In this document: piece by piece, positions 1 to 64,000 of the stretch
Layout of the letters: each line of letters opens with the position of its first letter
Position numbering within the stretch: the stretch's first letter is position 1
Source: Candidatus Forterrea multitransposorum CG_2015-17_Forterrea_25_41
GTDB taxonomy: Archaea > Iainarchaeota > Iainarchaeia > Iainarchaeales > CSSED10-239
DNA length: 64,000 bases
Reading direction: 5' to 3'
NCBI GenBank assembly: GCA_009392915.1
Contig: CP045477.1
Coordinates: 192,001-256,000, forward strand
Notes under the pieces: model-generated
The model's database searches: none
What the model was told of the DNA's origin: nothing
The model's input: the letters and a program-made list of their open reading frames with translations, nothing else
Position numbers and translations under genes: made by a program

Positions 1-142
1 CTTCTTGTTTTTCTTCTGGTAATTTAAGATATTTAGAAACTCCTTTCATTCCATAACCTACCATTAAACAATGTTCAAGGTTTGCTTTTTCTTTAATATG
101 TTTGTTTAATATTTCTATAGTTTTTTCTTTTGTATTGTTCAT
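1..142 (-). CDS. HD-superfamily hydrolase-like protein, N-terminal fragment (gene runs off the left edge)
   Basis: Not in the ORF track because it is truncated. The reverse complement from the ATG at 142..140 reads MNNTKEKTIEILNKHIKEKANLEHCLMVGYGMKGVSKYLKLPEEKQE. The opening pattern L.KH...NL..H...M resembles N-termini of small HD/HDIG phosphohydrolases. This is a short, recollection-based call. Confidence 0.4.
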   Translation of the reverse strand, partial: MNNTKEKTIEILNKHIKEKANLEHCLMVGYGMKGVSKYLKLPEEKQE

Positions 143-154
143 ATTTTAAAACCT

Positions 155-3100
155 TTAATTTTGATATTTATATCTTACAATAACAATTCCAGAACCACCA
201 TTTCCACCATTTGCTGATGAATTTGTTGCTGATCCGTTTCCACCATTTCCTGTGTTTGCAGCAGCAGAAGATGCATCTGAGTGAGCATCACCACCTTTAG
301 CATAAGTGTTTCCCCAAATGGTCATACCAGGACCTCCATTAGGTACTGTTCCAGGTCCTCCCGCTCCTCCTCCTCCACCAGCTCCAACATTAACAACAGA
401 GGTTGCACCAGGATATCCAAATCCTGTATTAGGATACCCATCATTTGTACTTGGTTGTGTTGCACTTCCACCATTTGCAGGCACTGCACTATAAAGGTTT
501 GCACCTCCACCTGAACCACCTGATGTACCATCTCTGGAAGGATTATCTCTTGATCCTCCACCACCACCACCATATGCAATTAAATTTTTAAATACAGAAT
601 TATTTCCATTATTTCCTGTAAAGTCTTGATTTGTAGAACCTGTTCCTCCTGCTCCTACAGTAACAGTAATATTTCCAGTACTTGAAAGTGTGTAGTCTTC
701 AACATATACAAGACCTCCAGCACCTCCTCCTCCAGGATTTCTTAAAGTATTTGTTCCTGCTTTTCCAGCACCTCCACCACCACCAACAACTAAAACATCT
801 ACTTTTCCCTCTCCTAATGTTGTTACATTAAATGTTCCACTTGATGTAAAAGTATGATATTTATAGTCTCCAGAAGTTGTAACTGTTCCTCCTGTTGCTT
901 CTAAATATCCTTGATTTATTGTTAAGTTTATAGATGCTCCTGCTGTTTGATATTGATCATTTACTATTAAAGTTATCTTATGTTCTCCTGATGATAGATT
1001 AGTTGTTGAAAAGTTACAAGTTGAACTTAAAGTTCCATCTATATTTGAATCCCAATAACATGAATGGCTTCCAGATGGATTTGTAATTGTTGAATTAAAA
1101 GTTAGGTTTTCGCCATAATTATGTGTTGATGAGTTTGAGGGAGTATCAATTGTAACTGATATTGGATTAGGTATGCTACGCATAAATATCCAAGATATAC
1201 CTACAATTCCAATTTCTTCAACTCTTAATAAAGGAATTGTACCATCGGGATCAAATGAAGAAATACTGACTGATGTAAAATCTCCACTTGTTCCTGTTAC
1301 AACTGTTGAATTATTAATTATTAAATTTCCTGAATTTGAAGAATAAGATGCAGCAGTAGATCCTAATCCATAATAGACTCTTAATTGGTTTATGTCACTA
1401 GGTCCATTCCATGTATTCATTGTAAGTAATCCATTATCTGCAGGTCCACTATAGAAAAATGATAAAAATTCAGGTCTTCTTGTATAACTTGCAAAATTAA
1501 CATTTACTCCATCATTATAATGTGTATAATAATCTAGATTATAACCATATGTAGATAGATCTGTAGTTAATATACGGTTACCATTCCATGCAGGATAAGA
1601 TGAGTCATAAGTATTATCTGTTGAAAATGAAGAATACAACATCCAACCTCCTCCATTATCTTCCATATTACAATAAATTTGAGTTGGAACTCCGTCTTTT
1701 AATATCCAATAAACTCCGTTTGTAGCACTTGGATTGTTATTTTTAATATACATTGCAGAAGGTGCTGCTTTTTCTGAAGAACTTCCATCTAAATCTATAA
1801 TTGTTATTGAAATATTTTTATCTATAGTTTGTTCTTGATCAGTAACAGATAATGTTATTGTATGTTCTCCAACTGTTAAACTACTTGTTGAAAAATCACA
1901 ATTACTTGATAAACTTCCATCTATAGATGATACCCAAGAACAACTATAACTTCCGTTTTCATTTTCTATTTGAGAATTAAAATCAATTGCTTCTCCAAAA
2001 CTGAATGTTTGTAAGTTTGTAGGAGAATTAATATTTATTGTAAGTTCTTCAACATATTCATTTTTAGTATTATCATAAATTGCTTTAATTTCATTTAAAT
2101 TTAAACTTCTGCCATATAGTCTATAGTCTGAAATCATTCCTTTAAAATATCTTGTATTTGTAGAATTTATTCCAAATTTAACTCCTCCACCTTGTGTTTC
2201 ATAACTATAAATTTCTTCTAATGTTTTTTCTAAGTTTCCATTAATATAACCTTTTAAAGTTTTTAATGTTTCATCATATGTAACTGTATAATTAATCCAT
2301 TTATTTTCTTCAACAGGATCTGAAAGCTCATAAGTTGAATATCCTCCATCTAAATCTCTCCATCTTATTTCCATTTTTTTATCAACAGGATTAATACTAA
2401 CTCTAAGATTATTTTTTTGAGACCAAAAGAAACTTTCATGTTCTAAACTTTGATTTTCTGTATAATATATCCATCCATTTATTGTAAATGAACTATAATC
2501 ACCTACATTTGAAACATTAATATAATCATTAGCTCCATCTAAATTTAATTTAGAACTACTATTCCAATTTGCAGTTCCAACAATACTTCCATTATTAGAA
2601 TTTCCTGAATAATCGTATACTGTGCTTCCTTCTCCTTCATCTATTTTCCAATATCCAATTATTTGATAATCAATACAGTCAAGTACATTATAGTTATTTG
2701 TTTTAATAGGTTTTACAATTTCTCTCCCTTTATCTGTATTTAATTTTAATATATAATTTTCTTCAGGAGCACATACAACATCTATTTCTTTAGTTTCTTT
2801 TTTTTCAATAGTTATTGGTTCTTCAAAAAATATATTTTTATTTAAATATTCTGTATCAACAGCATCTGATGCAATAAAATAACTAGTTAATACTAAATCT
2901 TGATTAATATTGTTGTTTGAAAGTACAATACTTTGATTTACAACTTCTTCAATTAAGATTTCATCTCCAATTCTTTGTATCTCAATTATAGGAATATTAT
3001 TATTTTTATCCACAACACTAAATCTTAATTCTTCAAGTCCAGGCATAATATCAATGTAGTTATAAAAAAGAATATTATTATTATAATCAATATTATAAAG

Positions 3101-3463
3101 TAGACTTGTTTCTTGTCTATTAATTATAAGTGATCCTATTTGGCTTTGTGTTTTTAGATTTTCAATACTTCTTTTATTTTTAATTTCTTGTCTTAAATAA
3201 AGATTACTTGAGTTATTATCAACTGTAATTGGGTCACTTAAATCTAAATAAACTTCTTTATAGCTTCCAACTTCTGAATCTTTTAAATCTGTTAAAATAT
3301 CATTAATATATGCTAAGTTATCTCTGTTGTTTTTCATTCTTTGTGAATCTTCTAGAGTTCCAAAATAATTCATTGCAAAATAAATAAATATACCTAAAAA
3401 TATAATACTTACAAAAAGAATTGCTATTCCTGAAAATAAAGATGTTACTCCTTTTTGATTCAT
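155..3463 (-). CDS. Pilin-like (class III signal peptide) multidomain adhesin: LamG + 2 PKD/Ig-like + fibrinogen-like + C-terminal Gly-rich domain
   Basis: The N-terminus MNQKG/VTSLFSGIAILFVSIIF is basic-Gly followed by a hydrophobic helix. LamG/ConA-like motif: GYWKIDEGEGSTVYDYSGNSNNGSIVG...LDGANDYINV...FTINGWIY. PKD-like modules: SYSCSWVSSIDGSL...GEHTITLSVTDQEQT and SHSCYWDSNIDGTL...GEHKITLIVNDQYQT. Fibrinogen-like motif: NGVYWILKDGVPTQIYCNMEDNGGGWMLY. C-terminal domain: FTSSGTFNVT...VDVLVVGGGGGAG... Its start overlaps the stop of the upstream gene by 1 nt (TAATG). Confidence 0.85.
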   Translation of the reverse strand: MNQKGVTSLFSGIAILFVSIIFLGIFIYFAMNYFGTLEDSQRMKNNRDNLAYINDILTDLKDSEVGSYKEVYLDLSDPITVDNNSSNLYLRQEIKNKRSIENLKTQSQIGSLIINRQETSLLYNIDYNNNILFYNYIDIMPGLEELRFSVVDKNNNIPIIEIQRIGDEILIEEVVNQSIVLSNNNINQDLVLTSYFIASDAVDTEYLNKNIFFEEPITIEKKETKEIDVVCAPEENYILKLNTDKGREIVKPIKTNNYNVLDCIDYQIIGYWKIDEGEGSTVYDYSGNSNNGSIVGTANWNSSSKLNLDGANDYINVSNVGDYSSFTINGWIYYTENQSLEHESFFWSQKNNLRVSINPVDKKMEIRWRDLDGGYSTYELSDPVEENKWINYTVTYDETLKTLKGYINGNLEKTLEEIYSYETQGGGVKFGINSTNTRYFKGMISDYRLYGRSLNLNEIKAIYDNTKNEYVEELTININSPTNLQTFSFGEAIDFNSQIENENGSYSCSWVSSIDGSLSSNCDFSTSSLTVGEHTITLSVTDQEQTIDKNISITIIDLDGSSSEKAAPSAMYIKNNNPSATNGVYWILKDGVPTQIYCNMEDNGGGWMLYSSFSTDNTYDSSYPAWNGNRILTTDLSTYGYNLDYYTHYNDGVNVNFASYTRRPEFLSFFYSGPADNGLLTMNTWNGPSDINQLRVYYGLGSTAASYSSNSGNLIINNSTVVTGTSGDFTSVSISSFDPDGTIPLLRVEEIGIVGISWIFMRSIPNPISVTIDTPSNSSTHNYGENLTFNSTITNPSGSHSCYWDSNIDGTLSSTCNFSTTNLSSGEHKITLIVNDQYQTAGASINLTINQGYLEATGGTVTTSGDYKYHTFTSSGTFNVTTLGEGKVDVLVVGGGGGAGKAGTNTLRNPGGGGAGGLVYVEDYTLSSTGNITVTVGAGGTGSTNQDFTGNNGNNSVFKNLIAYGGGGGGSRDNPSRDGTSGGSGGGANLYSAVPANGGSATQPSTNDGYPNTGFGYPGATSVVNVGAGGGGGAGGPGTVPNGGPGMTIWGNTYAKGGDAHSDASSAAANTGNGGNGSATNSSANGGNGGSGIVIVRYKYQN

Positions 3464-3993
3464 TATTCTTCACTTTTATTAAAATCTAATAATTCTATTT
3501 CTATAATTATTTTATTTTCATCAAGATTATAATCTTGATAACTAAAAACATAATTTGTTTGTCCTTGATTTAAATTAATTAAATTACAATCTATGTTTAT
3601 TTGGGAATTATTGTTTATTGTTTTTTTAAAATAGGCTCTATTTGATTCTTTACTAACTTCAATATCTTTTATTGTAACTAATTGATCATCTCTAATCTCT
3701 GAGTTAAAGATTATTTCTCCTCTGATTTCATTTTGATTACAATCAATCTCTAAGACTTCTGGATTATATATTGTAATTTCTTTTGCTGAAAATCTAGATT
3801 TTGAAATTTCTTGAAAAGTATTTGAAATTAAATCTATGTTTTCAATCATTTGATCAAAATTATATTTTTCTTGATTTTTTTCAATAGTATCTTGCACCAT
3901 ATAAAGTATGCTTGAAAGAATGGCTATACTTACAAATATATATAGAAAGTATGAAAATAAATTTGCTGCTCCTTTTTCTTTTCTTAAAAACAT
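3463..3993 (-). CDS. Small pilin-like protein (class III signal peptide)
   Basis: The N-terminus MFLRKEKG/AANLFSYFLYIFVSIAILSSILYMV is followed by a ~140-aa polar domain. It lies between two pilin-like adhesin genes and is translationally coupled to the downstream one. Confidence 0.7.
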   Translation of the reverse strand: MFLRKEKGAANLFSYFLYIFVSIAILSSILYMVQDTIEKNQEKYNFDQMIENIDLISNTFQEISKSRFSAKEITIYNPEVLEIDCNQNEIRGEIIFNSEIRDDQLVTIKDIEVSKESNRAYFKKTINNNSQINIDCNLINLNQGQTNYVFSYQDYNLDENKIIIEIELLDFNKSEE

Positions 3994-4005
3994 ATTTTAA
4001 AACCT

Positions 4006-6414
4006 TTATTCTATATTTAAATTTAAATTTTCAGTAATAGTTTGTTCTTGATCTGTCACTGATAATGTTATTGTGTGTTCTCCAACAGACAATGTTGAAA
4101 TATTAATATCACAATTATCTAAAGAATATTGATTATTATATAGTTTTGAAACATCTTCTTGATCTATTGCTTCATCAAAAATTAAAATATCATCCATTTT
4201 ACCATTAAAAAAATGATCATAAGTTCCAACAACTCCATTATAAGCTATAGCAGCACCAATTGCAACTGGCAAGCTATTTGATATTGATCCATAAGTTCCA
4301 ATAGGAACACTAGCATCAAGAATTCCATTAATATAAAAATTTAAATCTTGGTTGTCTTTATAAGACATAATAACATTATACCAATTATTTTGAGCATATA
4401 GAGAACCACAATTACTACAACTTTTATAGTTACTTTGAGCATCATCAATACCAGAATAAATATCCCAATTACTAGAAACATTATTAATCATTAATTGCCA
4501 ACCTGCATAACTTCCTCCGGCACCTCTTCCTCTAGTATTAATTATTCTTTGATATCCAGAACCAGTAGGATTTATCCATGTTGATACAGTAATTTCATCT
4601 AAATTTGAACTAATATTATTATCTAAAGTTGCATAGCTTGAAGTTCCATTAAAACTTAATGCATTATTTTCTCTTCCAAATCTGTCTGTTGTTCTAGTTA
4701 CATTAAATAAAGTTCCGTCAATATTCCCTATATTATCATAAATAGTATCTCCTGTAGTTTCTTCAAATCTATATTCTGCATATGGTTTTTGATATGTTAA
4801 ATTTCCATCAATTGATGATGCCCAAGAACAAGAATAATTTCCTACATTATTTGTAATATTTGTATCTATTTCTATATTATCTCCTAAAGTATATACATTT
4901 GAATCAATATTTATTTCTGCATTTAAAGATGGATTTTCTACAGTTATATTTTTTGTTTCAGTAATAGTTTGTTCTTGATCGGTCACTGATAAAGTTATGG
5001 TGTGTTCTCCAACAGACAATGTTGAAATATTAATATCACAATTATTTGAAGAATATTGATTATTATATAGTTTTGAAACATCAGAACTAGAAATTCCATT
5101 ATTAAAAATAATAATATCATCTAACTTTCCATTAAAAAAATGATTAAAAGTTCCATACACTCCATTATATGCAACTGATGTCCCAATTGCTGTTGGTAAG
5201 CTGTTTGTTATATTTCCATATGGATCTAAATTTACACTTTCATCTAATTGTCCATCAACATAAAAATTAAGATTATTATCTTCATCAAAAGACATAACAA
5301 AATGATACCATTTTCCAAGTGTCAAACTATTTCCACAAGTGTTACAACCAGTAAATGGACTTGTTGAAGAATCAACTCCTGAATAAAGATAAAAATTACT
5401 AGTTGTATCATTAATTAATATTTGCCATCCTTCAACATCTGAAGCTGCAGATCCTCTTGTGTTTATAATTCTCTGATATGTACTAGATCCATTTGATAAA
5501 AACCATCCTGATATTGCAAATCTATTAAGTTCTTGACTTATATTATTATCTAATAAAACATAGCTTGAAGTTCCATTAAAGCTTAAAGCCTTATTTTCTC
5601 TTCCAAATCTATCTGTAGTTCTTGTAATGTTATATCCATTACCATCAATATTACCTATTAAATCATAAATTATATTTCCTGAAGTTTCATTAAAATCCCA
5701 TCTTGCATAAGGTGTTTTACTTGGTATTAAGTTTCCATCAATTGATGATGCCCAAGAACAAGAATAACTTCCAACAGGGTTATTTACTTCTGATGTGAAA
5801 TTAATTGGTTCTGAAAATAAGAAAGAAGTTGCTTCTATTGGATTTGAAATATCTATAGTTGTCACAGTTTCTATTGGATTTAGATTTGGTCTTTCTTTTT
5901 GAAGATTTAATTTTTCAGAAGAATCAATTTCTCTTAAAAAACTTATTTTGTTTCTACTTATTTTTTTAATATAAATAATTGTTTTTGTGTTATTAAGATA
6001 TATTCCTTGTTCTATATCTATTCCATTGATGTCTAAACCAACAATTAATTTTTCAAATTCTCTAAAAGTATAAATTTCTCCTTCTCTAATTAATTGTCCT
6101 TCTTTATAATAATTTCCAGAAATATTATGAAATATTTCTATTTTATCTAAATTAGAATCTGCTTCAAAACTTAAACCATCAAGGTCTATTACAAAAGAGA
6201 CAACAGATCCATTTGAATTTTCTAAAACTTCTTGTATTTTTCCTTGAATTTCTTCAATATACATTCTAGATTCTTCAAATTTTTGTTGTGAATTATTTCT
6301 TTCAATTGCAGGAACAACTCCTTGATAAATAAGTCCTACAACAGCAACAATAATAAATATAACTAAGATATAACTTAAAATTTCAGAAGCTCCTCTCTGA
6401 TTTAGTCTTTTCAT
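4006..6414 (-). CDS. Pilin-like (class III signal peptide) adhesin with a tandemly duplicated PKD-like + LamG module
   Basis: N-terminus: MKRLNQRG/ASEILSYILVIFIIVAVVGLIY. Two LamG-type modules: ARWDFNETSGNIIYDLIGNIDG...ALSFNGTSSYVLLD...FAISGWF and AEYRFEETTGDTIYDNIGNIDG...ALSFNGTSSYATLD...ITVSTWI. Each module is preceded by SYSCSWASSIDGNL and followed by CDINISTLSVGEHTITLSVTDQEQTIT. Confidence 0.85.
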   Translation of the reverse strand: MKRLNQRGASEILSYILVIFIIVAVVGLIYQGVVPAIERNNSQQKFEESRMYIEEIQGKIQEVLENSNGSVVSFVIDLDGLSFEADSNLDKIEIFHNISGNYYKEGQLIREGEIYTFREFEKLIVGLDINGIDIEQGIYLNNTKTIIYIKKISRNKISFLREIDSSEKLNLQKERPNLNPIETVTTIDISNPIEATSFLFSEPINFTSEVNNPVGSYSCSWASSIDGNLIPSKTPYARWDFNETSGNIIYDLIGNIDGNGYNITRTTDRFGRENKALSFNGTSSYVLLDNNISQELNRFAISGWFLSNGSSTYQRIINTRGSAASDVEGWQILINDTTSNFYLYSGVDSSTSPFTGCNTCGNSLTLGKWYHFVMSFDEDNNLNFYVDGQLDESVNLDPYGNITNSLPTAIGTSVAYNGVYGTFNHFFNGKLDDIIIFNNGISSSDVSKLYNNQYSSNNCDINISTLSVGEHTITLSVTDQEQTITETKNITVENPSLNAEINIDSNVYTLGDNIEIDTNITNNVGNYSCSWASSIDGNLTYQKPYAEYRFEETTGDTIYDNIGNIDGTLFNVTRTTDRFGRENNALSFNGTSSYATLDNNISSNLDEITVSTWINPTGSGYQRIINTRGRGAGGSYAGWQLMINNVSSNWDIYSGIDDAQSNYKSCSNCGSLYAQNNWYNVIMSYKDNQDLNFYINGILDASVPIGTYGSISNSLPVAIGAAIAYNGVVGTYDHFFNGKMDDILIFDEAIDQEDVSKLYNNQYSLDNCDINISTLSVGEHTITLSVTDQEQTITENLNLNIE
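4030..4155. repeat. 126-nt near-identical intragenic repeat, copy 1 (pairs with 4957..5082)
   Basis: Manual alignment gives 121/126 identical positions to 4957..5082. It encodes ..VSKLYNNQYS..CDINISTLSVGEHTITLSVTDQEQTIT. All five differences are synonymous on the coding strand. Confidence 0.9.
4957..5082. repeat. 126-nt near-identical intragenic repeat, copy 2 (927 nt = 309 codons from copy 1)
   Basis: See copy 1. A more diverged third copy (~55 nt, tagtttgttcttgatcagtaacagataatgttattgtatgttctccaac) lies at about 1825..1880 in the neighbouring adhesin gene. Confidence 0.9.
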
Positions 6415-6513
6415 AATTATTCTTTATTTTTAAATATATTTTACTAATATATTATATATGAAATCTTTATAAACATATTTAATCTATATTATATATACAA
6501 TACAAAATATTGT

Positions 6514-6586
6514 GGTCCGAATAGTGTAGTGGTTAGCATATGGGTCTGTGGATCCCATGACTCGGGTTCGAATCCCGGTTCGGACC
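6514..6586 (+). tRNA. tRNA-His (GUG) with genome-encoded G-1
   Basis: Manual cloverleaf. Acceptor GUCCGAA/UUCGGAC, with an extra 5' G (6514) pairing with discriminator C73. Anticodon loop CUGUGGA. T-arm UCGGG-UUCGAAU-CCCGG. It is a GC-rich island in AT-rich sequence. Confidence 0.9.
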
Positions 6587-6727
6587 CTCTTTATTCTTTT
6601 AAATTGTTTTAAAAATTATTTTTTCTATTTTTTTAAAAATATTTTTATATGTTTTGCCATTCATTTGTTTTTTTAAAAAAACAATCTATTTTTAAATCAT
6701 ATGATTTACTATATTTTTAAAATATAA

Positions 6728-6734
6728 AGGTGAT
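6728..6734 (+). promoter_or_regulatory. Shine-Dalgarno-like motif (AGGTGAT) 5 nt upstream of the rbcL ATG
   Basis: It matches the GGAGGUGAUC-type anti-SD complement. Similar GGTG/GGAGG motifs precede many genes here (8956, 10176, 33111, 35364, 36374, 40842, 49474, 63925). Confidence 0.5.
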
Positions 6735-6739
6735 ATATA

Positions 6740-8188
6740 ATGCACGAAGATCTTTTTAACACCCTAAACCCACATCAAAAAGCATATATTAATTTTGAAA
6801 TTCCAAATGTTAAAAATGGAGAATATATGTTATGTGCTTTCCATTTAAGACCTGGAGGAGATTTAAATATCTTACAAGCAGCTTGTGAAACAGCAGCTGA
6901 ATCTTCAACTGGTACAAATTTTTTAGTAAACACAGAAACTCCTTTTGCAAGAGAGATGAATGCTTTAGTTTATAAATTAGATTTAGAAAAAAGTTTAGTA
7001 TGGATAGCATATCCTTGGAGACTTTTTGATAGAGGAGGAAATGTTCAAAATATCTTAACATACATTGTAGGAAATGTTTTAGGTATGAAAGAAGTTTCTG
7101 CAATTAAACTTTTAGATGTTTGGTTTCCACCAGCTATGCTTGAACAATACGATGGACCTTCCTATACTTTAGATGATATGAGAAAATATTTAGATGTTTA
7201 TGATAGACCAATTTTAGGAACAATTATAAAACCAAAAATGGGTTTAACTTCAGCAGAATATGCAGAAGCATGCTATGATTTCTGGGTTGGTGGAGGAGAT
7301 TTTGTTAAAAATGATGAACCTCAAGCAAACCAAGATTTCTGTCCATATGATAAAATGGTAAAACATGTAAAAGAAGCTATGGATAAAGCTGTAAAAGAAA
7401 CTGGTCATAAAAAAGTACATTCTTTCAATGTTTCAGCTGCAGATTATGATACAATGATTGAAAGATGTGAAATGATTGTTAATGCAGGTTTTGAAAAAGG
7501 ATCTTATGCATTTTTAATAGATGGAACTACTGCAGGTTGGATGGCAGTTCAAACTTTAAGACGTAAATATCCTGATGTTTTCCTTCATTTCCATAGAGCA
7601 GGACATGGAGCATATACAAGACCTGAAAATCCAATTGGTTTTTCTGTTTTAGTATTATCTAAATTTGCAAGACTTGCAGGAGCTTCTGGTATTCATACAG
7701 GAACTGCAGGTGTAGGAAAAATGGCAGGTACTCCAACAGAAGATATTACAGCTGCAACTGGTATTTTAAAATTAGTCTCAGAAGGACATATTTTCCATCA
7801 ATCATGGTCAACTGTTCCTGAAAAAGATTTAGATGTTGTAAAGCTTGCACAAGAGGATGAAGCTCATCATGTTATCTTAGAAGATGATAGTTGGAGAGGT
7901 CTTAAAAAATGTACTCCAATAATCTCTGGTGGTCTAAATCCAACTCTTCTTAAACCATTTATTGATTTAATGGGTGGAGTTGATTTTATAACAACTATGG
8001 GTGCTGGTTGTCATGCTCATCCAAAAGGTACACAAGCAGGCGCTAAGGCTTTAGTTCAAGCATGTGAAGCATACCAGAAAGGAATTTCTATTGAAGAATA
8101 TTCAAAAGATAGACCTGAGCTTGCAGAAGCTATTGAGTTTTTTACAAAGAAAAAGCATGTTGATAACTTAAAGAAGGAGTTTTCTTAA
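6740..8188 (+). CDS. rbcL: Ribulose-1,5-bisphosphate carboxylase/oxygenase large subunit, form II/III
   Basis: Form II-type active-site motifs: TIIKPKMGL, GGGDFVKNDEPQANQ, FHRAGHGA, SGIHTGT, TPIISGG. There is also a ~29-aa insertion (STVPEKDLDVVKLAQEDEAHHVILEDDSWRGLK) where form II has a short GGMKA-like segment. Confidence 0.95.
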   Translation: MHEDLFNTLNPHQKAYINFEIPNVKNGEYMLCAFHLRPGGDLNILQAACETAAESSTGTNFLVNTETPFAREMNALVYKLDLEKSLVWIAYPWRLFDRGGNVQNILTYIVGNVLGMKEVSAIKLLDVWFPPAMLEQYDGPSYTLDDMRKYLDVYDRPILGTIIKPKMGLTSAEYAEACYDFWVGGGDFVKNDEPQANQDFCPYDKMVKHVKEAMDKAVKETGHKKVHSFNVSAADYDTMIERCEMIVNAGFEKGSYAFLIDGTTAGWMAVQTLRRKYPDVFLHFHRAGHGAYTRPENPIGFSVLVLSKFARLAGASGIHTGTAGVGKMAGTPTEDITAATGILKLVSEGHIFHQSWSTVPEKDLDVVKLAQEDEAHHVILEDDSWRGLKKCTPIISGGLNPTLLKPFIDLMGGVDFITTMGAGCHAHPKGTQAGAKALVQACEAYQKGISIEEYSKDRPELAEAIEFFTKKKHVDNLKKEFS

Positions 8189-8247
8189 ATTAATTTTTTT
8201 AAGAAAATCTTTTTCTTTTTTTCTTTGTTTTTTGGACAAGAGGTTTT

Positions 8248-8844
8248 GTGTTTATGCAGATAGATAAAAGTAAAATTTATTTTGAAACAGATCGTTTAAT
8301 AATAAGATTATTAAAGCCATCTGATGCTTCTGATATTTTTGAAAATTATAAGGATAAAGTATATTCTAAAAATATACCTAATCTTCCTTATCCTTATACT
8401 TTAAAACATGCAAATGATTTTATTAAAAAAAATAAATCTAAAATTAATAGAAAAAAAGATCCTGGAATTGAGTTTGCAATTTTTTCAAAAGAAGAAAATC
8501 GAGTTATTGGTGGTGCTTCTTTAAACCATATTGATTTTAAAAATAAAAAATGTGAAAGCGCTTCTTGTCTTTCAAAAAAATATTGGGGTAAAAAATATAT
8601 TTATGAAGCAAAGCTTGAAATCTATAAATATGCTTTCAATATTTTAAAATTAAATAAAATTTATGCTGATGTTTTTACTTATAATTTAAGAAGTAAAAAG
8701 CATTTAGAAAAGTTAGGTTTTAAGGAAGTCGGGCTTAAAAGAAAAGATATCTTCCATAAAAATAAGTTTATAGATCTTTACAGGCTTGATCTTTTAAAAG
8801 AGGAATTTAAGTATAAAGATTTAAAGAAAAATCTTCTTTCTTAA
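8248..8844 (+). CDS. GNAT family N-acetyltransferase (RimJ/RimL-like)
   Basis: FETDRLIIRLLKPSDASDIFENY is the typical RimJ-type N-terminus. Later motifs: GGASL..IDFKNKKCE, YWGKKY, and LKLNKIYADVFTYNLRSKKHLEKLGF. The start is either GTG 8248 or ATG 8254. Confidence 0.75.
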   Translation: MFMQIDKSKIYFETDRLIIRLLKPSDASDIFENYKDKVYSKNIPNLPYPYTLKHANDFIKKNKSKINRKKDPGIEFAIFSKEENRVIGGASLNHIDFKNKKCESASCLSKKYWGKKYIYEAKLEIYKYAFNILKLNKIYADVFTYNLRSKKHLEKLGFKEVGLKRKDIFHKNKFIDLYRLDLLKEEFKYKDLKKNLLS

Positions 8845-8967
8845 TTTTTTTTTAATTTTTTAGAAAAATTTAAAAACTTTTCTAGAAAATATTTTTATTT
8901 TTTTTGTTACATTATATATTTATTAACAAAAACTATTTTTAAAAAAACAAAAAAAGGTGGTGTAACT

Positions 8968-9447
8968 ATGAAAAAATATACTATCTGGGATGAAATGAGA
9001 AGAATGCAAAGAGAGATGGATTCTTTATTTGATGACTTTGTTTATTCTCAAAAACCATATCTTCTTTCAGGTTCTAAAAAAGATGAAAATTCTTTAACTT
9101 CTTTAGAAAACTATAGAGAACCAGTTTGTGATGTTAAAGAAGATAATGATAAATATAATCTTTCTTTAGAAATTCCTGGTTCAAAAAAAGAAGATATTAA
9201 AATAAATGTAAATGATAACAACTTAGAAATAAAGGTTGAACATAAAAGTGAAGAAAAAAAAGAGGATAAAGAAAAAGGTTACTATAGCTATTCAAAAAGT
9301 TATTCTGGCTTTTATAGATCCTTCTCTCTTCCAAGAAATATAGATAAGGATAACATAGATGCAGAGTACAAGGATGGTGTCTTACATCTTAAACTTCCAA
9401 AAAAAGAAATATCTTCTTCTTTAAACAAGTTAATAGAGGTTAAATAA
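8968..9447 (+). CDS. hsp20: Small heat-shock protein, Hsp20/alpha-crystallin family
   Basis: Alpha-crystallin domain: PVCDVKEDNDKYNLSLEIPGSKKEDIKINVNDNNLEIKVEHK...FYRSFSLPRNIDKDNIDAEYKDGVLHLKLPKK. A strong SD (GGTGGTG, 8956..8962) precedes it. Confidence 0.9.
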   Translation: MKKYTIWDEMRRMQREMDSLFDDFVYSQKPYLLSGSKKDENSLTSLENYREPVCDVKEDNDKYNLSLEIPGSKKEDIKINVNDNNLEIKVEHKSEEKKEDKEKGYYSYSKSYSGFYRSFSLPRNIDKDNIDAEYKDGVLHLKLPKKEISSSLNKLIEVK

Positions 9448-9460
9448 TTTTTTTAACCTC
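9436..9460. terminator. 8-bp inverted repeat hairpin between convergent genes
   Basis: GAGGTTAA (9436..9443) and TTAACCTC (9453..9460) flank a 9-nt loop. The hairpin overlaps the hsp20 stop and is followed by a T-run. Function is inferred. Confidence 0.4.
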
Positions 9461-9462
9461 TT

Positions 9463-10002
9463 TTATTCTTTAAGTAAATAATAAATATCTTTATCTAAGA
9501 TTAAGTTATTTACTTTTCCTAATTTTTCTTTTTTAATAATACCATTTTCTTCAAGTTTTAAAATTAGTCTATGAACTTTAATCTTTGATAACCCATCAAT
9601 ATATGTAAGTTCATATTGCCTTACTTTTCCATCATTTTCTAATATCTTTTCAATAATCTTTTTTTCATCTTTAGTTAAAAGATTAAGTATGGTTTTACTC
9701 TTAACATTAATATTTTTTTCTTTTTGATTAATTTCTTCAGATAAAAGATAGTAGATAAGTAACCCTACAAACATTCCAAAGAATGCACTAATAGGTATTA
9801 GATAAAAAGAATAATTTGATTTTTCTGGTTTATTTAACATCTGTTCTTTAAGTTCATCTATAGTATAAAGATCTATTGTTGTAATATCAATAGTATTCTG
9901 ACTTCTATTTATCTTTTGTTGTGCAGATAAAAATAAAAGAGTTGAAACTATTAATAATATAAAAGATAATAAGACAGCTAAGATAATTATTTTTTTGTTC
10001 AT
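9463..10002 (-). CDS. Membrane-anchored winged-helix DNA-binding protein
   Basis: Two hydrophobic helices (IIILAVLLSFILLIVSTLLFL and ISAFFGMFVGLLIYYLL) are followed by a wHTH-like C-terminus, LTKDEKKIIEKILENDGKVRQYELTYIDGLSKIKVHRLILKLEENGIIKKEKLGK. Confidence 0.6.
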   Translation of the reverse strand: MNKKIIILAVLLSFILLIVSTLLFLSAQQKINRSQNTIDITTIDLYTIDELKEQMLNKPEKSNYSFYLIPISAFFGMFVGLLIYYLLSEEINQKEKNINVKSKTILNLLTKDEKKIIEKILENDGKVRQYELTYIDGLSKIKVHRLILKLEENGIIKKEKLGKVNNLILDKDIYYLLKE

Positions 10003-10178
10003 AATAGATATATTGTTCTTTTCTGTTTTTATTCTTTATTGTTTATATATAGTTTCAGTTAATCAAACCATAGTTTCATAAAAGAGTATATATCGTTACA
10101 CTTATAATTATCTAGTACTTTAAAGGGTTTTTTTAAAAGTTTGTTAAAAACTTTTTAAAGTAAAATTAAAAAAAAAAG

Positions 10179-10613
10179 GTGAAAAAAAATATGAATAATA
10201 AAACAAAAATAATTGCCTCTATCCTTACATTGTTTAGTTTTCTTTTAGTTTTAGGAACAGTAAGTGCATACAGAGGAGATGTAACAAAGCTAGGTCCAAA
10301 CTACGATCCTGTAGTACATGCAAATATGCAATTTGCAATTGAAGCTGGAGATTATCAAGCTTGGAATGATATTGTTTCTTTAAGAGATAATAATTCAAAG
10401 ATAACTACATATATAACAGAAGAAAACTTTGAAGAATACAGTAAAGCATACCTTTCTGCTTTATCAGGAGATTCATCTTCTTTACAAGAGTTTAGAGCTT
10501 CTTTAGGTTTAGGCCAAGGTAATCAATATAGAGGATCTAATAAAGGTTCTTTAAATGAAAACTCTAATTCTTTAGGTCAAAAGAAAATGAATAGATACAA
10601 CTCTACAAATTAG
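10179..10613 (+). CDS. Small secreted protein of unknown function
   Basis: Signal-peptide-like KTKIIASILTLFSFLLVLGTVSAYRG. The likely true start is ATG 10191, 9 nt after the SD AAGGTGA. No recognisable domain. Confidence 0.55.
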   Translation: MKKNMNNKTKIIASILTLFSFLLVLGTVSAYRGDVTKLGPNYDPVVHANMQFAIEAGDYQAWNDIVSLRDNNSKITTYITEENFEEYSKAYLSALSGDSSSLQEFRASLGLGQGNQYRGSNKGSLNENSNSLGQKKMNRYNSTN

Positions 10614-10766
10614 TTTTTTTTAATAGGTTATAAAAATTAATTAAGATTATTTATTTAATCTTTTTTTCTTTTATAAGTTCTTTTTTTAAATGTATTTATG
10701 CTTAATTATATTATTAGTTTATAATTCTATTTTTCTTTTAAGAAGAATATTTTATATGAATTTTTG

Positions 10767-10838
10767 CTTCTGTGGCTCAGTGGTAGAGCGCAACCTTGGT
10801 AAGGTTGAGGTCGCGGGTTCGACTCCCGCCAGAAGCTT
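10767..10838 (+). tRNA. tRNA-Thr (GGU)
   Basis: Canonical cloverleaf: GCUUCUG UG GCUC AGUGGUA GAGC G CAACC UUGGUAA GGUUG AGGUC GCGGG UUCGACU CCCGC CAGAAGC U. Confidence 0.92.
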
Positions 10839-10840
10839 GA

Positions 10841-10867
10841 TGCACAAAAATAACTAATTTGTGCATT
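10841..10867. repeat. Perfect 9-bp inverted repeat immediately 3' of tRNA-Thr
   Basis: ATGCACAAA (10841..10849) and TTTGTGCAT (10859..10867) flank a 9-nt loop. It could be a tRNA terminator or a recombination or binding site at a possible element boundary. Confidence 0.4.
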
Positions 10868-10995
10868 TGAAATATACTTTTTAATCTTTAATTATACCAA
10901 ATTATATGCATTTATAAATAGATTATAACGGACTTATAATCTTTTAGTAAAAGACTATATTTAAAAACATTTCTGTTATATATTATATTAGTGAT

Positions 10996-12267
10996 TTGTA
11001 TATGGATAAAGATTTTTTAAGAAATGTTATTACTGATCAATATGAAGATCTAAAAGATGTTTCTAAAACGGTTTTAAGATATGATTTAAAAGAAATAACA
11101 TCTTTTGTAGAAAATCCTGCAATTTCAATAATTTCAGGAATTAGAAGATGTGGAAAATCAACTTTTTTAGAACAAATAATTAACCTACATTATAAAGATG
11201 ATTTTTATTATTTTGATTTTTCAGATGAAAGAATTTCAAGATTTCAAACAGAAGATTTTCAAAAACTATATGAAGTATTTTTAGAAAAATTTGGAAAAAG
11301 AAAAGCATTTTTCTTTGATGAGATACAAGAAGTTCCAGATTGGAATAAATTCGTAAATAGAATGAATAAAATAGGCTATAAATGTTTTGTTACTGGTTCA
11401 AACTCAAATTTATTAAGCAAAGAATTATCCACATACCTTACAGGAAGACATATAGATAAAGTTTTATTTCCATTTTCTTTTAAAGAATATTTAGTATATA
11501 AAAATATAAATATTGACTTAGATTCTACAAAATCAAAAACCTTAATTATTAAAGAATTTAAAAATTATTTTAAATTAGGGGGTTTTCCAGAAGTTGTTTT
11601 AACAAATGACACTTCAATTTTATTAAATATTTATTCAGATATTATTTCAAAAGACATTATTGAAAGATTTAAAATAAATGATATTTCTCTATTTAAAGAA
11701 TTTTGTAATTATGTTATATCTTTATCTACAAATGAATTTACTTATAAATCATTAAAAGATAATTTTAAAATTCAAAATATAACTACTGTTTCAAATTATC
11801 TTGATTATTTAAAACTTACATATCTTGTTTATGAAGTTAAAAGATTTTCTCCTGCTTTACAGAAATTAAATAAATTTCCAAAAAAATATTATTGTATTGA
11901 TAATGGGTTATTAAATAAAGTTGGTTTTGGATATTCAATAGAAGAGAGTAGATTTTTAGAAAATCAAGTTTTTATTGAACTTTGGAGAAACAATTTAAAT
12001 TCTGAAATTTATTATTATAGAAATAAAGATAATAAAGAATGTGATTTTTTAGTATTAAATAACAGAAAAGTTGCTAAAGCTATTCAAGTTTGTTATGCTT
12101 TTAAAAAAGCAGAAACAAGAAATAGAGAAATTGAAGGTTTATTATCTGCTTTAAAAGAATTTAATTTGTCTTTTGGAGAAATTATAACCTTTGAACATAA
12201 AGAAAGATTAGAAATTGAGGGTAAAATTATAGAAATGATTCCTATCTATGAGTGGTTATTAAAATAA
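10996..12267 (+). CDS. AAA+ ATPase with C-terminal DUF4143-type domain (COG1373 family)
   Basis: Walker A: ISGIRRCGKSTFLEQ. Walker B: AFFFDEIQEVPDW. The FVTGSNSNLLSKELSTYLTGR block and the C-terminal ...ECDFLV... restriction-endonuclease-like fold motif are typical of this family. The probable start is ATG 11002. Confidence 0.85.
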   Translation: MYMDKDFLRNVITDQYEDLKDVSKTVLRYDLKEITSFVENPAISIISGIRRCGKSTFLEQIINLHYKDDFYYFDFSDERISRFQTEDFQKLYEVFLEKFGKRKAFFFDEIQEVPDWNKFVNRMNKIGYKCFVTGSNSNLLSKELSTYLTGRHIDKVLFPFSFKEYLVYKNINIDLDSTKSKTLIIKEFKNYFKLGGFPEVVLTNDTSILLNIYSDIISKDIIERFKINDISLFKEFCNYVISLSTNEFTYKSLKDNFKIQNITTVSNYLDYLKLTYLVYEVKRFSPALQKLNKFPKKYYCIDNGLLNKVGFGYSIEESRFLENQVFIELWRNNLNSEIYYYRNKDNKECDFLVLNNRKVAKAIQVCYAFKKAETRNREIEGLLSALKEFNLSFGEIITFEHKERLEIEGKIIEMIPIYEWLLK

Positions 12268-12272
12268 AAAAT

Positions 12273-12311
12273 GAGCGCTTTTAACCTAAGGTTTAGTTCC
12301 TGCCAGAAGCT
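12273..12311 (+). pseudogene. Degraded partial copy of tRNA-Thr (D-arm 3' side to acceptor 3' end)
   Basis: The fragment gagcgc-ttttaacct-aaggtt-tag-ttcctgccagaagct aligns with tRNA-Thr gagcgc-aacctt(ggt)aaggtt-gag...ctcccgccagaagct. There is an exact 11-nt match, gccagaagctt, at both sites (10829..10839 and 12302..12312). The anticodon loop and most of the T-arm are deleted. Confidence 0.55.
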
Positions 12312-12313
12312 TT

Positions 12314-12379
12314 GAACCGGTTTCGCTCGGTTCACGCGCAATCTTTAAAAGAGCTGGTTTCGATCAGTTAACACGCAAT
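12314..12379. repeat. Two tandem 29-nt GC-rich hairpin motifs (period 37 nt)
   Basis: R1 (12314..12342) is gaaccggtttcgctcggttcacgcgcaat. R2 (12351..12379) is gagctggtttcgatcagttaacacgcaat. They share 23/29 identical positions. A stem C-G pair in R1 is replaced by T-A in R2, a compensatory change. Confidence 0.6.
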
Positions 12380-12402
12380 GGTTCTTCTTTTTCTTCTAGA
12401 AA

Positions 12403-13170
12403 TTAAGCTTTTCTGAACAATAAAAATCCAATTGTAATTAAAAATAAAGCAATACAAATAGATGCAGCAGTAATTATTTCAGGATATTGATTATTAAAAC
12501 CAACAGAACTTGTATGCTTAATAATAATCCCAAAATATGCCCACGCAAAAACTAAAATATAAGCAATATCTCTATTTCTAACACTGGTTAAAATACCAAT
12601 AATAGAACCTACTAAAAGAATAGCAATTGTCCAAATACTTTCACTAATACCAAAACCATTCCATCCAACACTAACAAGAAAAGCTGTAATATTTGCAATT
12701 GTTGCAACTGTTATCCATCCAAAGTAAATACTAAATGGAAGGGATAAAAAGAAAAAATCTTTAGACTTATTTTCTCTTATTAGTAAATTAATTTTAATTA
12801 AACAAAATAATATACCTAGCATAAAGATTATAGATACCCATAATAAACCATAATGCCAAGAAAAGATCCATAATGCATTAGCTACAGAACTTATAATAAA
12901 ATAAATACTTATCTTGTTTAATAATTTATTTTCTTTTAAACTAATTTTTTTAAAAGTTTCAAATTGATATAAAACAAATAAACCTAATAACAAATAAATT
13001 ATACCCCAGATAGAAAAAGTAATTCCTGCAGGAGCAAATAAGTTAGGATATAGGTCAGAGACAGCCCCTGTATCAATGTTATTTATTGGCAGGGCATTAG
13101 CTAAATAATTAACTACAATCATTACTATATAGACTAATGCTACAAAAATTTTTCTTAATATAAAATTCAT
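12403..13170 (-). CDS. Polytopic membrane protein, TspO/MBR-related (tryptophan-rich sensory protein-like)
   Basis: The N-terminal block NYLANALPINNIDTGAVSDLYPNLFAPAGITFSIWGIIYLLLG and Trp-rich helices (WIFSWHYGLLW, YFGWITVATIAN) match my recollection of long TspO-like proteins. The family assignment is uncertain. Confidence 0.5.
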   Translation of the reverse strand: MNFILRKIFVALVYIVMIVVNYLANALPINNIDTGAVSDLYPNLFAPAGITFSIWGIIYLLLGLFVLYQFETFKKISLKENKLLNKISIYFIISSVANALWIFSWHYGLLWVSIIFMLGILFCLIKINLLIRENKSKDFFFLSLPFSIYFGWITVATIANITAFLVSVGWNGFGISESIWTIAILLVGSIIGILTSVRNRDIAYILVFAWAYFGIIIKHTSSVGFNNQYPEIITAASICIALFLITIGFLLFRKA

Positions 13171-13316
13171 AATTATTTCTTAAACCAAAACATATTTATA
13201 TGTTATTTCTTAAATATTTTTTTAAAATTAATCTACAAATATTTTTTAACTTAAGTTTTTAGCTAAAATTTTAATAATTAATATTTTTTAAAAATACATC
13301 TCTATTTATATTTTTT

Positions 13317-13784
13317 TTGTTTTATTTCTTAATTATGGCAACAAATAAAGCTGTAAAAGCAATAATCTTTAATAAAGATAATCAAATGTTAATTTTAAAA
13401 AGAACTCCTCTTTATAAAAGAAAAGGCAAAATTAATGTTTTAAAAAAATATGCACATTTAGATAAAAAAAATATATATGATCTCCCTGGTGGAAGACTTG
13501 AAATAAATGAAACTATCAAAACTGGCCTTAAAAGAGAAGTTTTTGAAGAAACAGGACTTAAAATTAAAATCTTAAAAAAAGTAAGTTCTTGGGAATTTAT
13601 TTCTTTAGATAATAAAAAAGTAGAAGTGACTAATTTTCTTTGTGAAATTAAAAAGAATACTTCAAATAAAATAATTTTAAGTCAAGAACATGATAATTAT
13701 AAATGGGTTGATCTTAAAAATATTAAAAGATATAGTTTTAAAGATAAAAGTTTTTTTGATTCTTTAAAATTTTTATCTAAATAA
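13317..13784 (+). CDS. NUDIX hydrolase
   Basis: Nudix box: GGRLEINETIKTGLKREVFEETGL (G-x5-E-x7-REUxEExGU). The likely start is ATG 13335 (MATNKAVKAIIF). Confidence 0.85.
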   Translation: MFYFLIMATNKAVKAIIFNKDNQMLILKRTPLYKRKGKINVLKKYAHLDKKNIYDLPGGRLEINETIKTGLKREVFEETGLKIKILKKVSSWEFISLDNKKVEVTNFLCEIKKNTSNKIILSQEHDNYKWVDLKNIKRYSFKDKSFFDSLKFLSK

Positions 13785-13814
13785 TTTTTTAAAGAAAAAA
13801 AAAGAAAAGAAGAA

Positions 13815-16013
13815 TTATCTATATGTTTCATCTATATAGCTAATATCTTCTCCAATAACAACTTCTGTTTCTTCTTGACTTGTAAAGTTATATGTCTTTA
13901 ATAAATTATTAGTTATAGTATACAATTCATCTCCAATATATAAACTTCTAGCAATAGATCCATAGTAATATCTATTTTTCTTTGTGTGATCAATAGTTGT
14001 TATTTTACTAATACCATCTTTATCTGCTTTTAAAACAACAAATCCAAACTCAGAAGATGATGTATTATATCTTTCAGTAATAGGAAGTACAACTAAATTA
14101 TTCTTTGAAATATATAAGAATGCTTTATGATCGTAAGATACTTGTGTATTTGAATAACTTGCACTTGAAACCCATTTTCCAACTTCTTTAGGATTTGAAA
14201 AATCACTTACATCAAACAAAGCAACCTTAACTCCAGAATTATTAGTTCCACCCCATTCATTAGCTTCAGTTTCTTGACCAATACCTAATATTAAATTTTC
14301 AGATATTGGATGAAGATAATCAGAGTAACCTGAAATTTTTAAATAACCTAGAACTTTTGGTTTTGTAGGGTTTTCTAAATCAATTACAAAGAAAGGATCA
14401 ACTTGTCTGTATGTAACTAAATAAAGTTTATCTCCCATAAATCTAGCACTATATATTCTTTCATTTGGTGCAATTTCATCAACAATTCCAACTTCATTTA
14501 AAGAACTATTTAAAACTGTAACTGCATTTTTTGAAATAGTAGAATATCCGTTGTAATCTTGATAAGTTGTTGCAACTCTTAAATAACCTTCTTCTTCATC
14601 TAATGAAAATTGATTTAAAAGTTTTCCTTTAACTTCTCCTTGTGATATACTTCCAAAGCTACCATCTAAAAGAAGTTCAATTCTGTTAATGTATGTTTTA
14701 TCATATTGATTTCTTTCTTCTTGATAATATTTATCAGATTCTTCTTGTATTAAATTATATAATTCTTCTTTTTCTTCTTTGTCAAGAGTTTGATAGTAGT
14801 TATTTAATATTTCAATTAATTTTTCAGAATCATTTAAATTACTTTCAATTTCTTTAGCTATATTTGTAGGATATACTTTTTCATAGATTGATTCAAAAAC
14901 TAAATCTTTTGAATAGTTATTCCATCCAAATCTAAAGAAAGGATAATACATATTTTTTTCAGTTACAACATATAGGTTATTATTACTCATATATATTGTA
15001 TTTGAATTATCAAGTATGATTTCTATACTATCAATAATTGAAGATTCTTTTTCTAAATAATTAAGTGAAGTTAAATTATACATTACTTTAGATTCTTCAC
15101 TAACATCTCTTGGCATAATTATTTTAGATTCAAAATTACTTACAACATCATTTTTAATTTCTTTAACAGGCATTATAAATCTATCATAATAGATGTTAGG
15201 GTTAAAATCATATAGATAATCATTAGTTATAATATATACAATTCCATCTTTCATTCTTGATTGATAGTAGTTGCCTTTAATTTCTACGCTGTTAAGTTTT
15301 GAAAGAGAATTTTCTTCTATTCTATAAGTTTCAACAACAGTAAATGGTATATAAGTCATTTGAGGATAAAGATAAGAATATTGAGTAAATTTACTTTCTA
15401 CAATATTTTTTTCAATTATTACATATAAAAGGTCTTCTGTATCTAAGAACATTCCTTTAATTGTTAAATATTCTGCATTTTGATCATTAATTTTAACAGT
15501 ATATTTTTCTTCATCAGCTATAGGAACATCAACATCATTTATTACTGTTATTGTTTTGTCTTTTGCAATAAATATTTGTTTTCCATTAGTTTTTACAATA
15601 TCTCCTTCATCTATACCAGAAACTTGTACATTAGTTTGAGAAAAATCATTTTCAGCTCCTGTTGATTGAACAGAACTATCAGTTGCCATAATAGGCATTG
15701 ATTCTTCCATGGTTTTAGACATATCTCCTACTCTAATACTATTACTTGAATTAGTGGTAGTTAAAAGAGTTAATAGTTCTTGGGAGGTAATTGTTACAAA
15801 TGGTGATTCTTCATTTGTTTTAAAATCACTATATGTTAAATTTTCATAGTTTTTTTCTGTTGATTGATCACTAAGATATTCATCTTGGTTATCATCTATT
15901 ATTTTATTTTTTAAAATATTTTGATTAATTACAAGTCCAACAACTAATAGTGCAAGAACAAGTATTATAATCCCTAAAAATAAATTTGATTTATTTTTCA
16001 TATATCTTTTCAC
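13815..16013 (-). CDS. Secreted beta-propeller domain protein (COG4880 / Beta_propel family)
   Basis: N-terminal TM/signal LFLGIIILVLALLVVGLVI. Family-typical blocks: VSGIDEGDIVKTNGKQIFIA, YQSRMKDGIVYIITN, and SARFMGDKLYLVTYRQVDPFFVIDLENPTKPKVLGYLKISGYSDYLHP. Confidence 0.85.
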   Translation of the reverse strand: MKRYMKNKSNLFLGIIILVLALLVVGLVINQNILKNKIIDDNQDEYLSDQSTEKNYENLTYSDFKTNEESPFVTITSQELLTLLTTTNSSNSIRVGDMSKTMEESMPIMATDSSVQSTGAENDFSQTNVQVSGIDEGDIVKTNGKQIFIAKDKTITVINDVDVPIADEEKYTVKINDQNAEYLTIKGMFLDTEDLLYVIIEKNIVESKFTQYSYLYPQMTYIPFTVVETYRIEENSLSKLNSVEIKGNYYQSRMKDGIVYIITNDYLYDFNPNIYYDRFIMPVKEIKNDVVSNFESKIIMPRDVSEESKVMYNLTSLNYLEKESSIIDSIEIILDNSNTIYMSNNNLYVVTEKNMYYPFFRFGWNNYSKDLVFESIYEKVYPTNIAKEIESNLNDSEKLIEILNNYYQTLDKEEKEELYNLIQEESDKYYQEERNQYDKTYINRIELLLDGSFGSISQGEVKGKLLNQFSLDEEEGYLRVATTYQDYNGYSTISKNAVTVLNSSLNEVGIVDEIAPNERIYSARFMGDKLYLVTYRQVDPFFVIDLENPTKPKVLGYLKISGYSDYLHPISENLILGIGQETEANEWGGTNNSGVKVALFDVSDFSNPKEVGKWVSSASYSNTQVSYDHKAFLYISKNNLVVLPITERYNTSSSEFGFVVLKADKDGISKITTIDHTKKNRYYYGSIARSLYIGDELYTITNNLLKTYNFTSQEETEVVIGEDISYIDETYR

Positions 16014-16180
16014 CTTTACTTTTTTATGTAAAATTATTATTAATAAGTATTCTATGCTCTAAAGTCAATATAAACCCTATTTTTTAGTTAGGTTATTTCC
16101 TTTTTATAGTTTATTTTAATTTTAAGTTATTTTTATTTGTTAAAGATTGTTTTTTAAATTATTTGTAACATTTATATTCT

Positions 16181-17008
16181 ATGCATTTTTATATTATTGA
16201 GTTTGTTATAATAATTTTATTTATACTTACTTTAATTCATTTTAGAAAAAATAAGCGATTTTTAATATTTTCATTTATTTTTGCATGTCTTTTTGAAATA
16301 TTTGGAGTCTTTATTTCAGGTTATCTTTATTCTAATGATTTTTTAATAAATATTTATGGTGTTCCAATTTTTATAATTTTATCTTGGGTTATTATTCTAA
16401 CCACATCTTATAACTTAATTTCAACTATAACAAATCATAAATTAACAAAAGCTATTTTAGTATCATTATCAGCAACTGCTTTAGACTTAGTTTTTGAAGC
16501 ATCAGCTGTTTTTCTAAATTTTTGGACTTGGAAAGTAACAGTTCCAAATATTTTAGTAAGTATTGATCCAGCTAATTTTATTGGATGGATGATTGTAAGT
16601 TTTTGTTTTGTTTACTTATATGAGCTAAATTATAAAGCAGGTATGCTTTTTTCTTTTCCTTTTTATGTTTTTTTAGGGATATCTTATAAAATAATATATG
16701 ATTTAATTTTTAAAAATAGTAATATTGATCCTTTTTTCCCTTTCTTTCTATTATTTACTTTTGTTTTTGTTTTGGCAGTTTATTTATTATATAAAAATTA
16801 TAAATTTTCTAAAAATAATCTTTGGTGGTACTCTTTTCTTTTAAGAGTGCCTTTTTTGATATTTGGAGTTTTCTTTTCAATAAAATTTAAACTATTTATT
16901 GATAATTATATTTTACTTTTTATAGTCATGGGACTTTTAATAGAAATTGTTTTCTTATATCTTAGTTTCTCTTATAAATATAATAAATTTAAAAAACATA
17001 TGAAATAA
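16181..17008 (+). CDS. Polytopic integral membrane protein (possibly DUF422/carotenoid-biosynthesis-protein-like)
   Basis: About 8 hydrophobic helices. ALDLVFEASAVFLNFWTWK is weakly reminiscent of DUF422. Coding is likely, function is uncertain. Confidence 0.5.
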   Translation: MHFYIIEFVIIILFILTLIHFRKNKRFLIFSFIFACLFEIFGVFISGYLYSNDFLINIYGVPIFIILSWVIILTTSYNLISTITNHKLTKAILVSLSATALDLVFEASAVFLNFWTWKVTVPNILVSIDPANFIGWMIVSFCFVYLYELNYKAGMLFSFPFYVFLGISYKIIYDLIFKNSNIDPFFPFFLLFTFVFVLAVYLLYKNYKFSKNNLWWYSFLLRVPFLIFGVFFSIKFKLFIDNYILLFIVMGLLIEIVFLYLSFSYKYNKFKKHMK

Positions 17009-17075
17009 AATTCATTTATAAACCTTACTTCTCATATTTATATATACAATATAATTTTGTGAGAGGTAAATTAAT

Positions 17076-17441
17076 ATGAATTCAAATAAACAAAAAAAAA
17101 TTAATTTTTTAATTAAAATTAATACTTATTTTTTAGCTGCTTTGGTGCTTTATGCAGGAATAAATAAATTATTTATAAATGGAATTGATGGTGTTATTGG
17201 TATGCTTACAGGAGCAGGTTTCTTTTTACCAGTGTTTTTAGCATGGGTTTTAGTTATTTCAGAAATCGGTTCAGGTATAATGCTTTTTACTGGTCTTTAT
17301 AAAAAGTATGTTGTTTTAGTTCCAGCATTTATAATGATTGTGATCACTTTTACAATAGCTTTTGGTAATTGGCAAAGTATGATACAACATTTATTAATAG
17401 CATCTAATTATTTACTTATAGGTTGTATTTCCTCTAAGTAA
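17076..17441 (+). CDS. DoxX-like small membrane protein
   Basis: Four predicted helices. LYAGINKLF...WVLVISEIGSGIMLFTGL resembles the DoxX family topology and motifs. Confidence 0.55.
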   Translation: MNSNKQKKINFLIKINTYFLAALVLYAGINKLFINGIDGVIGMLTGAGFFLPVFLAWVLVISEIGSGIMLFTGLYKKYVVLVPAFIMIVITFTIAFGNWQSMIQHLLIASNYLLIGCISSK

Positions 17442-17532
17442 TTTTCTTTTTTTTATTTCTTTATTTTTTGGACAGAATCTATTTAAAAACCTTTAGAAAT
17501 ATAATTATTTCATAAAACGGAGTTGATATTTT

Positions 17533-18126
17533 ATGGTTGTTAAACAAAATGATTGGATTGAAGTTGAATATACTGGAAAGCTTAAAGACGGTAATATTTT
17601 TGATACTTCAAAGGGAAGAGAAACCTTAAAATTTAAGGTTGGAACTGGTATGGTTATTCCTGGTTTTGATGCAGCTGTAATAGGTATGGATGAAAATACT
17701 GATAAAGATTTTACTATCCCTTTTGCAGAAGCTTATGGACCAAAAAACACAGAAGCAGTTGAAATCCCTAAAACATCTTTTAAAGATGTAACTAATTTAG
17801 AAAAGGGTAAAAGTTATAATTTTATGACAGATATGGGTCCTATAAAAATTGATGTTGAAGAAGTTTTAGATGAAAAAATTAAGGCAACAGTAAATCATCC
17901 TTTAGCTGGTGAAGACTTAACTTTTGAAATAAAACTTGTAAAAATTTTATCTCCAGAAGAAGCTAAATCTTATGAAGATGCATTAATTGCTCAACATCAA
18001 AATCATGAACATGCTCATTCTGATAAAGAAGGTTCTTGTGCATGTGGAGATCCTGATTGTGAATGTGATGATGATTGTGATTGTTCAGATTCAAAAGATT
18101 CATGTGGTTGTGGACACGATCATTAA
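17533..18126 (+). CDS. slyD: FKBP-type peptidyl-prolyl cis-trans isomerase, SlyD-like, with Cys/Asp/His-rich C-terminal tail
   Basis: VEYTGKLKDGNIFDTS..., VGTGMVIPGFDAAVIGM, an IF-insert region, and VNHPLAGEDLTFEIKLVKI. The tail is HQNHEHAHSDKEGSCACGDPDCECDDDCDCSDSKDSCGCGHDH. Confidence 0.9.
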   Translation: MVVKQNDWIEVEYTGKLKDGNIFDTSKGRETLKFKVGTGMVIPGFDAAVIGMDENTDKDFTIPFAEAYGPKNTEAVEIPKTSFKDVTNLEKGKSYNFMTDMGPIKIDVEEVLDEKIKATVNHPLAGEDLTFEIKLVKILSPEEAKSYEDALIAQHQNHEHAHSDKEGSCACGDPDCECDDDCDCSDSKDSCGCGHDH

Positions 18127-18153
18127 TTTTTTTAAAATAAATAGGATATATTT

Positions 18154-18684
18154 ATGAATAAGTTTCTACATTTATTTAGAAAATTTTCTGCATATATCTT
18201 ATTTATTTCTACTTTACTTTCTTTTATTTTTTCTGAAAATGAATTTTTAAGTATTTTATTTGTATCAATTGCTTTCGTTGCTTTTTTTAAAATAAATATT
18301 TTTGAATTATTTAAAAATAAAAGATATTTATCAAAATTAGAATTATTCTTCTCAATTTTATTATTTGTAAAAGTAATTTTATTATTTGATGTAAATATTT
18401 TTTATAAATATTTAAGTTATTTTTTTGGTTTTTTCTTTTTAATAGTTTATTTTTTATTTTTTTCAAATACACAAAATATTACTACAAATATCTTAGGTGT
18501 TAAGAAAGATAAGGCTTCTCAAGAAGATGATCTTGAAGATTATGACAATTATGAGGATGATTCTCAAGAAGTAGAAGAAGATTCTGATTTTGAGTTAGAA
18601 GATGATTTTGAAGAAGATGAAGATAATTTAGAAGAAGATGAAGATGATTTAGACGAAAATGAGGATATTTCTAAAAAACATTAA
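18154..18684 (+). CDS. Membrane protein with extremely acidic C-terminal tail
   Basis: Four hydrophobic segments, then QEDDLEDYDNYEDDSQEVEEDSDFELEDDFEEDEDNLEEDEDDLDENED. No family recognised. Confidence 0.5.
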   Translation: MNKFLHLFRKFSAYILFISTLLSFIFSENEFLSILFVSIAFVAFFKINIFELFKNKRYLSKLELFFSILLFVKVILLFDVNIFYKYLSYFFGFFFLIVYFLFFSNTQNITTNILGVKKDKASQEDDLEDYDNYEDDSQEVEEDSDFELEDDFEEDEDNLEEDEDDLDENEDISKKH

Positions 18685-18745
18685 AAATAATTCCTTTATA
18701 TTTTTTTTGCTTCTATATTATATTATACTTGTTATTAAAAAAAAA

Positions 18746-18827
18746 GCAGGGGTTCCCGAGTGGTCAAAGGGGCACGGCTAAGAACCGTGTGCTTAGTGCT
18801 TCGCAGGTTCGAATCCTGTCCCTTGCA
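18746..18827 (+). tRNA. tRNA-Leu, class II (long variable arm), anticodon read as AAG
   Basis: Acceptor GCAGGGG/CCCUUGC (one G-U pair). Anticodon stem CACGG/CCGUG with loop CUAAGAA, so positions 34-36 are AAG. 13-nt variable arm. T-arm GCAGG-UUCGAAU-CCUGU. Confidence 0.85.
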
Positions 18828-18843
18828 TTATATTTTTTTAAAT

Positions 18844-18917
18844 GCTCGAATAGTGTAGCCCGGTAATCATATCAGACTCTCACTCTGATGACGGGGGTTC
18901 GAATCCCCCTTCGAGCA
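18844..18917 (+). tRNA. tRNA-Glu (CUC)
   Basis: GCUCGAA UA GUGU AGCCCGGUAA UCAU A UCAGA CUCUCAC UCUGA UGAC GGGGG UUCGAAU CCCCC UUCGAGC A. Confidence 0.9.
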
Positions 18918-18972
18918 CTTATAATATTTTTTAAAAATCTATTTAATAACTTAAATTTGTAATTACTTAATT

Positions 18973-20421
18973 TTGTGTTTTATTATGATTTTCAAACAAT
19001 CAAAGAATCAAATTAAAAGAGATTTCTCTTTTTCTGTAAAAGATGGGATTTTTTGGGTACTAATGAATTCTATAGCTATAATTTTTTTAGTTCCATATTT
19101 AGTTTCTTTAGGTGCAAATTCTTTTCAAATAGGTCTTTTAAATTCATTTCCTTTATTTATAACTTCTTTTTTAGTTTTAATATCTTATAAACTTTTAAAA
19201 ATATTTAAATCTAAAAAACATGCAGTTGTAATTTTTTTAACATTACAAGCTTTAATGTGGATTCCTCTTGCAATGGCTTATTTCTTTTTTCCAAATTCAA
19301 TTACTATTTGGATTATAATTTTAATTTATACAATAATAACTGCTTTAGGAACAATTATTCATCCAATTTACATGGACTGGATAAGAAAACTTTTTCCAAC
19401 AAAACAAATGGGTTCTTATATTGCAAAAAAAAATATAATTTTAGAGTTTGTTTCAATTTTTCCAATTTTTTTAATAGGTTATATTTTAGATGTTATTTTC
19501 AAATCAAATACTTTTATTGGTTATTCAATAATTTTTGTATTTGCAGGAATATTTAGATATTTTTCAACAAGATTTTTAAATAAAATGAGTGAAACAGAAG
19601 ATAAAGAAGCTATTTTAAAACTTGTAAAAGAAAAAGAAAAAATTCCTCTTTTAAAATCTTTTAAAGATGAAGTTATAAAAGATAAGTCTTTTTTAAAGTT
19701 TTTAATTTTTATCATTCTATCATATATTGGTATTCACTTAGCAACTTCTTATGTTTCTTATTTTGTTTTAAACTTTTTAAATTATTCTTCTACTCAATAT
19801 GTTCTATGGAAAATTTCTTTTATTTTAGGAACTGTTTTAAGTTTAAGTTATTGGGGTTATATTTCAGATAAATATAGTCCTGTAAAAGTTTTACAAATAA
19901 GTACTTTATTTATGCCTTTATTTTTAATAATTCCTGCATTCTTTTATTCTAGTTATTCTTTAATGATTTTTTCAATTTTTGTTGGAGGTGTTATTTTTGG
20001 TGCTTTTAATTTAGGGGTTTTAGATTATCTTTTTAAAAATATAAAAAGAGATTTAATAGGTCATAGTTCTTATTTTTTAATAATACAAGCAAGTTCAATT
20101 TTTATTGGAACTCTTCTAGGTTCTGGAATAATTTATTTAGCAACAAAATTTTATTCTTCAGAATTCAAGGCTTTAATATTTTTATTTGTATTTACAATAT
20201 TTTTTAGATACATAGCATTTTTCTATTCTTTAAAGCTTAAAAAATTAGAAAGAAGAGATCTTAGATTTTTTAAATATGTTATTTTTCAAAGACCTGTTCT
20301 TTATGGTTTACTTCAATTTACTCATCTTTCACATGAAGAAAAAAAATTACTACTTGATTTAAAATTAAAATCTGAATTTAAAAAAATTAAATCAAAATTA
20401 TTTAATCAGAAAAAACAGTAG
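18973..20421 (+). CDS. MFS-type transporter
   Basis: About 12 hydrophobic helices with a central cytoplasmic loop (NKMSETEDKEAILKLVKEKEK), which is the major-facilitator layout. The likely start is ATG 18985. Substrate unknown. Confidence 0.6.
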   Translation: MCFIMIFKQSKNQIKRDFSFSVKDGIFWVLMNSIAIIFLVPYLVSLGANSFQIGLLNSFPLFITSFLVLISYKLLKIFKSKKHAVVIFLTLQALMWIPLAMAYFFFPNSITIWIIILIYTIITALGTIIHPIYMDWIRKLFPTKQMGSYIAKKNIILEFVSIFPIFLIGYILDVIFKSNTFIGYSIIFVFAGIFRYFSTRFLNKMSETEDKEAILKLVKEKEKIPLLKSFKDEVIKDKSFLKFLIFIILSYIGIHLATSYVSYFVLNFLNYSSTQYVLWKISFILGTVLSLSYWGYISDKYSPVKVLQISTLFMPLFLIIPAFFYSSYSLMIFSIFVGGVIFGAFNLGVLDYLFKNIKRDLIGHSSYFLIIQASSIFIGTLLGSGIIYLATKFYSSEFKALIFLFVFTIFFRYIAFFYSLKLKKLERRDLRFFKYVIFQRPVLYGLLQFTHLSHEEKKLLLDLKLKSEFKKIKSKLFNQKKQ

Positions 20422-22924
20422 CTGTTTTTCCTCCATCCCATGTAATTCTTGGTCTTATTTTTAGAAGCATTACTTTTTCGGAGTTATCATCAATCATTAT
20501 TGCATATCCTTGTTCTTTTGGCATTTGTGCATAATATTTATCCATAGGTATATTTAGATAACTAGGTCTAATTGATGAAACTGCTTGAATATCTTCTTGT
20601 GCTGTCATTCTCATACTTAAGAAAAGATCACATTGAGAGATTGTTTCAGAATGTAGTTTATTTGGTCTTTGGGTTGCAAGGATTAATGAAAGTCCTGGTT
20701 GCCTTCCAACTCTTATCCATTGCAATAAAACATCTAAAGCCATACTAGGTCTGTCTTGAGGCATAAACATGTGTGCTTCATCTATTACCATCCAGACAAT
20801 AGGCATTTCACTTGTTTTTCTTTTTCCTTCAAGAAGATTTTTTTCTTCTTCTTTTCTATAAAGCATTCTTTCTTCATATAGTCTTTTTCCTAAAAGTCCA
20901 ACTATAAGTTCTTGAACTGATTCCATTCCAATTGCTTGTTTATATGTTGAAACATCAATTGTTGTAATTGTTCCTGGCTTTGCAAATTCTTTCATAGTTG
21001 TTCCTGATTTTGAAAAAAGACCCCATGATTTTGCAATTTTCATTCTATTTATTAAAGAGTCTTTAATTTCTTTTGTTGTTTCTGAATCTGTTAAAGCTAC
21101 TTTAATAATATCATCAATATCATAAAGATTTCCAAGTTTTTGTTTTAAAATATCAATACTTCTTGACAGAAGTCCAGATTCTGGATCTCTCCAAGTTAGT
21201 CTAAAAAGACCAAGCCAGTCTTCTAAATCTACTTGTGAAGATCTTATTGAAAAAGGTGAATCAAAAGGTATTTCTTTTTCTTTATAAAAATCTTGTTTTC
21301 CTGCAGGAATCATATTTCTAATACCAATACCATCTGCCTTTAAATCCCATTTATCTAATAGTTCTTTAGGTACTTCTTTATTTGGATAGTTCATGGTCCA
21401 AAAAATACCTACAGTGTCAATAACAATTACAGAAAGTCTATCTTTAACATCAAAAGGTTGTCTTGCAAATTCTTCCATAACAACAGATAGAGTATAACTG
21501 TTGTGTATTATTATATTATTTGCAATAAAATTATGGTTTTTTAAAACTGTTATGTCATAAACTTCAAATTTTCCTTTTAAATGATTAATTTCTTTAATCT
21601 CATCCCAATAGATATCTGATGTTGCTATTTTTTCAAGTTCTTTATTATTTTCTTTTTTTGCAATAATTAATAATTTTTCTCTTGAAGGTGCATAATTTAT
21701 TGATGATCTAATTGCTTTTGGTGTTTTATAATTAAATTCTACACCAATATTTTTCCATCCGTTTAAAGGTTTAAAATTATTCCAAATTTCTTTAGGAATT
21801 GTATCAATATTTGGATTTTTAATTTTATTTTTATATTTTAATGTTTTTTTTTCTTTTTCTCCAATAAATCCAATTTCTTTAATATATTTTTCTACATCTT
21901 GTTCTAATATTTCAAGTTCATAACTATCTCTTTTTTTAGTTTTCTTTTTTCTAATTTTTGAAAGTATTTCTAGTTTTAATAAGATTCCTTGAATCTGTAG
22001 TATCATTTTTTTAGAAGAAGATGAGTAACTTATTCTACATCTTTTTTCTTTTTCAAAATAAATTGTTCCATCACAACTAAACATTCTATTTAAAAATAAA
22101 GCAAGGTTTTCTTTTTTTTGTTTAAATATAATTTCTGGAATTTCTTTTTGATATGATAATTTATTATACATTCCAATTTGTTTAATATATTCTTTTAAAC
22201 TTCCTTTCTGGTATGGATTTTCTTTTCCTTTTTTCCATATAACTTTGTAATTATATTTTCCTATTTCTTTTAAGTCTAGTTCTTTATCAAATAATTTTAT
22301 TGAAGATCTAAAATCATTTACAATTTTGTCATCACCATTACAAAAAAGTACAACTCTATTTGAAAGATGCCCTTCTGCAAGAAGATATGCAATTAATTTA
22401 ATATTTTCTTTTTTTAATTTATCTTTACCTATATTATTTAATTTTCTAGGTGTTGCAATTCTTGACTTTACTTTAAGATCTTTTGCTTCTTTCCAACCTT
22501 CTAAAGTAAGTAATGGATGTTCTAAAGTTAATTTTATTTCTTTTCCACTTCTAAGTTTAATTTCTAAAAGTTCATTTACTTTTCTTTTAAAAAAGTTTTC
22601 TTTTTTAGCTTTTTCTATTTTTAAATTATCATTAATAGACATTACTTTAAGATTTGTATTTTCTAAATCTTTTATTTCAATTTCTCTTCCATCTTCTAAA
22701 GCTATTAAAGTGTCTCCAGTTACACATTTTCCGCCGCCCCTTTTTCCGCAGATAATCATTACATGTGATCTTGAAAGATCCATTAATACTTTTTTACCTA
22801 AAACAGGGTCATCTCCTCCAGAGACAACTACTTTTCCTAAATATCCAGTTGCTTTTTCTTTGTATTTATCAAGATCGCTTTGTTTTCTTCCAACTACAAT
22901 ATTATCTGTAAAATCTAAACTCAT
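20402..22924 (-). CDS. HerA-like (DUF87/COG0433, FtsK-HerA superfamily) ATPase interrupted by an intein
   Basis: The spliced Walker A would read ICGKRGGGK-SYTLSVVMEE. Walker B: WMVIDEAHMF. HerA-typical block: LATQRPNKLHSETISQCDLFLSMRMTAQEDIQAV. C-terminus: KIRPRITWDGG. The exteins are 66 + 365 aa. Confidence 0.85.
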   Translation of the reverse strand: MSLDFTDNIVVGRKQSDLDKYKEKATGYLGKVVVSGGDDPVLGKKVLMDLSRSHVMIICGKRGGGKCVTGDTLIALEDGREIEIKDLENTNLKVMSINDNLKIEKAKKENFFKRKVNELLEIKLRSGKEIKLTLEHPLLTLEGWKEAKDLKVKSRIATPRKLNNIGKDKLKKENIKLIAYLLAEGHLSNRVVLFCNGDDKIVNDFRSSIKLFDKELDLKEIGKYNYKVIWKKGKENPYQKGSLKEYIKQIGMYNKLSYQKEIPEIIFKQKKENLALFLNRMFSCDGTIYFEKEKRCRISYSSSSKKMILQIQGILLKLEILSKIRKKKTKKRDSYELEILEQDVEKYIKEIGFIGEKEKKTLKYKNKIKNPNIDTIPKEIWNNFKPLNGWKNIGVEFNYKTPKAIRSSINYAPSREKLLIIAKKENNKELEKIATSDIYWDEIKEINHLKGKFEVYDITVLKNHNFIANNIIIHNSYTLSVVMEEFARQPFDVKDRLSVIVIDTVGIFWTMNYPNKEVPKELLDKWDLKADGIGIRNMIPAGKQDFYKEKEIPFDSPFSIRSSQVDLEDWLGLFRLTWRDPESGLLSRSIDILKQKLGNLYDIDDIIKVALTDSETTKEIKDSLINRMKIAKSWGLFSKSGTTMKEFAKPGTITTIDVSTYKQAIGMESVQELIVGLLGKRLYEERMLYRKEEEKNLLEGKRKTSEMPIVWMVIDEAHMFMPQDRPSMALDVLLQWIRVGRQPGLSLILATQRPNKLHSETISQCDLFLSMRMTAQEDIQAVSSIRPSYLNIPMDKYYAQMPKEQGYAIMIDDNSEKVMLLKIRPRITWDGGKTATVFSD
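21500..22726 (-). mobile_element. Intein (409 aa) with LAGLIDADG homing-endonuclease domain, inserted in the P-loop
   Basis: It starts at Cys67 (GGGK/CVTGDTLIAL) and has block B LTLEHPLL. LAGLIDADG motifs: LIAYLLAEGHL and FLNRMFSCDGTI. The C-terminal splicing block is VYDITVLKNHNFIANNIIIHN/S. Codon positions were checked against the DNA (TGT at 22726..22724, AAC-AGT at 21502..21497). Confidence 0.9.
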
Positions 22925-23601
22925 ATTTTTTCTTTTTTATATTTTTTTAAAAATTCTTTAATTGTTTTTATTGTTATATATCCTGATGCTAATATAATTA
23001 ATATAAATATTATAACTATTAGTACATATGCAATTGATCTTAAATTTATAAAGAAAATAAATAATATTTTAATTAAGTGTGTTTGTATAATTGCTCCTAC
23101 CATTATTGAAATTAAAGCTATGTAAAATAATTTAATATCTTGTTTTGTAAAGAAAATAGCTCTTATCTTATATTTATCTTCTTTAATGATTAAATTATTT
23201 AAAAATATTTTTACAATTAATAATAATGTTTTTATTCCAAGTGTTGAAAATATAATGTATGATATAAAAAATAAAAATTGAGGTATTAATTGAACTAATA
23301 ATTTTACTTGACCTAAAAATGAAGATGTTAATAGTTCAACATGAATATATGCATATTGTATACCTATTGTTAAATAAGCAAATGGTGTGAAAAAAAGATC
23401 TAATGAATTATTAAATATTTCATAAATTGTTTGTTTGAAATAAATTGCACTTGTAAGAGATAAATTTTGTATAAAGTTTGATCCTTCTGTAATTAGGATG
23501 TCTCCTCTTGAGGCATAGATAAAAGCAATTATAATTCCAATAATATATGAAATTCCAAAAGTTGAAGCAATTACTCTATAATAGTTATCTATCTTTACCA
23601 T
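22921..23601 (-). CDS. Polytopic membrane protein translationally coupled to the HerA-like ATPase
   Basis: About 6 hydrophobic helices. Its stop overlaps the ATPase start (ATGA, 22921..22924). No recognisable family. Confidence 0.6.
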   Translation of the reverse strand: MVKIDNYYRVIASTFGISYIIGIIIAFIYASRGDILITEGSNFIQNLSLTSAIYFKQTIYEIFNNSLDLFFTPFAYLTIGIQYAYIHVELLTSSFLGQVKLLVQLIPQFLFFISYIIFSTLGIKTLLLIVKIFLNNLIIKEDKYKIRAIFFTKQDIKLFYIALISIMVGAIIQTHLIKILFIFFINLRSIAYVLIVIIFILIILASGYITIKTIKEFLKKYKKEKI

Positions 23602-23720
23602 ATTATTAAATATATTTAAGAAAATAGTTTAAAAGACTATGGTTTTTAAGTATTATGTTGGTTTTATAAAAATATAGGTTTTTAATATATTTATTGTTTA
23701 TTTAAATGAGATAATTAGAT

Positions 23721-24161
23721 ATGAAAAGAAAAATTAAAGATTTAAGAAATAAAAAAAATACTGCAGAAAATCATTCTGGAGTTTTAAGAATAAAAAGTGA
23801 AAGATTTAAAATTGAAAGAAATTTAGCTTCTCAAAAACCTCTTGCTATGGAATATAAGTCTGAATATAAGCAAGGATGTTTATTTATTAAGAAAATTTTA
23901 GATTATAAACAAAAAAATAAATTAATATTTTTTACTGGAAAACAAGCTGGTGAGATTTTAAAAAAATATCCAAAACTAGATTCTCCAGAAGCTATAAAAA
24001 GTATATTGATTGCAAGTTCTAATCCTAATTTAAATATTAAAAAAATAAATTCTATAGTTTCTGAAATATATAGTAAAAAGATCTCTGAAAAAGAAAGAAA
24101 AGATATTATTTTTACAATGATCAGAAGTATAAAAATAGAAAACTATGAATACCTTTTATAG
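23721..24161 (+). CDS. Hypothetical basic protein
   Basis: A 146-aa ORF with no competing frame. It is Lys-rich and has no motif I recognise. Confidence 0.45.
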   Translation: MKRKIKDLRNKKNTAENHSGVLRIKSERFKIERNLASQKPLAMEYKSEYKQGCLFIKKILDYKQKNKLIFFTGKQAGEILKKYPKLDSPEAIKSILIASSNPNLNIKKINSIVSEIYSKKISEKERKDIIFTMIRSIKIENYEYLL

Positions 24162-24205
24162 TTTTTATTTTTTAAAAAAATAAGAAAAAAAAAGAGAAAG
24201 AAAAA

Positions 24206-24490
24206 CTATTCTTGTTTAATTTCAGTTTTCTTCATTCTTTTTGGTATTACAAAATAACTTTTAGCTTTACAAACTGAACATTCAGCTGTATAAACTGGTT
24301 TTTTATTTTGTTTTTTAACAGGTTTGATTAATTTTGCTTTTCCACCATAACCTGACTTATGTTTAGCTTCATTTTTTCTAGTACCAATAGACATAGCTCT
24401 TGCTTTTCTAGGTTTGAATGCTTTTAATTTTTGTTCTGTATGTTTTTTACATTTTTTACAATATCCTTTTACTGTTTTTGGAAGGTTCAT
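24206..24490 (-). CDS. rpl44e: 50S ribosomal protein L44e (eL42)
   Basis: KTVKGYCKKCKKHTEQKLKAFKPRKA...GYGGKAKLIKPVKKQNKKPVYTAECSVCKAKSYF is the CxxC...CxxC zinc ribbon and conserved core of eL42. Confidence 0.92.
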   Translation of the reverse strand: MNLPKTVKGYCKKCKKHTEQKLKAFKPRKARAMSIGTRKNEAKHKSGYGGKAKLIKPVKKQNKKPVYTAECSVCKAKSYFVIPKRMKKTEIKQE

Positions 24491-24599
24491 AATTATTCAC
24501 TCTTTTTTTATAAATTTTAATTTTTAAATAAGTTGTTCACTCTTACTCTTATATAATATATATAAGCAAGCTTTAAAAACAAATTGTTTTTTAAAGAAT

Positions 24600-26504
24600 T
24601 TAAGAAAAGAACTTTAAAATCTCTTCTTTGTATTCTTTTGTTTTTATAAATTTAATATTTTTAGGAATATGTCTCTTATAATTATCCCATTCATACCTAG
24701 AATCTAGATAAAAAACAACTCCTCTATCTTTTTCACTTCTAATTACTCTACCTGCACTTTGTATTACTTTCTGAATTGCTGGTTGAATATATGCATATTG
24801 CCATCCTTTTTTATAAAGTTTATCATAATATTCAATTCTAGCTTTAGTATAGATTTCTAATTTTGAAAGAGGTATTCCAATTATTACAGCTCCTAAAAGT
24901 AAATTCCCAGGCAGGTCAATTCCTTCTGAGGCTTTTCCACCCATTACTGCAAACAAACAAGATCCTAAAAGTCTAGATCCATCTTTAAAATCATTAATCA
25001 TTTTTTCAAAATCATCAGTTGTACTTTCTTCTAATTGATATATTTTAGGTTTATTTATTTTAATATATTTCTCAATATCTCTCATCATTTCAAAACTTGG
25101 AAAGAAAACAACTGTATTTCCTGGTATGGAGTTAACTATTTGTGAAGTAATATCTCCTATTTTTTTATATTCATCAATATTTCTATTTGTAAATTTTGTT
25201 GTAACATTATTAATTAGAATATCTAGTCTATTTTCTTTTAAAAAAGGGGAATCATATTCTTTTAAAACAGAATTATCTTTAATTCCATATATTTCTTCAT
25301 ACATAGAAAGAGGAGTTAATGTTCCTGACATTATAACAGATGAAAAGCAATTTTTAAAAACTTCTTTTGTAATTGTTGAAACATCTAAAGCATTATTTTT
25401 AAGAGTTATTACATTTTTTTCAATTTTTATATATTTTACAAAATCTTTTTCTTTTATTAAAAACCAACTTTCAAGAAAAAGAGCAACTGTTACAAGAGAA
25501 GATCTAGTTTCATTTTTCTTTTCAATATAGCTAATTCCAGCTTCTTCAATTTCTATTATTTTTTCTTCAATATCTTTTATATGTTTTTCAGAAATTATTT
25601 CATTTTCTTTTACAAATTCTTCTTTTTCATATAGACTTTTTTTATCTTTAAATTTATTGTGTGCTATTTCTTCAAGTTTTAAAACAAATTCTTTTAAGAA
25701 ACTTTCAACATTTTTTTCATCAATTTCTTCTGCTTCTTTAATAGCTCTATTTATTATATTAAGATTAATTGTTTTTGAAAGAAGTTTAATTATTCTTTCT
25801 TCTAAGTTATGTGCTTCATCAACAATAACTATACAATCTTTAATATCTACATTTATTTCTGCAAGGAAAGTTGAAGATATTTTCTTTGAAAATAAATGAT
25901 TATAATCTGCAATTATTATTTGACAAGTTCTTGCAAATATTTTTGAAAACTCATAAGGACAAAGAGGTGCTGGTTTTCCATGTAAATTTTTAAAATCATA
26001 TGAGATATTTCGTGAATTTTCTGCAGAAAGAATTGTAAGACTTCTATTTTCTCTTTCAATTAATTGTTCTGTAATTTCTCTTTCTGTTTTATTTGCAGGT
26101 CTTACATTATTATAAAAAGGACATTGTTTATTCATACATGCATTTTTACAAACTTCATAAAATCCAGCCTTTACTTGTGAAATTCCAGGTTCAATACAAA
26201 GGTTTCTTTTTCCTACAAAATCAATTGCTTTAACTCCTAAATTATACTTAAAATTTATTTCTCTAATAACTTCTAAAGCAATTTTATGTTGAGAGGTTTT
26301 TGGTGTTAGAAAAAGTATTTTTTTATCATGTTCAATTGCATAGCTAATGGCTGCTGAAAGAGAGGCATCTGTTTTCCCAGTTCCTGTTGGTGCATGTAGA
26401 ATAATGTTTTTTCTATTTTCAAAAGCTTCAAGTATGTCTATAATGATTTGTTTCTGTCCTTCTCTAAAGGATGAATGTCTAAAGTATATTTTTTTAAGCA
26501 CCAT
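24600..26504 (-). CDS. xpd: XPD/Rad3-type (DEAD_2) Fe-S DNA helicase
   Basis: Walker A: HAPTGTGKT. Fe-S cluster cysteines: NLCIEPG...VCKNACMNKQCPFY...LCPYE. DEAH box: VDEAHNLE. C-terminal motifs: SGTL, GKASEGIDL, and QSAGRVIRS. Confidence 0.9.
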   Translation of the reverse strand: MVLKKIYFRHSSFREGQKQIIIDILEAFENRKNIILHAPTGTGKTDASLSAAISYAIEHDKKILFLTPKTSQHKIALEVIREINFKYNLGVKAIDFVGKRNLCIEPGISQVKAGFYEVCKNACMNKQCPFYNNVRPANKTEREITEQLIERENRSLTILSAENSRNISYDFKNLHGKPAPLCPYEFSKIFARTCQIIIADYNHLFSKKISSTFLAEINVDIKDCIVIVDEAHNLEERIIKLLSKTINLNIINRAIKEAEEIDEKNVESFLKEFVLKLEEIAHNKFKDKKSLYEKEEFVKENEIISEKHIKDIEEKIIEIEEAGISYIEKKNETRSSLVTVALFLESWFLIKEKDFVKYIKIEKNVITLKNNALDVSTITKEVFKNCFSSVIMSGTLTPLSMYEEIYGIKDNSVLKEYDSPFLKENRLDILINNVTTKFTNRNIDEYKKIGDITSQIVNSIPGNTVVFFPSFEMMRDIEKYIKINKPKIYQLEESTTDDFEKMINDFKDGSRLLGSCLFAVMGGKASEGIDLPGNLLLGAVIIGIPLSKLEIYTKARIEYYDKLYKKGWQYAYIQPAIQKVIQSAGRVIRSEKDRGVVFYLDSRYEWDNYKRHIPKNIKFIKTKEYKEEILKFFS

Positions 26505-26795
26505 TTATTTTCTTAATTAATATTTTGTTTTCTTTATTTTAAGTAAAAGAAGATATAATATATTGTTTCTAAAAGAATATATATCTTTTGTAGGTTCTTG
26601 GCTTTTATAAAATAGTTTATAAAAGTTTCTAATGTATTAATTATCTGTAAAATATATAAATATATTTTATTTTAAGGTATGAATTAAAATGAATAATGTA
26701 AGGGAAATAATTAATTTTCATACATATTTTTTTAAGAATAAAAATTGATTTTTTCTAAACATTTGTCTGGTAAAAAGAAATAAAAAAGAAATTTT

Positions 26796-27746
26796 ATGCC
26801 AATTTTAAAAAATAAAAATAAACCTTTAAAAGGAAATTTAACACAAGGAAGATATAGAGAAAAGCTACCTTTAAAAAAACCAGTTAACTTTAAAAAAATG
26901 AAATCTCCTGGTGAGTTGTTTAAAGGTAAGTTTTCAAAATCTGTTGTAAAGTATATTTATCAACTTTATCTTGGAAAATTAAATTTAACATCTAGATCAG
27001 GGATAAAGACATATCCTTTTGCAACTAAACAAGAATTAACTAAATCTTTTGTTTTTCTTAAAAATAAACTTAAAGAAAAAAATATAGATATTTTTAATAA
27101 TTCTGGCCAGAAACTACATTTTATTTTTCCTCTTTCAGGTATGAGTCCTGTTGGTTATTTTTATAAAGGAATTATTGAACAGTTAATGCCTAAGGCAAGA
27201 ATTACTTTTTTAAAAACTATTGGAAATCGCAGAAATGTTCCTGGCTATGATTTAGTAAATCTTAAAAAGTCAATTAATAAATATGATGAATTATTTTGTG
27301 TGATTGATTATTTTGAAAAAGGTAGTACATTAAGATTAATTGAAAATAATTTAAAAGAAATTAATCCTAAGTTTGATTTAATTGGAGTTAATTCTCCAGA
27401 ATCAAGGATAGATCTTGAATCTTATAATATTATAAATAATAATAAAAATTTATTAGATATAATAGATAATGAATATAATAATAGTAATAAATTTATTAGT
27501 AAAAGTACTTTTAGAGAGAAGATGTCACCTCAAAAACCTTTAACAAGATCTTTTTATAAAGATATTGCTCAAATAAATACAAATAGATTAATAATTCCAA
27601 ACTATCAAGCTTATAAAATAGAAGCTTTAGAAAAAGGATTTTTTAATGAAAAAGTTTTTAATGCTTTAAAAGAAATGGATAAAGCACAAAAGTATACCTA
27701 TTATTATTTAGGAACTAGATTTATTAGTAATGTTTTAAAAAAATAA
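26796..27746 (+). CDS. Hypothetical protein (weak phosphoribosyltransferase-like motif)
   Basis: A 316-aa ORF. ELFCVIDYFEKGSTLRL faintly resembles a PRTase PRPP-binding loop. This is not a confident call. Confidence 0.5.
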   Translation: MPILKNKNKPLKGNLTQGRYREKLPLKKPVNFKKMKSPGELFKGKFSKSVVKYIYQLYLGKLNLTSRSGIKTYPFATKQELTKSFVFLKNKLKEKNIDIFNNSGQKLHFIFPLSGMSPVGYFYKGIIEQLMPKARITFLKTIGNRRNVPGYDLVNLKKSINKYDELFCVIDYFEKGSTLRLIENNLKEINPKFDLIGVNSPESRIDLESYNIINNNKNLLDIIDNEYNNSNKFISKSTFREKMSPQKPLTRSFYKDIAQINTNRLIIPNYQAYKIEALEKGFFNEKVFNALKEMDKAQKYTYYYLGTRFISNVLKK

Positions 27747-27761
27747 AAAAATATTTTAATT

Positions 27762-28574
27762 ATGGACTTTAAAAAAATAAAAAATATAGCAATTTATTAT
27801 TTCTCAGGAACAGGAAACACTTTGTTTATTTCTGAAACTTATAATAAATATTTTTTACTTAAAAGTAAATCTGTAGATTTAAAACCTATTGAAAATATTG
27901 AAATTGTTTCAAGTCAAGGTAAATATGATATGCTTGTAATTGCTTTTCCGGTTCATGCTTTTAAAGCTCCTAAGTTAGTTGAAAAGTTTATAAATAATCT
28001 TCCATCTTCAACAACTAAAAAACCAGTATTATTACTTGCAAGCTGTGGAGGAATGCCTGGATCTTCTTTTAGTATATTAAATAAAATTTTAATAAAAAAA
28101 GGATATTATATAGCTTCAAATTTTTATTATTCAATGCCAGATAATGTTTCTTTTATGTTTTCAAAAGACTTAATTTCAGAAAAAGAAATTATGGATAAAA
28201 TTGCTTTAGCAAAAGATAAATCTTTTAAAGATTTTACAAATCTTTATTCTGGAAAAGAAGAGGTTATTAAGTCTAATATTTTTAAAAGATTATTTTCAAA
28301 TATTGTTTTTTATTTTTTATCTAAATCTTTAAAGAAGAATAAATGGGTTGTTGATTATAATAAATGTATTTTTTGTGAAATTTGTTCTAAAAATTGCCCT
28401 ACTCAAAACATTACTGTTAAAAAACAGAAGAGAGAGGTTAAATTTTCAGATAAATGTATTATGTGTACAAGGTGTTATAATCTTTGTCCAGTAAATGCTA
28501 TTAATTATAAGTCTGAAAAGACTAAAGATTTTAAGAGATATAATATTTTTAAAAAGGAACTTATATCAAAATAA
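27762..28574 (+). CDS. EFR1-family ferredoxin (flavodoxin-like N-domain + 2x[4Fe-4S] domain)
   Basis: Flavodoxin-like loop: IAIYYFSGTGNT. Two cluster motifs: CIFCEICSKNCP and CIMCTRCYNLCP. Confidence 0.8.
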   Translation: MDFKKIKNIAIYYFSGTGNTLFISETYNKYFLLKSKSVDLKPIENIEIVSSQGKYDMLVIAFPVHAFKAPKLVEKFINNLPSSTTKKPVLLLASCGGMPGSSFSILNKILIKKGYYIASNFYYSMPDNVSFMFSKDLISEKEIMDKIALAKDKSFKDFTNLYSGKEEVIKSNIFKRLFSNIVFYFLSKSLKKNKWVVDYNKCIFCEICSKNCPTQNITVKKQKREVKFSDKCIMCTRCYNLCPVNAINYKSEKTKDFKRYNIFKKELISK

Positions 28575-28605
28575 ATTTTAATAAAATTAGTAAAGTGATT
28601 AGATT

Positions 28606-30342
28606 ATGAAAAAAATATTATTAATACTTTTAATAGTAGTTCTTTTACTACCTTCTTTTACATTTGCAAGGTCTTTATCCATAGATAATTATTCTATAGA
28701 TTATGTGATTAATACAGATGGACAAGTAAATGTTTCAGAAAAATTAACTTATACTTTAGAGAGGTGTTATACAGAGCTTTATCTTCAAAGACCAACTTCT
28801 CTACAAATACTAAATGCAAGTGGTTCTTGTGATGGAAAAGAATGTTTTTTTAGACATGACTTAAAAGATACCCCTTCAGGAGATCAAGAACTTGTTTTAA
28901 AAAGTAATTATTGTGATGAAACTGTAAATATTAATTTTGAATATTCTTTAACAAATGTTATAAATCAACTACAAGATGGTTATTTTCAATTTTATTATCA
29001 ACTTTATGGAAAAGAGACTGATTATTCTACAGATTTAAAAATATCTTTAACAATACCAAATAGTTTTGATAATACAGAATATTTTCTTCATTCAAAAGAT
29101 TATAACTTAAATGTAGTTAATAATCAATTGTTTTTTTCAAAGAAAGTTTTGCCAAAAGAACCAGTAGAGATTAATATTTTAATGCCTAGTAATTATCTTG
29201 TAAAATCTGATAAAATTAAATTAGATTCAACAACTTCTAATAATGTTAAAAATTTGGAAGAAAATTGGGAAAATGAGTATGATAAATATATAAAATCAAT
29301 AACTCCTTTATCTACATTTAATCAAATAATTATAATTTTCTTATATCTATTAATACCTTTTATTATATTTTTCTTAATTTGGAAAAAACATTCAAAAGAA
29401 TTTTCCAAAGAAGAAGTTGGTTTCTTTGAAGAATATTATAGAGAACTTCCTGATAATAAAGATCCTTTGTTTGCAAATTATTTTGTAAATGAAAAATTTT
29501 CTCAAAATTGGTTTTCATCAGGAATAATGTATCTTGTATGGAAAGAAAAATATTTGCTTGATAAGGAAGAAGATAATTATTTTTTAACAAGAACAGAAAA
29601 AGAAATTTCTCTTCCAGAATATGTTTCAAAGATTGATCAATTTATTTTTAAATATTTCAAAAATGATAAATTTAATGTTTTAGATATTTCTAAAAGTTTA
29701 AAAGGTCGTAATGTATTAAATGGAAATATTATAGATAATTATAAAAGATCTACTCAAATGTTAAATGATTTTAGAAAAATGGCAACAGAAATTGAGAAAG
29801 ATTATGATACTAAATTCTATAAGAACAAAGAAATTTATAATAGGAAAGGAAAAAAGTTTGCAAGTATTTTTTCAGGGTTTTATTTAATTGGTATTTTTAT
29901 ATATACTATGATAATTATAAATAGAATGCCACTTTTATTTATTTTTCTTATGTTAGTATTTGTAGCTACTTTATTTTTAATTAATTCAAGAGTATTTGGT
30001 AGATTTACAAAAGAAGGAAGAATAATTAATCTTAAATGGACTGGTTTTAAAAAATATATTACTGATTTTTCAGATATTAAAAACCATCCTCCAAAGCATG
30101 TTATTCTTTGGGAAGAATATTTAGTTTATGCAACTTCTTTTGGTATTGCAAGAACAGTTTTAAAAAATATTAAATCTTTAAATTTAGAAACTTTTAATAA
30201 TAATTCAAGACTTGGTGTCTATTCTTCATTTATTGTTTCAAATAGTTTTTCAAATTTAAATACTCTTTCATCAACTTCTTCTTCAGGTTCAGGAGGAGGT
30301 TTTGGTGGAGGTGGTGGTGGCGGCGGTGCCGGTGGAAGATAA
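28606..30342 (+). CDS. DUF2207 domain membrane protein
   Basis: Signal peptide, then an N-terminal extracellular domain beginning SIDNYSIDYVINTDGQVNVSEKLTYTL. TM helices follow, and the family-typical Gly tail is SSSGSGGGFGGGGGGGGAGGR. Confidence 0.8.
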   Translation: MKKILLILLIVVLLLPSFTFARSLSIDNYSIDYVINTDGQVNVSEKLTYTLERCYTELYLQRPTSLQILNASGSCDGKECFFRHDLKDTPSGDQELVLKSNYCDETVNINFEYSLTNVINQLQDGYFQFYYQLYGKETDYSTDLKISLTIPNSFDNTEYFLHSKDYNLNVVNNQLFFSKKVLPKEPVEINILMPSNYLVKSDKIKLDSTTSNNVKNLEENWENEYDKYIKSITPLSTFNQIIIIFLYLLIPFIIFFLIWKKHSKEFSKEEVGFFEEYYRELPDNKDPLFANYFVNEKFSQNWFSSGIMYLVWKEKYLLDKEEDNYFLTRTEKEISLPEYVSKIDQFIFKYFKNDKFNVLDISKSLKGRNVLNGNIIDNYKRSTQMLNDFRKMATEIEKDYDTKFYKNKEIYNRKGKKFASIFSGFYLIGIFIYTMIIINRMPLLFIFLMLVFVATLFLINSRVFGRFTKEGRIINLKWTGFKKYITDFSDIKNHPPKHVILWEEYLVYATSFGIARTVLKNIKSLNLETFNNNSRLGVYSSFIVSNSFSNLNTLSSTSSSGSGGGFGGGGGGGGAGGR

Positions 30343-30388
30343 ACCTTTTAAAATAGAAGGTATATATTATTATTAAAAATAAATGTAG

Positions 30389-32806
30389 GTGTATGAAAAT
30401 ATGAATAAAGACAAATATATTTTATGGTTTAAAGAAATTTCAATTGAAGATGTTCCTATTGTTGGAGGAAAAAATGCATCTTTAGGAGAAATGTATAGAA
30501 ATTTAACTAAAAAAGGAGTTTCAATTCCTAATGGTTTTGCAATAACTGCTGATGCTTATAGATATTTACTTGAAAAAGATAAAATTTCACAAGAGATAAA
30601 ATCAACTTTAAAAGATTTAGATGTAAATAATTTAAAACAACTTTCAGAAAAAGGTTCTAAAATAAGAAAAATGATTAGAACTGCAGAAATTCCTCAAGAT
30701 CTTGAAAAACAAATTATTGATTCTTATTATACTTTATCAAAACAAGAGAAAACAAAAGAACTTGATGTTGCTGTAAGATCTTCTGCAACTGCTGAAGATT
30801 TGCCTGATGCTTCATTTGCTGGACAACAAGAAACTTATTTAAACATTAGAGGCCCTGAAGAGCTTTTAGATGCTTGTAAAAAATGTTTTGCTTCACTTTT
30901 CACAAATAGAGCAATAGCTTACAGAGTAGAAAAGAAATTTGATCACACAAAAGTTGCTCTTTCAATAACTGTTCAAAAAATGGTAAGAAGTGATTTAGCA
31001 TCTTCAGGTGTAATGTTTTCAATAGATACAGAAACTGGTTTTAGAGATGCTGTAGTTATTAATGGTGCTTATGGTCTTGGAGAAAATGTTGTTCAAGGTG
31101 CTGTTAATCCTGATGAATTTATGGTTTTTAAACCTACATTAAAACAAGGAAAGAATGCTATAATTTCAAAAAGACTTGGTGAAAAAGCAATTAAAATGGT
31201 TTATGATACTCAAGGTAATAAACCTGTTAAAAATATAAATGTTGATATTAATCATAGAAATCAATTTTGTATAACTGATAAAGATGTTATTACTTTAGCA
31301 AAATGGGCTTGTATTATTGAAGATTATTATTCTCAAAAAGCAGGACACTATAAACCAATGGATATGGAATGGGCAATTGATGGTGTTACTAAAAAAGTAT
31401 ATATTGTTCAAGCAAGACCAGAAACTGTTCAATCAAATAAAAATTTAAGTCAAATTGAAACCTATTCTATTTTAGAAGAGAAAGAAGCAATAGTTACAGG
31501 TATTTCAATTGGTCAAAAAATAGCAACAGGAAATGCTTCAATTATTAAAGATGTAAAAGATATTAATAAATTTAAAAAAGGAGATATCTTAATTACAGAA
31601 ATGACAGATCCTGATTGGGTACCTATTATGAAAATTGCTTCAGGTATTGTTACAAACAAAGGAGGAAAAACTTGTCATGCTGCAATTATTGCAAGAGAAC
31701 TTGGAATACCTTGTATTGTTGGAACAATAGATGCTACTTTAAAAATAAAAGATAAGTCTCCAATAACAATTGATTGTTCATCAGGAGATTATGGTTTTGT
31801 GTATGAAGGAACTTTAAAGTTTAAAAAAGATGTTCAAGATATTAAAAAAATACCTATAACAAAAACAAAAATAATGTTAAATGTTGGAAATCCAGAACAA
31901 GCTTTAGAACAATCTTTCCTTCCAGCAGATGGTGTAGGTCTTGCAAGAGAAGAATTTATTATTAATTCTTGGATAAAAATACATCCTTTAGCTTTAATTA
32001 ACTATAATAAAATAAAAGATAAAAAAGTAAAAGAAGAAATAGATAAGTTAACAATAGGGTATAGTAATAAAGTAGATTATTTTGTAGATAAATTATCTCA
32101 AGGTATTGCAAGAATAGCTGCTGCTTTTTATCCTAAAAAAGTTATCTTAAGAACTTCTGATTTTAAGACAGATGAGTATGCAAATTTAATTGGTGGAAAA
32201 GAATATGAACCAATTGAATCTAATCCAATGCTTGGATGGAGAGGTGCTTCAAGATATTATCAAGGAAACTATAGAGAAGGTTTTGCTTTAGAGTGTAAGG
32301 CTATTAAAAGAGTTAGAGAAGATATGGGTCTTACAAATTTAGAAGTAATGATACCTTTTTGTAGAACACTTGATGAAGCTAAAAAAGTAATTGCTGAACT
32401 TAAGAAAAATGGTTTAGAACAAGGTAAAAATGGTCTTAAAGTTATTGGTATGTGTGAGATTCCTTCAAATGTAATTTTAGCTGAAGAATTTTTAAATATC
32501 TTTGATGGTTTTTCAATAGGTTCAAATGACTTAACACAATTAACTTTAGGTCTTGATAGAAATTCAGAAATTGTTGCAAGTATTTATGATGAAAGAAATC
32601 CTGCAGTAAAGGAACTTATTACAAATGTTGTAAAGATTGCAAAAAAGAAAAAGAAATACATAGGTATCTGTGGACAAGCACCTTCTGATTATCCTGACTT
32701 TGCTGAGTTTTTAGTATCTATTGGTATTGATTCTATGAGTTTAAATCCAGATACTTTAATTAAGACAAAAATATTAGTTGCAAACAAAGAAAAATCTAAA
32801 AAATAG
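30389..32806 (+). CDS. ppsA: Phosphoenolpyruvate synthase (pyruvate, water dikinase)
   Basis: ILWFKEISIEDVPIVGGKNASLGEM, RSSATAEDLPDASFAGQQETYLN, the phosphohistidine region GGKTCHAAIIARELGIP, and the C-terminal PEP-utilising domain GFSIGSNDLTQLTLG. The start is GTG 30389 or ATG 30401. Confidence 0.95.
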   Translation: MYENMNKDKYILWFKEISIEDVPIVGGKNASLGEMYRNLTKKGVSIPNGFAITADAYRYLLEKDKISQEIKSTLKDLDVNNLKQLSEKGSKIRKMIRTAEIPQDLEKQIIDSYYTLSKQEKTKELDVAVRSSATAEDLPDASFAGQQETYLNIRGPEELLDACKKCFASLFTNRAIAYRVEKKFDHTKVALSITVQKMVRSDLASSGVMFSIDTETGFRDAVVINGAYGLGENVVQGAVNPDEFMVFKPTLKQGKNAIISKRLGEKAIKMVYDTQGNKPVKNINVDINHRNQFCITDKDVITLAKWACIIEDYYSQKAGHYKPMDMEWAIDGVTKKVYIVQARPETVQSNKNLSQIETYSILEEKEAIVTGISIGQKIATGNASIIKDVKDINKFKKGDILITEMTDPDWVPIMKIASGIVTNKGGKTCHAAIIARELGIPCIVGTIDATLKIKDKSPITIDCSSGDYGFVYEGTLKFKKDVQDIKKIPITKTKIMLNVGNPEQALEQSFLPADGVGLAREEFIINSWIKIHPLALINYNKIKDKKVKEEIDKLTIGYSNKVDYFVDKLSQGIARIAAAFYPKKVILRTSDFKTDEYANLIGGKEYEPIESNPMLGWRGASRYYQGNYREGFALECKAIKRVREDMGLTNLEVMIPFCRTLDEAKKVIAELKKNGLEQGKNGLKVIGMCEIPSNVILAEEFLNIFDGFSIGSNDLTQLTLGLDRNSEIVASIYDERNPAVKELITNVVKIAKKKKKYIGICGQAPSDYPDFAEFLVSIGIDSMSLNPDTLIKTKILVANKEKSKK

Positions 32807-32807
32807 A

Positions 32808-32833
32808 TTTTTTTCTTTTTTTCTTTTTTTTTT
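32808..32833 (+). terminator. Oligo-T tract after ppsA (archaeal-type terminator candidate)
   Basis: tttttttctttttttctttttttttt lies directly after the TAG stop. Similar T-tracts follow rbcL (8190-8230), lemA (34042-34070), 38192..39550, and the first giant gene (49379-49400). Confidence 0.4.
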
Positions 32834-33121
32834 ATAATATAAAATTATTTTTTAAAAATAAAAATAACTACTTAATTTTCAATAATTTATCTTTACATAA
32901 TTATTTTTTGATTTGTAAACCATTATTAGAATATGGTTTGAAATACAAAAACATTCTTTTTAAATTATATTTGATTTACTCTATAATTCCTAAAAAAGAC
33001 TTTTTTTAGAAAACCAAATTAGATTGTAAAAGTAACTGTCAAACAGTCATTTTTTTTCTTTACAATTTAATAAAAACAAGTACTTTCAAACTAGTAAGAT
33101 TCATACAGTGGAGGAATAACT

Positions 33122-33367
33122 ATGCCTAGTAAAAGACAGAAAGGAATGGTTTTAATATCCGTAATTGCAACAGCTTTGTTTGTTTTATCAAATATTTTCT
33201 TTATTACTTTAAGTAGTAATGATTTAAAACAAACAGATATAAGCTATCAAGATAGAATTTCACAATATAAGATGCCTTTTTCAACAGCTCCTTATTGTGG
33301 AGATTTAACTTGTAATTATTCTTACGGAGAAAATCCATTAAATTGTCCTCAAGATTGTTATATGTAG
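33122..33367 (+). CDS. Small pilin-like/secreted protein with Cys motif
   Basis: The N-terminus MPSKRQKG/MVLISVIATALFVLSNIFFITL is class III signal-like. The C-terminus is CGDLTCNYSYGENPLNCPQDC. The SD GGAGG lies 7 nt upstream. Confidence 0.5.
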   Translation: MPSKRQKGMVLISVIATALFVLSNIFFITLSSNDLKQTDISYQDRISQYKMPFSTAPYCGDLTCNYSYGENPLNCPQDCYM

Positions 33368-33489
33368 GATGATTTTTCTTTTTCTTTTTTTTTTATTAAA
33401 AACATTTGTTTTTATTCTTTTTTATTCATAATATAATATACTATTTATTTTAATATTAAATAGATTTCACAAAAAAGGGGGAATTAATT

Positions 33490-34041
33490 ATGGCAGTTTG
33501 GTTAATTATTTTGATCATAGTTGGTGTACTTCTTTTAATTGTGTTTGGTATCTATAATAGTTTAATAAGATTAAGAAACAGAGTTAAAAATTCTTGGAGT
33601 CAAATCGATGTTCAATTAAAGAAAAGATTTGATTTAGTTCCAAACTTAATTGAAACTGTTAAAGGATATATGACACATGAAAAAGAGACTTTAACTAAGA
33701 TTACTCAACTAAGATCTCAAGCAATGAGTGCAACTGATATGAGTATGAAAGCAAAAGCTAATAATCAACTTTCAAAAGCTTTATCAGGTTTAAATATTGC
33801 TGTTGAAAGTTATCCTGATTTAAAAGCAAGTCAGAATTTTTTAATGCTTCAAGAAGAACTTTCAGGTATTGAAAATAAAATTGCATATGCAAGACAATTC
33901 TATAATGATTCAGTAATGATTTATAACAATAAAATAGAAATGTTTCCATCAAACATCTTTGCAAGCATGTTTAATTTTAAGAAAGAACAATTTTTCGAAG
34001 CACCAGAAGAAGAAAGAAAGAATGTTAAGGTTTCTTTCTAA
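33490..34041 (+). CDS. lemA: LemA family protein
   Basis: N-terminal TM, then [39 protein letters not shown]...[39 protein letters not shown], the textbook LemA pattern. Confidence 0.92.
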   Translation: [183 protein letters not shown]

Positions 34042-34108
34042 TTCTTTTTTTTCTTTTTTTTTACAAACATATAAATACTTTATTGTGTATATTTATTTAT
34101 AAGATAAA

Positions 34109-34301
34109 GGGGACATGGGGTAGCCAGGTTAACCTTACAGGCTCCAGATATTTTTTAAATTAGAAAGTAATCTGGAACGCAGGATGTTTTTTTTTAAAAA
34201 AAACAGATGATTGATATTATACAGGTTTGTTTAATTTTATATTTATATAAAATTGAAATAGGAGAAACCTGTAGACCCGGGTTCGAATCCCGGTGTCCCC
34301 A
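34109..34301 (+). tRNA. tRNA-Trp (CCA) interrupted by a ~119-nt intron at the canonical 37/38 position
   Basis: The 5' exon is GGGGACA UG GGGU AGCCAGGUUA ACCU U ACAGG CUCCAG(A). The 3' exon is (A) CCUGU AGAC CCGGG UUCGAAU CCCGG UGUCCCC A. The two halves are separated by AT-rich sequence. Confidence 0.85.
34148..34266 (+). other. tRNA-Trp intron (boundaries ambiguous by 1 nt: 34148..34266 or 34149..34267)
   Basis: The exon halves only form an anticodon stem (ACAGG/CCUGU) after this segment is removed. The intron segment aatctgga is complementary to the anticodon-loop region tccagat, as expected for helix formation around a bulge-helix-bulge site. Confidence 0.75.
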
Positions 34302-34340
34302 TATCTTTCTTTTTTTATAAATTTTAAATTTTGATTATAA

Positions 34341-35324
34341 ATGATTTTTAGCTATTCTTCTTTTTTTAGTATTAAGCATGAAGATTTAAAAATAAATTTT
34401 GATCAAAATAAAGCTTGTTCTTTAGATGAATATCTTTTTTTAACACATGCACATACAGATCATGTTTGTAATACTTCTCAAAAGACTTTTGCAACTAAAG
34501 AAACTATTTCTCTTTTAGAGAATAGATATGATAATAATAAATTTAATTTTATAGAACTTGAATATAATAAACCATATTTTCTTAAAGCCGATTTTAAAGT
34601 TACTGCTTTAAATGCTGGACATATTTTAGGCAGTTCAATGTTTTTATTTGAAACTAATGATACATCTTTACTTTACACTGGAGATTTTAACACTAAAGAT
34701 TCTATTCTTTTAAAAGGTGCAAAACCAGTTATTGCAGATTATTTAGTTATTGATTCAACTTTTGGAAGAGAAGAGTTTTATTTTAAAGAAAGAAGTTTAG
34801 TTTATGATGATTTATTAAAAAAAATAAAACAAGATCTTTTTGAAAATAAATTTATAATTCTTGCAGGATATTCTTTAGGTAAAAATCAAGAAATAATTGC
34901 TTTTTTAAATAAATATCTAAATATAACTCCTTTAGTTGATAAAGAAACATATAGGTATTCTAAAATATATAACACCCATAATAATAATTTAAATTTTATT
35001 CTTTTAGATCATAATATTTATTCTTCAAATGTTTTAGTTATGCCTTTATCTTTAATGAATAGAAATTTAATTAAAAGTTTAGAACATCAAATCTATAAAA
35101 AAATATCTCCTTATGTTCTAACAGGTTGGAAATATTCAAGAGGAGCAAATCTTGTAAATGTTTCTGATCATTGTGATTTTAATTCTTTATTAGATTTTAT
35201 AAATGTTGTAAATCCTAAAAAAGTATTTACAATTCATGGTTTTACTAAAGATTTTGCAGATAGTATTAATTATAAGTTAGGAATTGAGGCTCAATGTGTT
35301 TCTTCCTTAAATAAAAAACTTTAA
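34341..35324 (+). CDS. Metallo-beta-lactamase-fold hydrolase (beta-CASP-like nuclease candidate)
   Basis: HxHxDH motif: LTHAHTDHV. Also NAGHILGS, YTGDF, and the late motif VSDHCDFNSLLDFI...VFTIHG, which resembles beta-CASP motif C. Substrate unknown. Confidence 0.7.
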   Translation: MIFSYSSFFSIKHEDLKINFDQNKACSLDEYLFLTHAHTDHVCNTSQKTFATKETISLLENRYDNNKFNFIELEYNKPYFLKADFKVTALNAGHILGSSMFLFETNDTSLLYTGDFNTKDSILLKGAKPVIADYLVIDSTFGREEFYFKERSLVYDDLLKKIKQDLFENKFIILAGYSLGKNQEIIAFLNKYLNITPLVDKETYRYSKIYNTHNNNLNFILLDHNIYSSNVLVMPLSLMNRNLIKSLEHQIYKKISPYVLTGWKYSRGANLVNVSDHCDFNSLLDFINVVNPKKVFTIHGFTKDFADSINYKLGIEAQCVSSLNKKL

Positions 35325-35370
35325 ATAAATCTTTTTATATTTCTTTAGATATATATTTATATTAGGTGAA

Positions 35371-36285
35371 ATGATTATGGATTCTTATAAAACAGATTTT
35401 TATAGAGAAGTTAGAGTTAATAATTTGAAGACATATATGTTATTTTTCTTTTTTTTTATATTTATAGGGCTTATAGGTGTTGCTTTATATTTTATATTTT
35501 CTGACTTAGGTGTTGGTATTTTATTTTTTGCAGGGCTATTTGCTATAATATATGCTTTAGTTGGATATTTTGCAGGAGATAAAATTGTACTTTCAACCTC
35601 AAGAGCAAAACCAATAGATCCAAATAATAATCCAAAACATAAGCAATTAGATAATTTAGTTGAAGGTCTTTCTATGGCTGCAGGAATTCCAAAACCAAAA
35701 GTATATATTATTCAAGATAAATCTCCAAATGCTTTTGCAACTGGAAGAAATCCTGAAAATTCATCAGTTGCAGTAACCTCTGGGCTTTTAGAAGTTTTAA
35801 ATAGAGAAGAGCTTGAGGGTGTAATTGCTCATGAACTTTCTCATATTAAAAACAGAGATATAAAAGTTATGACAATGGCAACTGTTCTTTTTGGTCTTGT
35901 TATGATGGTTTCAGATATTGCTTTAAGAGGAATTATTTTTGGAGGTGCTTCTGGAGGAGGAAATGATAATAAAAGTCCTGTTCTTTTAATTATTGCTATA
36001 ATTTTTGTAATTCTTTCTCCTATTATTGCTGCAATGATACAAATGTCAATTTCAAGAAAAAGAGAATATTTAGCAGATGCATCAGGTGCACAAATTACAA
36101 GATATCCTAAAGGACTTTCAAATGCTTTAAGAAAAATTTCTGGAGTTAATATTCCTGTTTCAGGTGCTTCAAGAGGGAGTGCTCATCTTTATATTGCAAA
36201 TCCTTTTAGAGGTAAAAGTTTTTCTGGAATGTTTGCAACACATCCTCCTATTGAAGAAAGAATAAAAAGACTTGATGCAATGTAA
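35371..36285 (+). CDS. htpX: HtpX-like M48 zinc metalloprotease
   Basis: PNAFATGRNPENSSVAVTSGLL, HELSHIKNRD (HExxH), REYLADASGA, and THPPIEERIKRL. The likely start is ATG 35377, 8 nt after the SD AGGTGA. Confidence 0.9.
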   Translation: MIMDSYKTDFYREVRVNNLKTYMLFFFFFIFIGLIGVALYFIFSDLGVGILFFAGLFAIIYALVGYFAGDKIVLSTSRAKPIDPNNNPKHKQLDNLVEGLSMAAGIPKPKVYIIQDKSPNAFATGRNPENSSVAVTSGLLEVLNREELEGVIAHELSHIKNRDIKVMTMATVLFGLVMMVSDIALRGIIFGGASGGGNDNKSPVLLIIAIIFVILSPIIAAMIQMSISRKREYLADASGAQITRYPKGLSNALRKISGVNIPVSGASRGSAHLYIANPFRGKSFSGMFATHPPIEERIKRLDAM

Positions 36286-36384
36286 TTTTTTTAAAGGAAA
36301 TATATTTTCTTAAATTATGTGTGGGCATATACTCCACATTACTTTTTAAATTATTCTTAACTAAATATATTTGGTGATTATTAA

Positions 36385-36606
36385 ATGGCTAATATGACTT
36401 TAAGTATACCTGATGATCTTTTAAAAGAATTAAAAAAACACTCTTATATTAAATGGAGTGAAGTTGCAAGAATTGCTTTTGAAGAAAAGGTAAGTGCTTT
36501 AGAAAGAATAGATGTTTTTAAAGAATTTCAAGAAGCTGAAAGAGATTTTAAAGATGGAAAAAGTATTTCTTTAGAACAATTAAAAAAGGAACTTGGTAAA
36601 AAATGA
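36385..36606 (+). CDS. Ribbon-helix-helix (CopG-like) small protein
   Basis: MANMTLSIPDDLLKELKKH... is a typical RHH beta-strand plus helix start. Its stop overlaps the next gene's start (ATGA, 36603..36606). Confidence 0.5.
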   Translation: MANMTLSIPDDLLKELKKHSYIKWSEVARIAFEEKVSALERIDVFKEFQEAERDFKDGKSISLEQLKKELGKK

Positions 36607-37673
36607 TTGAAGAAGAAATTGTAAATTTAATTTCAAAGATTTATGAAAAAAACCAAAGTGTTGTATCTATTTTTAAAGAAAATAATTTTTCTTTACAAAA
36701 GTCATTTTATAATCCTGAAGAAAATATAATTAATCCTATTGTTATTGAAAAAAATCAAAATTTATCATTTTTAGGAGTTGATTCTGGTTTTGTAAATAAA
36801 CAATTTAATTTTGCAAATTTAATTATTATTAAAGAAGCAGGAGCTTTATTTAATTATAAAGATTCAAAACTTTCTTCTGTTAAATATTTTCCAAAAATAT
36901 ATAATATTGCAAAACCATATCTTACAACTTCTTCTTTAGAAATTGAAGAAATTATTTGGAATACTTCTATTCTAAGGCTTAAAAAAGAACTTTCTCTTTC
37001 AAAAAAAATTATGGAATCTGAAAAAGTAAATTTTTCTTTAATAGATGGTTCTATTATTCCTCAATATTTATCTAAACCTTCAAAAGATTCAAAATATTAT
37101 AAAGATTATTCTTTTCTTTTATCCTTATTTTTTTCACTTTATGAAATTTCTAAAAATAAAAAAATATTTTTAGTAGGGTGTGTTGAAGATTCTAGAGCTG
37201 ATAGATTTTTTAATATTTTAAAAAATAATTATTTTAAAGATAAAATAAATTTTGATCTTTCAGATTCTTTTTTAGTATTTTCTCTTCTTTCAAAAAATCA
37301 AAGAACTTGTGTTTTTAGATATACTGATGATTTAAGAGAGCATCCTATCTTAAAAGATTTTCCAAAAGAAATTGTTGATAATTTATATGTTTGTTATTTA
37401 AAGCTTTCAGAAGAGGATTATCCTTTAAGAATAGAATTTATTTATTTTAAAGAATTTGGAATGTCTTTAAAAGAATATACAGATTATATAATTTCAAATA
37501 TTGCGTCTATCTCTTCTTTTAATAAAAGATATATATATCCTGCACCATTAATTGAAGCTGATTTACAGAGTAGACTAAAAATACAAGAAATTGATTTATT
37601 GGTTAGAAATTTTCTTGAAAAAACTAAAAAGTTTGGTCTTAAAGTGCCAAGAAGAGAAGCAAGGTCTTTTTGA
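36603..37673 (+). CDS. nurA: NurA-domain nuclease-like protein
   Basis: The N-terminal catalytic-type motif FLGVDSGF and the second motif FSLIDGSIIPQY resemble the NurA DGS motifs. Size (356 aa) fits. This is a motif-level call only. Confidence 0.6.
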   Translation: MIEEEIVNLISKIYEKNQSVVSIFKENNFSLQKSFYNPEENIINPIVIEKNQNLSFLGVDSGFVNKQFNFANLIIIKEAGALFNYKDSKLSSVKYFPKIYNIAKPYLTTSSLEIEEIIWNTSILRLKKELSLSKKIMESEKVNFSLIDGSIIPQYLSKPSKDSKYYKDYSFLLSLFFSLYEISKNKKIFLVGCVEDSRADRFFNILKNNYFKDKINFDLSDSFLVFSLLSKNQRTCVFRYTDDLREHPILKDFPKEIVDNLYVCYLKLSEEDYPLRIEFIYFKEFGMSLKEYTDYIISNIASISSFNKRYIYPAPLIEADLQSRLKIQEIDLLVRNFLEKTKKFGLKVPRREARSF

Positions 37674-37754
37674 TTAATATATTTTAAATTTTCTAAACAT
37701 TTATAAACTTAATGTGTTACTATTTTATTATATTTTAATAATTATTAAAAATAG

Positions 37755-38174
37755 GTGATTAAATTGAAATTAAAAAAATTAAGTTTTATATTTATTTTAT
37801 TTGCTTTTTTAGTTTTTTCTGCAATTAATGTTTCTGCAGATATAACTACTAGAAGTCTTCCAACAATATATAAAGTTACAGGAGATATTGATATTCCTTC
37901 TCCAGGAACTAATTATTATTTTTTAGTAACATCTGTTAAAAACGGAACTACTTTATATCCTGTTTCAAAAACTCAATGTGCACAATATACTGTTTTGAAA
38001 GATCAATTAACTCAAGGTATGTTTATTGGTCCAATATCTTCAGAAGTTACAGGTTATAATAATAAAAGTTTTACTTTAAGATTAATGATACAAAAGTATA
38101 GTAGTCAAAGTTTATGTCAAACTGGAAATAATTCTATTAGTATGACAGGCAATTTAGGAGAACTTTATAGTTAG
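37755..38174 (+). CDS. Small secreted protein, unknown function
   Basis: Signal peptide: KLSFIFILFAFLVFSAINVSA/D. There is no ATG start. The candidates are GTG 37755 or TTG 37764, after the SD AGGTGA at 37753..37758. Confidence 0.5.
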   Translation: MIKLKLKKLSFIFILFAFLVFSAINVSADITTRSLPTIYKVTGDIDIPSPGTNYYFLVTSVKNGTTLYPVSKTQCAQYTVLKDQLTQGMFIGPISSEVTGYNNKSFTLRLMIQKYSSQSLCQTGNNSISMTGNLGELYS

Positions 38175-38191
38175 AGGGGGTTAGTTTATTT

Positions 38192-39550
38192 ATGAAGTCA
38201 AAATTTATATTTTTAATATTTTCTTTAGTTTTATTATCTGGATTTATTTTTTCTGCAACTCCTGCAGATCCACCAGTAAGCAATACAGTTTTTAGTGTTG
38301 ATATCGTGCTTCCAAATCCATATTATGGATTAATTGTTGCAGATGCATCTAATCTTGCAAATCCAGATTCTGTTTCAACTCAATCAATACTTAATAATGC
38401 TGTTGTATTAAGTAAGATTGGGGCTAGTAATCCTGGTGCAAACAAATTTTTAAAAATTAATTCTACTGGAAATTCTCTTGAATGGGCAACTGTTGAAGGT
38501 GGTTCTAGTTCAGGAGATGGTGTAGTTTATACTGCAACAAACCCTATAAGTATTTCAAATAATGTTATAAGTTTAAATGATTCTGGAATAACTACTTTAA
38601 AATTAGCAAATAGTGCTGTTACTTCTGATAAATTATCAGAAAATTCAGTTACAACTACTAAATTAAATAATTCTGCAGTAACTAATACTAAAATTGCAGA
38701 TGGTGCAGTTAATAAAGATAAAATTGCAGTTAAATCTGTAGATCATGCAAGACTTGAAGTTTATCCTTTAGATAAATGTCCTGCTAATAATGCAACTATA
38801 ATTTATAGAAATAATAGATTAGAATGGTCAAATTCTATTGAATGTGGATCTGACATGTTTATTACAGGGGATATTTCTTCTACAAGAACACAAACTTATT
38901 ATCCAGCTCCATTTAATCAATGTGTAAAAGATGTAACTCACACTGTATCAGGAACTTCTTGTACAGGTGCATCTTGTCTTGAAGAATGGAGTCTTTTTAG
39001 AAGTGGAGGAAGTAATGCTGTTAATAATACTGTAAACAATATTAATGGTACAAGATCTGTTACTTTTAATGCTTCTGAAAATAATTTATATGCTTCAAGT
39101 TATGATATAAGATATAATTTATCTCAACCATCAACAGGGAAATCTGCAACTAGAATTAGAAATAGTAGTTATAATGGTTTTAATGCAATTTCTAATGAAG
39201 AAAATACTTGTGCTCCAGTAGTTCCAAGTTCTTTAAATGTTTTAAGATTTCCATCTGATGGATGTATTGATTATTTTGAAGTTAAAGCATTAGTTAGTTG
39301 TGTTGGTTCTTGTAATTATGTAATGTATGTAGATAATCTTCCTCATTCAGAAGGTTCATTTACTGGTACTCAAACAATTACTGAGAATGTATATGTTTCA
39401 GACATAATACATAATAATCCTAAAGTGAAATTTAAGATTACAAATACAGGCCCTGCTGGACTTGTAGGTCTTGAAAGAATTACACCTGAGGGTACACTTC
39501 AAATTACACTTCCACAAATGGTTGATGGACTTCTTTGTTCACAAAATTAA
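38192..39550 (+). CDS. Secreted protein with tail-fibre-like short tandem repeats and a Cys-rich C-terminal domain
   Basis: Signal peptide: MKSKFIFLIFSLVLLSGFIFSA. Five consecutive ~10-aa repeats: SGITTLKLANSAVTSDKLSENSVTTTKLNNSAVTNTKIADGAVNKDKIAVKSV. About 12 Cys residues follow downstream. Confidence 0.65.
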   Translation: MKSKFIFLIFSLVLLSGFIFSATPADPPVSNTVFSVDIVLPNPYYGLIVADASNLANPDSVSTQSILNNAVVLSKIGASNPGANKFLKINSTGNSLEWATVEGGSSSGDGVVYTATNPISISNNVISLNDSGITTLKLANSAVTSDKLSENSVTTTKLNNSAVTNTKIADGAVNKDKIAVKSVDHARLEVYPLDKCPANNATIIYRNNRLEWSNSIECGSDMFITGDISSTRTQTYYPAPFNQCVKDVTHTVSGTSCTGASCLEEWSLFRSGGSNAVNNTVNNINGTRSVTFNASENNLYASSYDIRYNLSQPSTGKSATRIRNSSYNGFNAISNEENTCAPVVPSSLNVLRFPSDGCIDYFEVKALVSCVGSCNYVMYVDNLPHSEGSFTGTQTITENVYVSDIIHNNPKVKFKITNTGPAGLVGLERITPEGTLQITLPQMVDGLLCSQN

Positions 39551-39852
39551 GATTAATTTCTTAATTTCTTTTTCTTTTTTTTATTTTTTTTTCTTAATTA
39601 AATACCTTTTTAAATAGTTAGGTGTATATTATATCTAAATAATATATTTATTTTTAAGGTTATTAAGATATAAAAAGATCTAATCTCTTTAATAACAAAT
39701 TTTTATATCTTTTTTAAAAAAATATATTACTTTCATGTAGTTGTTTAAAAACTACATAACTTGGTTTGATTTTCAAACCAAAAAAACTATTTCTTATGGG
39801 AAATTTAAACCGAAGCTCTTTTAATACTTTCATGACATTATCATGATATATT

Positions 39853-40317
39853 ATGACACAAAATGACAATATCACAAAACAGATATTTTTAGAAAAGTTA
39901 TTAAAACAAGATACCAAAGAGCTGGGTTTGAATGATCTTATTCAGATCCAAGAGAAGTTTAACGATCCGTTGATACTTTCTGTAATATTACATCAACTTT
40001 TAGAAGAAAGAAAAAGAACAAACGAGATATTAAAAGATCTTTATGAAAAGTATGACTCTTTACAATTTTCTATTAAGAATAGTAAAGAATCTAGTAATTT
40101 AAATCAAGATCAAGATACAATTAATATCTTACCAGAAATAGATGATAAGATAATTTCTTTTATAAGAGCAAATCAAAAAGTTGATGCAGAACAAGTACAG
40201 GAAGCATTTAATTATAAAGGATCAAATGCAGCTTCTCAAAGACTTAATAGACTAGTAAAAGAAGGATACTTACGAAAAGTTCAAGCAGGAAGAAAGGTAT
40301 ACTTTATTGTAAAATGA
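39853..40317 (+). CDS. Winged-helix DNA-binding protein with N-terminal helical region
   Basis: C-terminal wHTH-like KIISFIRANQKVDAEQVQEAFNYKGSNAASQRLNRLVKEGYLRKVQAGRKVYFIV. It sits immediately upstream of a repeat-rich 540-nt intergenic region. Confidence 0.6.
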   Translation: MTQNDNITKQIFLEKLLKQDTKELGLNDLIQIQEKFNDPLILSVILHQLLEERKRTNEILKDLYEKYDSLQFSIKNSKESSNLNQDQDTINILPEIDDKIISFIRANQKVDAEQVQEAFNYKGSNAASQRLNRLVKEGYLRKVQAGRKVYFIVK

Positions 40318-40483
40318 TTTTTCCCCTTAAAAATCATTTCCTTTAAAAAACCCCTTTAATATAGAAAAACTGTAAAAAACCCCTTTTTTACATTTTTTCA
40401 AAATTTATACCTTTTTTCCTTCTTTTAAAAATAAGTTTTTGTCTTTTATTTTAGTCATTTAATTTCCCTCTAAAAAACTTTAA

Positions 40484-40690
40484 AAAAGATTGTAAGGAAA
40501 ACTTTTTTGTTTCTTTCCTTCTTCTTTTCTGCCCTTTAATTATAAAAATACTTATTAAAAAAAAGATTGTAAGGAAAACTTTTTTGTTTCTTTCCTTCTT
40601 CTTTTCTGCCCTTTATTAAAAAATACTTATTAAAAAAAAGATTGTAAGGAAAACTTTTTTGTTTCTTTCCTTCTTCTTTTCTGCCCTTTA
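40484..40690. repeat. Three tandem direct repeats (period 77/75 nt) with an identical 55-nt core
   Basis: The core aaaagattgtaaggaaaacttttttgtttctttccttcttcttttctgcccttta occurs at 40484, 40561 and 40636. The linkers are attataaaaatacttattaaaa and ttaaaaaatacttattaaaa. The core contains the imperfect inverted repeat AAGGAAA...TTTCCTT. Confidence 0.9.
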
Positions 40691-40857
40691 TTTTTAACTT
40701 AAAAAACTAAAAAAACTATTTTTTTTAATTTTACAACTCTTTTTAAATATTTTGTATATATAGATTTAATACTAATGAAATTGCTTTTTAACCTATTAAG
40801 CAATCAATTTAGCTACATTATAATTTTATATTAAAAAGAAGGAGTTGACTTAAAAAT

Positions 40858-41193
40858 ATGAAACTAGAAAAAATTGGTGCATTTGCTTTTCTTGGTGGTA
40901 TCTTAATTTCAATTATTTTTGGACTTATTTACAATATTAACCATCCAGTATGGCTTTCAACTGTTTTAATTATTTTAGGATTAGTTGTTGGTCTTTTAAA
41001 CATTGAAGATAAAAACATATCTCTTTTCTTAATTGCATCCATTACATTTATTGCAACTAGTAACTCAATAAATGCAATACCTGTTATAGGAGATGTATTA
41101 AGAGGAGTTTTAGTTAATTTAGTATACTTTGTAGCTCCAGCTGCATTAGTAGTTTCAATTGTTGCAATTATTAGAGTTTCAAACTCTAAATAA
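40858..41193 (+). CDS. Small 3-TM membrane protein
   Basis: Good SD (AAGGAG, 40842..40847). Three hydrophobic helices. Preferred over the antisense ORF 40929..41228. Confidence 0.55.
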   Translation: MKLEKIGAFAFLGGILISIIFGLIYNINHPVWLSTVLIILGLVVGLLNIEDKNISLFLIASITFIATSNSINAIPVIGDVLRGVLVNLVYFVAPAALVVSIVAIIRVSNSK

Positions 41194-41362
41194 TTCTTTT
41201 TTTTTCTTTTTTTTAAATAAAAATACATTTTTTATCTATAAATAATGAATATTTAAATATTTCTATTTATAGTATATTTAAAGTATATATAAAAAACTTT
41301 ATATAGTAATAAATATATAATATTTATATAATATTTATAAATTTATAAATAAAGAAATAAAT

Positions 41363-44300
41363 ATGGTTAAAGATAAAAATAATTTAGGCTCAAATGAAAA
41401 CAATGAAAATAAACAAAATATTTTTTCAAGATTTTATAATTATCTTGAAGATAAATATTCTTCTTTATCAAACTGGCTTACAGAAAAAGGAATACCATTA
41501 AATAATTTAAATAATTATTTAGAGGAAAAAGGACTTCCTGCTTTTGCAATAGTTGCATCTATTTTATTATTATTAATCTTTATAATTGTTTTCTTAATTA
41601 TCTTTTCTTTTTCCAGTCAATCAACATTAATTTTTTCTGTTAAAGATTATTCTGGACTTTCAATCAATGATGCTTTTTTAAAAATTACAAATAGTTCAGG
41701 TAAGGAAATCTTTTCAGGAACTGTAAATGATACTGATGTTAAAAAATTAAAATTAAAATTAGGAGAATTATATTCTTTTAAATCAACTAAAGATGGATAT
41801 CCTGATTTTTCAAAATCAATAACTATTACTGATAAAGATCAAAAAGTACAAATTACTTTTTCAGAATCAATTGAGTATGGTATATTAAGAATAAAATTAA
41901 TAGATAGAGATAATAAAGGAATAATTACTTCAGGAACTGCGATCGCAAGATATTCAATTAATAATGCTCCTGAGTCTACAGAAAACATTGTAAATATTGC
42001 AAATGAACATTTTATTACTTTAGAAGTTCCAATGAATAAAGATATTGAACTTTTAGTTAGTGCAGATGGTTATGAAGATTTTAAAGAAACAAATTTTAGA
42101 ATAACTTTAGAAAATCAAGAAAAAGTAATTGAAATGGATATTTCTTCTTTATCTTTTGAAGGTAAAAGTCAAGTTACTTTTGTTGTTTTAGATACAGAAC
42201 AAAATCCAATTGATGGTGCTTTAGTAAGCATATATAATCTTGGAGATGAATTATTAGATTCAAAAAATACAATTGATGGAAGAGCTTTATCTTTTATTGA
42301 TAGTGGTTCTACAATATCTTATAAAGTTGAAAAAGAAGGTTATAGAACATTTGTAAGTGATCCTGAAGTTTCTTTTAGAATTACAAAATCTGAAATAACT
42401 TATAATGTTACTTTAGAAGAGGGTGGAAATTTTTTAGATGTGTTTGTAAAATCTGGTTCTAATTTTTTAGCTCTTGGAGATGTTGCAATTACTGTTTATG
42501 ATTTAAATAATAATATTATTAATTCTGGAAATACAGATGATTTAGGAAATTTAAAATTAACTGGTCTTTCTGATAAAGCACCAATTGTTGTAACTGCTTG
42601 TAAAGAAGATTTCCTTTGTGAAAATTTAACAGTAGATCTTTTAGAAAAAAGTTCAGTTGAGTTTACTTTAGAAAGAATAGATGTAACAAATAGTGCTATT
42701 CTGTCTGTTTTTGTTGTTGATGAAAAAAATTTACCGATCTCAAAAGCTTTTATAAAAATCTATCAATTACTTGAAGATGATAAAGAAGTTCCATACAACA
42801 CATCTCTTCAAACTGATCTTACAGGTTCTCTTTCAATACCTCTAAGAGTTGGAGATTCTTTTATAGTTTATTCATTAGTTGGAGAAGTTCAATATTTTGA
42901 AGAAATTACAATTGATGCTTTAAGAGAAAATAAAATAATTTTTGTAATGGATAATGCTTCTAAAATAATTAAATTAGATCTTTATGATGAAAATGGTTTT
43001 AAACTTACTTCAGGTTCTTTACTTGTAAAAACAAAAGATGGAACTGTTCTTTTTGATGGTAATTTATCTGAAACTGATCAAATAAGTTTTATTTCAGAAG
43101 GCTATAAAGATTTATATGCTGAATACACAGATGTTAATGGTAATAAATCTTCAATTAATTTTAATGCTGATGAATCTGAGTCAGATGGATATATAAGACT
43201 TGATTTTAATAAAGAAGTTAATTTAACAGATTATCCTGTAATTGAGTTTTCAGGAATTGTAGATTCTAAAGGAGTTAAATCAAATTTTGTAACAATAGGT
43301 AAAGAATATTATTTAATTTTTGATGTTTTATTCCCAGAAAATACTTATAAAGGACAAGTACATATTAGAGCTGGTGATGATACTCAAGTTGATGTTGAAG
43401 AAATGAGTTATGGTATAACTGGTTTTTCTGCAATGGATATTTATGATTTTAAATATGGTACAACATATAATAGTTCTCCTCTTCCAGGTTTAATGAATAT
43501 TGATCTTTTAAATGAAGGTTCTTCTCAAGTTTTAAATAAATGGCTTGAACTTAAATGGAATAGTGATCTTCCTTTAGGTAATAAACAAATCAAAGTAAAA
43601 ATAAATGTTATAGATGATTCTTATTCAAAATTAACTTTTAAATATAGAACTTTATTTGAAGAAAATAAATTATACTATAGAGATCCAGTTGACTCTTTAT
43701 TAAACCAAAGTTATTCTTCATCTCAAAAAGGTGCTTTATATGCAGATACAAAAGAAGTAAATATTGATGTTTATAATGTTCCTTTAGATTGTGAAGGTTC
43801 TCAATGTTTGTCATATACTTTTATTGATTCAAAAGGAAATGAATTTTCAAAAAATGATTTCTATGCTGTAAGAGATGAAACTTATTTTTTAAAAGTTAGT
43901 CTTTATTCTTTAGATAATAAACAATTAGATCTTTTAGCAGAAACTTCAAAAAGTTTCCCTTTAATTTCATTTGGTTCTTTTTCAGATAATCTTTATCAAA
44001 ATGAAATAATAAATGATAATTCTTTATTTGAAATTTCAAGAGATGGTTTTTTACTTTCTGAAAATTCTTTAAAAAATATTTATCTTTCATTTATCTCAAA
44101 AGATATTGGTGCTGCATATATTGATCTTAAAGCAACAGATGTTATTTTAGGAAATGAAATTTTAAACAATAGATTAAGTTTTAATGTTTATGATAAAAAA
44201 GAAATGAATGTTTTAGTTTCTCCAAGTAATTATGTTGATTATGGATCAAATTTTACTGTTGATGTTTTAGATTCAGTTTCTCTTGAACCTATTACAGATG

Positions 44301-47300
44301 CTTTTATTTCTTTTTATGATGTTAGAGATACTTTTATTTCTTCTTTAAAACCAAGTAATTCAAATGGAAGGAATGGAAAATATACTATTACAAATAATTT
44401 TAATACTTCAACTGTTAAAATGGTAGTTGAAAGATATGGTTATCTTCCTTATGAAACTGAAATTTATATTATTGATAATACTTTATTAAATGCAATTCCT
44501 TCAGAAATAATTTTTAATTTAGGTCTTGACCAAACAGCATCAACTTCAAATTTTAGTTTAGAAAACTTAGGTAATTATCAAGCAACAAATGTAAGGTTTG
44601 GAGAACCTATTTGGATTGAAGGTAGTGCTGGTATTTATCTTGAAGGAAGAGGTAATCCAATAATTAATAAAAACTCAACTCAAAATTATCAATTGTTACT
44701 TACAACAGAAAATGATGTTGAACTTAAAACAGCATATGCACATCTTCCAGTATATGCATCTGTAGGTCCTAGAGAAGTTACAAAAATATTAAATGTTAGA
44801 ATAAATAAAGGTTTAATGTTAAATGAATGTGTTGAAATTACTCCTTCTGAAGTTTCTTCTTTTGTTGGACTAAATGTTTCTTCAAATTATGCAGATCCTT
44901 TTAATACTCCTTTTGCAGATTATGATTATACTTCAAATACTTCAAATAATCCTATGCTTGCACCTTCTCAAAGTTATTCTAATTATGAAGAATATTTAAA
45001 TTCAAGTGGATATAACATTACTGATTCAACAGATAATGGTTATACTTACACAGATTCTAAAAATTATACTTATCATGCAACTTCTCCTGCTCTTAATTCT
45101 CAAATTACTGAAAACACAACTTATTTTACAATTAAAAATAATTGTTCTCAAGCTATAACTTTTAATCCTCAAGCAGTTTTAACTTCTTCATCATCAAATA
45201 ATAATTTAGAAGTTTCTCTTGCAAACATAACTGTTCTTCCAGGAGAAGAAAAAGTTTATGATGTTATTTTAAAAAATTCATCTGAACTTAAAAGAAAAAC
45301 AACATATACCTATAATGTTTTATGGCATAATAATTATTATTCAATAGCTCCTTCAGTTTTAAATGTTGATCTTTTAGATTTAAGTAGAGCTTTATGGGTT
45401 ATGCCACAACAAATAAATATTCCAATCTCTCAAGTACATCCTCAACAAGCTGCTGAAAATTATACTAGATTTTTTATTAAAAATATAGGTGCTGTTCCAA
45501 TAACTGATATACAAATAAGTCAGTATCCAAAAATGGTGTCTTCTAATATTAAAATAACTGAATATCCAAGACAAGTATCTGTTTTAGAACCAGGAAAAAC
45601 AATTCCTGTTGATTTAAAATTTTCAGTAAATATTAATAAATCTACATTAGATAATGCCTTTATACAAGTAACTGGTAAAGCTGTTGGTATTAGTGAACCA
45701 ATTACTTCAACAACACAATTAGTGTTTTCAATTTCTTCTCCAAATTGCTTAAAAGTAAGTAATAAAAATATTAATTTTGATTTAGAAGTTGGGGAAACAA
45801 GAGCAAGAAATATTACAATTACAAATCAATGTTCTGAACCTGTTACAATAGTTGGAATTGATAAAAAACAACAAGGATATTATCAAGCATATGGGGATAA
45901 TTCTTTTAGAATAACTCCTGCTTCTGGTAATCCAATAATTCCTGTTAACATGTCAAATTCTTATAGAATAGAGTTTACTGCAAATTCTTTAGGTGGTTCT
46001 CCAAAAACACCAATGATACTTCAAGGTAGATTAATGAATTCAGGTAATCCTGTAACTTCAGAAGAGGTTTTAGTTTCAATAACTATAGATGATATAATGG
46101 TTGGAGAAGAAGCTGAAAGAAATATTTCTATTTTATCTTCTCTTCCTTCTTGTGAAGATCCACAAAATATTAATTCATATAATAGACCATTAATTTCAAT
46201 TAAAGATTGTTCTGAAACTTCAGGATATTGTGATGGAGAATCTTCAGCTGAATTAATTTTAAAAAAAGTAAATGAACTTCAAAATGAAATTAAACAATTT
46301 TCTGCACAAACACAATCAAAAGTAATTGATACTGGTTGTACTCTTCAAGATGCATATAGTGGTTTTTGTAAAATATCTGAACTTGGTGGAGGAATTGATC
46401 CTGTTGAGTTTTCTTTCTTTATGCAAAATGATAATGTTACACCTGATTTAATTAAATCTATTTTAACAAAATCAAATTATTCTTTTAAAAATTATTTTGT
46501 TGAAACAAATATTTTTAATAAAGAAATTAAAACTATAAATCAATATTCTTCTTATGGGGTATATGCTGGTGGAAATAAAATATTTGTATCTCCTCACCTA
46601 TCAGGTTGTGGAAAATATACAGTAGAGATTGATGGTTATGTTGCTGCAAGTCCAGATTATATTTATCCTGAAAGAGCATATTATTATATTAATGTTGTAG
46701 AAAAAGATACTAACACTATTCATTGTGAGAAAAATATTGTAAATTATTTAAATTATCTTCCATGGGATCTTTCTTTTAATAAAAACCAAAGAGCAGGAAC
46801 TTGGCTTACTTTATTTACTGGTGATGAAAATTTATCAAAAGCTTTAATTAAAAGTGTGGGTAAGTTTAAGTCAGATGAAATTGATTTAAGATATGTTTAT
46901 AATAAAGATGTTTTATCTACAAGAAATAGTACTTTAAATGTTTCAACTGGAGAGATTTCTGAAAATAAAGAAGCTCTTGCAAAAATTTCTTTTAATGATA
47001 CTTCTTTAAGAAAAAGCTCTTCTCCAGAACAAATAGATATTACTTTAAATTCTCTTTATAATTCTCCTGAAGGTAAAACTTCTGAGTATGCTGTTAAAGA
47101 TTTTTCAAAAGTAATTTCTTCAATGATTTCAGATAATGATTATTCTGCAAAAGTTTGTATTTCTGAAGATAAAACATATATGCTTGTTTTAGATGTTATT
47201 TCAGCAGGAGATTTAACTTTTGTTGATAAAGAAGTAAGTCTTCCTTTAAAGGATGGAGCTTCATGTTCTTTATTAAAAGTTAAATCATCAGTTCCTGAAA

Positions 47301-49378
47301 CTTTAAAGATTACTTCTGATTCTTTAGAGTTTGCAAATATTGGTTTTAAGAAAAATAAAGATGATACTCTTCAAGAGTCATTAGATATTAGTGTTATTGC
47401 AAATAAAGATTCTAACTTTTATATGTGTGTAACTCCAAATTCAGAGACTGCTATCTCAAGTCTTGTTGATAAAAAAATAACTGTAACAGCAACAAGTATT
47501 TATTCTGCAAGTGGTAGTATTGGAAATAGAAGCACAACTTCAGAAGTAGCTTTCTCTTCATGTGCAATCACACCTGAAGATTATCTTTTAGGTATTTATT
47601 CAAATATTTTAACTGAAAATAATAAAGCTGAAGATGATAGAATCTTACCTCAAAATTATACAGCTATTGTAGATTGGGATAAACAATATAATCCTGAAGA
47701 AAAAGAAAAATTATGTTCAACTTTACAAAAGATTGTAAATAGTAAAAAGTATAATGGAGAACTTTTCTTTGATTATGAAGTTTTAGGTTGTGAGATTGAA
47801 GATTCTTCACAAGAAAGAGATTCAAGAATAAGTAAAGGATTACATAATGCTGGACAATATTTCTTTTCTTGTTCAGGAGCTTGTGGACTTTGTTATGGTC
47901 TTTCAGGACTTATAATGCCTACACAATTTGTAGGTGCAATTGTTGATTGTTTAGGTTTCTCTTGTTTATTACCTTCATTAAATATATTTGCATCAAATCT
48001 ATCTAATGGAGAAGGTGGAATATCTTGGCTTTTAGATGAATTTTTTGGATTATTATTAAATGATGATGTTAGTTTCTTTTCAAATATTACAAGTGAGATT
48101 GAAACATGGGTAAGTGGTGTTTTAGGTGTTGGAGGAGCTGCAACAAGTGGAGCTTTAAAAGCTAATGCTGCTTCTGCTGCTGTACCTTTAGATCAAGTTA
48201 CTCAAGACTTAGTTTCACAATCTAGTTATGATCCTACAACACAACAAATATTAGATGATTTAGCAAATCCATCAACAACACCTGCTCCTGTAAATCCATC
48301 AACAACTTCTGGTGTAATTAATGGTTCTACTGAATTAAAAAATTTAAATAGTCAATTAAATAATTTAAATAGATATTTAAGTGGTAATGACAATATTAAA
48401 TTACAAACATTTTCAAACCCACAAGAAGCAGGTAGATTTAGTGATATCCTTAGAAAAATGAATCAAACATCTGGATCTAACTTTGATAAATTGAGATCTT
48501 TATCTACTCAAGAGTTTGATGATTTTGTAAATATTCTTGAAAAACAAAATTTTACAGGTAAAAATAGTCATTTATTCAAAAAAGACTTACTTATTAAAAG
48601 ATTAAAAGATGCTAAAGTAAATGATTTCAAATCAGTTTCAGCTGCAACTTCTTCAAGTGCAGCAGCTACATCTAGTAGTGCAGCTTCAGTTGCTGATGAT
48701 TTCTATGATTACCCTAAAGCAGATTATGATCAAGCAATTAAAAATTTTGATAATGATATTAAAATGCTTGATGATTCAATAAGTAATCTTGAAAATCAAA
48801 AAGCAGCAATTGAAACTAATGCAAAAAGATCATCTGCAAATCCTAAAAAAGCACTTCGTTATAAATCAAAAGTTGATGCTCAAATAAAAGCAATAGATAG
48901 TCAACTTGATGAACTTAAAAAAAGTAAAGATGCTCTTTCAAGTGTTAAATCTAAATTTGCTTCAGCTAAAAATGTAAATGGTACTTATAAAGTTCCAACT
49001 TCTGCAATTGATGATTTATCAAATAATATTCCAAAACAAGCAAAACTTAGCAAATTATCTAAATTTGCAAAAATTAAAGGTGTTGCAAAAAGCTTTGGAA
49101 GAGGCCTTCTTTGTGGTGCTACAGGAAATGCTGCAGGAATATATTCTTTAAAAGAAGAAGGTAAAACAGGACTTAATAAATCAATAGAGTTTTTAAGTAA
49201 AAATGATTTTGAGAAAAATATATTCTATGTTTCAGAAGTTGATATGTTATCTCCAGAAAATGATCAAGAATACGAAACAAGATATACAATTAATATAAAA
49301 CCTTATATCTCTCAAGATCAAAGTATTATTTCTTCAATTCCTACAAAAAGAATTGATTCTTGTACTATAGAAGAATAA
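41363..49378 (+). CDS. Giant surface protein A (2671 aa): N-terminal cytoplasmic motif + TM anchor, CarboxypepD_reg/PEGA-like beta-sandwich array, Cys-rich hydrophobic hairpin and coiled-coil C-terminal region
   Basis: An uninterrupted 8016-nt ORF. N-terminus: FSRFYNYLEDKYSSLSNWLTEKGIPLNNLNNYLEEKGLPAFAIVASILLLLIFIIVFLIIF. At least 6 repeats end in ..K(D/E)GY..F.. (KDGYPDFSKSITI, ADGYEDFKETNFRI, KEGYRTFVSDPEV, RYGYLPYETEIYI). Later IKNNCSQAITF and TNQCSEPVTIVGI sandwich starts. C-terminal FFSCSGACGLCYGLSGLIM...FVGAIVDCLGFSCLLPSL, followed by heptad-like segments. Confidence 0.9.
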   Translation: MVKDKNNLGSNENNENKQNIFSRFYNYLEDKYSSLSNWLTEKGIPLNNLNNYLEEKGLPAFAIVASILLLLIFIIVFLIIFSFSSQSTLIFSVKDYSGLSINDAFLKITNSSGKEIFSGTVNDTDVKKLKLKLGELYSFKSTKDGYPDFSKSITITDKDQKVQITFSESIEYGILRIKLIDRDNKGIITSGTAIARYSINNAPESTENIVNIANEHFITLEVPMNKDIELLVSADGYEDFKETNFRITLENQEKVIEMDISSLSFEGKSQVTFVVLDTEQNPIDGALVSIYNLGDELLDSKNTIDGRALSFIDSGSTISYKVEKEGYRTFVSDPEVSFRITKSEITYNVTLEEGGNFLDVFVKSGSNFLALGDVAITVYDLNNNIINSGNTDDLGNLKLTGLSDKAPIVVTACKEDFLCENLTVDLLEKSSVEFTLERIDVTNSAILSVFVVDEKNLPISKAFIKIYQLLEDDKEVPYNTSLQTDLTGSLSIPLRVGDSFIVYSLVGEVQYFEEITIDALRENKIIFVMDNASKIIKLDLYDENGFKLTSGSLLVKTKDGTVLFDGNLSETDQISFISEGYKDLYAEYTDVNGNKSSINFNADESESDGYIRLDFNKEVNLTDYPVIEFSGIVDSKGVKSNFVTIGKEYYLIFDVLFPENTYKGQVHIRAGDDTQVDVEEMSYGITGFSAMDIYDFKYGTTYNSSPLPGLMNIDLLNEGSSQVLNKWLELKWNSDLPLGNKQIKVKINVIDDSYSKLTFKYRTLFEENKLYYRDPVDSLLNQSYSSSQKGALYADTKEVNIDVYNVPLDCEGSQCLSYTFIDSKGNEFSKNDFYAVRDETYFLKVSLYSLDNKQLDLLAETSKSFPLISFGSFSDNLYQNEIINDNSLFEISRDGFLLSENSLKNIYLSFISKDIGAAYIDLKATDVILGNEILNNRLSFNVYDKKEMNVLVSPSNYVDYGSNFTVDVLDSVSLEPITDAFISFYDVRDTFISSLKPSNSNGRNGKYTITNNFNTSTVKMVVERYGYLPYETEIYIIDNTLLNAIPSEIIFNLGLDQTASTSNFSLENLGNYQATNVRFGEPIWIEGSAGIYLEGRGNPIINKNSTQNYQLLLTTENDVELKTAYAHLPVYASVGPREVTKILNVRINKGLMLNECVEITPSEVSSFVGLNVSSNYADPFNTPFADYDYTSNTSNNPMLAPSQSYSNYEEYLNSSGYNITDSTDNGYTYTDSKNYTYHATSPALNSQITENTTYFTIKNNCSQAITFNPQAVLTSSSSNNNLEVSLANITVLPGEEKVYDVILKNSSELKRKTTYTYNVLWHNNYYSIAPSVLNVDLLDLSRALWVMPQQINIPISQVHPQQAAENYTRFFIKNIGAVPITDIQISQYPKMVSSNIKITEYPRQVSVLEPGKTIPVDLKFSVNINKSTLDNAFIQVTGKAVGISEPITSTTQLVFSISSPNCLKVSNKNINFDLEVGETRARNITITNQCSEPVTIVGIDKKQQGYYQAYGDNSFRITPASGNPIIPVNMSNSYRIEFTANSLGGSPKTPMILQGRLMNSGNPVTSEEVLVSITIDDIMVGEEAERNISILSSLPSCEDPQNINSYNRPLISIKDCSETSGYCDGESSAELILKKVNELQNEIKQFSAQTQSKVIDTGCTLQDAYSGFCKISELGGGIDPVEFSFFMQNDNVTPDLIKSILTKSNYSFKNYFVETNIFNKEIKTINQYSSYGVYAGGNKIFVSPHLSGCGKYTVEIDGYVAASPDYIYPERAYYYINVVEKDTNTIHCEKNIVNYLNYLPWDLSFNKNQRAGTWLTLFTGDENLSKALIKSVGKFKSDEIDLRYVYNKDVLSTRNSTLNVSTGEISENKEALAKISFNDTSLRKSSSPEQIDITLNSLYNSPEGKTSEYAVKDFSKVISSMISDNDYSAKVCISEDKTYMLVLDVISAGDLTFVDKEVSLPLKDGASCSLLKVKSSVPETLKITSDSLEFANIGFKKNKDDTLQESLDISVIANKDSNFYMCVTPNSETAISSLVDKKITVTATSIYSASGSIGNRSTTSEVAFSSCAITPEDYLLGIYSNILTENNKAEDDRILPQNYTAIVDWDKQYNPEEKEKLCSTLQKIVNSKKYNGELFFDYEVLGCEIEDSSQERDSRISKGLHNAGQYFFSCSGACGLCYGLSGLIMPTQFVGAIVDCLGFSCLLPSLNIFASNLSNGEGGISWLLDEFFGLLLNDDVSFFSNITSEIETWVSGVLGVGGAATSGALKANAASAAVPLDQVTQDLVSQSSYDPTTQQILDDLANPSTTPAPVNPSTTSGVINGSTELKNLNSQLNNLNRYLSGNDNIKLQTFSNPQEAGRFSDILRKMNQTSGSNFDKLRSLSTQEFDDFVNILEKQNFTGKNSHLFKKDLLIKRLKDAKVNDFKSVSAATSSSAAATSSSAASVADDFYDYPKADYDQAIKNFDNDIKMLDDSISNLENQKAAIETNAKRSSANPKKALRYKSKVDAQIKAIDSQLDELKKSKDALSSVKSKFASAKNVNGTYKVPTSAIDDLSNNIPKQAKLSKLSKFAKIKGVAKSFGRGLLCGATGNAAGIYSLKEEGKTGLNKSIEFLSKNDFEKNIFYVSEVDMLSPENDQEYETRYTINIKPYISQDQSIISSIPTKRIDSCTIEE

Positions 49379-49487
49379 TTCTTTTCTTTTTTTATTTTTT
49401 TAGTAAAAAGAAATATATAAAAATATAAACATCTTATTTATATTAGTTAATATAATATATTAAAGATATAATTGGTGTTATCTAATC

Positions 49488-51167
49488 ATGTTAAGAAATA
49501 AAAAAGGATTTAATTTATTTACTGCTTTAATCTCATTGATGCTTTTATCAATAACTCTAGTTTTTATTTTTAATATGGTTCAAACTGAAGAAAATTATTT
49601 AGAATTAATAAATAATCAATCTCAAGCTTCTGACCTCTTAACAATTGCAGATATTTCAAGAGCTGATGCTTTTAATAATTTTGTTGTTTCTTTTAGAGAA
49701 CAATGGATGTCTTTTAGAAGTGATCCTCGTTCTGAAATCATACTTAAAAGAAAAGATATTATGCTTGATTGGGATGGTTTTGTAGATTATTTTGCAGATT
49801 ATATTTTCTTTGATAATAGTTTTGAAAATTATTTTGCAGATAATATGGTTAGATCTTTAAATTATACAAATCCACCAACAGGTTATGCAATAAATGTTCC
49901 TAATTATTCTCGTGATGATTTATCTAGTATTATTAAAACAGCTTTTCTTGAAGCTGGAGATGATAAAATAAAAGTTGTAAGTTGTGAAAGAGAAGATGAG
50001 GTTTGTTTAGGTACACTTTATTTTACAATTGATACTAGAAAACTTTCTGCACAAGAATATGAAAAACTTCCAATGATAACTGTTAAAAGAAATGTTGATG
50101 ATGAAGTTATTCAAAGACCAGTTTTTGCAAAAAGAGCATACAGGATATATATTCCCTGGAGAGGTTTTCAAGCTTTAAGGACTGTTAGAAATTTTGCACT
50201 TGATGCTGATCTTGAAAAAGGAGAAACAACAGCTCAAATTATTGAATATTCAAAAGATTCAAGAGGTTTTTTAAACCCCTATATTCATTATACTCTCAAT
50301 AGTGCAAAACTTGGTGTTTGTGATATTGATAGTTGTGCTCTAAGAAAAGATTTATTTAAAACTGTTGAGTTTAATGGGTTTACTGGAGATGCATGTTCTA
50401 ATCCGCCTGGAGTTAGTAATGTTTCTGACAATGGAGGAATTACTGGATCTTTTACTGGAGAAGTTTCTCTTTCTAATAATCATAGTTACAATATTCAAGA
50501 TATAGATGGAACTGTAAAACCTATATATAATGATTTAGTTAAAACAACTATAGAAAACAATTTAGAATATAGAACTGATATAATACATGCAGGAAATAAT
50601 TTGCCATCAATCTCTTCTTCTTCAATTTTAGATGATGAATGTCAAATGTCTTTAACAACTGGAAATTTTTCAATATGTGATATACGTGTAAGACTTCCTT
50701 CTCCAAAAGTTACAAAAGAAGTTATTTCTGTAGGAACTGTTTCAGAATCTTTAAGTAGTTTATCTCAAGTTTCATTCAATCCTTCTGGTAGTTTTAATAA
50801 AGCTTCAAACTTAAGTCTCTCTATTGATGATGATTTAAATATTAATGTTTTTGATCAAGAAAGTACTATTCCTAATGAAACTGATAATCAATATCTATCA
50901 TGTACAACAATTGACTATATTGATTTATTATTTAAATTTGAAGAACAAGATGAAAAGTATATTTTTTCTCAAGATTCTAAAAATATTTATATTTTAATTC
51001 AAGATAGATTTTCAGATTATACTTTCTTTAATTCATTTGGAAGCGTTCCTAACTTTAGTGGAGGATATTTTCAAAAAAGAGAACTTCCTTCATTTACAGG
51101 AGGACAAGGTTGGACTTGTAAAAGTTATGAAGCAAATGAAGATGATGCAGCATGTGTTGCAGGTTAA
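49488..51167 (+). CDS. Large pilin-like protein (class III signal peptide), 559 aa
   Basis: N-terminus MLRNKKG/FNLFTALISLMLLSITLVFIFNMV. The rest is polar with scattered Cys residues. It is embedded between giant genes A and C. The SD GGTG is at 49474..49477. Confidence 0.75.
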   Translation: MLRNKKGFNLFTALISLMLLSITLVFIFNMVQTEENYLELINNQSQASDLLTIADISRADAFNNFVVSFREQWMSFRSDPRSEIILKRKDIMLDWDGFVDYFADYIFFDNSFENYFADNMVRSLNYTNPPTGYAINVPNYSRDDLSSIIKTAFLEAGDDKIKVVSCEREDEVCLGTLYFTIDTRKLSAQEYEKLPMITVKRNVDDEVIQRPVFAKRAYRIYIPWRGFQALRTVRNFALDADLEKGETTAQIIEYSKDSRGFLNPYIHYTLNSAKLGVCDIDSCALRKDLFKTVEFNGFTGDACSNPPGVSNVSDNGGITGSFTGEVSLSNNHSYNIQDIDGTVKPIYNDLVKTTIENNLEYRTDIIHAGNNLPSISSSSILDDECQMSLTTGNFSICDIRVRLPSPKVTKEVISVGTVSESLSSLSQVSFNPSGSFNKASNLSLSIDDDLNINVFDQESTIPNETDNQYLSCTTIDYIDLLFKFEEQDEKYIFSQDSKNIYILIQDRFSDYTFFNSFGSVPNFSGGYFQKRELPSFTGGQGWTCKSYEANEDDAACVAG

Positions 51168-51297
51168 ATTCACTTTTTAATGTTAATAAAAAGGTATTTA
51201 AATGTATAAGCACTATAATTATATAACAAATAACATAGTTTTTAAAAGATTATGTTATAAAAATATAATATATTATAATATATACGAGAGATGATTT

Positions 51298-54200
51298 ATG
51301 GGTCTTAGATCTTTTTACTTTAAACAAGAAGAAAAATATTTTAATTTTCTAGACAGGATGGAGAAAAAAGGAATTAATCTATACAAAATAATAGATCCTT
51401 TAGAAAAGAATGGTATACCTACTTTTTTAGTATTTAATATATTTATTCTACTTTTAATTTTATTTTTAGTTTATTTATTTGTTGGACAAACTCCATTAAC
51501 TGATGAAAACTACACTTTAACTTTTGTAAATTCTCAAGACCAGCCAATCTCAAATCAAGCAATTGAAATTCTTCTTAATAACAATAGAAAGATTTTAACA
51601 ACTAATGAATTTGGAATTTCAGAAATTACTGATGTTGAAATTAAATCTTATGATTTAGAAATAAGTAGTGAAAAGTATACTCTTGAAAATCCATTAACTT
51701 TAGATTTTAAAGAAAACACTTCTCATAAAATATTTTTAAAATCAAAAACTTCTGTTTTATCAAAAACTATATATTTTAAAACAAATAATGAATTATATAA
51801 TTCTCCATTAACAATTTCAAATATTTCTTGTTCAAATAATTCTCTTTATACAAAAAATAATCTTCAAACAAATGATGGTTCTTTAACTTTAGATGATATT
51901 CCTACAGATTGTGGATATTTAGAAGTTGCTATTGAATCTTCAACAATTAATGCTGTTGGTTCTTTAGAAGTTTCAGAAGACTCTCCTTCTGGAGATATTG
52001 ATTTAAGTTTTGAAGGTGTTGAAACTGGAAGTGCAAAAATAATTATTCTTGATAAAGATTTAAAAGTGCCTATTCAAAACATAAGTATTTCTATTCTTAA
52101 TAATCAAAGTCAAATTGTAACTTCTTCAATAACAAATGCAAATGGTATAGCATCTTTTGAAGAAATAAATGTTGGAACATATAATCTTTTAATCTATGAT
52201 GAAGAAGAAAGATACAAGCCAGTAACTGAAAATGAAAGTTTAGAACTTGTAGTATATGATTCTGTTTTAGAAGAAAAAGAAGTTCTTTTAGAAAAAGCAT
52301 TCATTGGTAAATTAAATTATAAAATTATTGATACTCAAAGTAAAGAAGCTATTGAAAATGTAGCTGTAACAATATACAAAGGAAATGATATTTTAAAAAC
52401 AATTAATTCAAATAAAGAAGGCGATGTTTCTTTTGGTGTTGAAGAAAATATTTCTTATAAAGTTTTATTTAATCATCCTAATTATATAATAAGAACTGAA
52501 AATAATCAAAGAATAAGTGAATCTATTAAACAAATTGCCTTAACTCCAATAACAAATGAAAATTTAAGAAGTTTAGTTATTACTGTTGTTGATGATTTTG
52601 CAAAACCTGTTGATTTTGCAACCATAAGATTATGGGATGATACTGAAGATATTATTCTTAGAACAATAACAGCTGATATTTATGGTAAAGCTGTTTTTAC
52701 AAATTTAGATTTAGGTAAAGAATATAGACTTGATGCAACTAAAGATCAATTTACTTCAAATCCTACAAATCCTTTTAGAATCTCAGAACAAGAAATAACT
52801 GAAGAAACTATAAAGATGAGTATAGGTGAAGGAACTTTTAATATTAATTTAGTTTCTGAGTATGGAGAGTTCTATCAAGGAAATGTATATGTTTATGATG
52901 CAACAAATGATACTTTAATGCAAGATAAAACCACAACAACAAACCAAGATGGTTTTACAATAATAAAGATTAGAGCTGATAAACAAATTTATTTTGTTAT
53001 TGATAATTTAGATTCTAAATTTATAACTCCAAAGTATTCAACAAATGCAAATGAAATAAATACTTTAAATTTTACAATTCCAGGAACTGTTGGGCAAACA
53101 TCTGGTATTGAATTTTTAGGTTTTTATAATGCTGAAGGAGAAAAAATAAATTCAGTGGCTGCAGGTATGCAAGTTACTGCTAAATATTTATTAAATGTTA
53201 CAAAAGAATATTCTAAAGCAGTTGCACATATAAGAACTGGAGAAGTTCCAAGTCCTTTATGTTCTTCAAACACATATAATGTTTTAGAAGATTTAATTTT
53301 TATAAAAGATGTACGTTATGCAAAATCTGATAAGATCGGTTCATTAACTTTTACTCCATGTAATGGAGAAGGTATTGATTTTTCAAATAAAACTTTAAGA
53401 AATGCAAAATGGTTTAATTTAACTTTAAATAATCCAATGCAAGGAAGTTATTTAATTGAAGCAGATGTTGTTGTTTTAGATACAGCTTTTGCAAATCAAG
53501 CTTTAAACTATAGAGCAGAGTTTTATCAAGGTTCAAGTATTATAAGATCACCTGTTGATTCTTCTTATAGTTCTTCAACAAGTAAACAAAATTTATATGC
53601 TCAAGCAAAACAAGTTCAATTATTTTTAGGAACTCAAAATCAATGTACTTCACTTATGTGTTATGCATTTATTATGACAAATACACAAAATAATTTATCT
53701 AGAAATATAATTGATAGTTATAAAGCTAAATTAAATAATGATTATAGACTTTCATTTAGTTTAAATGTTTTAGATGGAAAAATTGCACCAAACTCAATGC
53801 TTGTAATCTCTTCAGGTAGTTCTGTTGATTTAGATGGTTATTCTATTACTTCAGGAACTGGTTCTCTTTTAGTTGGAGAGGATTATGATGGAATTGATTT
53901 AGGTTCTTTAGTTTCAAATGATTTAATAACTGGAGAGCTTGCTTTTAAAGTAATAGATGATGTTTCTGATGTTTTAGACTTTTCAATAGTTTCTAATGGA
54001 GAAGTTGTATTCTCTAAAAAAATATATCTTGAAATTGATCCTGCAAAAGAAATGTTTGTAGAGTTTGTTCCAAGAAAAATTGTTCCTTTTGTTTCAAATG
54101 ATTTACTTGTTGTTGTAACTGATGATTCTAATAATTTTATTTCAAATGCAATTGTTGAACTTTCAATTAATGATAGAAGTTTAACTGTAGGTTCAACTAA

Positions 54201-57200
54201 TCAAGAAGGATTATTTGGTCATGTAATTCCAGCAACTGATCTTGGAGATGTTTTAAAGATTGTTGTAAAGAAAGATGATTATAAAACAGTTAAAACAGAA
54301 ATTGTAATTGATGATAAATTAATCACAACAATTCCTGAAAAAATTGATTTAACAATTGATTCTTCAAAATCAATAAGAGAAGTTTATAATTTTAGTTTAT
54401 ATAATGAATCTTATGTTCCTTTAACAATTGTTTCTGCATCAGCATTTACTGATAATGAATTTGTTGATCTTGATTTAGGTATTGAAGAAAATATCATAAA
54501 TGGTGTTTCTCAAAATGATATTTCTCTAACAGCAACATTAACAGATAAAGGTATTAATCTTTATAATCAACAAACAATTAATACAGAAGTTGCAATTAAA
54601 ATTAAAAGTGAAGAAATGAATAAAACTTGGGTTATTACAGTTCCATTAACTGTTAGAATAGTTTTAGGAAATTCTCTTGATTCTCTTGAATGTTTAAAAG
54701 TTCTACCTCTTGAAGGAACAATTAGAGCTAAATCTCAAGAAACAAAAACTTTAGATTTTACTTTAGAAAACACTTGTACTTCAAAGAATGTTTCTGTTGA
54801 TTTAGGAACTATTAATGCAATGGTTGATTGGGGTAATGAATCTGAAACTGGACTTTTATCAATTGTTGTTTCTGGTAAAGAATATATTTTAGAAAACTTA
54901 ACTGAAACTGAAATATTATCAACTCTTTTAAAGAAATCAAAAACAACTTTACAATTAAAGTTTAAAGCGCATAAAATAGTTTCAGATGTTAAAATACCAA
55001 TTATTTATTTTACTTCAAAGAAAGGAAATATTAATGGTGTTGATGAAGTTAAAACAAGACTTCCCTTAAAAACAATTATTAATGATTATTCAGAATGTAT
55101 TGAGATCCCAAGAGAGACAATTCCTGCTCTTGCATGTAATTGGTATTCTGGACTTAATAACTATGGTAATTATTATGGTGGAGTAAACCAAGGAGGAGCT
55201 TTCAATAATCCTTATTATGGTGGAAATAATTTTAATGCAACATATAATCCTAATAACCAATTTAATTCTAGAAATTACTATCAACAAGGTTCTGGTTATG
55301 TTACACAACAACAAGGTGTTTTTAATCCAAATTATAATTTAGTGGGACAAACAAATTATACAGGAAATCAAAATTCTGTGTTTAACCCTTATAATTTCCC
55401 TTCCTCACAATATCAAAATACTTTTGGAAATTATGATAGTTATAATTTTACATCAGGTTATCCTCAAGGTAACTATGGAAACATGGGTTTTACAAATAAC
55501 ATGAATTGTCCAACAAGACCATTTTATATTAAAAATAATTGTTCTGAAGCTGTTGATATTAAACTTGATTCAATATATGGTTTAACAATTGCAACAGATA
55601 AAGAATTTACAATAGAACCTGGAGATACAGAAGAGATTAGTGTTTTAGGTGGAGAGTCTATGGGTACTTTTAAAATACCTGTAAATGCAAAAGCATCTCT
55701 TGCATCTAATGAAAATTATTCAACAATTGGAGATGTTTTATTTTCTTTAACATTACCAATTAGTTTTATGTCTTCAAATTGTATACAAGTAACTCCTCAA
55801 AAATTAGATTTTTCAAATATTATTGATCCTAACTATCAACTTGTAAAAGTAATTAATACTTGCTTTGCACAAGGATACAGAATAGTTGAAGTTAATTATC
55901 TTGATTTAATTTCACTTGACTTTGATGGTGTATCTTTCTTAAATGTAGGAGATATGCAAGGAAGAATTCAACCAATTAAAGTTGATACTTTAACAAATAC
56001 AACTACAAATGAACCAATGGAAGTTTGGGAAATTGCATTAAGAAGAAATCCTGAAATTGAAAATACTAAGTCTGTAAAAGAGTATATGAATAAATATTCT
56101 GATTATTCTTTAGCTGCTGGTGTTATTTCTTCATTTAGAAAAATATTAATTGATGTTGAAGACGCAGTTAACTTAAAGTTTTCTTTACAAGTTGGACTTC
56201 AACCACCAACAGGACAAGCTTCACTTATCTATAATAATATAGGTATGGAACTTAAGGATAATTTCCAATGGTTAATTTTAGATAATCCTGATAATATAGG
56301 TCTTTTAAAAGATTTATTTGGTGATGAAGCTATTAGTGATGAAGAAATTTCATTTATTGATACTTCTGTAAAATTAACATATACCCTTGATCCTAATAAC
56401 AATGCAGTTATTATTAATGTTCCTGAAGGAGAACTTGCTGCAGATAAATTCACACAAATTGATCAAGACCCTACAAGTAAAAGATGTTTCTATGGATATG
56501 TTAAAGATTTCCCTATAACTGGTATTGTAGATACTTCATATATACAAAACTCTGGTAAATATTATTTAAATAATAAATATGATCCATTAGATGTAAGTCT
56601 TGAATTTATTACTAGAAATAAAAATATCTTTAAATTATGTTTTGAAAGACCAGTTGAATCATTTGATAATATTTTAGCTACAAATGATAATTACAATATC
56701 TTAGATTTATTTAAAACAAGTAAAGATTCTCTTACAAACCAAAACTTTGAGATTTGGAGAATTTTAGATACTACAAATAAAGGTAAATACCAAGGTAGTA
56801 CTTTAATTGGTGTAAAAGCTGATGTTTCAACAAAAGAAGTTGGCTCTAAAGAAGAGGGTGACTCTGGAAAAACTGATCCTTCTCAAACAACAGATGATTC
56901 TTTAGTTTGTCTTGCTCCTGACCTTTCAACAAATCTTGGACATACAGGTTCTAATGTTTATTCTCAATATGGATTTGATAAAATATTACTTGATTACTTA
57001 CCAGAAGATATTACAGATTCTTCTTGTGAAGATTATTTCTGTGATCAAGAACAATTCTATAATTTCTTAACAAAGAAAGCAGATAAATTAAAAGAAGTTA
57101 CTTCAAATAGTAATTATATAAATATTAATGGTATTTATTTTGAAAAAGAAAATAATACTATTAAAGAATCAAAAGTAAAAGTAGATCTTTGTGCAAACGG

Positions 57201-58269
57201 CGTTTGTGATGGCTTTGATGTTTCTGGTAAAGAAACTTTAAATGATTATATAAATCAAGCAAATAAAGTTTTAAATGCTGTTCCAGCAGACTTAAAGAAA
57301 ATAACAATCATTAAGACTAAAGGTTTAACTACTAATGGAAATAAAATTGTAACAATTGGTGATTATCAATATACAACTGTTGATTATTTCTTAGAAAATT
57401 ATGATTCTTTTGAGAACAAAGCAATAGTTTATGCAAACATGGATGTATACTTTGGATCTTCTCCTCAAGTATTCAGTTCTAACCTTAAGAAATTTTCTGG
57501 TAGTTCTGAAGATTTAAATAAAAAAATCTTAGCAAACTTTAATAATACTTTAACAAGTAACTATACAATTGAGTATGCTGAGGCTGTAAATATTTCAAAA
57601 CCAGGAACTTATACAACAGTTATTTCTCTTGAAAATATAGATTCTCAAAATAAAAGAAAAATAAATTTAACAATAGGTTCTAAAGTTTCTGAGATTAGTG
57701 AAGAATATAGTAAAAATATTTTATTTACATATCCAATTAATCCTGAATATACAATGAAAGAAAAGAGTGATAAATATAATGCTCCTTTCATTAAGAATAA
57801 AAATTATACTTTAATTGATTATCCTTCAGAAATTATACAAGATGGATATATCTTTAAGTTTGAGGATATGGCAAATTATGATTTTATTGATTCAAGACCA
57901 TTTTATTTCAATAAACCATATAGTTTTAAGATTATTGAAACTAATGAAAATAATACAGAGCTTGATTTAATAGAAAATAAAGCAAGTTTATTCTTACTTA
58001 AAGATAGAACAAATAAAAAGATTAGTTTGTATTCAAAACCACAAATTACAAGTCAAGATACAAAGAATAACACTGTCTTTTTAAAAACAACTACTAATAA
58101 TAATTATATGATATATAATTTACAAATGAATAATGTTTTACCAAAATTAACATATTCATCAATGAAAGATGTATTTAATGAAATTAAAAACGAGAATGTA
58201 TGTTTCAATATAACTGAAGGAACAACTCCTGAACTTATGTTGTGGCATAATCCTGAAAAATTTAAATGA
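51298..58269 (+). CDS. Giant surface protein C (2323 aa), paralog of A and D
   Basis: An uninterrupted 6972-nt ORF. N-terminus: MGLRSFYFKQEEKYFNFLDRMEKKGINLYKIIDPLEKNGIPTFLVFNIFILLLILFLVYLF. It has a beta-sandwich array (KDDYKTVKTEIVI and others), an N/Q/Y/G-rich low-complexity segment, and IKNNCSEAVDIKLD, ENTCTSKNVSVDLG and INTCFAQGYRIVEV module starts. Confidence 0.9.
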   Translation: MGLRSFYFKQEEKYFNFLDRMEKKGINLYKIIDPLEKNGIPTFLVFNIFILLLILFLVYLFVGQTPLTDENYTLTFVNSQDQPISNQAIEILLNNNRKILTTNEFGISEITDVEIKSYDLEISSEKYTLENPLTLDFKENTSHKIFLKSKTSVLSKTIYFKTNNELYNSPLTISNISCSNNSLYTKNNLQTNDGSLTLDDIPTDCGYLEVAIESSTINAVGSLEVSEDSPSGDIDLSFEGVETGSAKIIILDKDLKVPIQNISISILNNQSQIVTSSITNANGIASFEEINVGTYNLLIYDEEERYKPVTENESLELVVYDSVLEEKEVLLEKAFIGKLNYKIIDTQSKEAIENVAVTIYKGNDILKTINSNKEGDVSFGVEENISYKVLFNHPNYIIRTENNQRISESIKQIALTPITNENLRSLVITVVDDFAKPVDFATIRLWDDTEDIILRTITADIYGKAVFTNLDLGKEYRLDATKDQFTSNPTNPFRISEQEITEETIKMSIGEGTFNINLVSEYGEFYQGNVYVYDATNDTLMQDKTTTTNQDGFTIIKIRADKQIYFVIDNLDSKFITPKYSTNANEINTLNFTIPGTVGQTSGIEFLGFYNAEGEKINSVAAGMQVTAKYLLNVTKEYSKAVAHIRTGEVPSPLCSSNTYNVLEDLIFIKDVRYAKSDKIGSLTFTPCNGEGIDFSNKTLRNAKWFNLTLNNPMQGSYLIEADVVVLDTAFANQALNYRAEFYQGSSIIRSPVDSSYSSSTSKQNLYAQAKQVQLFLGTQNQCTSLMCYAFIMTNTQNNLSRNIIDSYKAKLNNDYRLSFSLNVLDGKIAPNSMLVISSGSSVDLDGYSITSGTGSLLVGEDYDGIDLGSLVSNDLITGELAFKVIDDVSDVLDFSIVSNGEVVFSKKIYLEIDPAKEMFVEFVPRKIVPFVSNDLLVVVTDDSNNFISNAIVELSINDRSLTVGSTNQEGLFGHVIPATDLGDVLKIVVKKDDYKTVKTEIVIDDKLITTIPEKIDLTIDSSKSIREVYNFSLYNESYVPLTIVSASAFTDNEFVDLDLGIEENIINGVSQNDISLTATLTDKGINLYNQQTINTEVAIKIKSEEMNKTWVITVPLTVRIVLGNSLDSLECLKVLPLEGTIRAKSQETKTLDFTLENTCTSKNVSVDLGTINAMVDWGNESETGLLSIVVSGKEYILENLTETEILSTLLKKSKTTLQLKFKAHKIVSDVKIPIIYFTSKKGNINGVDEVKTRLPLKTIINDYSECIEIPRETIPALACNWYSGLNNYGNYYGGVNQGGAFNNPYYGGNNFNATYNPNNQFNSRNYYQQGSGYVTQQQGVFNPNYNLVGQTNYTGNQNSVFNPYNFPSSQYQNTFGNYDSYNFTSGYPQGNYGNMGFTNNMNCPTRPFYIKNNCSEAVDIKLDSIYGLTIATDKEFTIEPGDTEEISVLGGESMGTFKIPVNAKASLASNENYSTIGDVLFSLTLPISFMSSNCIQVTPQKLDFSNIIDPNYQLVKVINTCFAQGYRIVEVNYLDLISLDFDGVSFLNVGDMQGRIQPIKVDTLTNTTTNEPMEVWEIALRRNPEIENTKSVKEYMNKYSDYSLAAGVISSFRKILIDVEDAVNLKFSLQVGLQPPTGQASLIYNNIGMELKDNFQWLILDNPDNIGLLKDLFGDEAISDEEISFIDTSVKLTYTLDPNNNAVIINVPEGELAADKFTQIDQDPTSKRCFYGYVKDFPITGIVDTSYIQNSGKYYLNNKYDPLDVSLEFITRNKNIFKLCFERPVESFDNILATNDNYNILDLFKTSKDSLTNQNFEIWRILDTTNKGKYQGSTLIGVKADVSTKEVGSKEEGDSGKTDPSQTTDDSLVCLAPDLSTNLGHTGSNVYSQYGFDKILLDYLPEDITDSSCEDYFCDQEQFYNFLTKKADKLKEVTSNSNYININGIYFEKENNTIKESKVKVDLCANGVCDGFDVSGKETLNDYINQANKVLNAVPADLKKITIIKTKGLTTNGNKIVTIGDYQYTTVDYFLENYDSFENKAIVYANMDVYFGSSPQVFSSNLKKFSGSSEDLNKKILANFNNTLTSNYTIEYAEAVNISKPGTYTTVISLENIDSQNKRKINLTIGSKVSEISEEYSKNILFTYPINPEYTMKEKSDKYNAPFIKNKNYTLIDYPSEIIQDGYIFKFEDMANYDFIDSRPFYFNKPYSFKIIETNENNTELDLIENKASLFLLKDRTNKKISLYSKPQITSQDTKNNTVFLKTTTNNNYMIYNLQMNNVLPKLTYSSMKDVFNEIKNENVCFNITEGTTPELMLWHNPEKFK

Positions 58270-58281
58270 TTTTTATAAACT

Positions 58282-58288
58282 AAGAGGT
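58282..58288 (+). promoter_or_regulatory. Shine-Dalgarno-like AAGAGGT 8 nt upstream of the giant gene D start
   Basis: There is only a 27-nt gap between the stop of C (58269) and the start of D (58297), which implies co-transcription. Confidence 0.45.
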
Positions 58289-58296
58289 TATGAAAT

Positions 58297-61200
58297 ATGG
58301 GACTTAAAAAGTTATACTATAATTTAGAAGATAAATATTACAGTTTTGTTGAAAGAACAGGACTTTATAAGGTTACTGATAAAATAGATAAGGTTATGCC
58401 TTCTTTTATTTTATTTATTCTTTTAATTGTAATATTAATATCTGGACTTGTCTTTTTACTACTTCCTTCTTCTCAAGTAAAAGACGGTGTTGATATTCAG
58501 TTTGAAGTGATTGATGCTGAGTCTGGTGCTCTTCTAGAGGATGTAACTTTAATGCTTACAACAAGTAAAGATATTTCTTCTATAACAACTTCTTCTGAAG
58601 GACTTACAGATTATATTAAAATTCCTAAAAATACCTCTTATCAAATAGATATTGTTGAAGATTCTTATGAAAATTTCAATGATATTTTTTCAACAAAAGA
58701 GTCTTCTGAAACTATAACTATAGCTTTAGAACCTTCTGGTGTTGAACCATTAACTGTTTCATATTCTTTTGATGTTGTTGATTCTAAAACTACTTTAATT
58801 GTAAATTCTACTGGTGCAATTTCTTTTAAATGTATGAACGGATCTTTAGCACCTAATCCAGTTAGAGTTTTAAATGGTAATGTTTCAGTTGAGGCATCTC
58901 CTGAATGTAATCTTGCAATTGATTCAATTTCATTTAATGGTTATTTATCAAAAGATAATATTCCAATAAATGCAATGACTGGAACAATTTCTTTAGAACC
59001 AACAGAAATTAATTTCCAAGATGATACTTATAAAGTTGTAATAAATGTTAAAAATTCATCTAATGAAGCTTTATCAAATATTAAGGTAACTTTTACAAAT
59101 GATTATGGTATAATTGATTCTAAAACAACTTCAAGTAATGGAAATGTAACTTTTGAAGATTTAGATTCTGGAGAATATATTGTAAATTTTTCTGATCAAA
59201 GAGCAACTCCTATATACAGTACTCTTTCAAGAACATATTATATTTCATCTGATATTACAAAATCAGAAACTTTATCTTCTGATGTTTCTGGATATATTTT
59301 TGTAAGAATAATTGGTGAAAATTCAGGTGTTTTAGAAGGAGCTGAAGTAAATTTAAAAACTTCAGAAAATAATACTATTGAAACTAAATTATCTGATGTT
59401 GATGGTGAAGTAATTTTTACAGTTTCTGAAATTAAAGATTATAATGTAGTTGTTGATGCTGAAGGTTATTTAATAACTAGAAAACTTGTTGAAGCAAAAG
59501 AAGTAATGCCAACAAACCCTATTGTTATTCCTTTACCTTTAATAACACCTGCAACTTTAGCTTCTTTAAAGGTACAAGTTACAACTTGGGAAGGAAAGCC
59601 TTTTAAGTTTGCAAAAGTTGTTTTGTATGATGCAGAAACTGGTTTTTTAACAGACTATAAACCAGTTTTAACAAACTATGATGGAAATGCTACAATAAAT
59701 ATTACTTCTGGAAAATATATTGCAAAAGCTATTAAAGGAAGTGTTACTGGTGAGTCATCAGAGTTTGAGTTTAATGTTAAATATCCTGAACTTTCTGGTA
59801 CTGTAACTATTCCAATGGGAATTAGTGAAGGTGTATTGAATGTTTCAGTTGTTGATAATGATGGTAATCCTGTTCCATATGCCATAATAGATTTATATGA
59901 TAGATATAGTTACTATAATTTCACACCAGCAGTTCCTTTAAAAAAGACAACTACAGATTCACAAGGAAATATTGAAATGGTTGTGGATGCTGATATTGAA
60001 TATTATGTTGTTGCAACTGATTTAGATGATGTTTATGGAAAAACACAATCTAGATTTGTTTATGTTGGTGCAGATTCTCAAGAGTCTCTAGAAGTTACTC
60101 TTTATCCAAGAAATAGTTCTACAACAAAACCAAGAATGGTATTTAATGGAATATATAAAGATGACTTAAAAGTTGAAGATAACTTAAAGGCTGGAGAAGA
60201 TTACAAAATCAGATATAATCTTTTAGTTCCTCAAAATAGAACTGGAGATGATGTTTTTGAAGAAATTGGTTTAATGTTAAGAACTGGTTCAACTTCAATG
60301 ATTGAAAATGATTCTTTATTTATTAAATATCTAGATGTTCCATATTTAGATAGTATACAAAAATATACACAATTTAATCTTAATGCACCTCATGAAAATG
60401 AAGGTTATTATGATGAAGATAGTTTAACTGAAGGAAACTTTAAATGGGCAAAAGCAACATTAAAAGAAGGTCCTATTAATTATAATGGTTCTTTTGGTTT
60501 CTATAATGCTTATGAAATTGAAGCAATAATTTCTGTTAAAGACACAGCTGTCTTTGGAGAAGAACTTAAAATATTTAGTTTAGGTTATGGTCTTAATGAA
60601 GATGATGAATATGAAACATATAATTCATATTTAGGACCTAATGAAGAAATTGAATATTATGATGTTTATGATCAAATAACATTTGGTGTTGGAAATGAAC
60701 TTTTCTGTTCTGATGAGTTTTGTTTCTCTTCAACAATTGTTGATGTTTCAGAAGACTTAAGATATGATGTTACAAATAATTTTGCAGCTATGCCAAATAA
60801 AGATTATAAGTATAGTTTTACATTAATTAATAATTCTCTTGAAACTAAATATTTATCTTCTAGATTTATTTTAGAAAATATTGATGAAGGTTTAGATTTT
60901 AAAAATATAAAAATCTATAAACCAGATGGAGAAGTATACACCCAAACAAATACTAATGAAAATGAATTTGATATACCAATAACTTCTTTAGTTTCAAAAC
61001 AAAAAGTAACTGGAGAAATTATTTTTATGCCTAAACTTAAAGGTACAAGAGAGTTATCTATTAAATTTATTTCTGATCAAAAAATAAAATTCATTAATCA
61101 ATTATTCATAGATGTTCTTTCAGATAAAACATTTGAAGTAGAGATTGAACCTTCAATAATTCCTTCTGCAAAGAGTTTCTCACTTGTGATTAATGCTGTT

Positions 61201-63900
61201 GATTCTAAAACAAAAATACCTGTTGAAAATAGAACAATAACAATTAAAGATAAATTTAAAGATACTATTAAAGGACCAATTTCAGTATCTGATTCAGTTG
61301 ATGAAATTGAAATAGGTAATATTCCTGCTCAAGGACCTGGAGATACAATCTATGTTTATATAACAGCTCCTGAGTATGAAACTGTTGTTGAAGAATTAAA
61401 AGCAACTGATAAATTATATAATATTATTCCAAGAAATTTAGCATATTCATTAAATATATTTGATGAAAAACAAAAAACTGAAAACTTTACAATTAATAAT
61501 TTATCTCCAATTGATTTAACTATTGATGAAATGGTTGTAAAAGGAAATGGTCTTGAAGTTGTTGATCTTCACAGAATAAATAATACTTTACTTAATAGTG
61601 TTGGTGTTATTATAAAAGGATTTGATTCAGTTTCAGATCTGCCAGATAACACAGACGCTTCAAAAGAGATTCCATTAACTATTAGTTTAAATCCAAGAGC
61701 TGAAACAATTAGAGAAGTTGTAGATTTATCTTCAACACTTCATATTGTTCTTTCAAATGGAGAAAATCAATGGAAGAGTGAGATTCCAATTAAAATAAAT
61801 ATTGGCTTTGATGGTATGATTGATAATTCTAATTGTTTAACTTTATCTCAAGATCAATGGAATGCTGTTGCTTTAAATAAAGCTGTTGATACAACATTTA
61901 TGGTTTCAAATAAATGTTCTGTAAATGGAACAAATATGCCTCTTTCAAATGGTCTTGAAGCAAGAGTATTATTTGAATCTAATCCTCAAGGTAAATTTAT
62001 TATAAGTCTTGATAATAGATCAATTGAACTTACTCATGGTAACTATAGAAGATTACTTGATACTTTTGATAGAGATAGATCACTTCCAGTAATTTTAAAA
62101 TATGAACCTGCTGGAAGAATGAAAGGAACTGTTAAAGGTACAATTGAGTTTAGATCTGTAAATAACACTGGAAGTGGAGAACAAGAATTAGTTTCATCAA
62201 TTGCATTTGAAATTGATGTTACAAATTTAAAAGATTGTGTTGTGTTTTCAAAGAGTTCTTTAAATGTTGGACAAGTTGATGACGAATTCACAATTGAAAA
62301 TGTTGCTTGTCCTGCAGACATGACTTACAGACTTTCATGTGACAATTGTCAAGGTTTAGTTGTTGAACCAAGAAATAATATTGATGTTCCTGCAAGTGGA
62401 AGTAGTGAAAATATTGTTGTAAGAAACATGGGAGCTACACCTGGTGCTTATGTTTTAAATGTATTTTCAAGTATGAAAGAATTTAGAGGTTCTGAAGAAC
62501 TTATAAAAAGAATAAAAGTATATGTAAGACCAACAGATTATTGTGTTGATCTTGAAAGATATGAGTTTGATCTTTATAGATCTGAATATTCTGAAAGTAC
62601 TGGTCTTGAACTTAATGCAACTTCATATGATACAACAAATTTAATTAATCTTTGTTATGGTCAAGAAGTTGAAGGTACTTTTAGTGTTAAAGAAGATGCT
62701 AAATGGAAGATGGCTTTAACTTCATTTTTAAGAGAAGGTTTGTATACTGGTGGTATTTCTGCTATCTTGCAAGGAAAGTTATTTGCATCAGCTGAAGATA
62801 AGGCAAATAAATTACTTGAAAGTGATGCTATAAAGAATAGCACTGATGAAAATGTAAAATCAGCTGCTGCTGCATTAGCTGCTGCTGTTGCTACTGGTAA
62901 TAAGAAAGATATTAAAGAGAAGACAACTGCTCTTGAGAATGCTGTGAATGATTCTGTTAATCCAACTTCTTCAGAAGCTACACCTGGGGAAACTTCTACT
63001 GGAAATCAAACTTCTTTGATTGATAAATCTAACCAATTAGTTACTGATGTTGAAAAATATTTAGAAGATTACAAGGTTTCTGGAAAAAATATTTATCAAG
63101 AAGTTGGTGACACAAATATAAAAAAATTAATCAATGATTTAAAAGATGCAATAAAAACTAATAAAATTGAAAAAATAGAACCTGCTTATAATGAGCTAAA
63201 ATATGTTTTTGAAGAATTTAAAAATACAAATTCTCCTGTTACTACTCCATCTGCTGGAAGTACTCCACCCGCTCAAACTACTTCCCCCGCTCAAACTTCT
63301 GATACTGATAGTTTAACTGTAAATGATGATGTTGATAATACTTGGAAAAATAGTGTTAATTTAGATATATATAGAGAGTTTGTTTTAGATAATCCTAATA
63401 AACTTGATTTTGAATCTAAATCCTATAAAGCAGAAGATTATTCTAATTGGGATACTTTCAGAGAAAAATACGATAAAAGTGTTATTACACTTAATAAAAA
63501 AATAGAAGATGAATTATTAGTGTCTGCAACAAGTCAAAATGATTTTTCTGAAAAAATAAGAACTGCAAAAGATGAATGGAAAAAAAATGTTAGAATTTTA
63601 ATTGAAGATTTAAAAGCAAAGGAGGAGACATTAACTCCTAATTTAGATGTTCAACAACAAAGACTTCAAATTGCAAGTCAAGCACAAACAGGTGCTAGTT
63701 GTAGTAAAGACGAATTAATCCCTGGAACACAAGAAAATTTATTTAATATTATTGAACCTAATGATAATGGATTTGTATATGTTTGTACAGGAAATGGTCA
63801 TTATAGAGCTTGTGATTTAAATACAAATAAATGGACTCCAATAGCAACTAATTACCCAATTTATGATCATGCAGTAGATACATGTATTGAAATAAATTAA
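58297..63900 (+). CDS. Giant surface protein D (1867 aa), paralog of A and C
   Basis: An uninterrupted 5604-nt ORF. N-terminus: MGLKKLYYNLEDKYYSFVERTGLYKVTDKIDKVMPSFILFILLIVILISGLVFLL. It has a beta-sandwich array (AEGYLITRKLVE, APEYETVVEEL) and VSNKCSVNGTNMPL and ENVACPADMTYRLSCDNC modules. The C-terminal region is Ala/Ser/Thr/Pro-rich and coiled-coil-like. Confidence 0.9.
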   Translation: MGLKKLYYNLEDKYYSFVERTGLYKVTDKIDKVMPSFILFILLIVILISGLVFLLLPSSQVKDGVDIQFEVIDAESGALLEDVTLMLTTSKDISSITTSSEGLTDYIKIPKNTSYQIDIVEDSYENFNDIFSTKESSETITIALEPSGVEPLTVSYSFDVVDSKTTLIVNSTGAISFKCMNGSLAPNPVRVLNGNVSVEASPECNLAIDSISFNGYLSKDNIPINAMTGTISLEPTEINFQDDTYKVVINVKNSSNEALSNIKVTFTNDYGIIDSKTTSSNGNVTFEDLDSGEYIVNFSDQRATPIYSTLSRTYYISSDITKSETLSSDVSGYIFVRIIGENSGVLEGAEVNLKTSENNTIETKLSDVDGEVIFTVSEIKDYNVVVDAEGYLITRKLVEAKEVMPTNPIVIPLPLITPATLASLKVQVTTWEGKPFKFAKVVLYDAETGFLTDYKPVLTNYDGNATINITSGKYIAKAIKGSVTGESSEFEFNVKYPELSGTVTIPMGISEGVLNVSVVDNDGNPVPYAIIDLYDRYSYYNFTPAVPLKKTTTDSQGNIEMVVDADIEYYVVATDLDDVYGKTQSRFVYVGADSQESLEVTLYPRNSSTTKPRMVFNGIYKDDLKVEDNLKAGEDYKIRYNLLVPQNRTGDDVFEEIGLMLRTGSTSMIENDSLFIKYLDVPYLDSIQKYTQFNLNAPHENEGYYDEDSLTEGNFKWAKATLKEGPINYNGSFGFYNAYEIEAIISVKDTAVFGEELKIFSLGYGLNEDDEYETYNSYLGPNEEIEYYDVYDQITFGVGNELFCSDEFCFSSTIVDVSEDLRYDVTNNFAAMPNKDYKYSFTLINNSLETKYLSSRFILENIDEGLDFKNIKIYKPDGEVYTQTNTNENEFDIPITSLVSKQKVTGEIIFMPKLKGTRELSIKFISDQKIKFINQLFIDVLSDKTFEVEIEPSIIPSAKSFSLVINAVDSKTKIPVENRTITIKDKFKDTIKGPISVSDSVDEIEIGNIPAQGPGDTIYVYITAPEYETVVEELKATDKLYNIIPRNLAYSLNIFDEKQKTENFTINNLSPIDLTIDEMVVKGNGLEVVDLHRINNTLLNSVGVIIKGFDSVSDLPDNTDASKEIPLTISLNPRAETIREVVDLSSTLHIVLSNGENQWKSEIPIKINIGFDGMIDNSNCLTLSQDQWNAVALNKAVDTTFMVSNKCSVNGTNMPLSNGLEARVLFESNPQGKFIISLDNRSIELTHGNYRRLLDTFDRDRSLPVILKYEPAGRMKGTVKGTIEFRSVNNTGSGEQELVSSIAFEIDVTNLKDCVVFSKSSLNVGQVDDEFTIENVACPADMTYRLSCDNCQGLVVEPRNNIDVPASGSSENIVVRNMGATPGAYVLNVFSSMKEFRGSEELIKRIKVYVRPTDYCVDLERYEFDLYRSEYSESTGLELNATSYDTTNLINLCYGQEVEGTFSVKEDAKWKMALTSFLREGLYTGGISAILQGKLFASAEDKANKLLESDAIKNSTDENVKSAAAALAAAVATGNKKDIKEKTTALENAVNDSVNPTSSEATPGETSTGNQTSLIDKSNQLVTDVEKYLEDYKVSGKNIYQEVGDTNIKKLINDLKDAIKTNKIEKIEPAYNELKYVFEEFKNTNSPVTTPSAGSTPPAQTTSPAQTSDTDSLTVNDDVDNTWKNSVNLDIYREFVLDNPNKLDFESKSYKAEDYSNWDTFREKYDKSVITLNKKIEDELLVSATSQNDFSEKIRTAKDEWKKNVRILIEDLKAKEETLTPNLDVQQQRLQIASQAQTGASCSKDELIPGTQENLFNIIEPNDNGFVYVCTGNGHYRACDLNTNKWTPIATNYPIYDHAVDTCIEIN

Positions 63901-63937
63901 TTAATTTTTATATTAAAAATAAAAGGTGTAAAAAAAT

Positions 63938-64000
63938 ATGGAAAAAATAAAAAAAAATATTAAATTTTTAGGAATTTTTTTAATAATGGCGCTTATGCTT
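63938..64000 (+). CDS. N-terminus of a further secreted/membrane protein (runs off the right edge)
   Basis: The SD AAGGTG (63924..63929) is followed by ATG 63938, reading MEKIKKNIKFLGIFLIMALML (basic then hydrophobic). Only 21 codons are visible. Confidence 0.45.
   Translation, partial: MEKIKKNIKFLGIFLIMALML

What the first reader, a model, noticed from the sequence alone, without database searches (positions are those of the whole stretch)
20402..23601. HerA-like ATPase is coupled to a polytopic membrane protein, while the NurA-like nuclease sits 13 kb away coupled to an RHH protein
Seen in sequence: the membrane protein 22921..23601 overlaps the ATPase start by ATGA. The NurA-like gene (36603..37673) instead overlaps a 73-aa RHH gene by ATGA (36385..36606). 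Established: canonical archaeal herA-nurA (often with mre11-rad50) are adjacent and act in DNA end resection. FtsK-HerA superfamily ATPases paired with membrane proteins are typically DNA or macromolecule translocation pumps. Inference: this ATPase may be a membrane-associated translocase (DNA uptake or export between symbiont and host?) rather than the NurA partner. The RHH-NurA pair may be a separate regulated nuclease or a TA-like or defence module.
Basis: inference. Interest (0 to 1): 0.5.

Follow-up and report, generated by a model that had tools for sequence, protein, structure and literature searches.

The report
HerA-like ATPase paralog with membrane partner
A DPANN archaeon (Iainarchaeota) carries a second, strongly conserved HerA-like motor ATPase that is not the partner of the NurA repair nuclease; in this one low-GC lineage it is co-encoded with a lineage-specific membrane protein of unknown function, and the small gene overlapping nurA is a leftover antitoxin.

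Summary
ORFs 22921..23601(-) (226 aa, 5-6 helices) and 20402..22924(-) (840 aa) overlap by ATGA, as do RHH 36385..36606 and NurA 36603..37673.

The ATPase carries a 409-aa LAGLIDADG intein in its P-loop. The 431-aa extein belongs to a near length-invariant family found in at least 574 species genomes, nearly all Iainarchaeota among the best 80.

- **Not the canonical NurA partner.** It lacks the HAS-barrel that HerA needs to bind NurA. It scores far below the curated HerA models. It is never within 6 kb of nurA in 80 loci.
- **A separate HerA exists.** In related genomes nurA sits beside a different 511-513-aa HerA. One 831-kb contig carries both paralogs.
- **The membrane link is narrow.** It occurs in 16 loci of the window's low-GC clade (ATPase at least 72% identical) and in none of 68 more distant loci. 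The membrane protein has only 3 full-length clusters among 1.84 billion representatives, and no family or fold match.
- **RHH-NurA is not a module.** The closest relatives run M48 peptidase then nurA directly. One has RHH-ParE-NurA and one has a truncated RHH.

A membrane-tethered translocase remains plausible for this clade only, and is untested.

The parts
22921..23601 (-). Polytopic membrane protein of 226 aa, a lineage-restricted ORFan and the first gene of the pair
   Evidence: ORF. Hydrophobic segments. AF2 all-helical model, pLDDT 84. 25 homologs at 41-98% identity with a conserved H..LLTSSFLGQ.KL motif. No Pfam, NCBIfam or PDB match. Only 6 hits among 1.84 billion representatives.
20402..22924 (-). 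Intein-interrupted HerA-clade P-loop ATPase precursor (840 aa). Its start overlaps the membrane gene's stop by ATGA.
22727..22924 (-). N-extein (aa 1-66): a short beta-rich N-terminal region plus the first half of Walker A (GKRGGGK)
   Evidence: AF2 strands at 9-11, 26-35 and 41-49. No HAS-barrel hit.
21500..22726 (-). Intein (aa 67-475, 409 aa) with a LAGLIDADG homing-endonuclease domain. Begins with Cys, ends with His-Asn, followed by Ser+1.
   Evidence: Pfam Intein_splicing 5.3e-31 and LAGLIDADG_3 1.1e-14. NCBIfam intein N- and C-terminal models. Same insertion site in 15 of 80 related loci.
20402..21499 (-). C-extein (aa 476-840): rest of the RecA-like core, helical insertion, Walker B (WMVIDEAHMF) and the ATQRP motif
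36385..36606 (+). Orphan RHH antitoxin (73 aa), a remnant of an RHH-ParE toxin-antitoxin cassette. Its stop overlaps the nurA start by ATGA.
   Evidence: 45% identity (2.7e-20) to the RHH_12 gene of L090, which is followed by ParE and then NurA. Weak VapB/RelB antitoxin hits. Absent in L091 and L092, truncated in L093.
36603..37673 (+). NurA nuclease ortholog (356 aa), with no adjacent HerA in this clade
   Evidence: Pfam NurA 1.2e-10. 116 homologs, several named NurA by NCBI. No 511-type HerA in the window.
35371..36285 (+). M48 peptidase gene, the conserved upstream neighbour of nurA in the window's clade (context)
   Evidence: Peptidase_M48 lies upstream of NurA in L090, L091, L092 and L093. 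Directly adjacent in L091 and L092. The RHH-ParE genes and a 212-aa gene intervene in L090, and a 45-aa RHH remnant intervenes in L093. The window ORF itself was listed and identified by synteny; it was not scanned directly.
24206..24490 (-). Ribosomal protein L44e gene, the conserved upstream neighbour of the membrane-ATPase pair in this clade (context)
   Evidence: Ribosomal_L44 precedes the membrane gene in L004, L005 and L006. A 93-105-aa ORF sits at the same position in most near-clade loci.

Best explanation
**What is there.** The region is a two-gene operon: a small 5-6-helix membrane protein, then an intein-interrupted ATPase of the HerA clade of the FtsK-HerA superfamily. Protein splicing removes the 409-aa intein and restores the P-loop, giving a 431-aa enzyme. 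That enzyme has a HerA-type RecA core and helical insertion but no HAS-barrel.

**What the ATPase is.** It is the ortholog of a strongly constrained family: 50-60% identity across divergent members and near-constant length. The family occurs in at least 574 species genomes, and the 80 best hits are nearly all Iainarchaeota. It is a paralog of the canonical HerA of about 511 aa. That canonical HerA, not this protein, sits beside nurA in related genomes. This ATPase is therefore not the canonical end-resection partner of NurA.

**Inferred mechanism.** Like its structural relatives, it probably forms a ring and uses ATP to translocate a polymer, most probably DNA. In the window's low-GC sublineage only, a newly arisen membrane protein is translationally coupled to it. 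That protein probably tethers or regulates a fraction of the ATPase at the membrane. I put about 0.4 on a real physical complex.

**The RHH-NurA overlap.** It is unrelated. The RHH is an orphan antitoxin left from an RHH-ParE cassette that inserted between the M48-peptidase gene and nurA.
For: **Shown**
- Anatomy and overlaps are as described.
- Intein domains and splice residues are present.
- The family gives 1828 hits. The best 120 are mostly about 431 aa and at least 54% identical. There are at least 574 species hits, and the best 80 are nearly all labelled Iainarchaeum, ainarchaeum or archaeon.
- No HAS-barrel. Walker A is at residue 63, against 165-167 in NurA-adjacent HerA. hhalign covers only HerA residues 154-480.
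- Curated HerA models score 32-43 bits for the extein, against 141-163 bits for NurA-adjacent HerA.
- NurA lies next to a 511-513-aa DUF87 ATPase in L087, L088 and L089. L087's 831,093-bp contig has the same length as the longest contig recorded for P0094, a 431-family member.
- No NurA lies within 6 kb of the ATPase in the 80 related loci.
- A rough NJ tree separates the 431 family from NurA-adjacent HerA.
- The membrane gene is immediately upstream in 16 related loci plus the window, and in none of 68 distant loci.
- RHH history is traced.

**From the literature**
- Deleting the HAS domain abolishes HerA-NurA complex formation (PMC3326311).

**Inferred**
- Ring assembly, the DNA substrate and membrane tethering.
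Against: - The membrane gene is absent from all distant orthologous loci and from the sister locus L015.
- The ATPase architecture is the same with and without the membrane gene.
- The whole XPD-L44e-[membrane]-ATPase block is syntenic in this clade. Conserved adjacency alone therefore does not prove a functional link.
- No multimer prediction or experiment was possible.
- I could not determine whether the window's own genome still has a 511-type HerA. None is in the 64-kb window or within 4-10 kb of nurA in four near-clade loci. A NurA role for this ATPase in this clade is therefore not formally excluded.
- The translocated substrate is unknown.
Confidence: 0.6

Rival explanations
1. **Incidental co-transcription.** The membrane ORFan arose or inserted between the L44e gene and the ATPase gene in one lineage. 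It shares a transcript with the ATPase in a compact genome, with no physical or functional link.
For: - The membrane family is confined to the near clade, with 3 full-length clusters among 1.84 billion representatives.
- Sister locus L015 has L44e then the ATPase with no membrane gene.
- ATPase domain architecture is unchanged between clades.
- The flanking block is syntenic anyway.
Against: - The gap is -11 to +15 bp in all 16 related loci, although membrane-protein identity falls to 41%.
- Only 3 of 28 same-strand gene pairs in the window overlap.
- The membrane protein keeps 30 invariant columns and a constant length, so it is under selection.
Confidence: 0.3
2. **NurA partner after all.** In this low-GC clade the canonical HerA was lost, and the 431-aa ATPase now serves as NurA's motor, acting in trans from about 13 kb away.
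For: - No 511-type HerA is in the window or within 4-10 kb of nurA in L090-L093.
- NurA is retained and conserved in the clade.
- nurA and the ATPase gene stay on the same contig about 11-14 kb apart in at least one relative, CAZQEL010000007.1.
Against: - The ATPase has no HAS-barrel, the domain required for NurA binding (PMC3326311).
- The same ATPase coexists with a NurA-adjacent HerA in other Iainarchaeota.
- Low-GC (29-30%) metagenome contigs L151 and L182 encode 505-508-aa HerA of the NurA-adjacent type with no nurA beside it. Unlinked canonical HerA therefore exists in low-GC archaea. These contigs could not be tied to the window's clade.
Confidence: 0.07
3. **Defence or mobile-element module.** The ATPase-membrane pair, or the RHH-NurA pair, is an anti-virus system or part of a DNA-transfer element.
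For: - Partial PADLOC HerA hits reach 72 bits, and mad8 reaches 51 bits.
- A 33%-identical, 389-aa homolog on a Haloplanus plasmid overlaps an upstream 380-aa gene beside a BREX ATP-binding protein.
- The RHH resembles antitoxins.
Against: - The ATPase is conserved across at least 574 species, amid housekeeping genes such as L44e, an XPD-like helicase, tRNAs and Alba.
- There is no phage match, and the PHROG hits are only partial.
- HerA511 hits the same PADLOC models more strongly, so those hits are not specific.
- No effector gene is present.
- The membrane protein matches no CedA, T4SS or other model.
- The RHH is not conserved with NurA.
Confidence: 0.03

Closest known systems
Canonical archaeal HerA (NurA partner; Sulfolobus HerA PDB 4d2i; NCBIfam NF040819 and NF040937)
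   Different: No HAS-barrel: about 50 aa precede Walker A, against about 165. About 25% identity to NurA-adjacent HerA. Only 32-43 bits on the curated HerA models. Never beside nurA, mre11 or rad50. Coexists with a canonical HerA in the same genome.
FtsK/SpoIIIE and TraB-type membrane-anchored DNA pumps
   Same: Same superfamily. In this clade the motor is genetically coupled to a polytopic membrane protein, which would resemble a split FtsK.
Crenarchaeal Ced DNA-import system (CedA membrane protein plus CedB ATPase) and VirB4-type T4SS ATPases
   Different: The window extein has no CedB or CedD hit at E up to 1, and its AR10 ortholog P0035 scores only 17 bits on CedB. The membrane protein has no NCBIfam match. 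There are no pilin, CedA1/A2 or other T4SS genes nearby. The ATPase is a widely conserved chromosomal gene, not a system-specific one.
Effector-coupled HerA ATPases of defence systems (Sir2-HerA, DUF4297-HerA, MADS mad8, DndH/DptH C-domain)
   Different: Housekeeping context, wide vertical conservation and no enzymatic effector. The hits are partial and weaker than those of the canonical HerA paralog.
Type II RHH-ParE/RelE toxin-antitoxin modules (for the RHH gene)
   Same: The window RHH is 45% identical to an RHH_12 antitoxin that precedes a ParE toxin at the same genomic position in L090.
   Different: No toxin gene remains in the window. The RHH now abuts nurA directly.

Membership tests
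Canonical HerA (NurA-partner helicase, COG0433 / NF040819 / NF040937) | N-terminal HAS-barrel domain, which mediates NurA binding | tested here: not met
   No PF09378 hit. Walker A is at residue 63, against 165-167 in NurA-adjacent HerA. hhalign aligns only to residues 154-480 of the 511-aa HerA. The requirement for the HAS domain comes from PMC3326311.
Canonical HerA (NurA-partner helicase, COG0433 / NF040819 / NF040937) | RecA-like ATPase core with helical insertion, Walker A and B | tested here: met
Canonical HerA (NurA-partner helicase, COG0433 / NF040819 / NF040937) | Gene linkage with nurA (often also mre11 and rad50) | tested here: not met
   No NurA within 6 kb in 80 related loci, and 13.7 kb apart on opposite strands in the window. 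NurA instead neighbours a 511-513-aa paralog in L087-L089.
Canonical HerA (NurA-partner helicase, COG0433 / NF040819 / NF040937) | Score at or above the curated NCBIfam equivalog cut-off | tested here: not met
   42.7 bits against a cut-off of 970 (NF040819), and 32 against 800 (NF040937). The DPANN 511-aa HerA also falls below the cut-offs (141-163 bits), so this test alone is weak.
FtsK/SpoIIIE | Fused N-terminal transmembrane domain and an FtsK-type motor reaching the Pfam gathering score | tested here: not met
Ced DNA import system (CedA/CedB) | CedB-type ATPase and CedA-type membrane protein recognised by the NCBIfam models | tested here: not met
   The window extein has no CedB or CedD hit at E up to 1. 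Its ortholog P0035 scores 17 bits on CedB against a cut-off of 700. The membrane protein has no NCBIfam hit at E up to 0.1.
VirB4 / type IV secretion ATPase | VirB4 family model match and accompanying T4SS genes | tested here: not met
   TIGR00929 scores 12 bits against a cut-off of 643. No T4SS components were seen among the neighbours.
FtsK-HerA superfamily ring translocase (functional class) | Hexameric ring assembly and NTP-driven polymer translocation | not testable with these tools
   Only a monomer model could be made. Oligomer prediction and biochemistry were unavailable.
Intein (HINT plus LAGLIDADG homing endonuclease) | Cys1, a C-terminal His-Asn followed by a Ser/Thr/Cys +1 nucleophile, splicing blocks and an endonuclease domain | tested here: met
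   C67...HN475|S476. PF14890 scores 108 bits, PF14528 54.9 bits, and TIGR01445 and TIGR01443 both match.
NurA nuclease | NurA domain above the Pfam gathering score | tested here: met
   PF09376 scores 41.8 bits against a cut-off of 21. Homologs are annotated NurA.
Type II toxin-antitoxin module (RHH antitoxin plus ParE/RelE toxin) | RHH antitoxin gene | tested here: met
   45% identity, E 2.7e-20, to the L090 RHH_12 antitoxin. Weak VapB and RelB antitoxin hits.
Type II toxin-antitoxin module (RHH antitoxin plus ParE/RelE toxin) | Adjacent cognate toxin gene | tested here: not met
   The RHH stop overlaps the nurA start, leaving no room for a toxin ORF. ParE is present only in L090.

The most novel reading that the evidence does not exclude
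The 431-aa HAS-less HerA paralog is the housekeeping DNA pump of Iainarchaeota, for example for chromosome segregation or clearance, or for DNA exchange. In the window's low-GC lineage it has acquired a dedicated, newly evolved membrane subunit. The result would be a split FtsK- or Ced-like trans-membrane DNA translocase, possibly used for DNA traffic between a DPANN cell and its host.
Probability: 0.12. Interest if true: 0.75.

Novelty: new variant of a known kind. Interest (0 to 1): 0.36.

Why it matters
DPANN genome annotations label this protein 'HerA-like ATPase' or 'ATP-binding protein'. A reader could therefore take it for the NurA repair partner. Two HerA-clade paralogs exist in Iainarchaeota, and only the 511-aa one is linked to nurA. 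Recognising this prevents mis-assignment of the DNA end-resection machinery.

It also isolates a strongly conserved, intein-targeted motor ATPase with no known function. The family is found in at least 574 species genomes. Its high constraint and the intein in its P-loop suggest an important cellular role.

The lineage-specific membrane partner is a tractable test of whether new membrane subunits can be recruited to an old soluble motor. The RHH-NurA case is a caution: an ATGA overlap in one genome does not establish a functional pair.

Tried and rejected
**Literature and libraries**
- The Iyer et al. 2004 FtsK-HerA classification paper is not held.
- The AFDB fold library was unavailable.

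**Membrane protein**
- Pfam and NCBIfam gave no hits.
- A Pfam scan of 19 family members gave nothing at E below 2.8.
- A PDB profile search gave only noise.
- tblastn against plasmids gave no match.
- I suspected a SpoIIM-like protein from memory, but nothing supported it.

**ATPase**
- The phage collection gave no match.
- PHROGs and PADLOC gave only partial C-terminal superfamily hits.

**Canonical HerA in the window's genome**
- None is in the window.
- An AT-rich-codon pattern scan of metagenomes recovered low-GC HerA genes of 505-508 aa with no adjacent nurA (L151, L182). No flanking gene matched the window or the ATPase-family loci L001-L086, so they cannot be assigned to this clade.

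**Conserved neighbours in distant loci**
- The 159-aa winged-helix protein and the 155-aa coiled-coil protein gave only weak ArsR- or LexA-like wHTH hits.

**Haloplanus upstream 380-aa protein**
- There is no NurA similarity, no TM segment and no PDB match.
- A PglZ or alkaline-phosphatase resemblance is my recollection of the motifs, not a test.
Full report
**1. Observation**

- The ATPase ORF is 20402..22924(-), 840 aa.
- The membrane ORF is 22921..23601(-), 226 aa.
- The RHH ORF is 36385..36606(+), 73 aa.
- The NurA ORF is 36603..37673(+), 356 aa.

Both junctions read ATGA, with the stop of the upstream gene sharing bases with the start of the downstream gene. Such overlaps are not the background state of this window. 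Among 28 same-strand neighbour pairs only three overlap, and these two are the only 4-bp ATGA overlaps. The median gap is 86 bp.

The window has about 25% G+C. A 4.6-kb contig of 'Candidatus ainarchaeum sp.' matches the ATPase C-extein at 99% identity (L007). The source is therefore an Iainarchaeota (DPANN) archaeon.

**2. The ATPase**

The ATPase contains an intein.
- Residues 67-475 match Intein_splicing (5e-31), LAGLIDADG_3 (1e-14) and the NCBIfam intein N- and C-terminal models.
- The intein starts with Cys and ends with His-Asn, followed by Ser.
- It interrupts the Walker A motif, GKRGGGK|S.

The spliced extein is 431 aa.
- Sequence models place it only loosely. Pfam DUF87 (HerA central domain) scores 36 bits. 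FtsK_SpoIIIE and HerA_C fall below their cut-offs. There is no HAS-barrel hit.
- The curated NCBIfam HerA equivalogs score only 32-55 bits, all over the C-terminal part.
- PDB sequence hits cover only about 120 C-terminal residues of defence-type and repair HerA proteins.

It is therefore a HerA-clade member of the FtsK-HerA superfamily.

**3. It belongs to a large, tightly constrained family of its own**

- The extein finds 1828 proteins. The best 120 are mostly about 431 aa and at least 54% identical, and several are labelled Diapherotrites, Iainarchaeum or AR10.
- Nineteen diverse members align with 73% mean column identity and about 110 invariant positions.
The best 80 are almost all labelled Iainarchaeum, ainarchaeum or 'archaeon'.
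- Fifteen of those 80 loci carry an intein at the same P-loop site, with ORFs of 789-864 aa.

**4. It is not the canonical NurA partner**

Four lines of evidence agree.

(a) *Gene context of the ATPase.* No NurA homolog lies within 6 kb of the ATPase in any of the 80 related loci.

(b) *Gene context of NurA.* NurA orthologs from more distant Iainarchaeota and Micrarchaeota are followed within 0.05-1.7 kb by a different DUF87 ATPase of 511-513 aa (L087, L088, L089).
- That ATPase has Walker A at residues 165-167 and a weak HAS-barrel hit.
- It scores 141-163 bits on the two curated repair-HerA models, against 32-43 for the extein.
- L087's contig is 831,093 bp, the same length as the longest contig recorded for the 431-family member P0094. 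I take this to mean that both paralogs sit on one contig.

(c) *Domain content.* Profile-profile alignment matches extein residues 50-419 to residues 154-480 of the 511-aa HerA. The 431-aa family therefore lacks the roughly 150-residue N-terminal HAS-barrel region. Blackwood et al. showed that removing the HAS domain of Sulfolobus HerA abolishes complex formation with NurA (PMC3326311).

(d) *Tree.* A rough NJ tree (no bootstrap) puts the 431 family in a clade separate from all NurA-adjacent HerA sequences. A 389-aa Haloplanus plasmid homolog groups with the 431 family.

**5. The membrane partner**

The 226-aa protein has 5-6 hydrophobic segments. Its all-helical AF2 model is confident (pLDDT 84).

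It has only 25 detectable homologs, at 41-98% identity and 221-229 aa. They share 30 invariant columns, including an H..LLTSSFLGQ.KL.V...P motif. It is therefore a real gene under selection.

A profile search of 1.84 billion cluster representatives found six hits, and only three were full-length. Nothing else matched:
- Pfam, NCBIfam and PADLOC gave no significant hit.
- A PDB profile search gave nothing.

In the neighbourhood survey an HMM of this family hit 16 related loci plus the window. Every hit lay immediately upstream of the ATPase gene.
- Where the full gene is present, the gap is -11 to +15 bp.
- In L007 the contig end truncates the gene.
- All these loci have an ATPase at least 72% identical to the window's.

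None of the 68 loci with ATPase identity of 50-62% has the family within 6 kb. Only 3 of the 57 with an evaluable upstream neighbour have any protein with three or more TM segments directly upstream.

The sister locus L015 (71% identity) has L44e followed by the ATPase, with no membrane gene or remnant.

The clade that has the gene is low-GC (23-30%), against 44-51% in the distant loci. Its local gene order is XPD-like helicase, L44e, membrane gene, ATPase, and this order is syntenic across the clade.

The linkage is conserved within one lineage and absent from the rest of the family.

**6. What this implies for mechanism**

The ATPase has the same length and motifs with and without the membrane gene. 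Its primary function therefore predates the membrane protein and does not require it.

The consistently minimal spacing argues for co-transcription and translational coupling. In bacteria and archaea that usually accompanies stoichiometric complexes. But the whole block is syntenic, so adjacency alone is weak evidence.

My best reading is as follows.
- A ring translocase of the HerA clade, with a substrate that is probably DNA, by analogy with every structural neighbour.
- In this lineage it has gained a membrane-tethering or regulatory subunit. I put about 0.4 on a true complex and about 0.3 on incidental co-transcription.
- The rest of the probability is spread over the other rivals.

Specific known membrane-coupled systems were tested and not met.
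- *Ced:* the window extein has no CedB or CedD hit at E up to 1, and its ortholog P0035 scores 17 bits on CedB. The membrane protein has no NCBIfam match.
- *VirB4/T4SS:* model scores are far below cut-off and there are no accessory genes.
- *FtsK:* the Pfam score is below cut-off, with no fused TM domain and no gamma domain.

A defence or mobile-element reading is unlikely because the gene is widely conserved and sits among housekeeping genes. There is also no phage match.

One more distant relative does sit in a defence-like setting. It is 33% identical (E 3e-72) on a Haloplanus megaplasmid. It overlaps by 4 bp with an upstream 380-aa soluble protein, next to a BREX ATP-binding protein. This hints that the wider HAS-less clade pairs with variable upstream partners.

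**7. The RHH-NurA pair**

NurA is a genuine NurA (Pfam 41.8 bits; 116 homologs across DPANN). The RHH is not a conserved partner.
- In the 74%-identical relative L092, and in L091, the M48-peptidase gene is followed directly by nurA.
- In L090 the same position holds an RHH_12 antitoxin that is 45% identical to the window's (E 2.7e-20). It is followed by a ParE toxin and then nurA.
- In L093 a 45-aa ORF at the same position corresponds to only the C-terminal half of the RHH.

The simplest history is that an RHH-ParE cassette inserted between the M48 gene and nurA and then decayed to different degrees. The window keeps only the antitoxin, and its stop now abuts nurA. Nothing supports a regulated-nuclease or defence module.

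**8. Open point**

I could not establish whether the window's genome retains a 511-type HerA.
- None is in the window.
- None is within 4-10 kb of nurA in four near-clade loci.
- A metagenome scan with an AT-rich codon pattern recovered 29-30% GC contigs (L151, L182) that encode 505-508-aa HerA of the NurA-adjacent type with no nurA beside it.
- It also recovered a 30% GC contig with nurA and herA adjacent (L128).
- None of these could be tied to the window's clade.

This leaves a small probability (about 0.07) that the 431-aa ATPase cooperates with NurA in this clade despite lacking the HAS domain.

**9. Verdict**

What is there is a previously uncharacterised, strongly constrained HAS-less paralog of HerA. 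It carries a P-loop intein and, in one low-GC lineage, is paired with a new membrane protein. It is a new variant within a known superfamily, not a new kind of system. Its function is unresolved. Interest is moderate.

Noticed in passing
window 21500..22726 (-); also L009, L013, L015, L016, L018-L020, L070, L081-L086: A 409-aa LAGLIDADG intein splits the Walker A motif of the ATPase. The same insertion site is occupied in 15 of 80 related loci (ORFs of 789-864 aa). One homolog, P0106 (592 aa), appears to carry a mini-intein.
   Followed up: partly
window 39853..40317 (+); L002:5333-5812 and 47 other ORFs (46 distinct far-clade loci): A family of about 159 aa, with a helical N-terminus and a C-terminal winged helix (weak ArsR- or LexA-like hits). 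It lies on the same strand upstream of the 431-aa ATPase in 46 of 68 distant loci, and directly adjacent in 13 (gaps of 125-261 bp). In the window it is 17 kb away, 2.2 kb downstream of nurA. Function unknown.
   Followed up: partly
L003:5476-5943 (-) and 21 other loci: A coiled-coil protein of about 155 aa is divergently transcribed directly upstream of the ATPase in a subset of distant Iainarchaeota. It has no family match and no homolog in the window.
   Followed up: partly
L003:7360-8679, L046:7345-8661, L057:2143-3441 and about 6 more loci: A 5-TM family-2 glycosyltransferase of about 435 aa (Glyco_trans_2_3, chitin-synthase-like) follows the ATPase on the same strand at 57-119 bp in about 9 distant loci. 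It may be sub-clade synteny or a functional hint.
   Followed up: partly
L214 (Haloplanus sp. HW8-1 plasmid NZ_CP098519.1) 6841-9149: A 389-aa HAS-less homolog of the ATPase (33% identity, E 3e-72) overlaps by 4 bp with an upstream 380-aa soluble hypothetical protein. They sit beside a BREX ATP-binding-domain protein and a PD-(D/E)XK nuclease/helicase pair. The 380-aa protein has DG..Y..W and DHG motifs that remind me of PglZ or alkaline-phosphatase folds; this was not tested.
   Followed up: partly
window 20402..20421: The 3' ends of the MFS transporter gene (18973..20421, +) and the ATPase gene (20402..22924, -) overlap convergently by 20 bp.
   Followed up: no
window 23721..24161 (+): A 146-aa ORF on the opposite strand sits between the L44e gene and the membrane gene. 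In the related loci L004, L005 and L006, L44e is followed directly by the membrane gene. It has no significant family match and may be a lineage-specific insertion.
   Followed up: no
window 41363..49378, 51298..58269, 58297..63900 (+); 155..3463 (-): Four very large ORFs of 2671, 2323, 1867 and 1102 aa. The 1102-aa one has Laminin_G_3 and Gly_rich_2 domains. They are probably giant surface proteins of the kind common in DPANN genomes.
   Followed up: no
window 6740..8188 (+): A RuBisCO large-subunit homolog (RuBisCO_large 1e-90). Its form was not determined here.
   Followed up: no
L151:3863-5380 and L182:262-1788 (metagenome contigs, 29-30% GC): HerA of 505-508 aa of the NurA-adjacent type, with no nurA next to it, in two mutually syntenic low-GC contigs. 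These may be the unlinked canonical HerA of low-GC Iainarchaeota, but the contigs could not be assigned to a lineage.
   Followed up: partly
L087:4370-4946, L089:3969-4921, L090:9237-10017: Toxin-antitoxin or similar small two-gene cassettes sit immediately upstream of nurA in several DPANN genomes: PIN plus a small ORF, nucleotidyltransferase-HEPN, and RHH-ParE. That position looks like a recurrent insertion spot.
   Followed up: no

Follow-up and report, generated by a model that had tools for sequence, protein, structure and literature searches.

A recent tandem triplication 3' of an archaeal wHTH gene repeats the distal module of a conserved, putatively structured RNA element

Three identical copies of a short sequence lie side by side downstream of a wHTH gene in the window, the whole 64,000-nucleotide stretch of DNA analysed here. 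The locus raises the questions of what the repeated unit is, how it came to be present three times, and whether it belongs to the gene before it or to the genes after it. The features of the locus are listed in Table 1.

Table 1. Features of the wHTH gene, its 3' element, and the downstream gene (positions in the window)
Feature	Position	Strand	Description
Promoter/operator-like region	39819..39852	+	TTTTAATA box at 39819-39826, then TCATGACATTATCATGATATATT at 39830-39852 up to the ATG
wHTH gene	39853..40317	+	154 aa; N-terminal helices, long helix 39-81, C-terminal winged helix 95-153
Terminal hairpin, 5' arm	40282..40317	+	Last 36 coding nt with stop (CAAGCAGGAAGAAAGGTATACTTTATTGTAAAATGA; Q-A-G-R-K-V-Y-F-I-V-K-stop)
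HP1	40312..40339	+	11-bp A/U stem holding the TGA stop, loop CCCCUU; centroid fold; conserved in L010
HP2	40343..40362	+	Weak hairpin with CCCC loop (C-run 40351-40354); read from sequence
HP3	40364..40399	+	GAAAAACUGUAAAAAA-CCCC-UUUUUUACAUUUUUUC, CCCC tetraloop, two U6 tracts; MFE and centroid folds; conserved in L010 and L012
Module A	40404..40426	+	3' arm of terminal hairpin (TTTATACCTTTTTTCCTTCTTTT); pairs with coding positions 2-20
Repeat copy 1	40482..40558	+	77 nt; hairpin 40484-40528, unpaired CTGCCC 40529-40534, linker
Repeat copy 2	40559..40633	+	75 nt; hairpin 40561-40605, CTGCCC 40606-40611, linker
Repeat copy 3	40634..40699	+	Hairpin 40636-40680, CTGCCC 40681-40686, then TTTATTTTT (U5 at 40691-40695)
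Promoter-like box	40740..40749	+	TTTTTAAATA; 3' of array; putatively for the 111-aa gene; marks the element's 3' limit
111-aa gene	40858..41193	+	SD GAAGGAG; between array and first giant gene (41363-49378); context, not part of the element

TRF places one tandem array at 40482-40697, with a period of 75, 2.8 copies, 95% matches, and a score of 404. A 57-nucleotide core is present in three identical copies (40482-40538, 40559-40615, and 40634-40690) with periods of 77 and 75. It is composed of a 51-nucleotide core (GATTG...CTGCCCTTTA; exact matches at 40488, 40565, and 40640, 0 expected in shuffles) and the preceding A6, and it encloses the 55-nucleotide core of the initial annotation, whose three perfect repeats are confirmed by both TRF and exact matching. 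The hairpin AAGGAAA-N13-TTTCCTT and the run ttccttcttcttttctgccc are likewise present as described there. No other match to the 51-nucleotide core was found in the window with up to three mismatches allowed. The linkers are 20 and 18 nucleotides long and are near-identical, as had been claimed; they differ by two 1-nucleotide indels and not by the single 2-nucleotide indel given earlier. A CRISPR array is ruled out, since the linkers are the same sequence apart from these indels and not unique spacers. A-rich spacers near the array differ in length among relatives. Every unit contains two U-tracts, a U6 inside the hairpin loop and a U4, and among the three copies only copy 3 is followed by a U-tract of at least 4. 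Coding potential of the conserved box was rejected: the unit periods (77 and 75) are not both multiples of 3, the spacer indels are not multiples of 3, and in group 2 relatives the offset of the motif from the stop falls in all three frames.

The setting differs in part from the initial annotation. The intergenic region is 540 nucleotides long and is not the largest in the window; with a 100-aa ORF cut-off, 683 nucleotides are found at 32807-33489. The array does lie 3' of the wHTH gene, and on its other side the 111-aa gene intervenes before the first giant gene.

The array is present in nine independent assemblies, all at least 97% identical, with three copies in eight and two in one. Spacing of 77/75 is shared by the window, L007, and L087. 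Spacing of 78/77, together with a T-to-A change in the middle-copy loop, is found in L008, L065, L088, L089, and L090. This T-to-A is the sole SNP within the array (L008, L065, and L006) and falls in the loop. Two copies are found in L006 alone, where short-read collapse is possible. A relative that is 89% identical has a single copy of the unit, L010 has one unit, and L022 to L028 have single modules. The array copies are identical although the strains differ by about 2.6%. Because of this identity, of the two to three copies within ~97% ANI, and of the single copy at 89%, the triplication is recent and strain-variable, in agreement with the recent amplification proposed at the outset. The copy number would have risen from 1 to 2 to 3, probably via slippage or unequal recombination.

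Short-read assemblers can miscount 77-bp repeats, the contig of L009 ends inside copy 1, and one MAG has two copies; purine/pyrimidine-rich sequence is also prone to slippage, and the A-rich spacers nearby vary in length. That the array is an artefact of assembly, or a low-complexity expansion devoid of meaning and of any conserved counterpart, is nevertheless scarcely credible. Three copies recur in eight assemblies from several projects and in two sequence variants, and all AT-rich relatives have a conserved single-copy module to which the unit is homologous. A one-off error of assembly does not account for the copy number. Nor is the core dispersed. A 20-mer scan of 185,579 genomes returned the syntenic locus of two related archaeal MAGs and four Firmicutes matches, which are presumably chance, and no matches were found in viral contigs. 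A dispersed MITE, the other objection foreseen in the initial annotation, is rejected, as the window holds only the three tandem copies and the archaeal matches are only syntenic.

The unit is better understood from its relatives. About 70 non-identical relatives, with 35-100% protein identity, have an element 3' of the wHTH gene, whichever gene comes next. By sequence comparison, the repeat unit is the distal module of this previously undescribed element, a conserved and structured RNA-like feature of the wHTH gene's 3' end in Iainarchaeota. The distal module is composed of a purine/pyrimidine hairpin, an unpaired CUGCC, and a U-rich tail. The same module is present in every AT-rich relative, with an outer stem of AAAAGAA/UUCUUUU, a lineage-specific inner stem, and CUGCC left unpaired. 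Behind the last CUGCC of the relatives there is always a U4-U7 tract at a distance of 2-8 nucleotides. Of 77 loci, 62 have an A-C4+ box within 100 nucleotides past the wHTH stop, compared with 3.9% of background windows, and 23 of the 25 exact matches to ACCCCCACC sit 7-46 nucleotides past that stop. The remaining two, in L068 and L069, are one shared coding-region site and were set aside as chance. The pyrimidine box invariably lies just past the wHTH gene and on its sense strand, so the association with this gene noted earlier holds family-wide. Direct repeats of the conserved box are also a family trait, with two boxes in group 1 and modules A and B in the AT-rich clade. Tandem repeats (period at least 20) that start less than 500 nucleotides past the wHTH stop occur at 9 of 68 loci, versus 0.023 per 500 nucleotides elsewhere, and independent perfect arrays are present 3' of the gene in L046 and L048.

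The hairpin of the unit has a folding z of −2.5 to −4.5 in 7 of 10 loci and is marginal in the window itself (−1.5 and −1.1). Sense and antisense strands fold equally well (mean z −2.9 vs. −2.6), and folding energies thus favour neither strand of the unit. Rfam 15 covariance models returned only four tRNAs in the whole window, nothing better than E = 0.95 at 40200-41400, and nothing below E = 0.1 in the loci of 20 relatives. A known RNA family is rejected, with no match at or above the gathering score.

The proximal part of the element is a long sense-strand hairpin around the stop codon, in which the last ~30 coding nucleotides pair with a pyrimidine arm. Its loops carry C-rich motifs, CCCC here and AACCCCCACCUC in GC-richer relatives. 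Near genes in the 64 kb there are only three intergenic C4 runs on the sense strand outside tRNAs, and the CCCC at 40323 is one of them. The duplex of 40282-40317 with 40390-40425 (RNAduplex) has a ∆G of −25.8 and a z of −4.2, and the coding end with module A ranges across loci from −17 to −26 (z −1.9 to −4.7). HP2 is the weakest of the three smaller hairpins and is absent from the predicted MFE and centroid folds; its counterpart in L010, UAUAAAA-ACCCC-UUUUAUA, has changed arms with the pairing kept. Module A has lost its CUGCC in this lineage, and in relatives CUGCC comes next. A 'TATA' box within module A was discarded, being the complement of the GUAUAYUUU (Val-Tyr-Phe) codons and thus part of the stem.

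Support for the structure comes from the folding statistics of individual loci and from a codon-anchored table. Four attempts at consensus folding with MAFFT and RNAalifold recovered no structures, and a mixed seed was of little use, as the stems are low-complexity or have no sequence in common. In the table, all 16 AT-rich loci have coding positions 6-20 paired, and 91.7% of cells pair in register versus 42-68% when the arms are slid. Compensatory changes are found at coding positions 3, 9, and 15; UAUACC occurs with an AAG codon and UAUACU with AAA. In the G.U pairs of the core stem (positions 6-16), the coding arm supplies the G. With so little variation in that arm, formal covariation in the AT-rich core is modest: one pair changed on both sides, and its score was reached by 27 of 500 shuffles. 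Group 2 hairpins have an invariant loop on unrelated stems (z ≤ −2 in 11 of 12 loci), and group 1 shares this architecture. The spare pyrimidine boxes were considered as rival 3' arms for the coding end and found no support (z +0.9 to −2.3, versus −1.5 to −5.0 for the proximal box), their pairing being no better than that of composition-matched shuffles.

A 155-nucleotide segment has a median z of −4.3. Across 71 loci the median folding z is −3.23 for the sense and −1.13 for the antisense strand, and the sense value is lower in 66 of 71 (p = 4e-12). Among the 37 genes of the window, the wHTH gene is an extreme outlier at −8.35, the next gene being at −4.55. The proximal hairpin is a significant, sense-biased structure, with stability beyond shuffles and the strand bias looked for in a conserved structured RNA. 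The hairpin of the repeat unit is significant without strand bias.

The reading we favour, with moderate confidence, is that the array is a lineage-specific tandem amplification of the distal module and that the element is the structured 3' UTR or terminator end of the wHTH transcription unit. Sense-strand transcription would carry through the array, with putative roles in termination or stability and in the binding of a partner. The first part of the element would be a long sense RNA hairpin whose 5' arm is the coding end with the stop inside and whose 3' arm is the pyrimidine tract, presenting unpaired C-rich motifs (CCCC loops or AACCCCCACCUC) at its apex. The second part would consist of at least one 'spare' pyrimidine tract, each paired with its own purine arm in a hairpin of 13-19 bp that precedes an invariant unpaired (U/C)UGCC, with a U-tract behind the last copy. 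Polymerase would read through the internal units, which have no second U-tract, and stop after the last. The mRNA 3' end would be protected or defined by the hairpins, and a putative trans-acting partner would meet the C-rich and CUGCC motifs in single-stranded form. A tripled module would supply more U-tracts and CUGCC sites, and the amplification itself may be selectively neutral.

Runs of T6 or longer are found at 12 per kb in intergenic sequence versus 1.5 per kb on coding sense strands, an 8-fold difference, and the array has the U4+ tracts at the end of a transcription unit that mark archaeal U-tract terminators. In Methanococcus (M. maripaludis), termination efficacy grows with the number of U4 tracts and no hairpin is needed (PMC8716108). 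The U6 runs in the unit loops and the two in HP3 upstream mean that polymerase might stop before the array. A generic terminator scan found nothing because the stems are A/U-only. The element is not the generic terminator style of this genome, as C-loop hairpins are found only here and, at z −8.35, the region around the wHTH stop stands apart. A plain terminator role also leaves the invariant CUGCC unaccounted for.

Beyond termination, the element could be a phylum-wide riboregulatory domain at the wHTH 3' end, made of a hairpin around the stop codon with an anti-SD-like C-rich loop and of amplifiable hairpin-CUGCC modules; we regard this as possible but doubtful. It could, for example, titrate SD sequences or an RNA-binding protein in the manner of a sponge or 3'-UTR-derived sRNA, or alternatively serve as an autoregulatory site on the regulator's own mRNA, and module number would tune dosage at the strain level. 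The C-loops and CUUCUUUUCUGCC are putative target-pairing segments of the element.

The wHTH protein itself could instead be what binds the units, as direct-repeat dsDNA sites in an iteron or operator, with AspA-like complex nucleation or the insulation or regulation of downstream genes. The protein family has 54 close relatives and 213 clusters at 50% identity (E ≤ 1e-10), and Pfam and NCBIfam gave sub-threshold HTH matches only. An AlphaFold2 model (pLDDT 73) shows a winged helix of the DNA-binding type, with the archaeal centromere-binding protein AspA, ArsR/SmtB, and MarR as the best PDB matches in Foldseek. Consistent with such sites are the conserved-box direct repeats beside the gene throughout the family, an invariant CUGCC/UUUGCC that RNA folding leaves unaccounted for, and folding energies that favour neither strand of the unit. 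The AspA match, however, is weak and generic (E 2.6e-4, target-normalised TM 0.58). A better candidate operator lies upstream, between the TATA box and the start codon, where TCATGACATTATCATGATATATT contains two palindromic TCATGA half-sites 5 nucleotides apart (TCATGA-N5-TCATGA). This box is nearly invariant in all AT-rich relatives (51-100% protein identity), has no sequence in common with the array, and from its sequence is inferred to suit the wHTH protein better than the array does. No Shine-Dalgarno sequence precedes the gene, and its mRNA is therefore probably leaderless.

Other evidence also speaks against protein sites in the array. The inverted-repeat arms vary with the pairing kept, which suits a hairpin over a protein site; the proximal box is part of a sense RNA stem with G.U pairs; and one unit suffices in close relatives. 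No ParA gene was found nearby, and no Rep or Orc1/Cdc6 was found by Pfam, NCBIfam, or PADLOC in ORFs of at least 100 aa at 24600-63900, nor within 15 kb of the array. Cumulative GC skew, an unreliable guide in archaea, rises near-continuously over ~26-64 kb apart from a small dip in the 40-42 kb bin, and does not reverse at 40.5 kb. A replication origin with iterons is rejected on the absent initiator gene, the absent skew switch, and the single copy in relatives. The iteron-like array bound by the adjacent wHTH protein, proposed in the initial annotation, is unlikely, although the protein has a winged helix of the DNA-binding type, and dsDNA sites in general are likewise unlikely.

The same annotation proposed repeated promoters or small-RNA units and placed a TATA-like box 25-30 nucleotides upstream of the next core. 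The box, ATTATAAAAATA at 40539-40550, lies 9-20 nucleotides 5' of the next core, is present in one of the two linkers only, and is unlike the promoter box of the clade (TTTTTAAATA / TTTTAATA), so repeated promoters are not sustained. Each unit could still be an independent small-RNA gene, or a promoter and terminator, on either strand. A sense RNA would begin past the linker's TATA-like box. An antisense RNA would follow from a TATA-like TTTTTATAAT, GGGCAG, the hairpin, and a U8 tail: the minus strand of the unit does read as a TATA-like box, a purine-rich hairpin stretch, and U8, with no internal U-run, and its hairpin folds as well as the sense one. L010 also has an exact TTTTAAATA box just 5' of its single unit. 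The minus-strand box, however, ends 5 nucleotides before GGGCAG, and local promoters start ~21-24 nucleotides past the box; the conserved GGCAG would therefore fall outside the transcript. A/T-rich boxes are ubiquitous in this 25%-GC genome, and promoter-like matches in the region are no commoner than in shuffles (13 versus 14.2). Single-copy relatives have no consistent box, the single plus-strand box serves one linker, and no Rfam family matches the unit, which together make independent small-RNA genes improbable.

The last alternative ties the array to the genes after it, as a 5' regulatory region for the 111-aa gene and the giant genes, either as an activating platform or by anti-SD pairing with the RBS. 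The order wHTH, element, 111-aa gene, and giant ORF is conserved in the AT-rich clade at 51-100% identity. The SD sequences used locally are GGGGG and GGUGA, and pyrimidine or C-rich motifs of the element complement local SD regions, UUUUCUGCCC with GGGCAGAAAA in L012 and GUCAACCCCC with GGGGGUUGAC in L027. Cognate element-RBS pairs are nevertheless no better than non-cognate ones (ranks 5, 4, 5, 1, 3, 2, and 3 of 7). Specific pairing with the RBS of the 111-aa gene finds no support in this test, with no sign of co-evolution. The 111-aa gene, whose product is predicted from sequence to be a membrane protein, is a usual but not obligatory downstream neighbour. The element is kept in clades that lack giant genes, and also where the next gene encodes a Cys-rich 123-aa protein, a pilin-like protein, ribosomal protein L10e, HicAB, or a HerA-like ATPase. 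The 111-aa gene moreover has its own conserved promoter-like box 3' of the array; TTTTTAAATA is also found 5' of the orthologous gene in L012, L021, L027, and L028 and 5' of the unrelated next genes in L015 and L016. A 5' regulatory role is on these grounds very improbable, and with it the regulatory platform for giant surface-protein genes suggested at the outset.

DPANN archaea have tiny genomes and are difficult to culture or still uncultured, and to our knowledge almost nothing is known of RNA-level regulation in them. The isolated tandem repeat becomes here a defined candidate RNA motif with ~70 non-identical sequenced examples. Its anatomy is clear (a stop-codon hairpin, a conserved C-rich loop, and a pyrimidine/CUGCC module), its module number varies naturally, and its fixed genetic partner is a winged-helix regulator that is restricted to the lineage and has an operator-like box of striking conservation. 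Archaeal termination is thought to need U-tracts only, so that even if the element is merely an elaborate terminator, it would be an unusual sequence-conserved, hairpin-based archaeal 3' end.

Among known systems, archaeal U-tract terminators (aCPSF1/FttA-dependent) and bacterial intrinsic terminators share with the element the position at a transcription-unit 3' end, hairpins followed by U-rich tracts, and serial U4+ tracts. Archaeal terminators differ in needing no hairpin and in having no conserved sequence, whereas the loop motif and CUGCC of the element are conserved at 35-100% identity. The element further differs from terminators in that its 5' arm lies inside coding sequence and in that, of the 37 genes of the window, the wHTH gene stands far out.

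C-rich-loop and 3'-UTR-derived regulatory RNAs are known from Firmicutes (RsaE/RoxS and RNAIII), and the RBS-targeting sRNA41 from Methanosarcina. Like the C-rich-loop sRNAs, the element has unpaired C-rich hairpin loops at an mRNA 3' end that are complementary to local G-rich SDs, and the loop of GC-rich relatives contains CACCUCC, the anti-SD core of 16S rRNA. Unlike them, it has no Rfam match and no co-evolution with the neighbouring RBS, and it may never be released on its own. The unpaired SD-complementary motifs expected of such an sRNA are present, and target pairing was not found at the neighbouring RBS, nor was any 13-mer complement elsewhere in the window with up to two mismatches allowed.

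Type III toxin-antitoxin loci of the ToxI type also have tandem near-identical non-coding units directly 5' of a small gene. Here, however, the repeat belongs to the 3' element of the upstream gene and is single in relatives. A defence system or ToxIN-like locus is rejected, the 111-aa protein having no PADLOC, Pfam, or NCBIfam match. The AspA sites on pNOB8 are direct repeats beside a small winged-helix gene, and AspA is the best structural match. The present repeats differ from AspA sites and iterons in lying 3' of the gene, in being a single unit in relatives, and in having arms that vary with pairing kept; partner ParA/ParB or a replication initiator is lacking, and a separate palindromic operator candidate lies upstream. 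Finally, the array resembles intergenic VNTRs in its perfect units and in a copy number that differs among ~97% ANI strains. It differs from them in that the unit is a conserved structured module and that, in unrelated lineages, different units have been amplified at the same genomic position.

The tandem array lies just 3' of the gene for the 154-aa winged-helix (wHTH) regulator. It has a period of 75 nucleotides, 2.8 copies, and a score of 404 (TRF). An exact 51-nucleotide core occurs three times (0 expected by chance) and has no further match in the 64-kb window with up to three mismatches allowed. The identical core is 57 nucleotides once the preceding A-run is counted, with periods of 77 and 75. 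TRF and the exact match search both bear out the three perfect copies described in the initial annotation, and its hairpin (AAGGAAA-N13-TTTCCTT) and pyrimidine run are present in the unit. The TATA-like ATTATAAAAATA placed in the linker is present, but in one linker only and 9-20 nucleotides before the next core. The array was also said to occupy the largest intergenic region, which is incorrect; its region is 540 nucleotides, versus 683 at 32807-33489. It does adjoin the wHTH gene, but a 111-aa membrane-protein gene intervenes before the giant-gene cluster. Coordinates and copy numbers are collected in the table.

Features of the window and of related loci encoding the wHTH protein (L numbers)
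Feature	Position	Composition	Remark
Intergenic region	34041-34341	GAATCCCGGTGTCCCC (+); CCCC at 34109 and 34117 (-)	C/G runs unusual at 25% GC
73-aa ORF	36385-36606		stop overlaps NurA gene start
452-aa ORF	38192-39550	GGGGG-type SD	
Upstream hairpin	39770-39795	GGTTTGAttttCAAACC then A-run	~60-85 nt upstream of wHTH start
Candidate operator	39819-39852	TTTTAATA box then TCATGACATTATCATGATATATT	up to wHTH start codon
Apical part of stop-codon hairpin	40312-40399	three A-run/CCCC/U-run hairpins	predicted fold
Tandem array	40482-40697		51-nt core at 40488, 40565, 40640
A/T tandem repeats	41264-41363	dense, short, periods 8-19	directly upstream of first giant gene
First giant gene	41363-49378		
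Module A	proximal	...AAAAUAUACCUUUCUUCCUUCUUCUUUUCUGCC	
Module B	distal	purine arm, loop, pyrimidine box, unpaired CUGCC, U-tract	
Array in window, L007, L087		3 copies	spacing 77/75
Array in L008, L065, L088, L089, L090		3 copies	spacing 78/77; T-to-A in middle copy's loop
Array in L006		2 copies	97.2% identity to window
Array in L010		1 copy	89% identity to window
Tandem repeat in L010	1180-1327	TTTACTTTATAGCTA, ~6 copies	from element to contig end
Array in L046	532-728	52 nt x 3.8, perfect	
Array in L048	784-939	63 nt x 2.5, perfect	
RBS region of 111-aa gene in L012 (=L005)	4835-4855	GGGGGCAGAAAAAAATG	
wHTH gene and upstream genes in L068	2998-3789		GC-rich lineage

The exact wHTH protein was found in 118 blocks of the assembly collection, among them a 663-kb contig. 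The five three-copy strains with the altered middle loop are ~97.4% identical to the window where compared. Since relatives of 97 to 89% identity carry three, two, or one copies, the array is a recent amplification, as had been proposed. Among 185,579 genomes, the 20-mer TTCCTTCTTCTTTTCTGCCC turned up only in two related MAGs, each time at the syntenic locus, and in four Firmicutes matches, presumably due to chance; it was absent from the viral contigs searched. This distribution, together with the presence of the array in several assemblies, mostly with three copies, means that it is neither a dispersed MITE nor a one-off assembly artefact.

The wHTH protein family is lineage-restricted (54 close relatives; 213 clusters at 50% identity), and 80 loci encoding it were fetched for comparison. 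Relatives carry the names Candidatus Iainarchaeum or Diapherotrites, or just 'archaeon'. In the AT-rich clade (51-100% protein identity), the box CTTCTTTTCTGCC is always found just 3' of the wHTH gene on the same strand. It is kept whether the next gene encodes the 111-aa membrane protein, a Cys-rich 123-aa protein, a pilin-like protein, ribosomal protein L10e, HicAB, or a Bro-like product. The order of wHTH gene, 111-aa gene, and giant ORF is conserved in this clade, yet the element persists without it, which lends no support to the suggested regulatory platform for the giant genes. The giant proteins of the window carry CarboxypepD_reg and Ig-like domains.

The conserved element can be divided into modules A and B, and the repeat unit of the window is module B. 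The module B hairpin is 13-19 bp long with a conserved outer stem (AAAAGAA/UUCUUUU), while the inner stems vary by lineage (AAGGAAAAC, AGAAGGA, GAAAGGA, GAAGG, and AAGGUG). The fold is significant for most relatives, with z of -2.5 to -4.5 in 7 of 10, and marginal in the window (-1.5); folding of the repeat unit favours neither strand. The purine arm of module B (GAAGGUGUAAUUG) resembles GAAGGUAUAUUUUAUUG at the coding end, which suggests that the module may have been derived by duplication of the terminal hairpin.

Module A pairs with the last ~30 coding nucleotides of the wHTH gene (GCAGGAAGAAAGGUAUAYUUU..., codons A-G-R-K-V-Y-F) with ∆G of -17 to -26 and z of -1.9 to -4.7 in the AT-rich clade. 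Its "TATA-like" box therefore just complements the Val-Tyr-Phe codons. A codon-anchored table shows coding positions 6-20 paired in 16 of 16 AT-rich loci, with compensatory changes at positions 3, 9, and 15 (for example, AAG:UAUACC versus AAA:UAUACU). Where G.U pairs occur in the core stem (positions 6-16), the G is on the coding side. The ungapped 11-bp core has 91.7% of cells paired in register versus 42-68% when slid; its formal covariation is modest, at one pair with a score reached by 27 of 500 shuffles. Among 37 window genes, the wHTH stop region stands out as the most extreme (z -8.35; next gene -4.55), and the C-runs of its three apical hairpins are the sole non-tRNA intergenic sense-strand C4 runs near the genes of the window. 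The wHTH 3' structure differs from the ordinary gene endings of this genome.

GC-richer relatives share this architecture, built from entirely different stems. A 60-80-nucleotide hairpin begins 0-5 nucleotides past the stop codon in group 2 and carries the invariant loop ACCCCCACC(UC); 11 of 12 loci reach a z of -2 or lower on the sense strand, and the antisense strand is weaker. In group 1, it is Box 1 (CCUUUGCCAAAUAAAUUUCCUCCCC) that pairs with the coding end; CUCCCAACCCCCA occupies the loop, and a free Box 2 follows downstream. An A-C4+ box lies within the 100 nucleotides after the wHTH stop in 62 of 77 loci, versus 3.9% of background windows, and 23 of 25 exact ACCCCCACC matches lie 7-46 nucleotides past it. 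The -45 to +110 segment around the stop has a median z of -4.3. At 66 of 71 loci, the sense strand has the better fold (median z -3.23 versus -1.13; p = 4e-12, the loci not being phylogenetically independent). Four sequence-based structural alignments did not recover the structure, so the structural case was built on per-locus statistics, the codon-anchored table, and the cross-clade comparison. No Rfam family matched the element in the window or the relatives' loci.

In 9 of 68 loci, tandem repeats with a period of at least 20 start in the 500 nucleotides past the wHTH stop, versus 0.023 per 500 nucleotides elsewhere. Two distant GC-richer relatives, L046 and L048, have arrays of unrelated purine-rich units containing AAAAGAAA 3' of the wHTH element, which are independent of that in the window. 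The post-stop position is either mutationally prone to amplification or one where repeated modules are useful. A different perfect repeat follows the element in L010.

The array is very probably an amplified module of the wHTH 3'-end element, and that element probably acts as sense-strand RNA. On balance, the best overall explanation would be that a module of a conserved structured 3'-end element, part of the wHTH transcription unit in Iainarchaeota, was recently triplicated, with variation between strains. Taken as a whole, the element is a credible candidate for a new RNA motif, and the triplication itself may be neutral.

Binding of the array by the wHTH protein, as DNA or RNA, is no more than a possibility. 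The AlphaFold2 model (pLDDT 73) has a coiled-coil-like helix at the N-terminus and a winged helix at the C-terminus; its best PDB matches (AspA, ArsR/SmtB, and MarR) are all weak and generic. A likely autoregulatory operator on the putatively leaderless wHTH gene is unrelated to the array. Between the TTTTAATA box and the start codon, it reads TCATGACAT(T/A)ATCATGATATA; its two palindromic TCATGA half-sites stand 5 nucleotides apart, and it is almost invariant at 51-100% protein identity. The conserved hairpin further upstream, with arms that differ yet pair in L017, L018, and L020 (GGTTTGaaaaCCAAAC), may either terminate the upstream gene or belong to the region that controls the wHTH gene. 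As for an iteron-like role, window ORF scans identified no Orc1/Cdc6, Rep, ParA, cas, or defence genes near the array, and no GC-skew switch was found there.

The window is ~25% GC and encodes NurA (three genes upstream of the wHTH gene), XPD, PEP synthase, and LemA. The 73-aa ORF has a weak VapB/RelB antitoxin-like match (E 2e-4, under the curated cut-off). The 452-aa ORF beside the wHTH gene has no Pfam, NCBIfam, or PADLOC match and is the most divergent stretch among the ~97% strains (91% in L006, and L008 gave no megablast match), which would fit rapid evolution of the gene. No Rfam family reaches gathering score in the intergenic region at 34 kb, which may hold an unannotated structured RNA. 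The L007 contig ends in the A/T repeats, which suggests an assembly-breaking repeat. In L068, the wHTH gene is directly 3' of Alba-like and possibly KH-domain (NusA-like) genes, named from ORF translations alone. The gene that follows the element in group-2 loci resembles a HerA-type ATPase by its N-terminal motif.

The C-rich and pyrimidine motifs of the element are complementary to the local SDs (GGUGA, GAGGU, and GGGGG), and the loop CACCUCC equals the 16S anti-SD core. An anti-SD effect specific to the downstream 111-aa gene was not supported, as cognate element-RBS pairs did not outperform non-cognate ones; a generic anti-SD-like character remains. The L012 RBS holds GGGCAGAAAA, a 10-nucleotide exact complement of the box UUUUCUGCCC ~230 nucleotides upstream, which may be chance because other lineages lack it. 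Spare boxes as substitute 3' arms pairing with the coding end were likewise not supported (z +0.9 to -2.3, versus -1.5 to -5.0 for the proximal box); the proximal box pairs with it far better than chance and the spare boxes do not.

Termination or stability is a tentative candidate for the main role; termination leaves the invariant CUGCC and conserved loops unexplained. Runs of T6 or more are 8-fold enriched in intergenic DNA. Each repeat unit has one U6 and one U4 tract, with a further U5 after the last copy only, and in relatives a U4-U7 tract always follows the last CUGCC. The polymerase might be halted at the internal U6 runs and so never get to the array. In M. maripaludis, termination efficacy and aCPSF1 binding rise with the number of U4-tracts (PMC8716108). 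Taken together, the tracts fit a multi-tract terminator zone.

Follow-up and report, generated by a model that had tools for sequence, protein, structure and literature searches.

In giant RTX adhesins such as LapA, MpIBP and SiiE, an N-terminal anchor and a long extender of tandem Ig-like β-sandwiches lead to a ligand-binding region at the C-terminus. SlaB and tetrabrachion carry their anchor at the C-terminus, and minor pseudopilins such as the GspK-type tip subunits lack Glu5. The SPEARE proteins of nanohaloarchaea (for example SVXNc_0300) are encoded by single genes, are 5,000-9,400 aa long, and carry a VirB4/TraG-like ATPase domain with an AAA+ ATPase gene adjacent (PMC10266531). [quoted passage not shown] For nanohaloarchaea and the CPR predator Vampirococcus, giant Ig-rich surface proteins have been proposed to serve attachment (PMC10266531, PMC8080830).

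The locus considered here belongs to the Iainarchaeota (DPANN), a phylum for which we found no description of the envelope in the literature. To our knowledge the phylum has no cultured representative. The window, the whole stretch of 64,000 nt that was analysed, contains most of a gene cluster that an earlier note on this DNA had read as three giant paralogs with a pilin-like protein among them, an architecture it could not assign to any named system. Searches of Pfam, NCBIfam, PHROGs and PDB profiles agree that no named system matches, and the literature yielded no description of the giant family. The features of the cluster, in order along the window, are:

39853..40317, + strand: protein of 154 aa, winged-helix/MarR-like in its C-terminal region; opens the conserved gene series and is a candidate regulator
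40858..41193, + strand: 111-aa multi-pass membrane protein, nearly all hydrophobic, directly upstream of A
41363..49378, + strand: giant A, 2671 aa; N-tail, one TM helix, common N-module (~21-1075), then a C-terminal part found in A only
41417..41641, + strand: conserved, predicted cytoplasmic tail of A (FSRFYNYLEDKY...EKGLPAF) and TM helix, from alignment to the tails of C, D and distant relatives and from hydropathy
49488..51167, + strand: P, 559 aa; prepilin-like N-terminus KKG|FNLFTALISL with a hydrophobic stretch, 68-residue N-terminal helix, globular α/β body
51298..58269, + strand: giant C, 2323 aa; tail, TM helix, β-sandwich array at 64-505 and 927-1012, conserved central region, diverged E-type head
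51298..51492, + strand: conserved, predicted cytoplasmic tail of C (MGLRSFYFKQEEKYFNFLDRMEKKGINLYKIIDPLEKNGIPTF) and TM helix, from the tail alignment; the motif is conserved phylum-wide
58297..63900, + strand: giant D, 1867 aa; N-terminal half of a split giant, with tail, TM helix, β-sandwich units at 238-601 and 954-1048, and central region
63938..64000, + strand: start of E, a 964-aa protein cut by the window end; Sec-type signal peptide, then an E-type β-sandwich head

The coordinates, strand and lengths given in the earlier note are exact: A, P, C and D are intact ORFs, all on the + strand and separated by gaps of 109, 130 and 27 nt, and A, C and D sum to 20,592 nt. Its unit proved too small, both in extent and in the number of giants. 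The full conserved unit reads wHTH regulator – small membrane protein – A – P – C – D – E – F, and so adds two conserved upstream genes, with E and F (a giant of 2466 aa that follows E) reaching past the window end; it includes four or five paralogous giants instead of three. The span from A to F is ~33 kb, or ~4% of the longest contig (839,632 bp), the biggest single genetic outlay visible here. The C-D and D-E spacers are short and contain SD-like motifs, with GAGG in the 27 nt between C and D.

Each giant of the window has one strongly hydrophobic N-terminal segment (A 55-93, C 37-68, D 29-62), in line with the single TM helix proposed earlier. The sequence landmarks are real and collinear: in A, C and D respectively, HIRAG, HIRTG and MLRTG stand at 667, 644 and 660, C-x4-C at 810, 783 and 804, and NF[ST][LI]xN at 1063, 1031 and 1063. 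A further landmark, [IV]xNxCS, falls largely beyond the region of significant alignment. Arrays of ~90-aa units had also been proposed, and an internal-repeat HMM recovers 5-7 β-sandwich units per giant. C and D belong to the CarboxypepD_reg/prealbumin-like β-sandwich family above the Pfam gathering threshold (PF13620; 73.9 and 62.8 bits, cut-off 32.3; 54 bits in F), and SpaA (PF17802) scores 30.0 bits in C and 30.8 in D (cut-off 23.1); Big_1 matches occur in the same scans, while PF08308 and PF13715, also suggested, gave no match. A stays below every Pfam cut-off (bMG3 24.3 against 34.9), yet profiles show it to be homologous to C, D and F in this same part of the sequence. The picture of N-terminally anchored, very long proteins whose predicted ectodomains are rich in β-sandwiches is thus supported.

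The C-terminal part of A is unique, comprising ~1600 Cys-rich residues with a poorly conserved coiled-coil-like stretch at ~2200-2600 and weak coiled-coil-type matches at 2420-2540. The head of C carries YYCDQEQ at 1914 and VCF...LWHNP at the C-terminus, and conserved Cys pairs and C-terminal Cys motifs are general among the giants. Full-length orthologs are 30-58% identical for A and 30-63% for C, and conservation is rather even along the length of the giants; the first 100 aa of C are among its best-conserved stretches (0.53 identity versus 0.24-0.54 for the rest). All are rich in N, S and T and carry 1.5-1.65 sequons per 100 aa, where most cytoplasmic proteins of the window have 0.2-0.8; there is no enrichment beyond composition (z<1.1). 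Pfam and NCBIfam scans of the locus proteins found no domain of enzymes, S-layers, RTX proteins or secretion ATPases. For P, E and the giants' heads, Pfam, NCBIfam and PHROGs gave chance-level matches with nothing above cut-off, searches of PDB sequence profiles with alignments of A, C, E and P returned nothing or coiled-coil/Ig noise, and the homologs bear no functional name. The structural model of E is moderate (pLDDT 66), its N-terminal 300 residues being unreliable. The β-sandwich scaffold, or the heads of A, C and D, may harbour a small active site.

Are the giants truly paralogs along their length? C and D match by BLASTP (E 4e-33 over ~1300 aa); A matches neither in that search, and profiles are needed. 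An HMM of C and D gives A 78 bits (residues 23-1072), whereas 300 block-shuffled versions of A never exceed 4.1, and hhalign comparison of ortholog profiles, a check that had been proposed, gives probabilities of 99.7-100% among the giants. A fused-giant profile was built from 14 sequences of unsplit relatives. Its residues 7-1063 align with A 21-1075 (E 5e-41) and its residues 1-1883 with C 1-1933 (E 1e-122), F aligns to it over its full length, and D 1-1535 corresponds to residues 1-1493 of the unsplit relatives (E 1e-172), followed by E 46-962. Collinearity of the paralogs stands for C and D, but that of A with the other giants ends at about residue 1075-1160. Profiles of 6 sequences had suggested unrelated C-terminal halves; the 14-sequence profile overturned this, and strictly only A has a different head. 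Judged by these alignments, C, D+E and F are paralogous over their full length and go back to a single ancestral giant that had a β-sandwich head, and D and E are a conserved fission of its gene. The predicted chassis common to the giants starts with a highly conserved cytoplasmic tail of ~45 aa, followed by one TM helix, ~5–6 β-sandwich units and the conserved central region. Other Iainarchaeota carry D+E as a single polypeptide, a Rosetta-stone case that implies physical association of the two products; E has its own signal peptide, and the fission predicts a specific protein-protein interface.

The tail has the consensus …Y[YF]xLEDK[YW]Y…IP.YK..DP[IL][DE]K..[IV]P[ST]F, placed just before the TM helix, and we define the N-tail giant family as β-sandwich proteins of more than 1,500 aa that carry this tail and one TM helix at their very N-terminus. 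A tail HMM scores 91-100 bits on A, C and D and on no other ORF of the window. It matches 1,096 clusters (50% identity) at E<=1e-3 and 573 at E<=1e-10, nearly all at residues 1-65, and the N-module is carried by 72 of the 76 proteins of at least 1,500 aa among the tail matches listed. Across the window and 103 loci the motif was found on giants and on no other kind of protein. The 'KG|IP' junction of the giants could be taken for a class III site, but this was rejected because 'K-V-V-P-S-F' occupies the position in most family members. Members are seen in Iainarchaeota and in MAGs labelled Micrarchaeota; the last homolog search (alignment A4) missed F-type heads. The family is large and uncharacterised, and its tail offers a marker for over 1,000 clusters of giant proteins in public sequence data as well as a candidate sorting signal.

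The earlier note had asked whether the A-P-C-D order recurs elsewhere, and it does: the unit is present in ~30 loci, from Iainarchaeota genomes and metagenome contigs. The order A-P-C-D-E-F is retained in L001-L018 and L080-L103, down to ~31% identity for P, and the six genes form distinct orthogroups whose positions are held across lineages with orthologs only 30-40% identical. The locus is spread across the phylum, in many habitats, and is found in the complete GW2011_AR10 genome among others. Gene order in these ~30 independent loci and the D/E fission make it very probable that the giants act together, as had been proposed. An assembly chimera was considered and is excluded by multiple assemblies: D is present in 81 assembly blocks, 50 of them on contigs of 0.2-1 Mb, and a contig from a second sample differs by 2 SNPs in 25.6 kb from a first that equals the window over their overlap. 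GC is homogeneous, the Rfam scan found four tRNAs only, and the RNA fold of a 77-nt intergenic repeat is not significant (z -1.3). Neighbours of the giants are P, small membrane proteins and more secreted proteins. The region is best explained as the larger part of a vertically inherited, conserved cell-envelope locus of the Iainarchaeota, and its phylum-wide conservation suggests that it probably determines the appearance of the cell surface and the encounter of the cell with its surroundings or with partners.

The two upstream genes travel with the giants. The 154-aa protein also lies ~1 kb ahead of A, in synteny, in L080/L081, L082, L091 and L092 (52-68% identity) and matches transcriptional regulators in PHROGs (E 4.6e-6; MarR-type E 0.003), with a weak Pfam match to a Myb-like HTH under cut-off. 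The CCTTCTTCTTTTCTGCC repeats are a candidate DNA target of this protein. The 111-aa membrane protein shows synteny and 60-77% identity in L082, L085, L091, L092, L100 and L101, and so is better conserved than the giants; it has no Pfam family, and its sole PHROGs match is weak (E 0.0036, unknown function). It is a first candidate for a putative partner of the N-tail.

P begins MLRNKKG|FNLFTALISLMLLSITLVFIF, a short basic leader ending in Gly and followed by ~20 hydrophobic residues (hydrophobic segment 7-33 by hydropathy), which is the pattern of a class III signal. The pilin-like label it had been given holds for this N-terminal motif, its sole basis; the body is confidently modelled, and comparison with the PDB turned up no structural relative or precedent for it. 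Position +5 is Thr, not Glu, and Cys pairs are conserved, one of them at the C-terminus. P is interrupted by a stop codon in a population variant and may therefore be dispensable.

Together, these observations point, with somewhat better than even confidence, to a multi-component fibre or adhesion layer on the cell surface, made of the giants and P. A, C, D+E and F would be paralogous giant type II membrane proteins of predicted N-in/C-out topology, each held in the cytoplasmic membrane by the short conserved tail and the TM helix. Tandem prealbumin/CarboxypepD_reg-type β-sandwiches would form a membrane-proximal stalk, followed by the conserved central region and by a distal β-sandwich head, presumably surface-exposed, tens of nanometres out from the cell; the length of each giant leaves space for about 20 domains of β-sandwich size. 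E would be exported via Sec and rejoin the end of D non-covalently, restoring the single polypeptide of other lineages, and P would be a membrane-embedded, prepilin-like accessory subunit, limited to the clade that also has A. The heads would bind each other, surfaces or other cells, and would not catalyse. A more elaborate version, which we regard as rather improbable, makes the ~45-residue tail the sorting or docking signal of an undescribed pathway that exports and anchors megadalton-scale fibres, and A-P-C-D|E-F a heteromeric surface organelle for cell-cell contact, in which paralogous stalks with different heads surround a novel-fold pilin-like subunit, in Iainarchaeota and in relatives labelled Micrarchaeota.

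Could the giants serve contact with a host or prey? They might be the adhesins or 'grappling' fibres of an episymbiont: each kind of head would recognise its own surface molecule on the partner, and P would form a pilus-like tip or base. The DPANN context and small genome, the several heads on one chassis and the parallels in nanohaloarchaea and Vampirococcus (PMC10266531, PMC8080830) favour such an apparatus. Genes for secreted-type peptidases, M23 (a peptidoglycan endopeptidase family) and M6, are moreover inserted between A and P in two lineages (L095 and L083), a hint of an offensive or degradative role rather than a purely structural one. However, the lineage has no known host, phylum-wide occurrence in many habitats is unexpected for host-specific ligands, ortholog conservation is even and moderate with no hypervariable tips, and no DNA repeats or cassettes for phase variation or gene conversion were found. 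We therefore hold this use possible but distinctly less than probable. It overlaps with the fibre or adhesion layer, since a coat can mediate contact too. The even conservation, the occurrence of a family member alone among housekeeping genes (L106) and the lack of a variation signature suit a core component of the envelope no less than they suit a host-specific adhesin.

Two other readings turn on what P and gene adjacency mean. P may be a true prepilin, cut after Gly7 by a PibD/FlaK-type peptidase and sitting at a filament tip or base, with assembly genes elsewhere and the giants as cargo or anchors. The K-K-G|F-N-L-F-T-A-L motif with its ~20 hydrophobic residues is near-invariant in 20 homologs (K6, G7, F8, L10, F11, T12 and A13 invariant or nearly so), beyond what a plain anchor needs, and the long N-terminal helix and conserved C-terminal Cys pair fit as well. 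N_methyl matches recur weakly in 5 of the 20 homologs (best E 0.12), and NCBIfam ComGF reaches 16.3 bits against a cut-off of 80; P itself has no Pfam match at E<=1 and no significant match to the prepilin models PF07963 and TIGR02532 or to archaeal class III models, and no A24 prepilin peptidase or PilB/FlaI-PilC/FlaJ gene is recognisable in the window or the fetched flanks. A relation to type IV pili is unlikely. The giants could also be a tandem array of independent paralogs, each working alone with P unrelated: duplication accounts for adjacency, gene number varies between lineages, and the solitary member in L106 means that giants need not form one complex. This becomes very unlikely once orthogroup order is seen to persist at 30-40% ortholog identity, D and E to stay adjacent after fission, which implies co-function, and two unrelated small upstream genes to be co-conserved. 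That the giants are α2-macroglobulin-like protease traps, or another defensive or enzymatic secreted family, we consider extremely improbable: bMG3 and MG4 match A, C, D and F weakly, but all matches are under Pfam cut-offs and fall on generic β-sandwich units, and no thioester domain, A2M family, bait region or catalytic family was detected.

How, then, does a fibre or adhesion layer of this kind compare with described systems? P resembles pilins in its basic leader ending in Gly, the hydrophobic helix running into a long α1, its large size, the missing Glu at +5 and the C-terminal Cys pair, but has no significant sequence or structure match to any pilin, and no assembly machinery lies nearby. 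With S-layer stalks (Sulfolobales SlaA/SlaB, Staphylothermus tetrabrachion, Micrarchaeota SLP_Mh) the giants share the principle of membrane-anchored stalks, made of β-sandwiches or coiled coils, that bear an outer protein layer, and the pair of an anchored and a secreted subunit is comparable to D+E. They differ in their N-terminal anchor, in being 2-3 times larger and in the presence of several paralogs together; moreover no characterised S-layer family turned up among them (PF05123/PF05124-type; A, P, C and D were scanned to E<=1, E and F to E<=0.1). The order of anchor, extender and binding region is that of the RTX adhesins, but the giants have no RTX repeats (no RTX/HemolysinCabind match in Pfam or NCBIfam scans), type I secretion signal or retention module, and their anchor is a TM helix in an archaeal cytoplasmic membrane. 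Like SPEARE proteins, they are very large, membrane-anchored and predicted extracellular proteins of DPANN with Ig-like/fibronectin-like repeats and a coiled-coil element. There is no detectable sequence relationship, however, and Pfam and NCBIfam find no ATPase family in A, C, D, E or F; in place of one gene, this locus has 4-5 paralogs of 1,900-2,700 aa, each with an N-terminal, predicted cytoplasmic tail, in a fixed order and with a pilin-like partner.

The three giant genes and the pilin-like gene between the first two, which the earlier note had taken as the unit, belong to a larger conserved locus. The four ORFs (A, P, C and D) had been correctly placed and sized; all lie on the forward strand, separated by spacers of 109, 130 and 27 nt, and their order recurs in relatives, with a secreted protein (E) and a fourth giant (F) downstream and two small conserved genes upstream.

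upstream of A: 154-aa protein with a winged-helix/MarR-like C-terminus
upstream of A: 111-aa multi-pass membrane protein
41363-49378, +: A, giant of 2671 aa
49488-51167, +: P, pilin-like protein of 559 aa
51298-58269, +: C, giant of 2323 aa
58297-63900, +: D, giant of 1867 aa
from 63938, truncated at the window's end: E, with a Sec-type signal peptide and without an anchor
beyond the window: F, which shares its N-terminal tail, TM helix and N-module (the common N-terminal part of the giants, to about residue 1075 in A) with the other giants
downstream of F in three close relatives, co-directional: ORF of ~125-220 aa and a Cys-rich protein with a signal peptide (L009 20522-22917, L010 20264-22893, L013 20657-23016)

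In the neighbourhoods of C orthologs and D, the order A (~2600-3100 aa)-P (~560-605)-C (~2300-2470)-D (~1600-1950)-E (~960-1020)-F (~2430-2500) is constant, and the two small genes upstream of A are syntenic and better conserved than the giants. A profile of P finds 24 metagenomic loci, and in every case with visible flanks P sits between A and C, down to ~31% identity. Genes A to F together span ~33 kb, or ~4% of the longest contig (839,632 bp). C is 100% identical to a protein listed at NCBI as 'hypothetical protein GW835_02520'. The Cys-rich protein downstream of F has at least 660-744 aa, shows 40% identity between L009 and L010, and found no family in Pfam. A 168-aa multi-pass membrane protein (L104 410-916) sits between two giants of a distant tandem array (2489, 2952 and 2553 aa); its placement resembles that of the 111-aa protein, but the two share no obvious similarity.

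Could the ORFs be assembly chimeras? D is indexed in 81 assembly blocks, and in 50 of these the contigs span 0.2-1 Mb; the contig of one sample (L005) equals the window over their overlap, and between L005 and the contig of a second sample (L006) there are 2 SNPs in 25.6 kb. On this evidence the ORFs are not chimeras. G+C is ~25% across the window, with no compositional break at the cluster, and what else the window encodes is archaeal, with form III RuBisCO, NurA, an XPD-type helicase, PEP synthase and an intein-bearing ATPase. E is 99% identical to its counterpart on a GTDB contig labelled 'Candidatus (I)ainarchaeum sp.', which places the organism in the DPANN phylum Iainarchaeota (formerly Diapherotrites). 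Other neighbours are listed with the latter.

155-3463, -: 1102-aa ORF with Laminin_G_3 and Gly_rich_2
3463-3993, -: 176-aa ORF between the 1102-aa and 802-aa ORFs
4006-6414, -: 802-aa ORF with two Laminin_G_3 and a clostridial-neurotoxin-receptor-binding-like domain
20402-22924, -: 840-aa P-loop ATPase with an inserted intein (Intein_splicing and LAGLIDADG homing endonuclease)
37755-38174 and 38192-39550, +: two signal-peptide proteins just upstream of the locus

The block at 155-6414 probably encodes further large surface proteins, on the strand opposite to the giants. The ATPase bears a weak likeness to Zot-type ATPases, and the 452-aa signal-peptide protein, which has 10 Cys, matches phage tail-fibre PHROGs in its repeat region (E-value 2.6e-8). 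The spacer between the 154-aa and 111-aa genes (40482-40720) holds three tandem copies of a ~76-nt unit, whose pyrimidine-rich core CCTTCTTCTTTTCTGCC recurs in 1-2 copies in the corresponding spacers of L082, L091 and L092, where the flanking proteins are only 50-77% identical. The repeat has no Rfam match and no significant RNA fold; possible roles are those of an operator for the neighbouring regulator, a terminator or a processing element.

The claim that A, C and D are collinear paralogs is upheld by profile methods. BLASTP aligns ~1300 residues of C and D (22.7% identity, E-value 4e-33) and matches neither with A. An HMM of C and D scores A (23-1072) at 78 bits, against a maximum of 4.1 bits in 300 composition-preserving block shuffles, and hhalign of six-sequence ortholog profiles gives 99.9% for A-C, 99.7% for A-D and 100% for C-D. 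The landmarks listed in the earlier note recur in order in A/C/D, with HIR[AT]G/MLRTG at 667/644/660, C-x4-C at 810/783/804 and NF[ST][LI]xN at 1063/1031/1063, and its observation as a whole is confirmed. Its CarboxypepD_reg-like units are also borne out: CarboxypepD_reg and SpaA exceed Pfam thresholds in C and D, and an internal-repeat HMM gives each giant five to seven units of ~90 aa, most of them at residues ~60 to ~600 and one at ~930-1045.

A profile of E, searched against one genome per GTDB species, returns 140 relatives at 71 loci. Of those that carry a lineage label most are assigned to Iainarchaeota/Diapherotrites; many belong to unclassified archaeal MAGs, and the complete genome of GW2011_AR10 is represented too. 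Giants in these loci are tandem genes of ~2300-2900 aa that combine the N-module with a C-terminal E domain. Four GTDB contigs with archaeal giants (L022, L041, L051, L069) come from MAGs labelled 'Chloroflexi bacterium' or 'Thaumarchaeota archaeon', probably through mis-binning and not through real occurrence outside DPANN. A profile built from 14 fused giants, in which D-like and E-like parts form one polypeptide, aligns with the proteins of the locus as follows.

fused giant 1-1493 with D 1-1535, E-value 1e-172
fused giant 1601-2442 with E 46-962, E-value 6.7e-87
fused giant 13-2296 with F 2-2327, E-value 1e-110
fused giant 1-1883 with C 1-1933, E-value 1e-122
fused giant 7-1063 with A 21-1075, E-value 5e-41

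The profile covers D and then E, which shows them to be two halves of a single ancestral giant; the split is kept throughout the sub-clade in which A and P also occur (loci L001-L018). Judging from sequence, the signal peptide of E is a gain at the fission point, and the fused-versus-split (Rosetta-stone) case suggests that D and E associate after export. The model of E, with pLDDT 66 overall and mostly 70-90 over residues ~300-965, is predominantly β. C retains the start of the E-type head (the C-terminal β-sandwich region as in E) as YYCDQEQ (IYCD[AS]TQF in E), together with the C-terminal VC[FV]...W.NP motif. The C-terminal part of A (~1600 aa) is unlike the others, being Cys-rich with a coiled-coil-like, poorly conserved stretch near 2200-2600. 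E-type heads (E of the window and L005; F and fused giants in L009-L075) carry a terminal Cys pair, …C[VI]…[FWY][WY]NP…25-35 aa…C[IS]xx, of which C has the first half; P ends in W-x-C…C-[VE]-[AS] and the window's D in …C-I-E-I-N. The C-terminal pairs of the heads and P, and the terminal Cys of D, probably form terminal disulfides.

P had been described as a pilin-like protein with a class III signal. Its N-terminus, K-K-G-F-N-L-F-T-A-L-[IV]-S-L and then ~20 hydrophobic residues, hardly varies among 20 homologs and has the class III (prepilin) form, with Thr, not Glu, at +5. Matches to family models are weak: N_methyl hits 5 of the 20 (best E-value 0.12), and the ComGF N-terminus gives an E-value of 0.0085, far under the cut-off. 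Neither the window nor the flanks contain a recognisable pilus ATPase, platform protein or prepilin peptidase. P is thus pilin-like at its N-terminus only: the signal form stands, and P is at most a candidate pilin. An AlphaFold2 model from the 20-sequence alignment (confident, at pLDDT 80.4 and pTM 0.78) combines an N-terminal helix of 68 residues with an α/β body. In L006, a G>T SNP at position 1654 (window ~49950, P codon 155; JGI 3300007988) creates a stop that leaves ORFs of 154 and 364 aa; the allele is either a genuine loss of function or an error in the consensus. Elsewhere in the window a class III-like signal turned up only in an 81-aa ORF (33122-33367, +; N-terminus MPSKRQKG followed by MVLISVIATALFVL...), which may be a small pilin.

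The ~45-residue cytoplasmic tail preceding the TM helix of the giants (consensus MGLKDLYYSLEDKYYSFLDKLDEKIPLYKIIDPIDKKVPSFAL) is kept phylum-wide, and no ORF other than a giant carries it in the window or in 103 loci; the first 100 aa of C rank among its best-conserved stretches. A 64-position profile of the tail matches 1,096 of 1.84 billion cluster representatives at E<=1e-3 and 573 at E<=1e-10, nearly all at residues 1-65. Among the 76 matches listed of at least 1,500 aa, 72 have the N-module and only 26 a C- or E-type head, and a few listed proteins have little in common past the first 65-100 residues. Members are named 'hypothetical protein' or after their domains, some from MAGs labelled Micrarchaeota. 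The tail thus acts like a module at the N-terminus of a large superfamily of giants; it is a candidate sorting signal, docking site or membrane-associated anchor.

The best-supported product of the locus is a multi-component surface fibre layer. The giants would be N-in/C-out, each rooted via its single TM helix, with β-sandwich stalks bearing binding-type heads; E would be secreted and then re-attached to D, and P would be a clade-specific partner embedded in the membrane. Conserved Cys pairs, N/S/T-rich composition and high sequon density are consistent with an extracellular location. Scans of A, C, D, E and F detected no enzyme, toxin, secretion-ATPase, S-layer or RTX family. A core envelope structure fits the gene order fixed over deep divergence, even conservation along the proteins, phylum-wide distribution and lack of variation machinery. 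An obligate complex is not to be assumed, since one locus has a solitary family member among housekeeping genes and one population carries a nonsense allele of P.

Could the giants serve host contact, as the earlier note proposed? This is possible, and it gains slight support from two lineages with M23 and M6 peptidase genes in the interval between A and P. Two extra genes lie between A and P in each of L083 (6505-9855) and L095 (4285-7983), one of each pair a peptidase: M6 in L083 (immune inhibitor A-like, E-value 2e-10) and M23 in L095 (lysostaphin-like, 5e-26). An M23 peptidoglycan endopeptidase among archaeal surface genes is a hint of activity against bacterial walls. The earlier interpretation is supported in part: what stands is a set of co-conserved, N-anchored giants, in a unit bigger than three giants plus P; a surface fibre layer remains the best-supported product.

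The giant family, its tail, the fixed six-to-eight-gene locus, the D/E fission and the fold of P appear to be new as far as our literature searches reached. The functionally closest analogues, none homologous, are nanohaloarchaeal SPEARE-type giants (PMC10266531), giant membrane proteins of the CPR predator Vampirococcus (PMC8080830), bacterial RTX adhesins and archaeal S-layer stalk systems, among them the Micrarchaeota S-layer protein of 101 kDa with PF05123 (bioRxiv 10.1101/2021.04.28.441871). Each tested defining feature of these known systems is absent from the giants here. The general kind is already known, as giant Ig-repeat surface proteins in small-genome prokaryotes.
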